From the NCBI GenBank assembly GCA_002104905.1, contig MCFE01000096.1:62001-126000 (forward strand): a stretch of 64,000 bases of DNA, given 5' to 3'. Under the pieces are notes generated by a model that did no database searches, was not told the origin of the DNA, and saw only the letters and a program-made list of their open reading frames with translations. This document shows, piece by piece, positions 1-64,000 of this stretch. Within the stretch, counting starts at the first letter, position 1. Each line of letters opens with the position of its first letter. The translations under genes and the position numbers were made by a program. Source of the DNA: Basidiobolus meristosporus CBS 931.73 (taxonomy: Eukaryota > Fungi > Basidiobolomycota).

Positions 1-1021
1 TGCTCCAACTGAACTAACTGAACCGGCCTGGAGTGCCATGTGCTGACGCGTTCTTTTACTTACCAAGGGCTCTGGTGGTTGAGGCACTTCATGTTGGTCA
101 TCATCAGTCAGTTCACCAGAAGTAACTTGCTGATGGTCAGGCAAAATGGCATGCGCATGCGTGCCTTGATGCATTGATATGGCCCTTGGCTGAGTTCATT
201 GTGATGCTGCATGTTGATGCAACTTGGTTTGCTCCAATGGACTTGTGTCTAAATGAGCAGTTTGGCAAGTTCTGGTAGTTTTGCTCTGGTAAAGGGTGTT
301 GGCGTAATCTGGACTGATGTGCGCCAGTGCGCTGTGGTAGCAAGAGATGGTAAGGAATCCAGCAAGGTGTGCTGGTGCAATCTGGATGATGTTGCTTGCA
401 GTCTGTATTCTTCCTCCTGAAGCTCACTATCTGATTCCTCAAGGTATTCACTTACCCTCTTTCTGATACTTTGGAGCTGTTGCCTGGATGAGTCCTGTGT
501 ATATTGCTCTTGGAAGCCACTTAGCTCTACTAATATATCATGCAGTACATTAGTCATTTGAGGCAAAACTCATTCAAAACCTCTGTGGTTCCCAAAGTTG
601 AGGCACAAACAGATGCATCCAGCCCATACTGTGCAAATTATGTGCAAAATTGTTCCTGCACGGCTTCTTCATCAAATCCCCTCACTCTCAGCTCATTCTT
701 GATTTCAGTACTTGTCTTGTTATATATCTTCTTACATACATTGGCTGGCATCTTGATGTAGAACTCATGCCACAGCTTTCTACTCAAATTCTGTCATCTT
801 TGTTGACTCTTCAAGGTATCTAGTTCTGCTAGATTAATCAGTAGTGCCCAAATATCTGTATGAGGGCTCATCATAGACACTTGGGCCATACTAAAATCAT
901 TTGGCAAGAACTCAAACGGATCCAACATCAACTTTTCCAGTCTGGACCACACTTGTGAGCTGGGGGATAGGTTTTGTCTGGGTTGTACTAAAGATGAGTT
1001 GAGACATGGTATGGGGACCAT
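1..1021 (-). pseudogene. PHIS accessory ORF2, disrupted (homolog of 15349-16137)
   Basis: ORF pieces 794-1021 and 249-566 match the 15349-16137 protein (TNVL.D.LV.LSGFQEQYTQDSSRQQLQSIR). Confidence 0.7.
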
Positions 1022-1323
1022 GGCAACAGATTTGGATACTTATATAGCAGTATATTGGCATCAACCTGGTCTTATATGAAATATATATGAAAACTAATGA
1101 GATTGTTGAATTTTCCATATATTATGCATGATGCATCTTGGATTGCATTGAAATGGAAAAGATCACATCAATCACAGATTTCCTATTTGATTATAGACCT
1201 ATGAGTAAAGCATCAATAAAAGTACCAAGGCATTGTTTGCGGATGATTTTTGCAACATAATGATGGGATACATGGTGATTGATGGAGATTTAATCATAAT
1301 GCATTAAAAATCTGATAAATAAC

Positions 1324-2264
1324 GTGTATTGCACCAAATTGATTCAAACCACCTCCATACAATCATCCACCAATTTTAATATGAATTACTCATCTGAATG
1401 GTCTTTTCTCATCAATCCCATCACTACCACTGGATTTCCTTTTGATACAATAGAGGAGATCTATTCCAAGTACTGTGGACCATCAACCCAATCTACTCAA
1501 GCAGATCGCTTGTTAAGCTTCTCTGCTATTACAAGAACTATTGCCCCACAAGGTTTCATCCCACCATCCATGGCAACAAGAGTCCTAGAAGCTTTCATTC
1601 CCAACTGACAGCAATGGAGAACCACCTTGCAGAGTGTATGAATGACTTGGAGCAAGCTTGGAATACTAGGTTCAGAAGCTCCAATAGACTTCCATATCCC
1701 AGAGTGTTCAGCAACAGGTTCCATATAAGGAGTATTTTGGATACCTGCCCAGTGAGGATTAACAGACCTTCTAGAGGGCAGAGGCACTTTTATTCTGGCA
1801 AGTACAAGGCACACTGTGTGAAGTTTCAAGCACTGTCTGACATTGAGGGTAACATCATCTGGCTTATTGGGCCATTTGCTGGAAGTAGGCATGACAAAGC
1901 ACTCTGGGTAGAGAATCATCCAGAATTCAGTAGAGGGGAGAAATGTATGGCAGACTTAGCCTATATAGGAGAGGATTGTCACAGATTACGATGTATTACA
2001 GCTTATAGGAAGCCAAGGAATGGTGTGCTTAGCAGGAAGCAGAAGCTCTACAATGGGATATTTAATCATTTCAGAGTGAGGGTAGAGCACACATTTGGAT
2101 ATCCGAAGAGATTCAGCATATTGGCAGGTAAATACAGAGGAAAGTCATATATAGAAGAAAACAACAGAATAGGTAAAATAGGTAAGATACTTATTAATGC
2201 ACAGTATGCTTATACAAGAAGACATCCACTGAGAGAAATGTGTTTGGAGCATTTTGAAGAGTAA
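1324..2264 (+). pseudogene. DDE_Tnp_4 (PIF/Harbinger/IS5-like) transposase, frameshifted near 1608
   Basis: ILDTCP...KFQAL...GSRHD...ADLAYIG...RVRVEHTFG carries the D, D, E triad motifs. Confidence 0.88.
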
Positions 2265-2449
2265 ATAAAGCAAGTAAAGCACTATTCTGAGCAACATAAA
2301 TAAGATTGAGTAAAATTACCAGTAACTGTATCATACCACTGGCATCATGGTAGAAATTATAGTGCCAGATAGTGCCATAGGGTGCCAGATTGATCCGGCA
2401 CTATGTGGCACTATCAAACGGAACAAGTCTAATACCTCTATAATGGCTT

Positions 2450-2915
2450 GTAGTCACACTTATCACCTGGTGCAAACTAAGTTAGGCAAATTTTTGGCAC
2501 CTTTTGGCTCACCTCGGCCTGCTGAGTATAGTGGATAGAGTGATAGCCCAGAACAAGAGGCTCACCAATGAATTGTGGGCTTGTATCCTCTCACTATAGT
2601 GCCATGCATAAGACTGGCAAAATCCTAACATGCAATGAGATAACACCCAAGAAAAAAAATGCCAGGGATTCTTCATGGAGCCACAAGAGCCCAGTAATAA
2701 GTTTACTGCCAAAGGATGTGATGTTGTGTTCCAAGGAGTGGCATGTTTGCCCCAAAATCAGTAATGGGGGATTTGAGGATTGACTACTGCTTCTTGCCAA
2801 AATCATTCTAGGATGCAACTTACTGTATACTTGGTACAAATAGACAGCTAACATGCAATAGGCAACATATGACCCAGAGACTGTCATGATACCATCATGT
2901 ATTAGCAGTTGCAAG
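2450..2915 (+). mobile_element. CACTA/CMC transposase 5' fragment
   Basis: Colinear nucleotide similarity to 52590-53060 and 42990-43400. Confidence 0.7.
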
Positions 2916-3039
2916 ATTTTTGAACATTTTGAGGGAGGCTTCTACTTTCTTCAGGAGGGATGTTTCTGGTTAATGCTGCTACCAATGTTACCAGTCTTGG
3001 TATAAGAGTTATAGAGGAATAGGGAGTTTAGCTAGTATT

Positions 3040-3350
3040 GTATTCACTAAAACTTGAGCTGATCTTTATTGAGGTTCCAGCAGCTCCTTATATACATTTT
3101 GCCAGATCAATTTCTGACTGATTGTATTTCCTAATGTAGGCTGTGGCTGATAACTCATTTGATTATATCATCATCACCCAATCAGATCCTACATAATATA
3201 TCTATTTCTGTCTGATAAGGATCTGATGATTCATTTGCTGACTAATGCTACTAATTTGATAGAAAATTCTGATATACTGATAAGCTAAGCATATAACTAA
3301 TTGATCTGACTAAAAACAGATCTGACTTAAACATTCAAGCAACAGATCAT
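3040..3350 (+). mobile_element. Decayed Copia RT fragment
   Basis: Reverse complement of ~22310-22600; KLELIFIEVP resembles the Copia EEIYMEQP motif. Confidence 0.5.
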
Positions 3351-3399
3351 AACATCCTTGTGTTGAAAACTTCAGCTGAAATAAAGCTTATTTGATAAT

Positions 3400-3935
3400 G
3401 ACACTGCTCTAAAGATCTTCTCTCAGGGCTCCCATGCTGATTGGGCAATAAAAGAGACAAATCTGTCCAATAAAGAAATCCTGCTCATCAACACATAGGG
3501 CATCAAAGGCTTTTCTCTCCTTCTCTTGAAACTTCTCAACTTCTTCTGCTAATCCTTTGGGTTCAACCTCTTTCCTGTTACTATATTTCAGAGCTTTCAT
3601 TCCTCCAGGTGGATCTGAGTCTTGATTCACTAAAGTCTGTAGTTCTTCCCATTCAACATCCCTTTTACAGGGAAGATGTTTGTGTCATATGGTTTACTGG
3701 TAGAAGTCATCTTTAGAATAGTCTAATGCAATCAGGGCTTATAACCTAGACCAATTTAAGAAGTGTCTTTGATCCAAGAAACTTATCAAGAAATAGTGAT
3801 AACAGTTGAGCAGCTTCTGATTCTTAAAGTGGCTAAGTATTAATATCTTAGCAGTAGAAGTACAATTGTAGTACTAAGTTAGGGGAACTTCTCAATAGTT
3901 AGAAGCATTCTGGAACAGTGTAGGGTTAAAATAAA
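3400..3935 (-). mobile_element. Copia family 2: LTR 3' half (3747-3935), PBS (3735-3746) and gag start
   Basis: The LTR half matches 26700-26890. The PBS reads GGTTATAAGCCC. The gag start translates as LNGKNYRL..IK.QIHLEE then EKFQEKERKAF. Confidence 0.7.
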
Positions 3936-3937
3936 AT

Positions 3938-4673
3938 AGACTTTTTCAGCTGGGTATACCAAATTGAGCCATGAGTGCCAAATAGTGCCGTAGTGTGGCA
4001 GAGAGGCAAAGCAGACCTTTGCCTGGCCACAGAGTGTGAAAGATAGCTCAAACTCTCAATGCAAAGCAGCCCATGTGCTTTACCCACTGAGCTGGAAGAA
4101 ATTCCTTTTCCAACCTTGTTTATTCTGATGAATATAGTGAGTGAAGTGTACAAGCTCAGAAGGACTGAATACATGTATTTTGTACCCAATACCCATGAAA
4201 CTCTGAATCAAGCTCTGGAGGTTTGTAACATGTCACAATCAAGTAATGCACTATCTTGGTCCACTCATGCTTTCTGGTACTCTATTGAAACATTAGTCCT
4301 AAAGTGAAACCTATACAAAGCACTTATAGTGCCACATAGTACTAATGGCTACTATAACTCCATAGATTTTTGCAGCATGTAATAAACCTCTGAAGCTTAA
4401 AATCAGAATGCCATGGGTGTTGAGTGCTAAATGCATGACTTTAGCTCTTCTGCACTCTTGCAAATCATGTAATACATTGATCCCAAAATGAACATTGGAA
4501 AGAGGATTCTCTCCAGCACAATAAGTGAGACATAGGGGCTGATTTGCAGGAAAATGTAGAGCTATGTTTCATACTTGGTGGCCATATATGGGACTACCTG
4601 GGCTCTCTGGCACTCTATGGTGTTATTTGTCACAAATGGCTCCATTTGACACTATCTGGCTGGGCATTATGTA
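3938..4673. mobile_element. Foldback MITE, decayed copy
   Basis: About 736 bp, colinear with 7061-7793 including the central spacer; right end degenerate. Confidence 0.75.
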
Positions 4674-4679
4674 TTAACC

Positions 4680-5900
4680 TGAAACTTTTCCAGAATGTCA
4701 GCTTTGGAGAGTGCCCTAGTTGGTTATTTTGGGCAATATCAAGGAATTGTTGGGCCAATACAAGAGCTTTTGCACCCATTCAGTCATATCTCTACCTAAA
4801 TGTGAGTTGTCACTGCAACCAAACATTAGCTATTTACTTCTTCCAAAGCTTTGTAGTAGTATATATCAGGTACCCTAAAAGTGTTGCAAAATCTGTACAA
4901 CCACTCTATTTCAATCAGATCCTGATTTTACATATTAACCAGCTATTGCTTATGCTACATCAGTTCCCAAGTAGACCGCTACCATGAATAAAATCTGACT
5001 GCTAGCTATTGCTTAATGGAAAAGCCTTGAGTAAAGTATGATATATTATAAATGCAATTAAATGTGGTTTGGGCAATCTTAGTATATTCTCCACAGGTGT
5101 TTCTACCGGCTTGCAATTTTGTTGCTGAGCCGTCTAGGCATGTTGGTAATATTGTTATGAAAGTTCAGCACAATATTCTGTGCAGATATACTGAATTGAG
5201 CCTCAGTTTGAACATAATGGATCAGCTTCTCACAGTTACTCATCTTGAGCTTGCAGTCAAAGATCATATCTTGCCAGTTCAATTGCCTCCCTGTTGCTCA
5301 GAGCTACTGTTTGGCCTTTTTAAAGAACCATGATGATTTTCCCAATATGAGCTGCTTACATGTATACTGTGCTCTGTTGTACTCCAAGTGTACCCAATCT
5401 CCTATAAATATGTACCTGCTGTGCATAGTTACATCTAAGCCTTCATTACCTGATGCAGATTTTAAGGCTTGACACATATAGAAAGATAAGCTTCAAGTGA
5501 TCACTGAATATATACCACTATGATCCTGGAGCATTTATATTCTAATTAATATTCCAGCTGGCAATATCTGTTCTGATCTGGTATCTGTAGAGGTATCTTA
5601 CATTTCTGACTGTGTCAGGTATTTGCCTTCCACATTGGTGATGATTGCATCATCAGGTGGCTGGCCAATACTACAGTTACACTCCAATCTGCCTTTCCTG
5701 TACATATAAGGTCTATGATCTTGATAAATTTGAAATTCTACAAGCATACACTCTCAACTACTTGAATCCCTTACATGCCATACAAATATCCCTTTTATAC
5801 TCACTGGCTCCAACATTGTATGTCTCTGGCCAGGGATATAGTGAAAGCCTCAACTGCCAAAGATTAAGAGATACTGGAGTCTGGTGTTTGCATTTACATA
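4680..5900 (-). mobile_element. Decayed Copia RT/RNase H
   Basis: Manual translation across many stops gives NCKPVETP, GTDVA, FGCSDNSHLGRD and K*PTRALS (compare KQPTVALS). Confidence 0.6.
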
Positions 5901-7060
5901 CTTCTAACAACTCAGTATCTTGTGATGCTGTCAGGAGTACAAGTTTATAGCATCTCTGTTGCCATCTGCTCAAGATAAATACATCAGTATCAGTAAACTC
6001 AGTTCAAAACCTGTAATCCACCAGTGTCTGACCTTTGCATATGTAGATCAGTATTAATCTGACAAGAGCTTGGCCATACATAGTTTAACAAGATAGAGTA
6101 ACAGTGAAACTGCTGCTAACACATAGAATAGCTCAGTGCCTAGACTTTATGTGTAATACAGTTTCAGCTCAGTGTCTTGGGTACTTCCTAATGCTCAGCC
6201 ACATGTGTTGATAGTTCCAGCACAAGCAGCCATGCTAGACAAAAGTTCTGGTTTGATCTTAACAATAGGTGAACATGCAGATGGCACATCAGGAGAGAGT
6301 AGTAATTTTGTGACTGCAAGTAAGAACTAAAATCAGAAGGACCAGTGTTGGCTTGTCAGGTGCATTCTAGCTGCAAGCTAATACAAAGTAGACTAATACT
6401 TCAACAAAAAGTTGCCTGGATCTCACATATCTCAAGAAAAGGTAGCTTGGAACACACATAATTCACATTACTACATAATTTACATCTAGAAGTGCAAACT
6501 TTGCAGACACTGGGCAAAGTATTTATATTGTAAATAACAATAGTTGCACTTGGATGATGGCTCAGTTGAAATCAACAGATGGATATCTTGTCAAAGCTGG
6601 CAGGAAGAATAGTAGAATGTTCTGCAAACTTGATGTTTCATGAGAAAATTATCTATGCTTATAGCTTTGAAGTGTGGTATTACACTAGAACCTGTTAAAT
6701 ATTGGCAGGGTGAATTGTTTAGTTTGGGGCACTCTAGGACACTCTGGAAAATTTTGGTTTCATGTCTACCCCAGGCAATATGTTAAGAAAGCAATAGGCA
6801 GTAAGTACAACACAAATTTCTGGTCAGCATATATCATTATCAAATATATTAATAATCAGATCCATAACAAATTCTTATCAAACACTCTTCCTAAATTGAA
6901 TAGTAGTTGTTATTTCTAATGCCAACTTTACTCTTTGTTCTTGAGGATGTGGCTTGGAGCTAGTAAGGGCATCTGCTATAGTACTCTCAGCTGGCCAATA
7001 CATGAGTTCTAGTAACTGGTTCTCTGCCCAATCACAATAAGATGCTGATCAATATATATT

Positions 7061-7793
7061 AGACTTGTTCCGTTGGATAGTGCCACATTGAGCCATGAGT
7101 GCCAAATGATGCCATAGTGCGCCAGAGAGGCCAAGTGAGCCTATACTTTGCCACAGAGTGTGAAACATAGATCTGCATCCTCATGCAAAGCAGCCCTTGT
7201 GTTTCACCTATGATGTAGGAGAAAATCCATTTTTTGATGTTTTTTTGTGGATCAATGTTGTGCAGGATGTGTAAGAGCACAAAAGAGCTGAAGACATACA
7301 TCAGGTACTCAATACCCATGGCACTCTGAATATAGCTCCTGTGGCTTGTAACATGTCACAAAAATGCATGGCACTATCTTGGTCCACTGGTACTATCTGG
7401 CACTATATTTAATTATTACCCCCAAAGTGAGATCTATACAAAGCACTTATAGTGCCAGATAGTACCAGTGGACCAAGATAGTGCCATGCATTTTTGTGAC
7501 ATGTTACAAGCCACAGGAGCTAGATTCAGAGTGCCATGGGTATTGAGTACCAAATGCATATTTTCAATCCTTTTGTGCTCTTACACATCCTGCACAACAT
7601 TGACCTAAAAAAAAAGGCCAAAAAATGGATTTTCTCCAAAAAATTGGTGAAACACAGGGGCTGCTTTGCATGAAGATGCAAATCTATGTTTCACACTCTG
7701 TGGCAAAGTATAGGCTCACTTAACCTCTCTGGCACACTATGGCATCATTTGGCACTCATGGCTCAATGTGGCACTATCCAACAGAACAAGTCT
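7061..7793. mobile_element. Foldback MITE: 347/346-bp inverted arms, 40-bp spacer, ATT target duplication
   Basis: Arms 7061-7407 and 7448-7793 are near-perfect reverse complements. The ends AGACTTGTTC/GAACAAGTCT equal the PHIS termini. Flanks are ATT and ATT. Confidence 0.92.
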
Positions 7794-8758
7794 ATTTTCT
7801 GCTAAAGCAAAATAGGTGTAGTTTCCAGACTATAAGTTATAACTCTCGTTATCTTAAAAAAAATAGCAAGCTCAGAGGGCACTGCAGCAAACTCAAATAG
7901 ATCTCTTAACTAATTGACTTCTTTACTATCTTTGCATGCTGGCATGCACACTGCTAGAGTAGAAAAAAACACAGCTTTTGGCTGCCTGTCACTTTGACAG
8001 AAATCTGTACCTCCAACACAAACAGAGGTGTGCCAGGTAGTAAGCCAGCTGCCATCAGTTGTTCTCCTTATTATGCATCAGAATATTCAGCAGCATACAA
8101 GTTGCTGAAGTGTTGATATAGTGGCTAATTATTCAGATGTTGCACCATTTAGGTGCTTGGAACCGTCATGCATGCAGCTCTATTGGCAGAATAAAGTGCT
8201 TAACAGTATACAAGGTTGTAGTAAGAACTAGAGGAGTGGCTACTTGCTTGTACTTTCCAAACCTTAGTATTCAGGAATATCTGAATGTTACCAATACCAA
8301 TTGAGCAACATTTGTCTTCAATTTTGTGCAATTATCTAAAATCTCCAACAATTTAGTCTGGAGCTGCCCAGTGAAGCTATATTTGTACCCAAACCACTTT
8401 TCTGATCAGCTGTAGATAATAGACTTGTTCCATTCAATAGTGCCACATAGTGCAAGCCTGGTTATGGTGCCAGATTAATCTGGCATTATCTGCCATCAGG
8501 CCAGTGGTAGGTTATAATTACTGGTAATTTTACTCAATTTTACTTATGTTGCTCAGAGTAGTGCTTTCCTTGCCTTATTTACTCTTCATAATGCTCCAGA
8601 CACATTTCTCTCAGTGGATGTCTTCTTGTATGAATATACTGTGCATTGATCAGTATCTTAACTATTTTACCTATTCTGCTGTTTTCTACTATATATGACT
8701 TTCCTCTGTATTTACCTGCCAATATGCTGAATCTCTTCAGATATCCAAATATATGCTC

Positions 8759-9145
8759 TGTGGGTTATTACTGACTGTACTTTGTGAGTGGGAGAGCTTG
8801 TAGGTCAAGTCAGTACCACTTGGTTCAGAATAGCTTCCGATAGAAGGTAGCAAGGTAATAAAGACTTCTGTTTATTTTGTCCAAATCTCGTTGTTCTTCC
8901 TGGTTCAATTGGGTAGATATATATATCACTTGGGGGGGCTTAGACAATAGACAATGTGTTATAAAATAGGGGTGTGAACACCTTCCTGTTATGGTAAGTG
9001 TTCTAACTAGATAAGGGCAGGGATAGGAGGGGAGGACGTGTGGGGGAATCATAGGGAGGGTACTGGAGGACTTTGGGTAGGACTCTGGAGGGAACTCTTG
9101 GGAGAACTCTTGGGCAAAGAGTGGGTACTACGTTGAGTACTCACA
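8759..9145 (-). repeat. Gypsy-1 3' LTR
   Basis: TGTGGG...CTCACA on +; direct repeat of 14089-14475. Confidence 0.95.
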
Positions 9146-9431
9146 TATCCCGGGGGTTAAGTGGGAGCTTCATCCTCAAAGTTCTTTGACTAACTTGCTT
9201 CTCCAGGATTGATTTTGTTTACGGAGCATCTTGGTTCTTGCTAGTGGGAGGGGTATCACCAGTTTTGGGTGAACTGTTTCCTTCGGCGCTTTCCATATGC
9301 ATTCTTTTGTTCTCCCCTTTGGGCAAACTCCCTTGCGCATATTATTTGTACCTATATCGACTAAAATCTCCTCTAATAAACTTCAAATGTATCCCGTGTC
9401 TTCCTCTATCCTTGTCCTGATAATTGTTTAA

Positions 9432-12400
9432 TCACACTTTGGTCTCAATGATGATCGGTGGATCATCATGAAACGGTTTCAGATGGGCTGGCGCTACGTT
9501 GCTGATTGTCTTATTATTCAGGGTGATGGTGTACTTTGGTCCGTGGTCCAAACTGATAACGGTGCATGGGCCAATCCATCGGGGTGTAAATTGTGGGCGG
9601 AACTTGAGGCCTGCAACGGTTTGGTTGTACCACACCTTATTGCCTGGTTTCCACTTTTGTCTTGTTAGTTTCTCATTTTTGGGTGGAGGGGGAAGGTGCT
9701 TGTTGACATTTTCAAATACTTTTATGTATAGGTGGGCAATACAGTGTATCAACCTTTCTATATAGTTGTTATGTGTTGTCAGGGGGACACCTTCCATCGT
9801 CAATCCAGCTTCCTCCCGCCACTTGGGTCTTTGTCCATATAGGATTTCATATGGGGAGAAACCCGTTGTTTTATTCGGTGTGGTGCGCATTGCTAGGAGT
9901 GTCAGTGGGAGCAGCTTGGCCCATGATTGGGGAAGTTCCCAGTGAAGCTTCTCCAGTATGCGGCAACACGTCTGGTTCATCCTCTTGGTTAATCCGTTAG
10001 TCTGGGGGTGATATGTGGCCGTGAAGGCTTGTTTCACGCCCATCATTTCGCACAGGTGGGCCACGGTGTTGTTCAGGAAGGAACCACCATTGTCGGACAG
10101 GAGTATCTGAGGATATCCATGTCGGCAGATGAGGTGTTCTAGAATGAATTGGGCGGTTGTCTTGTGATCTTTATTGCGGACGGCTTGGGCTTCTACCCAC
10201 TTTGAGAAATAATCGGTAGCAATTATTATGTATCGTTCTCCTTTCTTTGTTTTCATAAAGGGGCCAACAAAGTCAATCCCTACTTGGTGGAAGGGCAGGT
10301 CAACTGGTATTGGTGCGGTTGTCCCTATCTTCTGACTCTGGTTGAATCCTTGGCAAGTGGTGCATCTTCGTAATGTATCAGTAACGTCGGTCATCATTTT
10401 TTGCCAATAAAACGTTTTTCTTAACATCTTATATGTCATTAGGGGGTTAGCGTGTCCTAATGACATATGTCTTTCTCGTATGATTTCTTCACAGGCTGCT
10501 AGTGGGGGTACCTTGGCTCTGGACTGTCCTTGGAGGAACCATAGTCAATTTTCTTGTACTTTGTACTGACACCATTTCCTTCAAAATTCTCTCTTCTGTT
10601 TGCTTGTAATGACGTGTTTGGGATACCTCCCTTTTTTTTTAAAGCAGATTATGTCCTCGTACTCATCACTGACACGTATTTGGCAAACGGGATAGCGACT
10701 GAGGAAGTCTGCGTCCTGGTGTTTCTTGCCAGCGCGGTGAATTATTTCAAAGTCGTATTGCTGTAGTCGTAGGGCTCAACGTGCTAGTCGGCTGGTAAAG
10801 TCTTTAGTTTTCATCAGCCAGACCAGTGCGCTGTGGTCCGTTACTATTGTGAATTGGCAACCATGTATGTATGTATGGAATTGTTTAATTGAATAAACAA
10901 CAGCCAGACATTCTATCTTGGTAACGGGGTAGTGGCATTTGTGTTTGTTTAGCGAACGGCTCACGTAACCAATCGGGTGGAATTTGCCAGGTTGGTGGTA
11001 TTGTCCCAGTATGGCGCCTATACCGGTGAGGCTTCCATCACAGTTAATAAAAAATCTTGCATCCAAATTGGGAAATTGTAACACTGGCGGTGACATCAGG
11101 GAATATTTCAGCTGATCAAATGCTCTCTTTTGAGGCTCCGACCATACAAAACACTGGCCCTTTTGCGTCAATTCGTATAGGGGGGCTGCTATTGTTGCAA
11201 AGTTTTTGACAAAGCGGCGATAGTAGCCGGCTAATCCTAGGAATCCCAACACTGCATTAATGTCCTTTGGTGCAGGTGCATTTTGAACGACTTTCAGGAG
11301 TGACGTAGATGGGTATATTCCATCTGCCGAGATCTCGTGGCCCAGGAACAACAATTTTGTATACAGGAAATGGCACTTCTTGGGATGTAGTTTGAGTTGG
11401 TTCTCAAGGAGGGATGTCAGGATACGTTGCACGTCGTGTATATGTTCTTCTACATCAGGGGAATATATTGTGATGTCGTCCAGATACACAAGGGTGCATT
11501 CCCATCATAGATTTCCTAGCACCTTGTTGATCATCCTTAGGAATGTAGCGGGGGCATTGCACAAGCCAAAGGGTAGTCGGTTCCATTTGTATAATCCAAA
11601 CAATGTTATAAAAGCGGTTTTGGGTCGATCTTCCGGGGCTACTTCTACTTGCCAATACCCGGAGATTAAGTCAAGAGAGCTAAAATATTTAGCTACAATT
11701 AATCTGTCCAAGAGGTTGTCTATTCACGGTAGGGGAAACATGTCCTTCCGGGTGACGGCGTTCAATTTCCGGTAGTCGATGCAAAAGCGTCGCTTTCCAT
11801 CTTTCTTCAGGACTATCACTACGGGGGAGGCCCACAGAGACTGGCTCTCTGTAATGATGTTGTCTTTTAACAAAGTTTCAATTGTCTCTTTGATATAGTC
11901 TGTGTCAATTTTCGAATTCCTATAGGCTTTTTGCTTGATGGGGTATTTGTTGGCAAGGTGGATTTGGTGATATACCCCAGGTATATGACCAATTACTTGG
12001 TTCTTAGAGAATACTTGGGCAAGCGGACATATTCCTTCTAGGAACTTGTCTCGTAACGTAGGCAGTAGACCGGGGTCCACATCTAGTTTGGGGAGTTCTT
12101 CTTCTGGTTCCTTGTTTGTAGGTGGTCCTTGGTCATCTCCGTCAACTTCCTCTAAGTTTAACAATGGCACTCCTCTAGGCAATGTCACCGTGTGTCGCCC
12201 GTTGTTAACCACTAAGCATTTCAGGCTTTGCTTTTCAAATTTTGGTGGTATCCATACTTTAGGGATCAAGATTCCTTCCAGTTGCTTGGATGCTTTTGCT
12301 GCGGTTATCATTCTTCTGCTTGTTGAATAAGCTATTGGTGTTTCTAATGAGATCACCGTCTCACTGGCGGGTGGTATTTTTATCACCTTTCGTGTGATGA

Positions 12401-13170
12401 TCGGAGACTGCAACGGTTTCACCTCTTTGATTGTCACACTGCTGCTACGTGCCTTGCTCTCATTGGTGATATGAATCAGTGGGATACTCTTGGTATCCCA
12501 CCTGAGCTCAGATGCACTGTAAAGTATATCCATCTTATGTTGGATAAACCAACTCTTGCCAATGAGTAAGTCGTTGGCTGCAACAGGTAGGACCACAACA
12601 TCTTGGCGTATTATCAAGTTGCCTAGCCAAATGGGGCAATTAGGCACCACACCTACCGTTGTATCCAGTTGGTCATTTGCTAGCCGTACTTGAATGGTGT
12701 TGTTGGGGACTATATTTAGTTTTAGACGTTTTGCTAATGACTCTGACATGATCAACGTAGAGGATCCTGTGTCAATAAGGGCAAGAATCTCCTTATTCTC
12801 TATACGTACCTTTACGTATGTACCTTTATTTGGTTTTTGCAGGACCGTCTGGTTGACATGGAGGGTCGTTATCTCCTTCAATCCCTCTATCAGTTCCTTG
12901 ACTAGAGCTGGGGCCAGTCCCAGTAAATTGGTTATTGGGAGGGTTGCCTTGGTTTGCTCTAGTACCTTCATTATGGGGAATAGGCCATGGGAAGACGTGC
13001 TAGTGTTCTTTGTTCGCTTTAACACTTCTTCCTAAGGTTCATTCCGTACTTCTTCACCTAATTCCACGCTCTTTCCTTTTGACAGAACCTCTACTACAGG
13101 TTCCTTTGCCTCCTCTCTAGAAGCATCATGTCAACGCTTCTTCTTCCGCACTTCAATTGTCCTGACCGGA
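9432..13170 (-). pseudogene. Gypsy-1 pol (protease, RT, RNase H, integrase) broken by point stop codons
   Basis: [39 protein letters not shown] zinc finger and rve core. Confidence 0.95.
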
Positions 13171-13174
13171 GGGC

Positions 13175-14047
13175 TTAGATTGACTGAGTCCCGTTGGCCT
13201 CCTGGCAAGGGACTCTGTCTTTTGACGCCTTCTTCTCTTTTGTGTCCGGTACGGCTTCTCTTCTGTACTGTTTTTCACATTCATGGGCCCAGTGGCCTAC
13301 TTCTCCACACACATAACACGGATACTGTTGTTGCGGTTGTTCCATCTGTTGGGTCAGGACTTGAACCTGGGCATTTAGATCTATGACAGCTTCCCAGAGT
13401 TTATCACCTTCTTTGGGGACTTCTTGGACATTGTTGATCAAGAGTTCTTGGACCTTTTGCCGTAATTCCTCTAACTCACAGTCTTTTGGGGAGGCAATTT
13501 TTCCTTTCTTACGGGGGATCCCTGTCCTTCGATCATCTGTATCACTATAGGGTAGCCCCCATAGCAAGATGACTCCTTGTACTTGTTTGACCAACTCTTG
13601 CAACGTTTTACATCCCTGTTGTTCTTTGGACGCCCTACATCTTATTTTGTCGTCTAAGCCCATGATGTAATACCTCATGAGCTGTTGTTTGGCAATTTTG
13701 TCCTTTGGGAGACATCAAACTCGTCGGAGAAACAGTTCAGAATAGGCTTCATAGCTTTCACTGCTTTTCTTCCGCAAGGACAGTAGAAGGGCTTTGTAGT
13801 GGTATCCTTTGGCATATAGAAAGCGTGTCTTGTAGGCTTCTTCTAGTGCATCCCAGTCGTCTTTGACTGCGTCTTCCAACCCATAATGCCATTGCCATGC
13901 TGACCCTTCCATATGTCTTGCAAACTCTCTTACTTTCTTATTGTTGTCCCATCCTGCATCAACTGTAACTCTCTCAAACTTATCAAACCACTCAAGGGCT
14001 TTCTCTCTCTTTCCCTTGTATGTTTTTAGTTTGATTGTAGTAGTCAT
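13175..14047 (-). pseudogene. Gypsy-1 gag with CCHC zinc knuckle
   Basis: Retrotransposon-gag-like EWFDKFER...W..LEEAYKTRF; knuckle CYVCGEVGHWAHEC. Confidence 0.9.
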
Positions 14048-14067
14048 TACCTCACTTGTGCTTATTT

Positions 14068-14084
14068 CCGCAGAGACAGCACCA
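14068..14084 (-). promoter_or_regulatory. Gypsy-1 primer binding site
   Basis: TGGTGCTGTCTCTGCGG, 4 nt inside the 5' LTR; the cognate tRNA was not identified. Confidence 0.7.
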
Positions 14085-14088
14085 AATA

Positions 14089-14475
14089 TGTGGGTTATTA
14101 CTGACTGTACTTGGTGAGTGGGAGAGCTTGTAGGTCAAGTCAGTACCACTTGGTTGAGAATAGCTTCCAATAGAAGGTAGCAAGGTAATAAAGACTTCTG
14201 TTTATTTCGTCCAAATCTTGTTGTTCTTCCTGGTTCAATTGGGTAGATATATATATCACTTGGGGGGGCTTAGACAATAGACAATGTGTTATAAAATAGG
14301 GGTGTGAACACCTTCCTGTTATGGTAAGTGTTCTAACTAGATAAGGGCAGGGATAGGAGGGGAGGACGCGTGGGGGAATCATAGGGAGGGTACTGGAGGA
14401 CTTTGGGTAGGACTCTGGAGGGAACTCTTGGGAGAACTCTTGGGCAAAGAGTGGGTACTACATTGAGTACTCACA
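14089..14475 (-). repeat. Gypsy-1 5' LTR
   Basis: Direct repeat of 8759-9145, adjacent to the PBS. Confidence 0.95.
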
Positions 14476-15348
14476 TGCTCTACCCTCACTCTGAAATGAT
14501 TATATATCTCATTGTAGAGCTTCTGCTTCCTGCTAAGCACACCATTCCTTGGCTTCCTATAAGCTGTGATACATCCTAATCTCTGACAATCCTCTCCTAT
14601 ATAGGCTAAGTCTGCCATACATTTCTCCCCTCTACTGAATTCTGGATGATTCTCTACCCAGAGTGCTTTGTCATGCCTACTTCTAGCAAATGGCCCACTA
14701 AACCAGATGATGTTACCCTCAATGTCAGACAGTGCTTGAAACTTCACAAAGTGAGCCTTGTACTTGCCAGAATAAAAGTGCCTCTGCCCCCTAAAAGGTC
14801 TGTTAATCCTAATCAGGAAGGTATCCAAAATACTCCTTATACTGAACCTGTTGCTGAACACTCTGGGATATGGATGTCTATAGAAGCTTCTAAACCTAGT
14901 ACTCCAAGCTTGCTCTAAGTCATTCATGCCCTCTGCAAGGTGGTTCTCCATTGCTGTCAGCTGAGAATGAAAGCTTCTAGGACTTTTGTTGCCATGGATG
15001 GTGGGATGAGACCTTGTAGGGGAATAGTTCTTGTAATAGCAGAGAAGCTCAACAAGGGATCTCCTTGAGTAGATTGGGGTAGATGGACCACAGTACTTGG
15101 TATAGATCTCCTCCAGTGTGTCAAAAGGAAATCCAGTGGTAGTGATGGGATTGATGAGAAAAGACCATTCAGATGAGTAAGTCATACTAAAATTGGGAGG
15201 ATCAAGCTGAGATAATTTGATTTCAGTATGGCCCAAGTGTCTACAATGAGTGTTCATACAGATATTTGGGCACTACTCATTAATCTAGCAGAACTTGATA
15301 CCTTGGAGAGTTGACAGAGATGGAAGAACCTGAGTAGCAAGCTGTGGC

Positions 15349-16137
15349 ATGAGTTCTACATCAAGATGCCTGCGGATGTATGTAAGAAGATATAACAGCA
15401 CAAGTATTGAAATCAAGAATGAGTTGAGAGTGAGGGGATTTGATGAGGAAGCTGCATGGGAACAAATTTGCGCGCACTTTGCACAGTACGGGCTGGACAC
15501 GTCTGTTTGTGCCTTGACTTTGGGAACCAAAGAGATTTTGAATGAGTATTTGCCTCAAATGACTAATGTATTATGTGATTTATTAGTAAAGCTAAGTGGC
15601 TTCCAAGAGCAATATACACAGGACTCATCCAGGCAACAGTTGCAAAGTATCAGACAGAGGGTAAGTCAATACCTTGAGGAATTAGAAGGTGAGCTTCAAG
15701 AGGAGGAATACAGACCACAAGCAACATTGTCTAGATTGTGCCAGCACACCTTGCTGGATTCCTTACCATCCCTTGCAACTTCAGCACGCTGGCGCATGTC
15801 AGTCCAAACTATGCCAACACCCTTCAAAAGAGTGCCACGCATTGACTCAATGTGTATTGGGTCAACGTGCGTGCTTCAAAGCAAAACCACCAGAACCCGC
15901 CAAACTGCTCAAAGAGACACAAGTCCATTGGAGCAGGCCAAGTTGCGTCAACAAGCAGCATCACATCCAACCCAGCTAAGGGCCATGCCAATGCATCAAG
16001 TTGCATCTGCATGTGGCATTACACCTGACCATCAGCAAGTTTCTTCTGGTGAGCTGACGGATGATGACCTACATGAAGTGCCTCCACCACCAGAGCCTTT
16101 GGCAAGTAAAAGAACACGTCAGCATGTAGCACTGTAG
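15349..16137 (+). pseudogene. PHIS accessory ORF2 of unknown function
   Basis: 262-aa ORF divergent from the transposase and conserved in copy 1. An upstream frameshifted segment reads QRWKNLSSKLW. Confidence 0.65.
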
Positions 16138-16329
16138 GCCAGCTCAGTTGCATCATCCGGAGCAATTCAGCGCGGCCAAGCTGCAGCATTGCACTCATTA
16201 ACTAGGAGGCAAAATACTGACTACAAATACACAAGTAGCCAAGAGGATAGTCAACAAGAAAGTAGTTTAGGTGTGCAAAGTGAATCACTACCAAATGCTT
16301 CAGTAGTAATTCCTGTGAGAAAAAAGCCT

Positions 16330-17900
16330 AGGAGAAGATGATGCAATTACATTGAATTGCTATTATTGGTAATGATCCAAACAACACATTTTTTTTTGCA
16401 ATCCACATCAAGCCATTGCAATATTGCGCCCAATCATTCTTAGAGACCGTGGATTGTGCCACATGCTCTGGCACAGTACCATGGAAGAAGTATAGTCTAT
16501 ATGCATCTTTTTGCAACTAACCTGGCTTTGAACCTCACTACAGAGGCATCCATATGCTATTTGGCCTTCAGGCCTGACTTGCTTTTTGTAGGCCCCTCCC
16601 CTGATGGTAAATAGACTAGCTTGCATGTTTGATTATTCATGAGTAAATGATCTTACTCATCCTAGTGTGAATTATATTGAGCACAATCTGGACATTTTAA
16701 AGCTGTCTTATTTGTCTATTGCTCATCAAAGCTGGCATCCACTACTTTAGCATTAATCTCAGATCCTCACATACATGAGCCATAATAATCTACTTTTTTG
16801 AATTTTCTTACTGACTGATTGAATTCATGCATTGCCACAATTGCTAAATGGGGATTATGCAGTAGATTAGCTGTGTATTCTTCAATATGTGTTAAAAAAT
16901 TTGTGTTCAAAATGGCACTGGGGTTAAAACAATCTGATCTTTCATTGGATGCTCCATTACTGGCCATGACTACTTTGAAATCAGAAATCTCAGCAGGCCT
17001 TTGTATTATTGCAAGTCAGATTTCCTGCTTCTGCTGTACCAATTTAGCTCAGTCTTCTTTGGATGCACAATTTAGAGCAGTGCAGCCCAATATCCTGAAG
17101 TGCACTATATCTTGCTTTTTTTCTTATATCAGCTTGCAGGTATAAAACTCTATACTGCTGTTTTTACATACTAACCTCTGACATAAACAGGCATCATAAA
17201 TAATTGTAACCAAGTTCTTGGATATGTACACGATTCCTGAGACATGCTTATTGGCATCACTGTCATAGTCCTTTGAGTGTTTGTCATTACCCCACTATGT
17301 TGTAAGCAATATGTTGAACATATTTGCAACACTATACCTGCTTTTATGCAGAAGTAGGAATGCATCTTTGAACAGTGACTGCATTGGTTATAACTTTTGT
17401 GCTAAGTTTTATGAGTATATGTATCCTATATTATTTATACTTGAGCTCTGAAATATGCCCTAAACTTACTATGAGACTTCACAGAGTATCCAAGAGTTAA
17501 TCTTGTTCAGCCACCACTTGCCATGGTAAAATATCACTTTTGTACCTGCATGATTATCTTTATGAGCCTAAATATGTCAGTATATATTCACACGGCACCT
17601 GAGTAGGTTGGGCTTTATCAGCATTTAGACCCTGGGCTATTTCCAGGCACACCAATAAGGTATCTGGTGCCAGTCATAGCATGTACTTCACATAACCTAG
17701 TTTGCCTAATCCAGAATCAAATACTCTCCAAATGAATTCAGCATAGCACCAGTATCTACTGCACCTTCTATGCTTATACCACTCAGAAAACCTTCAGAAT
17801 TGTAACCTCTACAAGGCTATCATTCCATTTTTTAATATTATTGAACTTTATAGACTCACATGGGTCAACAATGTTGATATACTAGTCACCCACTGTAGTG
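16330..17900 (-). mobile_element. Highly decayed Copia integrase-RT relic
   Basis: YFCIKAGIVLQ...QHSGVM (compare FC..HGI..Q...QQNGVAE), HFRILGCTA, and IDYTSSMV...SLRMIG. Confidence 0.6.
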
Positions 17901-18063
17901 TCTGAAGCTGAAATAAGTGTTACATCATATTCTTCTTTGACATGTTCTGATCTATCATGTTGATTTCTAAGATGGAGCAGTTCTTGGTCAAGTCATTTGG
18001 TACTTATGTTGTCCCATACTTTCATAAGGAAATCAAGTGAATTATCAATAACTATCTGCATTA

Positions 18064-18863
18064 TGATAGGGTGAACTTACATCCCACAGACAGGTTTATC
18101 CATATAGCTATTATGATTCACTTGTCCTTATTATATCTTATCAGTACTAACCCATTCTTCTTTTGCCAATATTATTAGTATTTTCCCCATTTGATGTTTA
18201 CCCTGTTTATTTATTAGCATTAGTTATCCCATGTGTTATTCAGCTCTGCAATCTGTATATGTATCTACATTAGGCAGGTACCTGTGTCAGTAGCTGTGAT
18301 ACATGACCTAATTCTGTGTTACAATCTCTACCATTTCAATAACAGGTATGGCATCTCTATGCTACACAGGTTTCAGATTACTAATCCCAGATTGGTTGGA
18401 TATGCTGTGCCTTTTAGAACCTTCCAGGACCTTTTTGGAGTATTTTCAGCTCATAGTGATGTCTTCAAGAATTACATTGATGCATGGAATCTTCCAGAAC
18501 CTTGTCACTAGTAGCCACTTGGCAATCTGGAGAAGTATTTAAGGGAAGTCGATCCCTCATCAATAAATCATCCCTTCTATTGTAACACATCTCTCTTCTT
18601 GATTAGCAGTTGATCACTGCACCTGCCTTCAGCAGCTACACCTCAGACCTGCCATTAAGAAGCTTTCCAGGGTAGTGCACAAGTCACACAAAGGCCTTTG
18701 GAGACACTTGGAGCACCAACAAAGCTAGAGAAACAGGAGCTTTTACCATAGTAATATATTGACAAAGATACCAGCAGTTTAGACCCAGAGGCTATTGCAC
18801 CCATCAGACACCTCACACACCTTGAGTTATGTGGCTTCTTAGGAGTACCTCTACACCACCACA
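18064..18863 (+). repeat. Diverged solo LTR related to the Gypsy-2 LTR
   Basis: 18290-18620 aligns with 32490-32830, and both end in TACACCACCACA. The left edge is approximate. Confidence 0.6.
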
Positions 18864-18959
18864 GTGAGAGGAGGTGCAACTGGACAGCACCTGATTAGTC
18901 AAATGGTGTATAAGGGCTTGGAGGAATTTTGTTCAAATCAGTTCACATTATATTATATA

Positions 18960-19190
18960 TATGGTACCCAATGCTTGCCGTCAGATCTTTGTTACCTTTA
19001 TGCATTGCACCCAATGTTAGCTTCAACTAAGGTCAAAAGCAGGTTTCACTCAGTAAATGTGGAGAAGCAGTGGGGTTAATTGTATAAAGCTGCAGAGCTA
19101 TGTTTCACAGTTTGTGGGCAAATACTGTTCTGCTGTGCTTCTGAAGTGCATTACTGGAGTACTAACACTTATGGCTCAATATGGCGCTAC
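18960..19190. mobile_element. Old relic of the MITE arm
   Basis: GAGCTATGTTTCACA and CACTTATGGCTCAATATGGC segments match the MITE right arm. Confidence 0.5.
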
Positions 19191-20626
19191 ACAAAATTAT
19201 AAGTTAACTTTCACTTGCCTATTTGGCTTGGAGCCTGAGAAGACTGCATTGTACCCTTCAGTGGCCATACTGTTGATATGGTTTTTTACATGTAATCATG
19301 ATAATTGTACCAGCTGCTAATGCATGCATTTGCTCAAGCCTTCTTCAGTTGCTGCCTGGAGTGGGGTTAAGTAACAAGCAAGACATGTGTCAAGCTACAG
19401 CTTCAGACTTAATGCTGACTATTATGGGTAACCATCTGGTTGTACACAAATGTAGACATCACTTGCCAAGTACAAGAGTCTCCTATGTCCAATAGACAGT
19501 TGAAAAGTCAGTGCTGTAATCATGCCATATTGCTGGATGTGGGGCTGTTTGCCCAACGGACAAGACTATTCTGGTTAAAGGTTCTAAGAGAGGAAAAGAT
19601 TTACCACATGGTTTTTTTATGATGCACTTCCACCCTTTAGCATATAGACTTACTAAGTACAAAAAAGACCATGGTGGGTGTTTTCCACAATAGTCATATT
19701 TTAACATTAATGATTTGCTACAGCACTTAGAATATCCTGCCACCAGCCTCATACTTCTGGTCCAGTATTAAGTTACACTTGTCACCTTATCAAAGCTGAG
19801 CTAGATGAGTCTGTAGTGCCTTTTGGCCTGCTTCTGACAATCAATTATGGCCTGTACATTGATGGTGCTACAGAGTGATCACTGATGGATCTGAATCTGC
19901 CTACACTCAAAATAATACTCAGCATGGTACCAGTACAATACAATAGAGTGACAAGATAGAGCTGAGAAAATATGCAGGTATATATTTGGTGACATGATAG
20001 AATCAACAAGAAATGGTGACAAAGCTGGACCTATGTCCTTGTTAAAGATCCTCAGTATCACACCTTTGCTTATGTGGTATAGCTGCTATACCACAACAGG
20101 GGAGATTCATATTGTCCAAATGCATACCATCACAGCTTCAGAGTGAATACACAATGCACTATCAATGATTTTATTTAGTCTTGACAATGGTGCAAAACTT
20201 GTAAGATCTTAGCACTGAAGGGAGTGACAAGGTCAAGACTGCAAGTGAGTCCTAAAGGGGTTATAGTTAGTCAAGAGTTGTTAAGCAGATTTTAGCTGCT
20301 GTTGCCGTGTTGTCTCCTTGGTTGCTTTACAAGAAGTCATATACTCTGCTTTATTTGCAGAAGTTATTAGAGCAAGTTGTTTCTTATAGGTTTAAGTCAT
20401 AACTGCACCAGTATTCAGAGTACATATCTAATAGTGGAATATTGGCCAAATTGATCTCTTCCCCATTTAGTAGCATCATTGCCATCAAGCTTAACATGTT
20501 GATGGCTCTAGCATATTTTAAAACATTATTAGTAGCACCTTGCATGGATCTGAAGTTTAATCTATGATTATTGTACCAACAGTGAACCCAGAAAATTACA
20601 TGTCTTCAGCTGTCTTGAAAATGTGG

Positions 20627-20989
20627 TGTTGTATCTCAAGAAATGTCTAGATAAGGAGCTTATCAAGAAGTAGTGATAAAGATCTAACTGTAGTTCATTC
20701 ATAAGGGAGCTCAGCATTTGTACCTTTGTAGAAATAAGACAAATGTAGAATTAACTTTTTAGCTTCTTAATACTCAGGAGCATGCTGCTACAGTCTCAGA
20801 GTAGATTATTGTTGCTCAGTAAAGGTGATAGTGTCTTGATGACTATCCAGGAACTATCTCTGATTCATAGGAGTAATGAAAGTGGCAAAGCAAGGGCTGT
20901 AATTAAGTCTCACAGCAGCTATGGCCATGATAGAGTTGTTGAGCATCTTTTAAGTAGCAGGAACTTCAATAAAAGCAGCTCAGGTCTCA
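20627..20989 (-). repeat. Diverged solo LTR, Copia family 2
   Basis: Colinear with the reverse complement of 26522-26890 (CTTATCAAGAA.TAGTGATA, TACCTTTGTAGAA, GAAAGTGGCAAAG). Confidence 0.6.
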
Positions 20990-21949
20990 ATGAATGCAAT
21001 GCTAACTAAATTTCTTATTCTTCAACAACCTCAATATCAAGACTTGTAACATCTACAATCCAATGGCCTCCTAGGTTGCTTAATAAGCTGCCAAATATGC
21101 ACTTCAGCCACAGAGTTGCTGCAGACTTGCAATTTCCTTTATTGAGGTGTCCCTGAATGTCTTTGCTTTTTTAAGATCAATTTAGCATTGATGTTTGCAT
21201 GGATGAATAAGCTTTGAGCTCAATAGAAAGAATTCAGCTCAATATTGTAACTTCCCTACACTCATGCTTGCTACAGAGATCTGCTTTTGGTTGTTTAAAA
21301 GCCTCCTGTTCACTAGTAATCAGGATTAAGCTGTACATATGGAGAACCTATAACCATCATTCCCTTTTAGGCTGTTTTTATATTTTCCTTGACCCATCAG
21401 GCTGCAAATGAGCCTTATCTCTTCTAGATATGACTTGATCATGTAATTTCATGCCCTAGATGCCTGCTGAGGCCCAAGCAATAATCTTCTGAGTTTGGAC
21501 ACCTTGTCAAGTTTTGGCTTCTTTGGGCATGGAATAAGCTTCTAGTTACTCTCTAGATATGATTTGAGGCTGATTTGTATTATAGAACATTACCCTTGAG
21601 TTTGTATGTTGTAGATCTGACCATTGTGCAGCAATTCGGAGCTGAGCTGTCCTAAAGCAGCCAATGCTACCTACCAAAGCCAATCTTTCCTTGAGGTACT
21701 TTGCATACTCTTTATAACAGTGTTCCCATCCATTGTCATTTCAAAATGCTTTCAATATGGAGCCAGCTTATGCCCCTGAGATTTTCTTGTTGTGCCTATA
21801 CATTTGCTTAGCCTCATTCATGTTTTTGGAAGTAATATACAAGCCTAAGTTATTTTAACATCAATTGATGTCATTCAATACATATATCTTAGCTCCTAAG
21901 TATAGTAATCTTATGAACCCACCTGTGTCTCAGTGTGCTCCAGTCACTA

Positions 21950-23100
21950 CTTTGGAGGTGTCAATATCTCCAAAGCTCTGGAAAGCTGTCAAGCTTAGTT
22001 TCTATATAATCATCTTGTGAAGTCATTTGGTTGCACTGGAACTGGGTAATAGTGGCCTAGCATAAGCTAATTTTTCATTCATTTGGTCATTCTGTTTTCC
22101 TTTGTGTGTTCCATTGCCATAGGTGAATCTCTCCGTTTCAACAGTGCTTACATACTCAGGTACTCTTATCTGGTATGTAGACTTGCATATATTGTGATCC
22201 CTGACTTCCAAAGCTACATTTTGACTATTTTGGCTCATATTTGGGCTGCTGGGTAGTTGCTTAACTAGCTGAGAGTTGGTTCTTACCTATTCCAGAGGCT
22301 GTGATATATTACTTCAGTGCTTAAATAGGATTTGTTTTAGTAAAGTCAGATAGCTTAGTGTCTAGCCTATCAGTATATCAGGCTTAGCTATCAAATCAGC
22401 AGTATTTGTCAGCAGGTGTATCATCAAATCCTTCTTAGTCAGAAGTAGAAGTATTTAGTTGGATCTAATTGGGTGATGATGATGCAGTTAACCAAGTCAT
22501 GAGCCACAACCTACATTAGGCAATATAACTAGCTGTCACTTTATCAGTCAAGTGCACTTGAGTAGCTGGTGGAACCTCCATAAAAATCAGTTCAAATTTC
22601 AGTGAATTCAATACTGGCCAAACTACATGTTGCTCTACATCTCTTATTTCAAGACTTGTAACACAGCCAAACAGAGCACATCAGTCAGTTTTGCAGTTTT
22701 GCTCCTTAGCTACAAAGATTGTCTTAAAGTTGCTGAACCACTCCACTGTACCTTAAGTATGCTGCAATGCTTCAGATCATTATACCACTCTTTACAATGG
22801 CTTCTTTGACTCACTTGCACTGTCACAAGCAGTGGCTCACCTTTGATGTATAATTTGCTTGCTTCATTTTTTTTGTCTACTGTTAATTCCTGTATATAGA
22901 GCTTGTATGCATTTTGACATCCTATTAGTTTTCTACAGTCAGTATTAAAACCAGTTCCTATCATATTGCCTTGGGCAGATATCAGCAATCCTCCTGCATG
23001 CCTGTATGCTTTAAAGTAGCATCTGGACTCTGCATTAATTGTTTCAAACTCTGAGGTCCATTACAAATGGCAAGATAAGCTTCTCCATGTACCTTTTATT
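21950..23100 (-). mobile_element. Highly decayed Copia RT relic
   Basis: RKLIGC..AYKL, ELIFMEVPP, PDILIG, LEVRD and SQDDYIE motifs appear in RT order. Confidence 0.5.
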
Positions 23101-23575
23101 TCCAACACTAAAATTCAGGACCATTTCTTATTCCAGTACATATCCTAACAGGGATAATCTGCTCTTTCTGAGTACTGTTAGATGATCTGTCCCTTTCAGG
23201 CTGTGTTTAATTCCTATCATCATCATTGGTGGTAATCACTTCACAACAGTGTCCTCCATAAAGCAGCTGGCATCATATGACCATAGGAGCAGCTTGATAC
23301 AAGCACTCAACAGTGGCTGGACAACCTTCTTGGCATAAAAAACTACTATCACTGAGTGTCCTACTTGCAAAGAATTCACCACTGTGGTAGAAAACATTAC
23401 TCTGATTCTGCATATAGACACATAAGATCCTATCTACCAAAGCTCATGCTGTCCAACATATATTGTGATATTACTGAGTACTACACTTGGTTTGAATCAG
23501 GTGCTAATATTTTCAACATTCATGATGACAATCAGTAAAAAATTATTTGTTTATTTATTAGTAATGCTGCAGAAG

Positions 23576-24370
23576 TATTTCTCTCGGTGGATATCTTCTT
23601 CAATGAATATAATGTGTGTTACAATCTATTTTACTTCTTCTGCTGTCTTCTTGTATATATATGAATTCCCTCTGTATTTACCAGCCATTATGTTAAAGCT
23701 CTTTATACATCTGAATATATGATCAACTCTCACTCTGAAATGATTAGATATCTCATTATAGAGCTTCTGCTTACTGCTAAGCACACCATCCCTTGGCTTC
23801 CTATTAGCGGTAATATATCCTAATCTTGAGCAATCCTCTCCTGTGTAAGCTCAGTCTGCCTTACATTTCTTCCCTCTATTGAATTCTGGATGATTCTCTA
23901 CCCTGAGTGCTTTATCATGCCTACTGCCAGCCAAAGACCAACTAAAGCACATGATTTTGCCTGGAATGTCAGACAGTACTTTGAACTTCACACACTGTGC
24001 CTTGTACTTGACAGAGTGACAATGCCTCTGCCTTCCAGAAGGTCAGTTAATCCTGACTGAGAAGGTATCCAAAATACTGCTTATATGAAGCCAATTACTG
24101 AACATTCTGGGATACAAAGGTCTATTGTAGCATCTGAACATAGTGTTCCAAGCTTGTTCTGAGTCATTCATACTATCTTCAGGATTGTTCTCCATTGCTG
24201 TCACTGGAAATGAGAGTTTTTAGGACTTATGTTGTCATGGATGGTAGGATAAGATCTGGTAGGAATATAGTACTTATGATTGCTGAGAGGCTGACAACGG
24301 ATCTCCTTGAGTAGAATGGGGTAGATGGTCCACGGTACTAGGTATAGATATCTGCTTATGTGTCAAAGGT
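23576..24370 (-). pseudogene. PHIS transposase copy 4, decayed
   Basis: Colinear with 8600-8758 plus 14481-15120; many stops. Confidence 0.85.
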
Positions 24371-25084
24371 AATTATGTAGCATATAGACAGCATGAGAAG
24401 AATTAAAAGATTATGATTGAGTTTTGCCTCACAGATTCCTTCTGATTGCTTATTTGTTGCCACAGTGCCAACAATATCTTGCAATCCACTTTATATTCCT
24501 AGTAAAGCACCTGGCTGCACTTGCACTCTGTGCATACTGAGTAATGTGATGCTTCAAATTCTTCTTGCTTGCCTCAGCCTTCTACATATGTCCAATACAG
24601 TGGCACTCCTGAAGAAAAAGGCTTACTGAAGGATTGCAAATAAATTGTCCCTCATAACAGATCATAACTTGTGACCAGTAAGGTCCAACATGTGGGGGGA
24701 AACCAGCTTGAGCCTGGTGAGCCCAATATTCCATTCACCAGACAACAATATAATATAATGCCCAATTGGGCAGTATACTTACACTGATATAGGTACTGAG
24801 GGCTTTAAGTATCCACTGTTAGCTTGTGCCAGAATTATCCTGGGATGCTACTTATTGTGCATTTAGTGAAATTGAAGCACCATGATGCAGTTGGCAAAAT
24901 GCAATCAATACACTTTGCTGAAGTCATCCTCTGATATTAATTGCAAGCCATCATTGTCAGAAAGTGTAACCAATTCAAGGTGTCCAACTTGGCAAAAATT
25001 AACCAGCACTCAAGTTAGGATTGATGATCCACTTCTGGATAAATAATCCTACAATGTCCACATATGACTCCTAATGCCTCCAAT

Positions 25085-26890
25085 GTACTCTTGGTAGGAA
25101 TGGCTTCTGAATCTGTTGCTACCGCTGTATACATCAAGAACAGATGCCCAACAACAGCACTACGTGATTCTACACCCTTTGAAGCATATACAGGCAAAAT
25201 ACCAGATCTCCAGCACCTCAGGATCTTTGGCAGTGATGTTTTTTATCACATCCCTGATAAAAAACGCTCAAAGTTGGAACCAAAGAGTAGGAAAGGGATC
25301 TTTCTTGGGTATTGTGAAGATACTAAAGGGTATAGAGTGTATGATGGCAATATCCAGAAGCTGATCAAGAGCAGGGACATTGTATTTGAGGAGAATTCAG
25401 ATTAGAAAGCCACAGAAATCATTGGCCAGGTGCCTGATGACACATATCTAGAGGAAACTGGGTTCTCTGGTAGCACTGCAGATCACAGTGTATATGTGAA
25501 GCAGCTCAAAAAAGGTGTGATCATCATAGTTCTTTATGTGGACAACCTAATTATAGCTACAAGTGACCAAGAGGCACTTAAACAGACGAAATCAGATCTC
25601 TACAGCAAGTTTGAGATGAAAGATCTTGGAAAATTGAGCTATATTCTTGGAATTGAGGTCAAATTTGACATACCTACACAGAAAATTGTGCTGAATCCGT
25701 CTAAGTACATCAGGGACATTCTTAGATGCTTCAAAATGGAAAATTGCAAACCTGCAGCAACCCCTATGGACAATAATCTGAAATTATGCAAATCTCAGCC
25801 AGTTATAGATGAAAACGGCCCAAATACGGACCAAAACTTTCCCTACCATTCAATGGTTGGTAGCCTAATGTACTTGATGGTGTCTACACATCCAGATATT
25901 GCAGTAGCAGTTGGAACAGTCAGTCAATTCATGCCAAATTATGGATCAGATCAAATTGCAGCAGTTAAGCATATTTTCAGATATCTACAAGGTACCATAA
26001 ATATGGTACTGGAATACTTGGGAGCAGCTAATAGGCAAAAATATGATGGTTATAGTGATTCAGATTGGGGTAGGGATCTGATTGACAGATGCTCTACCAC
26101 AGGCTATGTATTTCTTTATGCTGGTGCAGCTATTACTTGGAATCGCAAGAAACAACCAACTGTGGCACTATCTACAACTCAAGCCAAATATATGGCTGAA
26201 TGTCAAGCAACCAAGGAGGCTATATGGCTACAAAAATTATTCAAAGACTTATGTTTTAATTCAGCTGAACCAACATGTATTTACAAGGATAATCAAAGTT
26301 GTATTTCATTAGCCAGAAATCCTACAAATCATGCCTGAACTAAGCACATTGATATACAGCATCACTTTGTGAGGGAAGCTGTAGAAAATAACTTAGTGGA
26401 GTTAGTTTACTGCCCAACTGACAAAATGGTGGCAGACATATTGACAAAACCACTAGCTAGGCCACAGTTTGAGATCCTGAGAGAGAAATTGGGATTAAGA
26501 AATTATTTAGTTGAGGGGGAGTGTCAAAATATTGGACTATTTGGTATCATTCAGCAGCTAAAAATTTACTTAACAATTCTAGACTAGTCTTAGTCACTGT
26601 GGGACTCATTTACTGCCTTAACTTTGCCACTTTCTCCAGGTATATGATCTTATGATTATTCCCCTATAGTCAGGATCAAATTAGCACTATTACCAAACAT
26701 TATGTACTAACCCTGAAAGTGTTACAGAATGCTCCTGAATATTGAGAAACCCTCCCTACTTAGTGGTACAGCTGCAATACTTCTACAAAGGTAAAAATAC
26801 TGAGCTTCTTTATGAATAAACAACAGTTCAACTATTATCACTATTTCTTGATAAGTTCCGTGTATCCAAATTACTTCTTAAATTGCAACA
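25085..26890 (+). mobile_element. Copia family 2 element: integrase tail, internally deleted RT-RNase H, PPT and 3' LTR (26522-26890)
   Basis: HLRIFGS...RKGIFLGY, LYVDNL, DIAVAVG, KQPTVALSTT. PPT GAGGGGGAG directly precedes TGTC. Confidence 0.88.
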
Positions 26891-27224
26891 GTACCAGTGG
26901 ACCAAGATTGTGCCATGCATTTTTGTGACATGTTACAAGCCACATGAGCTAAATTCAGAGTGCCATGGGTATTGTGTACCAGATGAATATCTTCAGTCCT
27001 TCTGTGCTCTTACACATTCTGCACAACATCGATCTAAAAAAAAAAGGTCAAAAAATGGATTTTCACCAGCACAATGGGTGAAACACAGGAGCTGCTTTAC
27101 ATGAAGATGTAGAGCTATGTTTCACACTCTGTGGACAGGTATGGGCTCACTTGGCCTCCCTTGCACACTATAGCATCATATGGCACTCATGGCTCAATGT
27201 GGCACTATCCAATGGAACAAGTCT
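26891..27224. mobile_element. MITE right arm, cut on the left by the Copia LTR
   Basis: Matches 7459-7793 and ends GAACAAGTCT followed by AGT. Confidence 0.88.
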
Positions 27225-28612
27225 AGTGGTGTATTGGCATCAACCTGGTCTTATATGAAATATGTATGAAAACTAATGTGATTGTGGAATTTTCTATACA
27301 TTATGCATGATGCATCTTGGATTGCATTGACATGGATCATATCACATCAATTGCAGATTTCCTATTTGATTATGGACTTGTGAGTGAAACATCAATAAAA
27401 ATACCCAGTCATTGTTTGAGGATGATTCTTGCAACATCATGATGGGATACATGGCAATTCATGGAGATTTAATCATAATGCATGGAAAATCAGATAAATA
27501 AGACTGATTGGGCCAAATTGAATCAATTCATCCCAGCTCAATCCTCCTATTTTAATATGACTTACTCATCTGAATGGCCTTTTCTCATCAATCCCATCAC
27601 TACTACTGGATTTCCTTTTGACACACTAGAGGAGATCTATACCAAGTACTGTGGTCCTTCTACCCCAATCTACTCAAGGAGATCCCTTTTTAAGCTTCTC
27701 TGCTATTACAATAACTATTCCCCTACAAGGTCTCATCCCACCATCCATGGCAACAAAAGTCCTAGAAGCTTTCATTCTCAGCTGACAGCAATGGAGAACC
27801 ACCTTGCAGAGGGTATGAGTGACTTAGAGCAAGCTTGGAGTACTAGGCTTAGAAGCTCCAATAGACTTCCATATCACAGAGTGTTCAGCAGCAGGTTCTT
27901 TGTAAGGAGTATTTTGGATACCTTCCCAGTCAGGATTAACAGACCTCCTAGAGGGCAGAGGCACTGTTATTCTGGCAAGTACAAAGCACACTGTGTGAAG
28001 TTTCAAGCACTGTCTGACATTGAGGGTAACATCATCTGGTTTAGTGGGCCATTTGCTGGAAGTAGGCATGACAAAGCACTCTGGGTAGAGAATCATCCAG
28101 AATTCAGTAGAGGGGAGAAATGTATGGCAGACTTAGCTTATATAGGAGAGGATTGTCAGAGATTAGGATGTATTACAGCTTATAGGAAGCCAAGGAATGG
28201 TGTGCTCAGCAGGAAGCAGAAGCTCTACAATGAGATATACAATCTTTTCAGAGTGAGGGTAGAGCATACATTTGGATATCTGAAGATATTCAGCATATTG
28301 GCAGGTAAATACAGAGGAAAGTCATATATAGGAGAAAACAGCAGAATAGGTAAAATAGTTAAGTTACTTATCAATGCACAGTATATTCATACAAGAAGAC
28401 ATGCACTGAGAAATGTGTCTGGAGCATTATGAAGAGTAAATAAAGCAAGGAAAGCACTACTCTGAGCAACATAAGTAAAATTGAGTAAAATTACCAGTAA
28501 CTATAACCTACCACTGGCATGATGGTAGAAACTATAGTGCCAGATAGTGCCAGATCAATCCAGCACCATATACAGGCTGGCACTTTGTGACACTATCCAA
28601 CAGAACAAGTCT
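27225..28612 (+). mobile_element. PHIS transposon copy 3: upstream region, transposase and terminal repeat
   Basis: 27225-27480 matches 1046-1320. The element ends CAACAGAACAAGTCT followed by ATT. Confidence 0.88.
27482..28432 (+). CDS. DDE_Tnp_4 transposase, uninterrupted 316-aa ORF
   Basis: ILDTFP, GSRHD, ADLAY, RVRVEH. Only the extreme C-terminus differs from copy 1. Confidence 0.8.
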   Translation: MENQINKTDWAKLNQFIPAQSSYFNMTYSSEWPFLINPITTTGFPFDTLEEIYTKYCGPSTPIYSRRSLFKLLCYYNNYSPTRSHPTIHGNKSPRSFHSQLTAMENHLAEGMSDLEQAWSTRLRSSNRLPYHRVFSSRFFVRSILDTFPVRINRPPRGQRHCYSGKYKAHCVKFQALSDIEGNIIWFSGPFAGSRHDKALWVENHPEFSRGEKCMADLAYIGEDCQRLGCITAYRKPRNGVLSRKQKLYNEIYNLFRVRVEHTFGYLKIFSILAGKYRGKSYIGENSRIGKIVKLLINAQYIHTRRHALRNVSGAL

Positions 28613-29139
28613 ATTGCATTATCATCTTATCTACCAAGCCTTCCCAACTGATTAGTCATTTGAGGTCTATCCAACCACTTAGCAGTCAGCAAGAAATCAG
28701 CTAATTGATGATGTCATTATCATTTATCTGAAGCATCTGCCAACACCCAAACTGATTTGAATTAAATGAATCTCTTGATTCTTGCTAATTCACTTTGATC
28801 TGAGAAGTGTTAAAGAAGCTTATTGCCCCTTTGGTTTAGAGTGTATCTTGAAAAAACAGGTAAGGTTCTGTCTCAGCACAAATAAGTGCTTAGCAATCCC
28901 ATTCCAGTTTCTACCCAAGCCTAGCATATCTAGCACTCCCACAAAGACCAAGCATAGCCTGCATAGCAACCTAACTCTGTAGCCTTTATATCCAATCCAG
29001 CTATATACAGCACCAATGTCAGACCAGAATCTCATTGCTAAAATTTCTACCACCCTGACAATTCTAAAATTCTGTGCTTAGTTGTCTCTTTGGTTTGTTA
29101 AACATTCAGAGTTTTTTTACACTTTTCTCCTAGATATAA

Positions 29140-29480
29140 CAATAGGTGTCTCCAAGTGCACATCTGTCCTCAGTATTTTCCAATTCTTCATGGCTGTCCT
29201 CTGCATGCTAGCTCATCACTTCCATGACTGATGTGAATGTGAAATTCTTGATGAGATTAGCATATGGAAATACTTGTGGCTGGACTTGTCTTCCTATCTC
29301 CCCACACATCAACTTGATATGAAACTCCCAAAAGGTGAAGCAAGGCCTAATAATCTCAACACATCAAGTAATGTGAAGAGGATAATGGATGCAGTAGTGA
29401 CAGAAATCTGCCTACTCAGATTTATGCTTGTAGTATTGCCATTCAAATCCCATCACAAACTCCTTGCATAAAGGCTGTAA
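29140..29480 (-). mobile_element. CACTA transposase fragment
   Basis: Reverse complement of ~44570-44890. Confidence 0.65.
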
Positions 29481-29489
29481 AATTGCTTG

Positions 29490-31700
29490 GGTGAACTTTG
29501 TATTGATATTATAGAAACTGGTTGGTAACAAGGGGGAATCTGGCATACACTGGTAAAGTTATCCTAATAAAAATTAGATGCTTGTAGTATCCAGCCCAAC
29601 CTTGCATAACCTAACCAATTACCCACACATTGGGGTTGCTTAGCTTCTTAATGCAAAGGGCATAAGTGTCTTCATGTTAACATCTGTCCTAAGTATTTTC
29701 TAACTCTTCCTGGCTTTCCTCCATGTGCCAGTTTGGCATATCCATAATAAACTTAAAGGTAATATTCATGATGAAATTAGTATACAGTAGTACTTGCAAC
29801 TTGGCTTGTCTTTGAATTTTCCTGCACATCCACTGCATAGTAAGCTCCTAACAGAACAAGCAAGGTTCAGTATCCTCCACACACTGAGCAAGATGGAGTA
29901 AAGAATTAATACAGTGGCTACAGAGATTATGAGTTCAGCTTTATACTTGTAGTTTAGCTACTCAAATCCTGTCTTAAACTTCTTGAATAAATGCTGTAGA
30001 TGTGCAGCATCGGCATTGGCAATCTGCTTCTAGATGAATATTCCTATAATGTCTGCATATGATTCTCAATGCTTCCGGTGTACACTTGATAGAAATGGCT
30101 TCAGAAGGCCACTTGAATAAGTATGTAATCAATTCATCCAGTCCTTACACTTGTATAGTTGAATATGCATATGAGCACTGAGCAGAGCTTATAAGCAAAG
30201 CTCTAGGTAGCAGATACTCTGCAATGTCTTGCCATTTCTTTCAAATTTTGCTGGTATAGCAAAGGGCAGATTTAGCCTGAAATGCCCCTTCTATAACTTG
30301 CTCATAGGTATAGTTATATTGCTGAAAAGCAAATATCTTACTCAAAATGGAAAGCTTTTGCTCCAACAGATACTCTGTATCTTTGTTATCTCTGGTTTTC
30401 AATTGACTGCATATTCTGGCCAATAGTGTATGGGTGGCCAACTTTGCTACAATTGCATATAGACTTTTGTATGTTCTCAGTGTGGGATAATGATGCTTTT
30501 AATGATGGCATGTGAGCAGTAATAATGTCTGGGAGTTATGGAGTAAATCCCCTGGATCTCTCAAATTTGCCTGCAATACCATCCATTGTGCCCAGAGAGG
30601 CCTGCTATCTTGCTGATGGCTATGAGATCATCAATGCAGATATTAATATGGGCTCTGATATTATGGCCATTTACTAGTTTCCCTCTGGATGGCATACAAA
30701 ACTATCCACAGTGTGAATGATATTCTCCGGCTGTAGCAATGGAATCCTAACAAGCTGGACTCCTTGCAATGGGGCATTTTGTGATGCAAATGCTAAGCAG
30801 CTGCCAGCATATACTGGTACTAAGGAAGGTCTCTGAGTCATATGTTGCCAGCATAATGTCAGCTGTTCATTTGTGCCATATACATTGTAAGTTACATCCC
30901 AAAGTGCTTTTGGCAAGAAGTAGCAGTGTGTCCTCAAAGCCACCATTATGAATATTGGTGGAAACATGCCACTTCTCCAGCCACAACATCACATTATTTG
31001 CCAGTAGATGGATTAATGAGCTGCATAGAGTATCCTTCACATTTTATTCCATGGGAGTTGTCACATTGCATATTGAACTATTGCCAGGCTCATGCAGGTT
31101 ACTGATGTTGGGGGTTTAGGCTCACAATCCATCAATGAGCCTTCTTGTTTGGATCTACCACTCTGCAGGTCATATTCAGAAGGGCAAGGTGAGTCACAAA
31201 GTATCACAAGCTCACCTGACTCAGTTTGTGCAAGGTGAAATGTAAAGCTAGGTGCCATCATAGATGTATCAGGTGGCAACCAAAAAATTGTTAGTAAAGT
31301 TGTGCCTGATGATTACTCAAGTATAACATATATAGCAATATGGCAGTTGTGATCCCTATAATATCTCCTATGCTGAGTACATGCCTCATGGCTACAAGGC
31401 TTGCTTCAGTAGCCTCATGGTCCTTCTCCTGTCATGACTTGTGGGGCTATACACTAGCTGTAATCCTTGTAATACTTTCTATGCCGTCTGCATGCTTTAT
31501 GGCTGCAGGGCTTGTGTCAGTAGCCTCATGTTCTTTCTCCTGTTGTCTTGTAGTGCTGTATCAAAGTATTCTTGTCCATGGGGCAAACAGCTTAACACTC
31601 TACTGCTTAATATTATTATATCACTTTTTTGTCAGTACTGATGTAAATTTGAGACAGTTTTATATTTAGGACAGTGCACACACATGAATGTACTCTACAA
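29490..31700 (-). mobile_element. CACTA/CMC element copy B, decayed and truncated
   Basis: Reverse-complement similarity to 52260-54720, with internal gaps. Confidence 0.75.
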
Positions 31701-31964
31701 AGAGTAATTGTGAGGATTCTGTCAAAAGGCTATCACAAAGCTTTAATCCTGCAATTAAGCGGAATTAATGTTGCAAGTACACCTCACAAAGTCTATAAAA
31801 AAACTGTAACCCTTATTTGCAAAAACTTGGTCAAACTATCTTGTGAGAACACTACCTGAGTGGCTTTTTACTAGTTTTCTGCCTCCATATTGACTTCCTG
31901 ATCCTGGACACTCAATTACCTCCTATGTTTATGTACATTAGGCTTGCTTTGCATGTTAAGACTA

Positions 31965-32115
31965 CAATAGTGCCATGCATTTTTGCAACATTTTACAAAA
32001 CTCTGCAGCTAGATTCAGTGTACCACAAATATTAATTACAAAATGCAGGTCTCCAGACTTTTGGTGCTCCAAAACACAGATTGCAAAAAGTTAAAAAAGT
32101 ATTCTCATATAAAAG
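31965..32115. mobile_element. MITE arm fragment
   Basis: TAGTGCCATGCATTTTTG...GCTAGATTCAG matches 7471-7530. Confidence 0.55.
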
Positions 32116-32277
32116 TAGATAAAAGAAGAAGTGTGACAAAGGGGGCTGGTTATTGATTGAGTTGCTATCATTAAGTAAGAGATAGAAAATGTAATGTGCA
32201 TATAATATATATGATAAAACAAAGACATGAAATGTTACTGCGTAAAATACAATTGAATCTGGGGAAACCCAGAGCGG

Positions 32278-33343
32278 TGTAGTGGGGTCACAGTGACACC
32301 CACTGACAGATGTGCTCATTTGTATATTTTCTACTTCCCTATTTCTCTACTACCCTTATTTAGTTTTATCCCATTTGTCTTACTTAATCAGTAGTATCCC
32401 ATAAGCTGGCTGACTATCACAGCTGCTTACCTTATTGCATAAGTTATCCTCACTTTATGAAAATTACTAGCTATACATACTCCTATATTAGGCAAGCACC
32501 TGTGCCAGTACACAAGACACATGACCAATTTGTGTCACCATACCTACCATTTTTGTACCATATATGGTGTCCCTATGTTACACACGTTTCATATTGCTGA
32601 TTCCTGATTGGTTGGATGTGCTGCGCCTCTTGGAACCTTTTTGCACATACTTAAAACATTCTTAGGTCATTCTGATGTCATTCAGGTTTCTATTGATATC
32701 TAGCACCTTCTGGAACACCATGATTAGTAATCACTTAGTTGGTAAGAAATGTATATAAGGGAGGCAGTCCCTCAACAATAAATCATCATCCCTTTTATCA
32801 ACATACCAACTTGTTGATTAGTATGATCACTGCTACCTGCTACTACCTGAACTCTAACCCCAGACCACAGGACACTCCCAGGAAACTGCGCTGACAGCCC
32901 ACTGACCTTGGAGGCACTACTTGTGATCAATACTCAGAGTAGGTATCTTTAAGATATTTGATTCTTTCCCAAGTTTGTTCTTGTACAGGCAAAGATACTT
33001 TTCTATCTTTGTAACTATTGGCCACAGCTGCATTCTTATAGAGTCCCTGCTGGTGGAGTTTACAGTTGTTTTGACTTTGGAAGCTTTAGTACATTGTCAT
33101 CTCAAAGGATGCTGAATCCAGCACATACTTTGGCTAAGACACCAACTAAGTTGGGGATTGTAACTCAATAGTTTTCTCTTGACAAGCTTGTGGCTTTATT
33201 CCCCTTCACATTATATTAGAGACAAAACCCCAAGTATTCCTAACAAGCTTTTGCCAGATGTTATTGCACCCAGTGAACACCCCACACACAAAGCACTTGA
33301 GAAGTGTGGATGCATCTCTCCCTTGGACCTATACACCACCACA
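32278..33343 (+). repeat. Gypsy-2 5' LTR (1066 bp)
   Basis: TGTAGTGG...CCACCACA; the first ~500 bp are repeated at 47298-47805. Confidence 0.8.
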
Positions 33344-33347
33344 GATT

Positions 33348-33365
33348 TGGCACCCAATGTGGGGG
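33348..33365 (+). promoter_or_regulatory. tRNA-Lys(CUU)-type PBS with both CpGs mutated
   Basis: TGGCACCCAATGTGGGG versus the canonical TGGCGCCCAACGTGGGG. Confidence 0.8.
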
Positions 33366-33373
33366 GTTCATAC

Positions 33374-33720
33374 TGTTGTAAAAATTTGTAATTCCACCTA
33401 AATATTCACCTAACCAAGTCACCAAGATCATTACCTTCAAATCCTAGAGAATACTGACCAAATTTCTTGTTGGGATTTACTTAAAATATTTTCACCAACT
33501 ATCAGGTACCTAGAACATGAAAATTCTTAGAGTCATCCAAACAGTCCCAAACTTGGCACACATATTCATGGAACCTTCCGTAACCTATTGTATATGTTTG
33601 TTATGCAAGACCATGTAAAAGTATAAACATTACTTTTACATTCAATATATCATTAAGCAAAAACCACATAATCTAGTTGTTCTCCCAATTACTTCCAATG
33701 TATCCAAGACTCTTACAACA
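33374..33720 (+). repeat. Copia family 1 solo LTR
   Basis: TGTTGTA...TACAACA; reverse complement of 38306-38654; flanks CATAC/AATAC. Confidence 0.9.
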
Positions 33721-34073
33721 AATACAAGCTCCATAGGACCCAACAAGATTTGCCAGAAGATTTGAGCCATTACCCACTTATTGAAAAGAGACTACCAATA
33801 TTATCAAGATTACAACACCAACCTAGCTACTTGAAGTGAACTCAATACCATTACCACTCTCACATGGAGCCCCACAGTTTGTTGAAAAGAATGTAGAAAG
33901 CTTCATATTTAAGTGAGAGAAGCTCTGCAAGAAGTGCAGCCTATCTGAGCAAAAAATGGCTGAAGAATTCCCCTACTACTGCACCAATAATATTACCATT
34001 AAGCTTCTCAAACAAGGAGACATTCTCACTGGCTGGGCCTCAATGAAGACCTACCTACAAGCTGAGTATGGTA

Positions 34074-34420
34074 TGCTGTAAGAGTCTTGGAGATATTGGA
34101 AGTGATTGGTAGTACAAGTAGATTATGTGGTTTTCACTTAATGATTTATTGAATGTAAAGTAGTATTTATACTTTTACATGGTCTTGGCATTAAAACCAT
34201 GTAGAATAGGTTAAGGAGGGTCCCAAGAACATGTGTGCAAAGTTTGGGGCTGTTTGAACAACTTTGAGAATTTTCTTGTTCTGGGTACCTGGTATTATGG
34301 TGAAAATATTCTAAGTAAATCCCAACAAGGAATTTTGTCAATATTCTCTAGGATTTGAGGGTAATGATCTAGGTGACTAAGTTAGGTGAATATTTAGGTA
34401 GATTACAAATTTTTACAACA
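34074..34420 (-). repeat. Copia family 1 solo LTR inside Gypsy-2 gag
   Basis: Matches 38306-38654; flanks TGGTA/TTGTA. Confidence 0.9.
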
Positions 34421-36089
34421 TTGTAGACCCCAGATATACTATGGAATTGAAGACTTCAGATACTTTGGAAGGACTGGACTTTCCAAGCAACCACTTAAGG
34501 AGTTCATTCAACAGTATGAAGACATGGCCAAGCCACTCCTAGAGTCCCTGGCTATAGCTGAGCTTACCATGACACTTTACCTTGCACAAGGGCTTCCCCA
34601 GGACTTGGCAAGGAAAGTTGACTAACATGCAGCTAAGAATGACAAGTCTGGCATTCCATGCTTTGCAGAGATGAAATGCATTCTCCTAGAGGCAAAGCAG
34701 ACTTCCACCTTTATAAGACTCCTAACATCTAATCTGCCAGACCAGTCAACCAAGGGGCCAAGGAGTGCTGTTGCTGACAATCAGACCTACACTACCAAGA
34801 GCATTGACCAACTTGCTCAACAGCTACAAAAGCTAGCCCTCAAGATTAAAGGCTCAGCTGAGGTAGTTACTGAGGGCCAAAGACTCTTGCCCAGACACTA
34901 CATCTGGTGTGACTCTACTCAGCATGCCAGACAAGAATTCCCAGAGCTTAGTCAGCCACTTAGAAAAGGAGCAGCACAGTTTGATGCTGATGGAATGCTT
35001 GCTGATAAGAAGGAAGAAGGATCCCCACTAATTTTCAAAGAGGAGGGATGGGAGCTCTTTTCCAGAAATCCAACTCAGCAACCAGAAAGATTACTGTTGA
35101 TGCCCTTGTTGGGACTCATACAGTGAATCCAAGCAGTCCTGACAACAGAAAATACACAGTAGATGCCTTTGCTACCAAAAGACACCATCCTGACAAACCT
35201 GTCAAACCCATCCTCAGAAGACCTTGATTTGAAGAATCTGACATTGTCATTGACAAGAGGCCTAGTATGCTGCCCACCCAAGATCCATTACCTCACTTTC
35301 AGATGACCTCAAAGATAGCATGCTACTCAAGCTGTCAACTGATTACTGAGAAGCTGCTGAAACAGAACCTCACTTTGTTGGTTGGAGAAATCCCAAATGT
35401 ATCCCCATCTGTTAGGGAGATATTTGATGAGCAGCTTGGAACAAGACAACAAGCTGTTGAACATATGGACACCCATATAATTCAGACAAGCCATGAAGAC
35501 CACCAAAAGGATGCCAACACTACTAGATATAAGATCTTTTGCTCAGTTGCAACTGCTGTAGTGAAAGGATACATTCATGATGGCCCTGTGACTGCAATAT
35601 TGGCAGTGGTTCAAAGATTTGTGTTATGCCACCAGACTTCTGGAAGGCACCTAGAAGCAAGGAGCTACTGCCTGTTGATAGAGATATTGGATGAAACATG
35701 ACTGATGCAAACTCAGGATCTAGTCCACTCTATGGTATAGTGCATAAGTTCACTATTGAGGTACAAGGAATCAAGGTCTGGCTTCCCCTCTTCATCTGCC
35801 AGAAGGCAAACTTTGACCTTCTGCTAGGTAGACCATGGGAAACCAGTACTAAGGCTACAACTACTAACTATTTTAATGGGTCAGTATGGTACACCATACA
35901 AGGATCCAACCTAGGACTACAGTCAACCTTCTGTGGTGTAACACCCAACAATAAGAGGATGCACACAGCTTGCCAGAAGACACTTATTGCTATGGAGGAA
36001 GAAGAGGGACCTAAAAAGATACACCCAATCATTTGGAGCTGCTCATTAGGCATACAGGAGCAGACAGCCATAGTTCAAATGCCCATTAA

Positions 36090-37801
36090 TATTCCAGAAT
36101 TCCACCAATGGCATTGTGATAGTCTTTTGAGCTCTTGACATTGTAGCCTTGTCTGTCAGTGGGATCTTCACTCTGTCAACAATGGAGGCTGTGGAGGCTG
36201 TGGTAGACAAATTGCCTTTTTCAGCAAACTCATCTACCTTGCTGGAGTGTAGCTTAACTAGCTGTGCTTCCACCTCTTGTGAAAACAGCTGTTTTCTTGT
36301 TGGTAATTCTTCTTGGCTATGATGGGATTCAGTCTGTTCCTGGCTTGCAGCATTAATTGGCAAGAACTGCAGTTTTTTTGTATGCCTCCCTATCTCAGGC
36401 TTGGGTATATATTTTTCCCTTTACCTTTTGCTTTATCACTGCCAGGTCTTTCACTGCTACTTTGTCTGAGTGCTTCTTGTAAAGAACTACGTTTTCTCCT
36501 GGATAAATTCTGCTCTGACACATCTGTTTTGGCCTGCTTGTCCCTTGCTGTCACTCTTCTGGCAACCTGAAGTTTCTTTTCAGCTTGTTTTGAGCTCTCA
36601 ACCGTAGTTGTGACAGGCTCCTGTAAAAGCGGCTGGTTTTTATCACTGCCAGGTCCTTCACTGCTACTTTGACTGGGTGCTTCTTGAGTGGTACTACGCT
36701 TTCTCCTTGATAAATGTTGTGCTGGTGCATCCATGTCTGCCTGCTTGTCCTTAATTGGCACTCTTCCAGCTACCTGACGTCTCTTTGACCCTTGTCTGGA
36801 GCTTTTGGCCCTGCTTGTAATGGGCTCTTGAGGATGCCGCTGGCTTTTAGCCATGGCACCCTTGTTCTTCTGCCTTTGATAGTTACTGTTATTCTTAAGA
36901 TACTTTCTTAGCATACCAATGTTGGCCCAAAATCTGTTTGCCGGTATGAATCCAGGATAATGCTCATGGAACAAGTCAAGAGCATTCTGCTTGGCCTTGA
37001 GTTCCTGATGGTCCTATGGTATGCCAGCCTTAAGGTGATGGCATGCTAGACTTCTGACAGCCTCTTGTATATTGGCCCACTCTTCATTATTGCACTCAAC
37101 AGCTTCACGGATCTTCAATGTCTTTTGATTTTTAGGCTTTGGTATAAACACCACATTGTCTCCCTCCCATGCTGTGATACATTTTTCTGTGGGCTTTATC
37201 TTTGGGCACTGTTGTTGTGCTTCAAAGACTGTTGGTGTTCCTCTGCTGTTACATTGGGCGATGGCTCAATTCTTGGCTGTGACATTGAGCTACTTGAGTT
37301 CCTTCTTTGCAGCAAAGATACTGCTTTCTCTACCTGGGATATTGATTGCTCTACATGTATTATCTGCTCATCCTGTTTCTGGACTACTTTCTGATTTCTC
37401 TGGGCCATTGCATCTATCCTATCAGCCACTGCACCTAATTGCTACATCAATGCTTTGGTATGAGCTGACAACATACTTGCTAATATGGGTGGTGGTGATG
37501 TTATTATGGCCACTTGTTGATCTTCAACTGAGGGTACTGCATTTGCTACATTCTTATCTGCCTGAGCATAATGGTTGGCTTGTGGCTCTGCAGAGGTTCT
37601 CAATTGCCTACTTGACTCAGAGCCTGGGGAGTCCACATTAATACCTTCAATGGGCACACTGTCCACAGGGCCTTTTTTGGATTTAGCCCCACTTGTTGCA
37701 CTGAATGTCAAAGCAATCTGTTGTCCAACTGTTCTACTGTTACCATCAGCAGAGGGGTTTGGTTGAGAACTAGACAACTTTGCTTTATTTTTTGGCAGCA
37801 T
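36090..37801 (-). pseudogene. CACTA accessory ORF divergent from the transposase
   Basis: ORF pieces 37442-37801, 37196-37429, 36390-36974 and 36046-36363 are conserved in copy D. Confidence 0.7.
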
Positions 37802-38305
37802 ATATATGGAAGTGAGTCAAACCAAAGGGGAAATAGTGTTACATATATTTGTGTATGTGGTGCCACAACTTTATTTATAATGCTTACTATGGTGGGTCAT
37901 CATTGAATGTAACATTCATGTAGGTGCAATGTCTCAAATACAAGACTGTCTTAAGTTCACATGAGTATTGACCAAAAAGCGATAAAATAGCGTTATGTTG
38001 TTGAAGGTCAAACTGTTTGCCCCATGGACAAGACTACTTTGACTCAATGCCATAAGAGAAGAGAAAAAGACCATGTGGCTTTTGTGGCAAGCCTCTCAGC
38101 CATGAAGCACACAGACAGCATAGGAAGTATTACAAGGATTATGGCCAGTGTTTTGCTACCCAAGTCATATTTGATCATTCATTGGTCACTACTCTACCAA
38201 GACTATCTTGCCAGCCATTTGATATTTCTATATTGGCACCTGGCCTTCTTTGTCACCTTGTGCAAACTGAGTCAGGTGAGTTTGTGACACCTTTAGGCTC
38301 ACCTC

Positions 38306-41300
38306 TGTTGTAGGAGTCTTGGAGATATTGGAAGTGATTGGGAGGACAAGTAGATTATGTGGTTTTCACTTAATGATTTATTGAATGTAAAAGTAGTGTT
38401 TATACTTTTACATGGACTTGGCATTACAAACACAAAGAATAGGTTAAGGAAGGTCCCAAGAACATGTGTGCAAAGCTTGGGGCTGTTTGGACAACTTTGA
38501 GAATTTTCATGTTCTGGGTACCTGGTATTTTGGTGAAAATATTCTAAGTAAATCCCAACAAGGAATTTGGACAGTATTCTCTAGGATTTGAAGGTGATGA
38601 TCTAAGTGACTAAGTTAGGTGAATATTTAGGTGGAAATACAACTTTTTACAACACTCCCACTCAGCTAAATGCTCATACTGACTAGTCCTAATTTTGACC
38701 TAAGATATTTAAGCTTGTCTCTAGCTAATGGTTTGGTAAATATGTCTGCAATCATTTCATCTGTAGGACAGTAAACTAAGCTAACCAAGTTATTCTCTAT
38801 AGCTTCACATATGAAATGATGTCTAATATCTCTGTGCTTGGATTTAGTATGTAAAGTTGGATTTCTACCTGATTGTATACATCCTTGATTATCTTGTAAT
38901 AAAGTAATAGGCGTTTTTTGACATAGGCCTAAATCGGTAAACAGCTTTCTTAACCACATTGCTTCTTTTGTAGCTTCACAGGCTGCCATATACTCTGCCT
39001 CTGTGGTTGAAAGTGCTACGGTTGGTTGCTCTCTTGAATTCCATGATATTGCTCCTTTACAGCAAAGAAAGGTGTATCCTGTGGTGGATCTTCTGTCTTC
39101 TGAATTTTGTCCCCAATCAGCATCAGAGTATCCCATAAGATCCTGTGCTGAACCCTCATAAGTATATTTTAAGCAGATATCAGCAGCTCCTTTTAGGTAT
39201 CTAAAAATCCGCTTAACTGCTGCAATACAATCAGATCCATAGTTCTGATTATGTTGGCCAACAACTCCCACTGAATATGAGATATCTGGACATGTTCCAA
39301 GCATGATATACATCAGACTGCCAACCATAGATTGAGAAGGAAAGTCAGGGCTTTCAGATGGCACCAAGCTCTCTTGAGTTGGTTGAGTTTTGACCAAGTT
39401 AAGGTTTGTCTCCATTGGGGTAGCTGCTGGTTTACAGTCTTCCATTTTGTACTTCTTTAGTATATCTTGAATATACTTGGATTGACTTAGGGTGATAGTC
39501 TGGGTACTTCTGTCTATGGAGAACTTAATCCCTAAGTAGTAACTAAGTTCTCCTAGATTGGACATCTTGAACTCCTTAGATAGGCTGGATTTAGTCTCTT
39601 CCAATGCTTCTAGGTTATTGGTGGCTATAATAAGATCATTCACATATAGAGCTAATAGAACTGGATTTTCTCTATCTGGCTTATAGTATATACTATAGTC
39701 AGCATAACTTCTTTTGAAACTCAAAGATTCAAAATAAGAATCTATCTTGCAATTCCAGGCTCTTAGTGATTGTTTGAGACCATATAGTGACTTTTTAAGC
39801 TTGTAGACCAAATGGGGGTTATCTTGGTCAACAAACCCATCAGGCTGGTCCATATACACATCCTCATCAAGTTCTCCATTCAAAAATGCAGTTTTTACAT
39901 GCATTTGATGAATAAAAAACTTATATTTGGCTGCAATAGCCAATATTAATCTGATGGAATTAAACTTGGCTACTGGTGCAAAGGTCTCATTATAGTCAAG
40001 TCCTTTTGTTTGAGAGTATCCTTTGGCTACAAGTCTTGCTTTGTATCTTTCAATTGTAGCATCAGCCTTGTGTTTTGTCTTGAAGACCCATCTGCATCCA
40101 ATTGATTTTTGGTTGATTGGTAATTTGACTAAGTCCCAAGTTTGATTTTCCATTAGGGCCTGATATTCCTCAGTTATTGCAGATCTCCAAAACTTAATCT
40201 GGGGCCTATTTAGGGCCTCTCTTACAGTCTGGGGCTCATCAATGTGGACTGAATAGGCATAGGCTAAGTTTGTACCCTCATTGATATAGTAATTTGGACT
40301 ATTTCTTATCCGTTTGGATCTCCGGGCATTTGATACTGCAATGATCACTTCTGGGATATTCCTGGGTGCTGATTCTGGCTGAACCATGGTTGTAGAGTCC
40401 TCTGGAGTGAAAAAATTCTCATTGTTTTGCTCTGATTCAATGCTGACAATTGGTGGACTTAAGTTCAGATTTTTGTCATCATCTGATGTCATTTTTTGTG
40501 AAAATTTTGAATTTTCATCAAACAACACATCCCTGGACTTGATAAGCTTTTTTTGCTTTGGTATTGTAGAGTCTCTATGCCTTACTCTCATTGCAGTAGC
40601 CCAAAAATATGCATTTTACACTTTTTGGCTCAAATTTTGACTGATTTCCGGCCAGTTTTTTGGCATATGCTGTACACCCAAATATTCTTAGATGTTCTGC
40701 ACTTGGTCTGTATCCATACCATGCTTCAAATGGAGTAGAATCACAAAGTATTCTGTTATAACTCCTATTTTTAAGATACACAGCATTGGCAACTGATTCC
40801 GCCCAAATATCATAGGATAATTTTTGATCATGGATCATAGATCTTGCCATATCAATTATTGATCTGTTAGCTTGTTCTGCTATTCCATTTTGCTGTGGGG
40901 AGTATGGTACAGTAGTCTCTTGCTTTATCCCATGAATTTTGCAGAAGTGGATGAAGAGTTTTGAGGTATATTCTCCACTATTGTAAGAGTGTATTTTCTT
41001 GATTTTTTCACCAGTTTCTCTCTCCACCATGGCTTTAAACTCCCTGAACTTGGACAGGGCTTCTTCCTTTCTCTCCATGAAGTAGACCCATGTGTATCTT
41101 GTATAATCATCAATAAAAGTGATCAAATACTTCCTCCTGCCTAAAGATAAATTTTGCATAGGTCCATACAGATCTGAGTGAATTGGATCTAATTTTTTCT
41201 TAGTTTTGATTAAGCCAGAGCTCTTGAACAGTTATCTGGCTTGTTTCCCATATATACAGGCTTCACAGTGCCCCAAATTAGCTGGGGGCTCAATTTTCAC

Positions 41301-42989
41301 TCCAGAAATTAGCTGATCTTTGATCATTTTACGCAAATAATCAAAATTGATGTGTCCAAATCTCCTGTGCCAAAGCATTGGTGCTTCTTCATTTAAGTTA
41401 CTTATATTGGCTTCCAAATATGATGGAATGTAAGTCAACCTGTATAGATTCTGATCTCTGATGCCCAAAGCAATATGGGCACCATTCTGATCAGTGATCC
41501 TGCATCCAGAATTGTCAAAACTGAAACTGAATCCTTCTGCTGTGGCCTTGCTTACAGAGAGTAGGTTCTTGGCTATTTCTGGTACATAGAGTACTTCTTT
41601 AAAGGTCAGTGTATGGCTTCCTTCACTGCTTCTTGGGTTTACTTGGATAGTTCCTTCTCCCACTGCATCAAGTGTTCTATTGACACCCATAAAAACCTTC
41701 TTAATTGGAATTTCTTGATATTGGGTAAAAAGTTCTTTTTGGTGTGTAAAGTGTTGAGAAGCTCCAGAGTCAATATACCACGTCTGAGAATCCTTGTTTG
41801 TGGTCCTATTTAGTGCAAATATGAATAGTGTATCTTCAGTTGTTGCAGCATTTCCATATTCAGGCTTCTTTTGCTGATTATCTTTCTTTTTGAGACACCG
41901 GTCTGATGTGTGTCCTTTCCTTTTGCAGTAGTACAAAACAGGTTGCTGTTGCCTTTGTAGGGTCTTGGGTACCTTCTTTGTTGGTTATCATTGCTTATTA
42001 AAGCATTTTCTTCTTCCTTCTTATTGGCACTTGTTTTTCTTAATTCTTCATCCAGGAGCCTTCCATATACGTAATTTAAGGTCAAATCTTCAGTTCTGGA
42101 CTCTAGGGCTGATACAAGGCCCTTAAACTTGTCTGTCAGGCTATTCAGGATGGTAACTATCACATCCTCATCAGCAGTTGGTATACCCACAGATTTCATC
42201 TCATCTACCAGCAGGGTAATTCCGTTAATTAGATTTTTCATTTCTTCTCCTGGCAGCATCTTTGTAGTAAAGAATTTTTGTCTCAGATACATCTTCTTGG
42301 CAGCTGAGCATGACTGGTAGGTGTCTTCTAATGCTTTTGAGGCATTCTTTGCCGTTTTTGCTCTTGAGCATTGAATTAGCAATTTGTCCTTGACATTAAG
42401 GCAAATGCAGTTAAAGGCACTTTGTTCTTTCTTGTGGTACTTTAAGGCTTCCTCTCCACGTTTTTAGGAGGGCATTCTTCACCCATGACAATATCCCAAT
42501 GGCCTCTTTCTTGTAGCAGCATCTTCATTTTCACCTTCCACAATTGGTAGTTAGATCCATCCAACTTTTCAGCAGAGGGAGAAATTCCAGTAATAGCAGT
42601 AGTAGACATTGCAGAGAGTGACAGCTTGGGGCTCATAACCTGTTGTAAGAGTCTTGGAGATATTGGAAGTGATTGGGAGGACAAGTAGATTATGTGGTTT
42701 TCACTTAATGATTTACGGAATGTAAAAGTAGTATTTATACTTTTACATGGACTTGGCATTACAAACACAAAGAATAGGTTAAGGAAGGTCCCAAGAACAT
42801 GTGTGCAAAGTTTGGGGCTGTTTGGACAACTTTGAGAATTTTCATGTTCTGGGTACCTGGTATTTTGGTGAAAATATTCTAAGTAAATCCCAACAAGAAA
42901 TTTGGTCAGTATTCTCTAGGATTTGAAGGTGATGATCTAAGTGACTAAGTTAGGTGAATATTTAGGTAGAAATGCAATTTTTTACGACA
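38306..42989 (-). mobile_element. Full-length Ty1/Copia element (family 1) inserted in the CACTA
   Basis: 349-bp LTRs 38306-38654 and 42641-42989 with about 11 differences. PBS GGTTATGAGCCC at 42629-42640. Order is gag-PR-IN-RT-RH. Flanking duplication CCTC. Confidence 0.96.
38666..42620 (-). pseudogene. Copia gag-pol polyprotein with frameshifts and stops
   Basis: KLDGSNYQLWK, WYIDSGASQH, LWHRRFGH, FIDDYTR, RYKARLVAKG, LYGLKQ, GYSDADW, ADIFTKPL. Confidence 0.95.
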
Positions 42990-43163
42990 CCTCAGCCTTC
43001 TGAATATGGCACGCAGAGTGATAGCTCTGACAAAGAAGGTTCACTGATGGATTTTGAGCCTATCTCCCCTAACAACAGTACCATGTATGAGCCCAGTAAA
43101 TTCCCTATATGCAATGAGACATCACCCATTTAAACATATACTAAGGATACTTTATGGAGCCAA

Positions 43164-44900
43164 GTGAGCCCAGTAATCAATCTATTGGTGAATGATGTAA
43201 TGTTGTGGCTAGAGAAGTGGCGCAATTCCACTAATATTAGTAATGGGGGCTTTGGGGATTTAATACTACTTCTTGCCAAATTCATACCGGGATGCAACTT
43301 GCCATGTACATGGTACAAGTGGACAACCATCATGTGGCTGGCAACATATGATCCAGAGACTGTCCTGATTCCAGCATGTGTTAACAGTTGCATGGCATTC
43401 ATATCTAAAAATGCAACCATTGCATCATGTCCAAATTGTCAGGAATCCACGACCATTGAGGGAAAACATTGTTCACACTCCAGATATATTCTGGTCATAC
43501 CCCATCTGAGGAAGCTGATGCAGTCCAACAAATATTGCAAAGCTATATGGTACTGCACTCAGTATCAATCAAGCGTAATTATATCCAATATATTTGATGG
43601 CAAACATGACAAACAGCTAAGAAGCAAGTGCTACTCTGAAGGTATGTATGATCATGCCATTGCTTTATCACTTGATGGATTCTCATTAAACAAGTACTCT
43701 ACCAGCAAATCCTGCTGGCCACTGACTCTCATCAATCTGAATATGCTGCCCATCTTATGGTATCAGAGCAATAATCTGATGGTAGTCTCACTGGTATCTG
43801 GGCCTAAATCTTTGTCCAACCAGGATAGCAGCCTGTATCCATTGCTGAATGAATTTTGTATGCTTTCCAGTGGGATAACGGTAAATGGTCATCATGTAAA
43901 AGCGCATATTATTATCTGCATTGGAGATACTCCAGCCATCAGCAAGATAGCAGGTTTTTCCAGGCACAATGGACAGTATTGCTGTCAAATGCACAAGATC
44001 CAGGGGATTTACTCCATAACTTACACACATTATTATTACCCAAACACCAGAACTAAGAACATTATTGTTCCACAGAGAGAACATACAGAAGTAAGCATGC
44101 AATTGCAGCAAAGTTGGCAAGCTATAAGCCATTGGCAAGAAAATGGAATCAATTGGAAACTGGAGATACTTAAGATAGAGGGTATCTGTTGGAGCAAAAG
44201 CTTTCCACTGGGAGCAATGCATTTGCTTTTCAACAATATCCCTATACTGATGACCAAGTTTTACATGGGGCATTTCAAGCTAAATGAGCCCTTCAAGATA
44301 CCAGAGAAATTTGAAAAAATTGTCAAGATATTGCAGAGTATCCGCTACCCTAAGTACTTCTCACAGGCTCCAATTAATATTCATACGCATATGTAACAAT
44401 GCAAATGGAAAGACTGGATGAGCTGGATATGTATTTATTTAAGTGGTGTTCTGAAGCCATTCCTACTAAGAATACATTGGAAGCATTGGGAGTCATATGT
44501 GGACATTGTAGGAATATTTATCCAGAAGCAGATCACCAATACCAACTTGACACATCTACAGCTGTTGAGTGAAGAGTTTGTGATGGGATTTGAGCAGCTA
44601 TACTACAAACCTAAAGCTGAACACGTAGATCTCTGCCACTACTGTATCCATTGTCCACTCCATCTTGCATGGTGTGTGGAGAATATTGGGCCTTGCTTCA
44701 CCTTCTGAGAGTTTCCTATGGAGCGGATGTTTAGGGAGATAGGAAGATGAGTCAAGTTGCAGGTACTATCATATCCCAATCTCATCAAGAATATCACCAT
44801 CAAGTCCATCATGGATGTGATGAGTTGGCACATGGAGGACAGCCAGAAAGAGTTGGAAAATACTGAGTACAAATGTGCACATGGAGACACCTATGCCTAT
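43164..44900 (+). pseudogene. CACTA (En/Spm, Transposase_21/tnp2-like) transposase
   Basis: CPNC, NIFDG, LSLDGF...WP..LINLN, GPK, GDTPAISKIAGF; downstream HCPLHLA..VENIGP. Confidence 0.85.
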
Positions 44901-45880
44901 AGTATTAAGAAGCTAAGCAGCCCCAATGTGTGGGTAATCAGTTAAGTAATGCAAAGTTGGGTTGGGTGCAACAAGCAACTAATTTCTATCAGGAAAACTC
45001 CACCAAGATATGCCGGATTTCTTGAGGTCACAAGCCAACTTCTACACCATTTAATACAGAATTCACACAAACAAAAGCCAGAGCACACCTATAAGAGGGA
45101 CTAGAATATAGCGGGGAGAAGGAAAATATTGGCTAAATGCCAAAAAGTGCTTTGCCAATATTCAGGAGGTATTAATGGCAGAAGTGGTAACAACCAAGCA
45201 TATGTTTGCAAGAGGTATATGCTACCAGCAGTACAAGGTACATGGCAACTTTGCAAGTATCACACTAAAGAGCCATAAAGTTGAGGTGATAGAAGTATGT
45301 CAATTGCGGCAGGTGTGCGCATTTGTAGAGGTTAGTAAGCGGGAGGCCATAGCTTTTTTGATCAGAACTATATGTGGAATACCCAAGGTAGTAGTGGGTA
45401 AGCAAATAAAGAAAGGTTATTCTACAGTGGAATATATGAATTGCATAAGGGGAAGTAGAAAAAGGAAATACCATTTAGTAAATTGGTACGGTAGCATTAT
45501 ATAGAACCAGTGGCAGGCTGTCATACTGCCAAAAAAAAAGCCATCAGAGTCTTGCTGTGAGGCCGTCAAAATACCATCAAGTTTCTTGCCATATAAGGCA
45601 ATTGGAAGTCCTGGCCAACTGGAACCTCTTAAAATAGTAATAGAGAGCTGAAAGACCACAACAATACCATGCAAATATTGTCACAGCACCAATCAAAAAT
45701 TGTCAAGTTTATCCCTTTATTTGGCTGTAAAGTTTGCAAAACACCGTCATGATCTCATTATAAGATTGTCAGGAGGGTCACTAATTCCAAGCTGCTGTTA
45801 TTATGACGGTCTCTAAACAGGATCCTGACAAATGATCTGGATTGGATCCACCTTTAGGACCAAATTATTTTTCATAGGGG

Positions 45881-47250
45881 CTGATGCATGCTTCAGGAAG
45901 GGACCACTACTATTTGAAGACTTGGACCCTCACTTTGATGATATGATTGATGCTGAAATCCAACAGATTGCCATCAATAACCATGAGAGAACTACCTGGA
46001 GCCTGATCAATGAATATCTAAGAACACTCAAGAAACCTAGTTGGATGGAAACTCATGAGTTTAGAAAACTTAGAAAGAAGGAAAAACACTACTGTCTTTA
46101 AGATGACTTTGTATTTAAGCATGTGAAGCCTGAACTTACACCAAGAAGAGTTGTCACCACTCCACAAGAACACCTGAGCATCATGACTAGTGTACACCAA
46201 GGAGAGCCAGGAGGACATAAAGGACAAGAAGCTACCTACAATACAACAGCACAGAGGTACCACTGGGAGAATATGTACTATGATATCCAACACTTTGTTG
46301 AGTCATGCATAGCCTGCTAGAAGAGATCCTCTAAGCGTTATTAAGAACCACTGCATTCCATTAATACAATCTGCATATGGCAAAAGGTTGGTATTGGTCT
46401 TGTCCACATGCCAACAGCTGGATCAAAGAAATACTTGATTGTTGTTAGAGATGACCTTAGTGGATGGGCAGAAGCCCAAGCCTTGCCCAACAACAAGAGC
46501 CATAGTATATGGAGATTCATACTTGAAAACATTATTGGCAGATTTGGCTGCATCCAGCAGTTTATTGCTGATGGAGGAGAGATGACATTCCAAATGATTC
46601 AAGAGTTATGCTCAAGGTACAGGATACGCATTGCTTTTACTACAACTTACCACCCTCAAGTCAACAGATTGGTAGAGAGAGGACATGAACCATTGGTGAA
46701 CTCTCTTGTCAAGACCTGTGAGAATAACACAACACTGTGGCCACAGCAATTGCATCTTGCACTCTGGGAAGATAGAGTTACTACCTAGAGAACCACTAGA
46801 TTATTGCCATTCAAGCTACTTTATGGACATGACTGCATACTACCAGTGGAGTTAAACACAGTCACTTGGAACTCATTGAATTGGAGATCCAATATGCAAA
46901 CTGAAGACCTCCTTGCAACTTGCATACAGCAACTTGATCACTATGACTTGAATATTGACAGAGCTGCTGATCAACTTAAGGATACACAACTGAAGAACAA
47001 AGTGCCCTTTCACATGTCACACTCAACAAGACCAAACCACTATCACTAGGAGACCCAGTATTACTCTATGACTCCACCTAGGACAAACAATGGAGTTGGA
47101 AGTTTGACAACAAATGGACTGGCCCCTACCTTATTACCAAGGTGATTGGAAATGGAAGCTATTACACATCTGAGCTTGACAACACCCACTTGAGAGCACC
47201 TGTTGCAGGAAGCCATAATAAGTTATTTAAGCATAGGAATTTTGCACATC
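45881..47250 (+). pseudogene. Gypsy-2 RNase H tail and integrase
   Basis: ADACFR; H-H-C-C finger (VHQGEPGGHKG...SCIAC); DDLSGWAEA; YHPQVN.LVER. Confidence 0.85.
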
Positions 47251-47804
47251 AAGATTAGTTTGCTTTGACCCAGGCTCAAAGCTGAGAGGGGGGTGTATGT
47301 AGTGGGGTCACAGTGACACCCACTGACAGATGTGCTCATTCCTATATTTTCTACTTCCCTATTTCTCTACTACCCTTAGTTAGTTTTATCCCAGTTGTCC
47401 TACTTAATCAGTAGTATCCCATAAGCCAACTGACTATCACAGCTGCTTACCTTATTGCATAAGTTATCCCTCAATTTATGAAAGATTACTAGCTATAAGT
47501 GCTTTTATATTACCTAAGCACCTGTGCCAGTACCCATGACACATGACCAATTTGTGTCACCATCCTTACCAATTTCATACCATACATGGTGTCTCTATGT
47601 TGCACAGGTTTCACACTACTGATTCCTGATTGGTTGGATATGCTGTGCCTATTGGAACCTTCTGGCACATACTTAGTACATTCTTGGGTCATTCTGATGT
47701 CATTAAGATTTCTATTGATATCCATAACCTTCTGGAACACTATGATTAGTAATCACTTAGCCAGTAAGAAAAGTATATAAGGGAGGCTATTGCTTAACAA
47801 CAAA

Positions 47805-50333
47805 TCAGACATATCAATAACTGTTATGGCAAGATCTATGATCCATGATCAGAAATTTTCCTATGATTTTTGGGTGGAATCAGTTCCCTCAGCTGTTTAC
47901 CTTAAAGATAAGAGTTATAACAGAATACTTTGTAATTCTACTCCATTTGAAGCATGGTATGGAAACAGACCAGGTGCAGAGCATCTAACAATATTTGGGT
48001 ACACAGCATATGCCAATAAACTGCCCAGAAATCAGACAAAATTTGTGCTAAAAAGTGTAAAATGCATATTTTTGGGCCACTGCAATGAGTGAAGGGCATA
48101 CAGAGTCTTCAATACCAAAGCAAAGAAGCTGATCAAGTCTAGGGATGTCAGATGATGAAGAAATTTGATCTCAAGTCCACCAATAGTCAGGATTGAATCA
48201 GAGCAAAACAATGAAATCTTTTTCATTCCAGATAACCCTACAACAATGGTTCAGCCTGAATCAGTGCCCTGGAATATCTCAGAAGTGATCACTCCAGTAT
48301 CAAATGCAGGGAGATTAAATCAGACAAGAAATAGCCCAGATTACTATATCAATCATGGTACAATCTTAGCCTATGCCTACTCAGTCATATTGATGAGCCC
48401 CTGACTGTAAAAGGGGCTCTAAATAGCCCTCAGACAAATTTTTGGAGATCTGCAATGACAGAGGAATATCAGGCCCTGATGGAAGATCAAGTATGGGACT
48501 TAGTCAAGGTACCAATCAACCAAAAGTCAATTGGATGCTGAAGAGTCTGTAAGACATAATACAAGGCCTATGGTACAATTGAAAGGTACAAAGCAGGACT
48601 TGTGGCTAAAGGATAATTTTGTACATAAGGACTTGACTATACTAAGACCATTGCACCAGTAGCCAAGTTTGATTCCATCAGATAAATATTGGGTATTGCA
48701 GCCAAACAAAAGTTTTTTTATACATCAAATGAATGTAGAATCTGCATTTTGAATGAAGAACTTGCTGAAGATGTGTATATGGACCAGCCTGATAGAATTT
48801 GACCAAGTTCATCCCATTTAGTCTGCAAGCTTAAAAAATCTTCATCTGGTCTCAAACAATTGCCAAGAGCCTGGAATTGCAAGATAGATTCTTATTGGAA
48901 TCTTTGAGTTTCAAGTAGAGTAATGCTGACTATAGTATATACTATAAGCCAGATAGAGCAAATCCAGCTCTGTTAGCTCTATATGTGGATGATTTTATTG
49001 TAACTGCCAATAACCTCAAAACATTGGAAGATACTAAATCCTGCCTATCCAAAGAGTTCAAGATGTCCAATCTTAGAGAACTCAGTTGCTACTTAGGGAT
49101 AAAGTTCTCCCTATACAGAAGCACCCAGAACATCACCCTAAGTCAATTCAAGTATATTCAAGATATACTGAAGAAGTACCAAATGGAAGACTGTCAACCG
49201 GTAGCTACCCTAATGGGGACAAACCTCAGCTTGGTTGAAACTCAACCAAATCAAGAGAGCTTGGTGCCATCTGAAAGCCTTGACTTTCCTAATCAACTGA
49301 AGGCTGGCAGTCTTATGTATATAATGCCTGGAGCACATCCAAATACCTCATATTCAGTGGGAGTTGTCAGCCAGCATATTCAGAACTATGGATCTGATCA
49401 TATTACAGTAGTTAAACAGATTTGTAGTTACCTAAAAAGAGCTGCAGATATCTGCTTAAGATACACTTATAAGGATCCAGAAAGGATCTAGTGCAATACC
49501 CTGATGCTGATTGGGAACATAATCTGGAAGATAGAAGCTCTACCACATCACACACTATTCTTTATTGTCAAGGAGTAATCTCATAGAATTCAAGCAAGCA
49601 ACCAACTGTAGAACTTTTCACCACAGAGGCAGTGTATAAGGCAGACTGTGGAGCTACAAAAGAAGCAATGTGGCTAAGGAAGCTCTTCAAAGATTTAGGC
49701 CTATGTCAAAAATTGCCCAATACCTTATTTCAAGAAAATCAAGGAAGTATATAATTAGGTATAAGTCCAACTTTTCATGCTAAAACCAAGCACATGGATA
49801 TTAAATATCATTTTATACATGAAGCTATCAAGAATAACTTAGTTGGCCTAGTTTATTGTTCTACAGATGAAATGATTGCAGACATATTTACCAAACCATC
49901 AGCTAGAGAGAAGCTTGAATATCTTAGGTTAAAATTAGGACTAGTTAGTATGAACATTTAGCTAGGTAGGAGTGTTGTAAAGATCTGGAATTTCATCTAA
50001 GTATTCACCTAACTTAGTCCCTTATGTGAATACCATCAAATCCTAGAGAATACTGTCCAAACTCCTTGTTGGGATTTACCAAGAATAATTGCACCAAAAT
50101 ATCAAATACCCAGACAAGAAGGACTTGATAAGTTATCCAAACAGCCCCAAACTTTGCACACCTGCTCTTAGGGCCTTCCTAAGCCTATCCTATATGTTTG
50201 TTATGCCAATATCATGTAAAAGTGTAAATGCTACACTTACATTCAATATATCATTAGGTGAAATCCACATAATCTACTTGTCCTCTCAAGCACTTCCAAT
50301 ATCTCCAAGACTCTTACAACAGGTTTTGAGCCC
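47805..50333 (+). mobile_element. Decayed Copia: integrase tail, RT-RH, PPT, LTR (49973-50321) and a PBS-like 12-mer
   Basis: Nucleotide homology to 38666-40900; the LTR matches family 1; GGTTTTGAGCCC at 50322-50333. Confidence 0.88.
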
Positions 50334-50344
50334 AAAGGTCTAGC

Positions 50345-53300
50345 ACCTCAGCTCCCAGTCTTTGCAATAAGTCCTTGCAATATTCAAGTGCATTTTCTTG
50401 AGCACTTCTCTTGAAAAAGTGCTGCAACCTCTTGGTGAGCCTATTAATGTTCCAAAATTCCACTGAAGGCATTGTAGTAGTCTTTCAAGTTCTTGACATT
50501 GTAGCCTTGTCTGTCTGCAGGATCTCCACTCTGTCAACAATGGATGATGTGGAGGCTGTGGTTGACAAACTATCTCTCTCTGCAAACTCATCTACCTTGC
50601 TGGAGTGTAGCTCAAATGCCTGCACTTCCAACTCTGTGAAAACAGCTGTTTTATTGTTGGTAATTCTTCTTGGCTATGATGGGTTTCCGTCTGCTCCAGG
50701 CTTGCAGCATAAATTGGCAAGAACTGCAGTTTTTTTGCATGCTTCCCTGTCTCAGGCCTGGGTAGACATTTTCCCTTTATCTTTTCCTTTATCACTGCCA
50801 GGTCTTTCAAGGCTACTTTGTCTGAGTTTTTCTTTTAATGAACAACATTTTCTCCTTGATAAATTCTGCTCTGACACTTCTGTTTTGGCCTGCTTGTCCC
50901 TTGCTGGCACTCTTTGGGCAACCTGACATTTCTTGACTGCTTGTCTTGAGCTCTTGGCTATAGTTGTGATGGGCTCCTGAGAAAGCTGCTGGTTTCATCA
51001 ATGCCAGGTCCTTCACTACTACTTTGACTGAGTGCTTCTTGAGTGGTACTATGCTTTTACCTTGATAAATGTTGTGCTGGTGCATTTGTGTCTGCCTGCT
51101 TGTCCCTTATTGGCACACTTTCAGCTACCTGATGCCTTATTGATGCTTGTTTGGAGCTTAGGCCCTGCTTGTAATGGGCTCTTGAGGAAGCTGCTGGTTT
51201 TTAGCCATGGCACCCTTGTTCTTCTGCCTCTGATAATTTCTGCTATTCTTAAGATACTTTCTTAGCATACCAATGCTAGCCCAAAATCTGTTTGCCTGTG
51301 TGAATCCAGGATAATGCTCATAGAACAGATCAAGTGTATTCTGCTTGGCCTGGAGTTCCTGATGGTCCCATGGTATGCTGACCCTAAGGTGATGGTGTGC
51401 TAGACTTCTGACAGCCTCTTGAATATTAGCCCACTCTTCATTATTGCACTCAACAGCTTCTCAGATCTTCAATGTCTTTTGATTTTTAGGTTTTGGTATA
51501 AGTACCACTTTGTCTCCCTCCCATGCTGTGATAGGTTTTTCTATGGGCTTTATCTTTGGGCTCTGTTGTTATGCTTCAAAGACTGTATGGTGTTCAGCTG
51601 TTATTACATCAGGAAATGGCTCAATTCTTGGCTGTGACATTGAGCTGCTTGAGTTCCTTCTTTGCAGCAAAGATACTGCTTTTTCTACCTGGGACATTGA
51701 TTGATCTAAACATATTATCCACTCATCCTGTTCCTTGACTATTTCCTGATTTCTCTGGGCCATTGCATCTATCCTATCAGCCACTGCACCTAATTGACTC
51801 ATTAATGCTTTGGTATGAGCTGACTACATACTTGCTAATATGGGTGGGGGTGATGTTATGACAGCCACTTGCTGGTCTACAATTACAGGTATTGCATTTG
51901 CTACACTCTCTTCTACTTGTGCATAATGATCAGCTTGCAGCTCTGTAGAGGATTTCAATTGCCTACCTGACTGAAAGCCTGAGGAGTCTGCATTATTACC
52001 TTCAATGGGCACACTATCAACATGGCCTTTTTTGGATGTAACCCCACTTGTTGCACTGAATGTCAACGCAAGCTGCTGTCCAGCTGTTCTTCTGCTGCCA
52101 TCAGTGGTGAGGCTTGGTTGGGAACCAGATGACTTTGCTTTATTTTGTGGCGGCATTTATATGGAAGTAAGTCAAGTCAAAGGGGAATTAGTGTTACATA
52201 TATGTGGATATGTGGTGCTACACTTTATTTATAGTGCTTACTATGGCAGGTCATCATTGAATCTTACATTCATATAGGTGCAATATCTCAAATAAAAGAC
52301 TGTCTTAAATTCATATCAGTATTGACCAAAAAGTGATATAATATTGTTACATTGTTGAAGGTCAAACTGTTTGCCCCATGGACAAGGCTACTTTTAATCA
52401 ATGGCGTAAGAGAAGTGAAAAAAGACCATGTGGCTATTGTGGCAAGCCTCTCAGTCATGAAGCATGCAGACAGCATAGGAAGTATTACAAGGATCACAGC
52501 CAGTGTTTGCCACACAAGTTATATTTGACCATTCATCAGTCACTACTGTATCAACATTATCTTGCCAGCCAGTTGATACTTCTACAATGGCACATAGCCA
52601 TCATGTAACCTTGTGCAAACTGAGTCAGAAGAGTTTGTGATGCCTTTAGGCTCACCTCAGCCTTCTGAATATGGCTTGCTGAGTGATAGCTCCAACAAAG
52701 AAGGCTCATTGATAGGTTGTGGGCCTATCTCCTCTCAAAACAGTACCCTGCATGAGCCCAGTCAAATTCTAATATGCAATGAGACAACACCTGTTGAAAC
52801 AAATGCCAGGGATGATTCATGGAGCCAAGTGAGCCCAGTAATCCATCAGCTGGAGAATGATGTATTGATGTGGCTAGAGAAGTGGTGTGTTTCCACTAAT
52901 ATCAGTAAAGGGGGCTTTGGGATTTACTACTACTTCTTGCCAAAATCATTCCAGGATGCAACTTACCATGTACATGGTACAAGTGAACAACCATCATGCA
53001 GCTGGCAACATATGACCCAGAGACTGTCCTTATTCTATCATGTGTTGATAGTTGCATGGCATTCACATCCAAGAACGCCACCATTGCAACATGTCCAAAT
53101 TGTCAGGAATCCACTGCCATTGAGGGAAGCATTGTTCACATTCCAGATATATTCCATTAATACCCTGTCAAAAGAAGCTCATGCAGTCCAACAAATATTG
53201 CAAAGCTATAAAGTACCACACTCAGTATCAATCAAGCACAAACATATCCAATATATTGGATGACAAGCATTACAAACAGCTAAGAAGCAAGGGCTACTTT

Positions 53301-55541
53301 AAAGGTATGTACAACCATGCCTTTGACTTAGCACTTGATGGATTCTCATCAGACAAGTACTCTGCCAGCAAATCCTACTTGCCACTGATTCTCATCAACC
53401 TGAATCTGCTACCTATCATACAGTATCAGAGCAAAAATCTGATGGTAGCCTCACTGGTATCTAGGCCTAAATCACTGTCCAACCTGTATGGCTACCTGTA
53501 TCCATTGCTGGATGAGTTTTGTATGCTTTCCAGTGGGATAGCAGTAGATGGCCATCATGTCAAAGCGCATATCATTATCTGCATTGGAGATACCCTAGGC
53601 TTCAGCAAGATAACAGTCTTTTCTAGGCATAATGGATGGTGTTGCTGTCAATTGTGCAGTATCCAGGGGATTTACTCAATAGCTAACACACATTATTAAT
53701 ACCCAAACACCAACACCAAGCACATCATCTTCCCACAGAGAGAATTAACAGAAGCTGGCAAGCAATTGCAGCCAAGTTGGCAAGCTATAAGCCATTAACC
53801 AGAATATGGAATCAGTTGGAAACTGGAGATACTTGAGATAGAGGGTAGCTGTTGGAGCAAAAGCTTTCCACTGGGAGCAACACATTTGCTTTTCAACAGT
53901 AATCCCATACTGATGACCAAGTTGTAAATGGATTGTTTCAAGCTAAATGAGCCCTTCAAGATACCGGAGAAATTTAAAAGAATTGGCAAGATATTACAGA
54001 GTTTCTGCTACTCTGGGTATTTCTCATAGGCTCCAATCAATATCCATATGTATATGCAACAATACAAATGCAAAGACTGGATGAACTGGATATGTATTTA
54101 CTCAAGTGGTGTACTGAAGCCATTCCTACCAAGAGTACATTGGAAGCATTAGGAGTCATATGTTGACATTGTAAGAATATTTATCCAGAAGCAGATCACC
54201 AATGACACCTTGACACACCTACAGCTATTGTGCAAGGAGTTTATAATAAGACTTGAGTGGCTATACTACAAACATAAAGCTGAGCATGTAGATCTCTGCC
54301 ACTACTGTATCCATTCTTGACTCTATCTTGCTTGGTGTGTGGAGAATATTGGGCCTTGCTTCACCTTTTGGGTGCTTCCTATGGAGCAGATGTGTGGGGA
54401 GATAGGAAGACAAGTCAAGTTGCTGGTACTACCATATGCCAATCTTATCAAGAATATTACCTTCAAGTTGGTGATGGATGTGATGAGCTGGTACATGGAG
54501 GACAGCCAGGAAGAATTGGAAAATACTGAGGATAGATGTGCATATGGAGACACCTATGCCTATGGAATTAAGAAACTAAGCAGCCCTAATGTGAGGGTAA
54601 TAGTTGAGTAATGCAAAGTTGGGCTGGGTGCAACAAGCAGCTAATTTTTATTAGGAAAGCCTTACCAAAGTATACCAGGTTCCTCTTGGTCACAAGCCAA
54701 CCTCTACACCATTCAATACAGAATTCACACAAACAAGAGCCAGAGTGCACCCATAAGGGGGACTAGAATCCGGCAGGGAGATGAAATATATTGGCCAAAT
54801 ACCAAAAAGTTCTTGGCGGATATTCAGGAGGTATTCATGGCAGAAGTGGCAGCAACCAAGCATATGTTTGCAAGATGTATATGTTACCAGCAGTACAAAG
54901 TATATAGCAACCTTGCAAGTATCACACTAAAAAGCCGTGAAGCTGAGGTAATAGAGGTATGTCAATTACAGCAGGTATGCACATGTGTAGAGGTTAGGAA
55001 GCAGGAGACCATAGTTTTTTTTATTCAAACTATATGTGGAATACCCAAGGTAGTAGTGGGCAAGCAAACAAAGAGGGGTGATTCTACAGTGGAATATATG
55101 AATTGCACAAGGGGAGGTAGAAAAATGAACTACCATTTGGTAAGTTGGTACAGTAGCATTATATAGAACTAGCTATATGCTGCCATACTGCCATCATAAT
55201 ACCATTAGAGACTCTTGATGAGGCTGTCAAACACCATCAAGTTTTTTGCCATTTAAGGCAATTTGATGTACTGGCCAGTTAGATCCATTTTGAGTAGTTG
55301 TAGAGTGCACTAAGACTGCAACAATGCCATGCAACTATTGCCTGAGCACAAATCAAATCCTGTTAAGTTTTATACACTTATTTATCAGTAAAATTAGCTA
55401 AACACTATTGTGATACTGTCAAAAGATTGTTAAGAGGGTCATCAATTCCAAGCTGCAGGTATTATAATGGTCTCCAAATGTGATCCTGATGGCTGATCTG
55501 GATTGGATCCACCTGTAGGACCAAATTATTCTTCATAGGGG
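50345..55541 (+). mobile_element. CACTA/CMC transposon copy D
   Basis: Accessory ORF on - (50345-52156), CxxC exon (52378-52520), transposase remnants (52613-54611), terminus ...CTTCATAGGGG. Confidence 0.85.
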
Positions 55542-55599
55542 ATTAATTTGCTCTAATTTATATTGCAATATCTGACAGATCCTGTTGAAGTTTAAGGCA

Positions 55600-57380
55600 C
55601 TTCCGGGGTTTCTGGCTGGAGAACTTTGTACAAGAGGCTTCATGAAACACATCTGCATTGCCTGATAGTTCAAGTATAGCCTATGTAGGCTTTGACTTCA
55701 TTTGGAAAGTACCCCAATTTGTGGTAGTAGTTTTTTCCTGTTTTTCTTCTTTTTCATTTTCTGCAGATGACCCATGGGATATTCCTTTTGTGGGATGGTT
55801 CTGGACATCTTTATGGATGGGACCACAGTGTGTTTGAGCATAGAAGTCCTCATGACAAAATTGGTCCATAATATAGGACTATTTGAGAGTGATATAACCA
55901 AAGTTGACATCCTCTTAGATCAAACATAACTCTTGATAGAGCTAGCCAAACTTGATCTAATAAACTGACTTTGAAAGCTAGCTTCATCAGTACTTTGGTA
56001 TCAGACTCCAATATACCAGCTCTTTAAGTTGCAGAGCTTGGCAGTGACTTGATCAATCACAATTATTATGATCTGATCCAGAGAATCAAGTGTCACCAAG
56101 TGTTTTCTCCTACTGTAATAGGCTATATATATATAACAAGTATAAAATATTATGTCATCTTTGGAGTAGCTCTTAGCTAAATACTGGCTGACTGTTGCTT
56201 AATTGTGTACTCCAATCAAGCTTGCAATCATTTGCTGCACTTCTTTTCAGCTGGTGGTAGAATTTCCTTGAGTTGATTTTGCTGAGTTTGTACAATACCT
56301 TCTCCCACTGTTTTGAGACTTATACAGAGTGAAAGCACATCTAACAGCTTCATACTTAGCTCCTGGTACATTGGTTTCAGTATCAAATCTCTTGATACAA
56401 TTATAGCATTCTTCCAATGGATTTTGTGCTATGATGGTACTCTGGGTGAATATAAATGTATTATATATCAATAGGATCCTAAAAATTGATGGACCTTGTT
56501 TCTGAGATCTTCTTCCATCAATAGGTGGTCCAAAATGGTGGTCAACTGCTCCAGTATCTGTATTCATCACCCTTATTTGGAGCAGCAACAACTGGTAAGA
56601 TCTTCCTCCAGCAATCATTCAATAATGATCTATTTTTTTTCTTGCAATTCAAGGTAACATTATACCCAAAAGCTCATCTAACAGTCAACTGAGGTCATTT
56701 GAATACATATAGCAATATATCTCACTATAGATCTGGACCCACAATTGCTGGAATAATGCAATTTGCTTGGTAGTGGTAGAGCACTCAATGTCATACATTT
56801 CTTGACATATTCAAATGCTAGCTTGATAGACTTTCCTTCATAACTAGCTTGAGTAGTTGCTGAATGAGTCTTTCAAGGCAAGGCCTTCTTCTCCGCAGCA
56901 ATTTCCTTGTGAGCATAGCCCTTTTAGCAGCAGGAGTCATCTTCAACTTTAGCAGAGCAATATTGTGAAAAGTCTTTCTCCAGACAAGCAGAAAAGTATC
57001 CAAGGCAAAGTAGACACCTAGAGGATAGCAAGCTTAGGGCTCAAAACCTGTTGCAATATTCTGAGGAGTATTGGAAGATGAGTTACATGTTATTCACTGG
57101 TAGATTTATTGATCAAAAGTATGGTGTTTATACTTTTGGTAAAATAGAGCAAGGAAATGTGTAAATTTGTTAAAGAAGGTCCCAAGAATATATGTGCAAA
57201 GTCTAAGGGCTTTTGGACAACATTGTGAAAGATCATAATCTGGGTACCTGATAATTTGGTGAAAATACTCAAAGTAAATCCCAGCAAGAAATATTATCAG
57301 GACAGAATGGTAATCAAAGAATAAGATCTATGTAACTAAGTTAGCATGAATATTTAGGTGACAACTTTACAATTACAACT
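55600..57380 (-). mobile_element. Old Copia relic with 5' LTR (57049-57380) and PBS (57037-57048)
   Basis: LTR related to family 1; PBS GGTTTTGAGCCC; protease-like DTGAVDH; integrase-like IVIDQ and DQFCHE. Confidence 0.6.
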
Positions 57381-57389
57381 AGGACCACC

Positions 57390-57592
57390 TTAATGCTATG
57401 CAAACCTCATGGAAAAACCACAAAATACCGTCAAATTTACTACTATATTTGGCAGATAAAGCAGCAAAACACTGTTGCAATCCCACCAGAACATTGTGAA
57501 GAGGGTCAAGAATAATAAGCCACCAGCATTGTGAGATCCTGGTGGCTGATCTGGATTGGATCCACACAGGACCAAATAATTTTTCATATGGT
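57390..57592 (+). mobile_element. Isolated CACTA right terminus
   Basis: GGCTGATCTGGATTGGATCCAC...GGACCAAA.AATTTTTCATA matches 45830-45876 and 55490-55537. Confidence 0.65.
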
Positions 57593-57599
57593 GTTGTGG

Positions 57600-57830
57600 G
57601 CTTCCAAAAGGCTAACTCTAATAGTGACCATAAAATCACTGGGTCGCAAGCTTGATATCTGACCATTGATCTAATAGATTCCAATAAAAGGTTAGAAACA
57701 GGGGTGCCAAGCTCTTGGGCTGTTGGTTTGCCACTTGATCTGTTGTTGATCACAGTGAGAGCTTGATAATGGTTTGGAGTATTTAGCAAAAAGTGTGGAC
57801 TTTGCCAACAGCTTGCAACAACACACACAT
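57600..57830 (-). mobile_element. Copia integrase relic
   Basis: HYQALTV...LLLESIRSM...W resembles the rve core. Confidence 0.4.
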
Positions 57831-57854
57831 AAATGTACTACTTTGTTGTTTCAG

Positions 57855-58200
57855 TTTTGTAAGAGTCATGGAGATATTGACAGTGATTTGCATTTGATAA
57901 GTCATCAAGTGAAACTACTTAGTGTACTTGTTCTCCAAAAGTAGTATTTAGACTTTTACATGGTATTGGAGAAACAGACAAGTAGAATGTGCTTAGGAAG
58001 ATCCCAAGAGCATGAGTGGAAAGTTTAGGGCTGTTTGGACAACTTTGAGAAGCATCATGTTTGGGTGCCCAATATTTGGGTGATGATATTCCAAGTAAAT
58101 CCCAACAAGGAATTTGGTCAGAGTTCACTACTATTTGCAGGTAATGATCTAAGTAACTAAGTTGGGTGAATATTTAGGTGCAATCACAAGATTTCCAACA
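57855..58200 (-). repeat. Diverged Copia family 1 solo LTR, the last repeat before the genes
   Basis: GTAAGAGTC.TGGAGATATTG ... AAGTAAATCCCAACAAGGAATTTGG ... CAACA. Confidence 0.8.
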
Positions 58201-58960
58201 TATGGGAGGGAAACCTTGGACATTTGGAGATGAACATTTTAAGCTACCAATTCATAGCAAGCCACATTTTAGCAGCAAATTTGCAATCCACATGAGTCTC
58301 TCCAGCCACAATCCATAATACTCAAACCACCAGCAGCAGAAAACCCTGTTTTTACTGCACAAAGATCGGTGCACCCATTGATATCAGAGTATAAGGTGGC
58401 CCTCATATGATTCCAGGACATCCGACAACATGGAGCCTGGTCCCACCTATCAACCAACCAGTGACCCACTTTAAAGGCCGTGTTCTTGGCAGGACCATTG
58501 GATGAGGTATTCCCCCTTGAATTATGCTTCTTCCTTGAGATTGTTGCGGATCAACCTGACCTCCAATCACTCCCGAGGTGACAATTCACTGGCAAATATC
58601 GCGTAAAATGCGCCTCCCGCGGGAGCAATCTCCATGCTCCCATATCCCTTGGTATGTGACCGGGCCTTCCTAGCAGTGGAGTGGGGGGGGGATTCGTGTG
58701 GAGGATGGGTCATCCTCGAGACATGCGGAGGGAAAGATGGAATGGAGATAGCGGTACCCAGGTGTTGGAAGCGACCATCTACGGGGGATACGCCGATCGT
58801 GCGACATGACTTCGAATGCTTTATTTTAGATATGACGAGACCCCCTCCTCGTACGAGAAACCCCCGGGTTCGGGGTGGCTCCGTGGGGAGAGAGGGAGGT
58901 TCAAGATGGAATGACGATGAAAAATGATCTCTACGGTAAGTGGAAAGTGGGGGAAGGGGT

Positions 58961-58994
58961 GAGGGAGAGGGAGAGGGAGAGGGAGAGGGAGGGG
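58961..58994 (+). repeat. (GAGGGA)5 microsatellite
   Basis: Read directly from the sequence; lies just downstream of the mL40 stop codon. Confidence 0.9.
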
Positions 58995-59000
58995 AAGCAC

Positions 59001-59447
59001 TTATTTGGCAGCGGTGTAGTTCCAGCCGGAGAGGGGAGGAGTGTCGGTGAGAGTGCGAAGCTTCTTGGGGAAGGTGACGTGCTTGTCCTTCATCTGGGCC
59101 TGTCTGAACAGACGCTCGTTGGTGCGTTCAAGCTCTAGGTTGGCCGCCCTCATGGCGTTGTACTTGGCCTCCAACTCGGCTTGACGTGTGAGGTGCTGCT
59201 TCTTCTCCAACAACTTCCAGGCCAGTTCGATGATCTCCTGGCGGTGTTGCTCCTCCTCGTCAAGGGTGGCGGTCTTGCGTGGCGTAGACTCGAAGAGCAC
59301 CTTCTTGATGAGCTCGTTACGGGAATCCCCACCGATGGAGGTGTCTCTCTTGGCGCCGGGGGCTGCGGCGGCTGGGGGAGCGGCACGGAGGAGTATTCCA
59401 CGTCTGGCGGTGGATATGGCGGGAAGCGAGAAGCGTGCGAGGGACAT
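59001..59447 (-). CDS. MRPL28: Mitochondrial large-subunit ribosomal protein mL40, 148 aa, probable start MSLARF
   Basis: Basic targeting-like N-terminus; RQEIIELAW...KYNAMRAANLEL...FP...TDTPP..GWNY fits the fungal MRP-L28 family. Confidence 0.85.
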   Translation of the reverse strand: MSLARFSLPAISTARRGILLRAAPPAAAAPGAKRDTSIGGDSRNELIKKVLFESTPRKTATLDEEEQHRQEIIELAWKLLEKKQHLTRQAELEAKYNAMRAANLELERTNERLFRQAQMKDKHVTFPKKLRTLTDTPPLSGWNYTAAK

Positions 59448-59782
59448 GCTGAGGTTTCGGTGGAGAGGGGGGAGACGGTAGTCCGACCACACTATCTACC
59501 GTAAGGGAAGAAATTTTTTCGGGATCCTGGGATGCGAGGGATTTGGATCACACAGTTGGATTAAACAAAGCAAACATCTATGCGGGATTCGGGAGGATCG
59601 TTCGGATTGATTGGGTGGGATCGAGTGGTCGCCGGGTGGAGTGAGAATACGAAATACGCTGGTGCGGCGGGGTTGCTGGGACCCACTCCTTTTGAAAGTC
59701 CTTCTTCCACCCAGAGTGTCAGTGGATTTCGTCCCCACCTTACCAGTCAACAACACTAGGCTTGAAAGCACCCGTACCCAAC

Positions 59783-62700
59783 ATGTCGATGCGTGGACTC
59801 ACCGTGTTCATCGCGGACCTTCGAAAATGTACGCAAGTAGGTGCGGTTCGTCCCGGCAGCTCCAGTGGGCTGATGGTTTTTGCTTCCTGTAGGCCGTGCG
59901 AGAGAACTAGAAGAGAAGCGAATCAACAAAGAGATGGCCAACATCCGTACGAAGTTTCGAGGTGAGTGTAACCCTTCTGGACCCGGAGGATTGTGGTGAA
60001 CGGAATAGTGAACTGACCTCCCGGACCTTTTCGCCAGACGGAAACTTGAACGGCTACCAGAAAAAGAAGTACGTCTGCAAGCTGCTCTACATGTACATCC
60101 TCGGTTGGGACATCGACTTCGGTCACACCGAGGCGGTGAACCTGATGTGCAGCAGTAAATACAGCGAGAAACAGATTGTAAGTTGCCGCAGCCCACCTTT
60201 CCCTCCCTTACCCCCGTTACTGAATTGGCCCTCGTGGTCACGACCTAGGGTTATCTCGCCATCACCTTGCTTCTCACCGAGAACAGCGACCTGGCAAGAT
60301 TGGTGGTGAACACCTTGAGGAAGGATCTGGAGGATCTGAACGAGATCTACAACTGCCTAGGGCTGCACGCCATCGCCAACATCGGCGGTCGAGAGATGGC
60401 GGAATCTCTGGCCGGGGATGTGCAACGTCTGCTGGTGTCGAGGTAGGGTGTGTTCTGTGGCTGGGACACTTTTCTGTCCAAGGTATTGACGATTCTCTAG
60501 AAATACCAAGAGCTTTGTCAAGAAGAAGGCGGCCCTTTGTCTGCTACGTCTGTTCCGCAAGCACCCTGACGTCCTGCCGGCCACCGATTGGGCCGACCAT
60601 ATCCTCAGCATCATGGATTATCCTGACCTGGTAAGCAGCGACCCCCAGCCCACCCCTCTCCCCTCCTTCGACTGACTTGCTCCCAGGGCGTCACCCTCTC
60701 ATTGACCAGTTTGATCACTGCCTTGGCGCAACAATTCCCTGAAGCCTATCAGGGATGCGTGGAAAAGGCCATCCATATACTTTACAAGGTACGTTCTGCC
60801 GAGCCCACCGGACTGCCCCCTCCCCCACTAACCGCTGTGGCCCAGTAGATCATCGTCAAGAGAGAGTACAGCCTCGAGTACGTCTACTACAAGGTGCCCA
60901 TCCCTTGGCTCCAGGTCAAGCTACTCCGACTTCTTCAATACTACGCACCACCAGGTATTCCTTCGCCAGCAACGACTCGTGCGGACCCACCCCCCCCCAC
61001 TGACTGACTTCCCTTGACAGAGCAACCGGACCTGCGCAACCAGCTCAGCGGCATCCTCCAGTCGATCATCAACAACGCCCACGACGTGCCCAAGAACATC
61101 CAACACGCCAACGCGCAGAACGCCATCCTCTTCGAGGCGATCAACCTCGCCATCAACCTTGACATCGAGTCGGACATCGTCACCCAGGCGGCCTCCCTCC
61201 TGTGCCGGTTCATCTCCTCCAAGGAAACCAACACCCGGTACCTGGGGCTGGAGACCATGGCCCATCTGGCCTCGTATTCGGACTCGCTGGACGCGATCAA
61301 GAAGCACCAGGATATCATCATCCTCTCCCTCCGAGACAAAGACATCAGCGTGCGGAGACGGGCGCTGGACCTTCTGTACGCCATGTGCGACGTGACGAAC
61401 GCCAAGACGATCGTGGGGGAGCTGCTGAGATACCTCCAGGTGGCGGACTACACCCTGCGAGAGGAGATGGCCCTCAAGATCGCCATCCTGACCGAGAAGT
61501 TCGCCGCGGACTACGAGTGGTACGTCGACACGATGCTCCAGCTCATCAGCTCCGCCGGGGACCATATCAGCGACGAGGTGTGGTACCGAGTGGTGCAGAT
61601 CATCACGAACAACGAGAATCTGCAGGAGTATGCGGTGCGCAGCATCCTCCACACCCTGAACCAGGTCAACTGCCACGAGAACGCCCTGAGAATCGGGGGC
61701 TACGTCCTGGGCGAGTTCGGGCATCTGGTGGCGAACGAGGGTGGCTGCAGCCCGATCGAGCAGTTCCGCACCCTCCACTCCAAGTTCAACATGTGCTCGG
61801 CCTCCACCCGGGCCTTGCTGCTCTCCACCTACCTGAAGTTCGTCAACCTCTTCCCGGAGATCAAGGAGGAGGTCCTCGGGGTGTTCTACCAGTACCGGCA
61901 TGTGCTCGACGTGGAGCTGCAGCAACGGGCCTGCGAGTACCTCGTCCTGGCGAACTTCCCCGACGAGGAGTTGATCCAGACGGTGTGCGAGGAGATGCCG
62001 CCGTTCCAAGAGCGCGAGTCGGCGCTCATGTCGCGGCTGCAGAAGAAGGTGGGCGAGACCGAAGACAAGCGCACCTGGAGCATCGCCGGCAAGGACACGG
62101 TCCGAGAGAAGAAGTTCGGCGAACTCAATGGCGCCACCAACGGACAGCAGGATCTGCTAGACCTGTTCGACAACGCGCCCTTGCAGGGGGCCGGATCCGT
62201 CGTTGGGCCAGCCGGGGAGGTCACCGTCGACGCAGACTACGAGAACAAGTATCGCACGTTGATCTATACCTCCGAGGGGGTCCTGTACGAGGATGCCGAG
62301 GTCCAGATTGGCATCAAGTCCGAATACCACGGCCACCTGGGACGCATCGCCATCTTCCTGGGCAACAAGAGCGCCACCCACTTCACCCAGCTCAAGGTGA
62401 ACGTGGACTCCATCGCCGGACTCAGCGTGGAGACCACGCAACAGGCCCCGGACTCCCTTGCCCCATACGCCCAGGCCCAGCAACTGTTGAGCGTGGAATG
62501 TCAAAACCTGTTCCAGGAGTCGGTGGGGCTGCAGCTCGCCTACCAGGGAAGCGCCATGCGTGCCCTGGAGCTCAAGCTGCCCATCGTCCTCAACAAATTC
62601 CTCGAGCCGGTGCAGATGACCGGGCCGGACTTCTTCGTCCGATGGAAGCAGATCGGCGGCCCGCCCAAGGAATCCCAGGTGGTGTTCGCCTCGAAGGAAC

Positions 62701-63054
62701 CCATCGACATAGAGAAGGTCAAGAGGATCGCACATGGCTGCCAGTTCGGATTGCTGGATGGCGTGGATCCCAATGCCAACAACCTGGTGGGCGTCAGCGT
62801 CTTCAACACTTCCCAGGCAGGGAAGGTTGGTTGTCTCCTTCGCTTGGAGCCAAGCCTCGAACAACAGGTAAGCTCAGGCCAACCCCGTCGCTCCACCACC
62901 CCCATCCTAACTAACCCATTCTCTTTCCCTCTCCCTCTCCCTTTCCCTCCACCCTCCCCTTCCCCTCTAGATGTACCGACTGACCATCCGCACCACGAAC
63001 GACCTAGTGACCTCGCAGCTCCGGGCCAACCTGCAGACCCTACTAGAATCTTAA
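59783..63054 (+). CDS. APL3: AP-2 adaptor complex alpha subunit, 9 exons, 905 aa
   Basis: Exons 59783-59828, 59893-59961, 60038-60177, 60249-60442, 60501-60630, 60687-60788, 60849-60954, 61021-62867, 62971-63054 total 2718 nt in frame with GT-AG introns. Motifs MRGLTVFIADLR, YQKKKYVCKLLY, WLQVKLLRLLQYY, VGCLLRLEP. Confidence 0.97.
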
Positions 63055-63413
63055 ACCATCTCATTGCTCTTGATTACTCTATATATATAACCTGCACCCA
63101 CATCCAAAACTCACTCGCGCTTCCAGTAATTCCAGATCTAATAAAATCTCTGCCAACGAACCACGCTCGCCTGATGCTGTACATGAAGGGGGTTTATTGG
63201 TTGCCTCATGGTTGAGGTTGAGGTTGGGGTTGTGTTTGTGGTGGGGAAGCATACGATACGAATCGGGGGGAGGGTAGATTAGTAAGATATAGTATTCGGG
63301 GAAGGGTGAGGGAAGAGTGGGATGAAGACTGCGTAAATGAATGATTTGCGGCAATTCCTGGATCTATTGTCTATCACGGGGGAGGGGACGTAAGGAATGG
63401 TGGTGCGGGCAAT

Positions 63414-64000
63414 CTAGGATCTTCTGGTCTTCTTGCTAGTCTTCTTCTTGCCGCTACCGCTGACCGCGGCCGCCTCCTCCTGGGCCAACTTGGTGGCGAG
63501 TCCCGAGGTCATCTTGCGCTTCTTGCCGTCCTTGCTCTTGACGCTGACCACGGTGGATCCCTTGTTCTTGGAGATCTGGCCGTGGGCGGCCTCCCAGTCC
63601 GCTTCATCGCCCTCGATGGCATATCTGTGGAGAGAAGGGTTAGATTCATCCAGACCACGCAAATCCCTACATGATGTACTTACTTCTCAAGGTCGAGCGT
63701 ACCGATCAACTCCTTCTGCTTCTCACGAAGCTGGTTGATCACCTCGTTACCCGCCTCACCGATGTCCTGATCCAACGACTCTTGGACGGGGTCCCAGGCC
63801 TCCTCGTCATCCACCTTTTTGGCGGACTTGTTGACCGACTTGGACTTGGCCTGCATCAGGCTGGGGATGCTGCTCACCTCGCTCTCGATCTCCTGGGTCT
63901 TCAGCTCACGGAAACACCCGGTGACCTTGCGGATGATCTTGGTGAAGAGGGCGAGGATCTGGCTGGAGGGGAGGTTCATCTCCTTCTCGACGTCGTCGAC
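63414..64000 (-). CDS. NAT10: RNA cytidine acetyltransferase NAT10/Kre33, C-terminal part; intron 63625-63683; 5' part outside the window
   Basis: VDDVEKEMNLPSSQILALFTKIIRK...QLREKQKELI..LDLEKYAI and a basic tail. Confidence 0.9.

Follow-up and report, generated by a model that had tools for sequence, protein, structure and literature searches.

The transposon nest at positions 1-58194 of the window (the whole 64-kb stretch of DNA that was analysed) has undergone CpG-specific hypermutation, in which loss occurred independently on the two strands and was restricted to the repeat block, while TCG/CGA sites were lost about ten times faster than CpG in other contexts, a point absent from the earlier sequence-only reading of this DNA. 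The phenomenon is a known kind of genome defence, and its mechanism is probably transposon-targeted CpG methylation followed by deamination of 5-methylcytosine (5mC). The evidence covers this single window, one transposon/gene boundary and two LTR clocks.

Composition of the nest and its flanking genes

The CpG observed/expected ratio (o/e) of the nest is ~0.07. In 1-kb bins it ranges from 0.00 to 0.25 over positions 1-9000 and 14001-58000, from 0.48 to 0.75 in 9001-14000, which corresponds to a young Gypsy element, and from 0.72 to 0.93 in the gene region at 59001-64000, with GpC o/e in bins of the same size at ~1.0-1.6. When the young Gypsy is set aside, the old repeats retain 144 CpG in 52.5 kb, or ~7 % of expectation (~93 % lost), and their (TG+CA)/CG ratio of 60 reflects a deeper depletion than the human genome average. 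Averaged over the whole window, CpG o/e is 0.24, a vertebrate-like value overall. The excess of TpG and CpA, claimed by the sequence-only reading, is symmetric (o/e 1.31 and 1.34, respectively; 1.2-1.6 in 1-kb bins), and the local counts on which that reading drew were reproduced exactly, with 0 CpG in 21001-21600, where there are 34 GpC, and 8 CpG in 61081-61140.

The left part of the old nest (1-8758; CpG o/e 0.00-0.20 per kb), delineated through self-BLAST families and a DDE_Tnp_4 domain, comprises PIF/Harbinger copy A (1-2431, forward strand; non-transposase part 16-899, transposase 1050-2431), a Tnp2/CACTA-like fragment (2432-2913), foldback repeats (3928-4656 and 7051-7798) and an end piece of PIF/Harbinger copy B (8414-8758), into which the young Gypsy is inserted. 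The remainder of copy B lies on the other side of the Gypsy (14477-16164, reverse strand), and consists of a transposase part (14477-15257, reverse strand) with 0 CpG and arginine codons in a ratio of 24 AGR to 0 CGN, and a CpG-bearing non-transposase part (15218-16149, reverse strand). The middle part (16165-36080; CpG o/e 0.00-0.18 per kb) incorporates two further PIF copies (23543-24367, reverse strand; 27229-28613, forward strand), a second Copia-type fragment (25064-26460), a Tnp2/CACTA-like fragment (29142-31692, reverse strand) and two Copia solo LTRs (33374-33720 and 34074-34420), as well as unclassified CpG-free stretches. It is followed by copy 1 of a Tnp2/CACTA-like DNA transposon with a Transposase_21 domain (36081-38305 and 42988-45880, forward strand), which is split by a Ty1/Copia LTR retrotransposon (38284-42990, reverse strand; LTRs ~95 % identical; CpG o/e ~0.1) and is collinear in self-BLAST with copy 2 (50439-55541), which is uninterrupted. 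The right part (45881-58194; CpG o/e 0.00-0.23 per kb) includes, besides this copy 2, an integrase fragment (46408-46788), a truncated Copia copy 2 (47809-50339) and a Copia solo LTR (57857-58189), beyond which no transposon piece is recognisable before the genes.

The young Ty3/Gypsy LTR retrotransposon (8759-14476, reverse strand) is flanked on each side by GCTC, and its LTRs (8759-9146 and 14089-14476) are 388 nt long and 98.2 % identical. That the youngest element keeps many CpGs, as previously claimed, is borne out by the 145 CpG in its interior (o/e 0.58), with four and three in the LTRs. CpG transitions account for five of the seven differences between the LTRs, three of them on the TCG strand, and at the three asymmetric sites the strand bearing TCG is the one that was hit. 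Since CpG transitions make up five of seven differences in so similar an LTR pair, the decay process has been recently active. An estimated 40-70 % of LTR CpGs have been lost, alongside only two other changes. The pol frame contains no frameshift but five in-frame stops, each of them TGA, with the stop at 11726-11724 occupying the single residue between positions 134 and 136 of the Ty3 reverse transcriptase. Distant homologues polarise the interior in six conserved-arginine columns only (four CGN, one CAT and one TTG), a number too low to be of use; a word search with the reverse transcriptase/RNase H piece yielded nothing but distant relatives, with at most 46 % identity, and no Gypsy-family loci were found in metagenome contigs.

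Low CpG o/e stops at 58.2-58.6 kb. A transition zone of ~400 nt (58195-58600) separates the last transposon piece from the first gene, and across it, in 200-nt bins, CpG o/e climbs from 0.11 to 0.35 and GC content from 0.42 to 0.49; this zone may represent an unrecognised transposon remnant, or the spread of the process into unique DNA. The spared region beyond it (58601-64000) keeps its CpGs (o/e 0.8-0.9, with introns and promoter counted in) and harbours three genes, namely a mitochondrial ribosomal protein L28-like gene (59001-59492, reverse strand), an AP-2 alpha-adaptin gene (59783-63051, forward strand) and the 3' end of a gene with a tRNA_bind_2 domain (63680-63979, reverse strand); tRNA genes were absent from the window. 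The adaptin exons, which were mapped using database protein P0036 and not joined into a spliced model, include one that matches the Basidiobolus meristosporus CBS 931.73 protein at 100 % identity. A human or vertebrate origin of the DNA was rejected on this match, in spite of the vertebrate-like overall CpG o/e. Around the adaptin gene, CpG o/e is 0.84 upstream, ~0.7 in the introns, 0.77 downstream and ~0.8-1.2 in the promoter, its arginine codons number 22 CGN to 4 AGR, and TCG o/e in the gene region is 1.06. Depletion does not extend to the non-coding DNA of this region, and the sequence-only reading was right that the adjacent genes are spared.

CpG specificity, context bias and element age

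Comparison of paralogues revealed 94 reciprocal CA/TG dinucleotide pairs, against between 4 and 18 for each of the other seven double-transition classes. The claims that paralogues differ by reciprocal CG to TG and CG to CA changes, and that hypermutation is repeat-restricted and CpG-specific, therefore stand, with CpG changes in clear excess over other transitions. Estimated CpG loss per copy is 0.8-0.95, while non-CpG transitions amount to 0.02-0.07 per site and the transition/transversion ratio outside CpG is an ordinary ~1-1.5, so that C to T hypermutation is not general. For the non-transposase part of PIF copy B compared with 16-899, 46 ancestral CpG were estimated, 80 % of which were lost per copy, while for the two halves of the Tnp2/CACTA-like element the estimates were 65 and 57, with 83-92 % lost per copy. 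Within each copy the TG and CA outcomes are intermingled (runs-test z from -2.0 to +2.4, mostly non-significant), as would be expected from independent events rather than strand-coherent bursts. Outside CpG, no preference for TC or any other context was seen, and a generic TC-directed (APOBEC-like) deaminase was consequently rejected.

The CpG contexts of the old repeats fall into two tiers. TCG has an o/e of 0.018 (~98 % lost) versus 0.07-0.12 for the other contexts, with ACG, CCG and GCG depleted by 88-93 %. Under the assumptions of mutation equilibrium and back-mutation independent of context, C to T change at TCG was fitted at ~190 times background (131-320) and at ACG/CCG/GCG at ~14-21 times. 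An equilibrium model in which the two strands contribute additively accounts for all 16 NCGN classes, with rates of 378 for TCGA, ~206-223 for TCGV and 22-52 for VCGB, and bootstrapping gave a k(TCG)/k(VCG) ratio of 10.7 (5.8-17.8). TCG is likewise over-represented among sites lost in both copies (26/69) relative to surviving sites (3/41; Fisher p = 3e-4). A competing-risk test on sites lost in one copy of the old pairs gave 1 vs 3, and the surviving TCG there are probably new gains. The lower, VCG tier is similar in magnitude to methylated CpG in mammals, in which TCG is not known to be the preferred CpG context. Since the excess at TCG, at 190-fold, goes far beyond the mammalian one, spontaneous deamination by itself may be an incomplete explanation.

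The proposal that CpG depletion is graded by element age holds in part. In the Copia and PIF transposase genes age is confounded by recoding. The Ty1/Copia element at 38284-42990 still has gag, protease, integrase and reverse transcriptase frames of 190-641 aa (arginine codons 60 AGR to 5 CGN), and the Copia and PIF/Harbinger transposase frames, which likewise remain long, together use 135 AGR to 6 CGN. Because these frames are long and their arginines are kept as AGA/AGG, the genes are recoded rather than old, and on this codon evidence the lineages were already CpG-poor and functional at insertion and are not decayed copies. No ancestral CpG was seen in the six copies of the Copia LTR family, and in-situ decay was shown only for the Gypsy LTRs and for the families rich in TG/CA discordances, namely the Tnp2/CACTA-like element, its 5' part and the PIF non-transposase part. 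Long-resident lineages (Copia and the PIF transposase) have adapted by ridding their genes of CpG. As some lineages have done so, CpG poverty is no simple clock of copy age, and CpG content is unsafe as a naive transposon age clock in this genome.

Candidate mechanisms of CpG loss

The two mechanisms put forward by the sequence-only reading, 5mC deamination and a CpG-directed RIP-like process, remain the right shortlist. Methylation followed by deamination is favoured as the most likely explanation. According to this model the nest would be, or would recently have been, densely CpG-methylated, and methylated cytosines would deaminate to thymine continuously, on each strand independently and within the silenced block only, while the neighbouring genes would be unmethylated and so keep their CpGs. 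The TCG bias could arise from higher methylation of TCG, or because these sites deaminate faster or are repaired less well. We infer both the presence of methylation and the enzyme responsible. Early-diverging fungi are usually summarised as rich in 6mA and nearly free of 5mC, and the phylum of Basidiobolus is usually described as 5mC-poor. The published inventory for B. meristosporus includes DNMT1 (ORX99839), UHRF1 (ORX90637), two HELLS proteins, a CDCA7-like protein (ORX82853) and two Dim-2-like methyltransferases, while DNMT4/RID, DNMT5 and DNMT3 were undetected in it (Funabiki et al. 2023, PMC10538959 source data 1). No methylome of the species was found in the literature, and its 5mC column is blank in PMC10538959. 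For Phycomyces, also an early-diverging fungus, enzymes of the DNMT1 and Dim-2 classes are listed, and its transposons carry CG methylation (PMC11258239, PMC13297926). However, 5mC is near-undetectable in early-diverging fungi according to a recent review (PMC13297926), which counts against the methylation reading.

That the families were simply CpG-poor on arrival, through inherited composition or codon recoding, without mutation in place, is highly improbable. The largely open Copia and PIF transposase genes with their AGR arginines (135 to 6) and the six Copia LTR copies without ancestral CpG are what it would predict, yet it leaves unexplained why CA/TG discordances between paralogues should be in eight-fold excess, as well as the predominance of CpG transitions among Gypsy LTR differences, the loss of 80-92 % of an estimated 46-65 ancestral CpGs per family and the exclusively TGA stops (5/5) in the Gypsy pol frame. 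It was consequently rejected as the sole explanation, on the discordances, the LTR differences and the ancestral CpG loss, but remains a contributing factor. A homology-triggered RIP-like process of the Pucciniomycotina type, in which duplicated DNA would be recognised, probably near the sexual cycle, and TCG (and more weakly other CpG) enzymatically deaminated in bursts, is also unlikely. The TCG preference seen here equals that reported as a RIP-like signature in rusts and anther smuts (PMC3318451), with TCG lost ~10 times faster than VCG, and the Gypsy LTRs, where 40-70 % CpG loss is accompanied by only two other changes, could reflect such a burst; two Dim-2-like methyltransferases in the species inventory (PMC10538959) and mild strand clustering in one family (z = -2.0) point the same way. 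Against it, RID/DNMT4 was undetected in that inventory (PMC10538959), every CpG context is at least 88 % lost, while elevation of non-T CpG is reported to be absent in the Pucciniomycotina (PMC3318451), the TG/CA outcomes are mostly interspersed, and CpG-free stretches lacking an in-window paralogue are equally depleted, although these may be repeated elsewhere in the genome.

Somewhat more plausible, though still doubtful, is the superimposition of two processes, with methyl-CpG decay at ~15-20 times background and a separate enzymatic attack on TCG at ~200 times; candidates for the enzyme are a cytosine deaminase and a methyltransferase working as one, in either case with a requirement for both a 5' T and CpG. 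This would account for the clearly separated and strand-additive tiers (ratio 10.7; 5.8-17.8), the TCG-richness of sites lost in both copies (26/69 vs 3/41; p = 3e-4) and the hits on the TCG strand at the three asymmetric LTR sites. However, far fuller methylation of TCG alone would give the same two tiers, and the absence of TC preference outside CpG rules out a generic APOBEC-like activity. It is conceivable, if only as a minority option, that a dedicated Basidiobolus TCG mutator (~200 times) acts atop methyl-CpG decay and represents the same defence as the TCG hypermutation, RIP-like in character, of rusts and anther smuts. If so, this system would predate the Dikarya by a wide margin and would not depend on RID, and a culturable fungus would be available for the enzyme hunt. 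The deep, recent and transposon-restricted CpG scar implies strong cytosine-directed genome defence in at least Basidiobolus, and the two-tier rates predict a testable contrast between the methylation levels of TCG and non-TCG sites.

Comparison with known systems

The pattern resembles the methylation-driven CpG decay of silenced transposons, of the vertebrate type and with CG methylation targeted to transposons in Basidiomycota, Phycomyces and Rhizophagus (PMC13297926, PMC11258239, PMC8298701), in its CpG specificity, the independence of the two strands and the excess of TpG and CpA. Further similarities are the restriction to transposon blocks with genes spared, and the DNMT1/UHRF1/HELLS set in the species inventory. 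The non-TCG tier, at ~14-21 times background, is also of mammalian order. Points of difference are the strong TCG preference of Basidiobolus, a depletion deeper than the human average and a phylum usually described as 5mC-poor. Classical RIP, as in Neurospora and other Ascomycota, where it depends on RID or DIM-2, similarly inactivates repeats and creates stops through C to T change, and Dim-2-like genes occur in the species inventory. It differs in that the target here is CpG and not CpA, with CpA enriched and TpA not, that non-CpG transition/transversion ratios are ordinary and strand-coherent tracts absent, and that RID is undetected in the published inventory. Classical RIP was rejected on its indices, which are negative across the nest (TpA/ApT 0.6-1.1; (CpA+TpG)/(ApC+GpT) 1.2-2.2), in agreement with the earlier claim that this is not ascomycete CpA-type RIP. 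In Zymoseptoria tritici, Dim2-dependent mitotic C to T mutation in repeats is reported (PMC8016269), where a methyltransferase raises C to T change in methylated repeats during normal growth, with no sexual cycle, the kind of mechanism proposed here. That fungus belongs to another lineage, and the likeness is one of general mechanism.

TpCpG RIP-like hypermutation in the Pucciniomycotina was reportedly described by Hood in 2005. In this group, CpG lacking a 5' T is reported not to be elevated (Horns et al. 2012, PMC3318451). Both systems share TCG as the outlier context and confinement to transposon-like repeats. In Basidiobolus, by contrast, non-T CpG is also lost, by 88-93 % and at 14-21 times background, and the host, a zoopagomycete, stands far apart from the Dikarya. 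The TCG bias ties Basidiobolus to the long-unexplained signature of the rusts and smuts.

Composition of the window and extent of CpG depletion

A nest of transposons fills positions 1-58194, followed from approximately 58.6 kb to the end of the window by three ordinary genes. Within the nest, four PIF/Harbinger copies and two large Tnp2/CACTA-like copies (36081-45880 and 50439-55541) could be distinguished, along with a Ty1/Copia element (38284-42990) inside the first CACTA-like copy, one truncated Copia copy, several solo LTRs, unclassified stretches and a young Ty3/Gypsy element (8759-14476) inside a PIF copy. Copia, which has CCTC on either side, splits a single element into a 2.2-kb repeat (36081-38305) and a Tnp2/CACTA-like repeat (42988-45880), while the copy at 50439-55541 is unbroken. 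Near their 5' ends both Tnp2/CACTA-like copies carry tandem direct repeats of ~207 nt (36413-36846 and 50769-51201), which may be subterminal transposon repeats. GCTC borders the young Gypsy on both sides (8754-8758 and 14477-14480), as a target duplication of 4-5 bp within the PIF/Harbinger copy, and the target site is not CG-centred. A foldback at 7060-7794, with arms of ~190 nt that are 88-92 % complementary and related copies at 3928-4656 and 26890-27225, may represent a hairpin-type non-autonomous element. The genes include an MRP-L28-like gene, an AP-2 alpha-adaptin gene (59783-63051) and a gene with a tRNA_bind_2 domain, only the end of which lies in the window. The adaptin domains fall on a long ORF (61014-63215) with 100 % identity to the B. 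meristosporus database protein P0036, which places the window in this zoopagomycete fungus and rejects a human source. The first two genes are divergent, with ~290 nt between them (59493-59782), and their common promoter has a CpG observed/expected ratio (o/e) of ~0.8-1.2.

The CpG counts of the sequence-only reading, none in 21001-21600 and eight in 61081-61140, both proved exact. In 1-kb bins, CpG o/e ranges from 0.00 to 0.25 in the old nest (the nest excluding the young Gypsy), from 0.48 to 0.75 in the young Gypsy and from 0.72 to 0.93 in the genes, with only 144 CpGs left across 52.5 kb of old repeats. GpC is normal, TpG and CpA each stand at ~1.3-1.5, and both classical RIP indices are negative; the pattern is thus not classical RIP, in agreement with the sequence-only reading. 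Several kilobases without an in-window paralogue or Pfam match (16150-22301 and 55542-57159) lack CpG to the same degree as the recognisable transposons. At the boundary, in 200-nt bins, the last solo LTR has a CpG o/e of 0, the next two bins reach 0.11 and 0.35, and the value is 0.85 from 58601. Non-coding DNA in the gene region is undepleted (introns ~0.7; 1.2 kb upstream of adaptin 0.84; downstream 0.77). The claim that neighbouring genes are spared therefore stands, single-copy intergenic DNA not being equally depleted in ~1 kb of clearly non-coding sequence at one boundary. Past the last recognisable transposon piece lies a transition zone of ~400 nt with intermediate GC and CpG (58195-58600). 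Methylation may have extended from the nest into the 3' flanking DNA of the MRP-L28-like gene, or the zone may be what is left of a transposon not recognised as such.

Substitution spectra and the TCG context

Substitution spectra were derived from nine paralogue alignments by counting dinucleotide columns with transitions at both positions. Reciprocal CG>TG and CG>CA decay, noted previously, is borne out by 94 CA/TG columns, against 4-18 in each of the seven other double-transition classes; this excess is the signature of a single ancestral CG that became TG in one paralogue and CA in its counterpart. Under a simple two-lineage model, the larger families are estimated to have had 29-65 ancestral CpGs, with a loss of 80-95 % per copy. 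Non-CpG transitions are few (0.02-0.07 per site per lineage) and transversions almost as common, and hence the transition excess is confined to CpG, as claimed, with no general C>T hypermutation. TG and CA outcomes lie intermingled along each copy (runs-test z -2.0 to +2.4, with a single marginal family), and no strand-coherent tracts were seen along the paralogue copies.

CpG loss depends strongly on the preceding base. The o/e values of ACG, CCG, GCG and TCG are, respectively, 0.072, 0.119, 0.099 and 0.018 in the old repeats and 0.69, 0.67, 0.42 and 0.34 in the young Gypsy, whereas TCG is the top context in the genes (1.06). A rate model was applied in which the old nest is near mutation equilibrium, with new CpGs arising from TG and CA at the pace at which they are lost through either strand. 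Sites lacking TCG have 22-52 creators per CG, those that read TCG on a single strand 206-223 and TCGA sites 378, values that are nearly perfectly additive across strands. Relative to the background transition rate, the fitted C>T rate is 21x for ACG, 14x for CCG, 15x for GCG and 199x for TCG (block bootstrap 131-320x; ratio of TCG to the other contexts 10.7, 5.8-17.8), estimates that assume equilibrium and context-independent back-mutation and are based on one 64-kb window, with the non-TCG rates being lower bounds because this class may not have reached equilibrium. The effect has the same direction in the two halves of the nest. In a model-free comparison, TCG occurred on at least one strand in 26/69 ancestral CpGs lost in both copies versus 3/41 that one or both copies still retain (odds ratio 7.7, p = 3e-4). 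Where the flanking bases are conserved, a 5' T had no influence on C/T mismatches outside CpG, while T[C/T]G sites yielded 0/464 mismatches, all being already TTG in both copies.

Recent activity, element age and lineage history

The LTRs of the young Gypsy (8759-9146 and 14089-14476) are 98.2 % identical, their seven differences comprising five CpG transitions and two transversions, and just one CpG is still common to both. Where TCG occurs on one strand only, the TCG strand is mutated in 3/3 LTR sites. The pol gene remains in a single frame across ~1200 codons, with no frameshift and five in-frame stops, all TGA. One of these (11726-11724) falls exactly on the residue that separates Ty3 RT positions 134 and 136, within the PLP-x-IDNLL motif; this residue is presumably arginine. 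Another, at 10778, stands in place of a conserved tryptophan and thus reflects a non-CpG change, while the remaining three are compatible with a CGA>TGA origin.

The proposed grading by age is upheld only in part. CpG o/e does follow non-CpG divergence, from the Gypsy LTR pair (0.5 % divergence; o/e 0.58) through the Copia LTR pair (4 %; ~0.1) to older paralogue pairs (9-23 %; 0.03-0.16), but codon usage reveals a confound. The Copia frames still span 190-641 aa, and their arginines are encoded by 60 AGR to 5 CGN codons, as compared to 75 to 1 in the PIF transposase. Together, the almost CpG-free Copia ORFs (38666-42382) and PIF transposase (1614-2264, 14379-15257 and 27482-28432) incorporate 135 AGR and 6 CGN codons, while CGN is preferred by the young Gypsy (28 to 13) and the host adaptin (22 to 4). 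Decay of CGN would have replaced arginine, yet arginine is kept as AGR; this means that both lineages lost CpG while functional, before the present copies inserted, and looks like long-term CpG purging in functional transposon lineages. Furthermore, no ancestral CpG was found in a comparison of six Copia LTR copies. CpG content thus depends on how long ago a copy inserted as well as on the history of its lineage in this genome. One PIF copy provides an internal control on how far CpG decay inflates divergence, its CpG-free transposase part being 94 % identical to the paralogue and its CpG-bearing part 81-86 %.

Candidate mechanism and comparison with known systems

The CpGs of the nest would be methylated, with subsequent deamination of 5mC. 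Judged from its footprint in this one 64-kb window, the pattern fits such a process in being CpG-only, strand-independent, interspersed, limited to the silenced block and apparently still active. The B. meristosporus inventory includes DNMT1, two Dim-2-like enzymes, DNMT2, UHRF1, two HELLS and a CDCA7-like protein, while DNMT3, DNMT5 and DNMT4/RID were not detected and the entry for experimental 5mC status is blank (Funabiki et al. 2023, PMC10538959, source data 1). The TCG tier may arise because TCG is methylated far more completely, or because an enzymatic or repair step acts specifically on TCG. A generic TC deaminase was ruled out, as the effect requires CpG.

No description of CpG or TCG hypermutation in Basidiobolus was found in the literature searched. 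In Phycomyces, for which DNMT1-class and Dim-2-class enzymes are listed, transposons carry CG methylation (PMC11258239, PMC13297926). The "RIP-like" signature of Pucciniomycotina shares the TCG preference of this nest; however, non-T CpG contexts are reported as not elevated in that group (PMC3318451), whereas ACG, CCG and GCG are all elevated here, at 14-21x in the fit.
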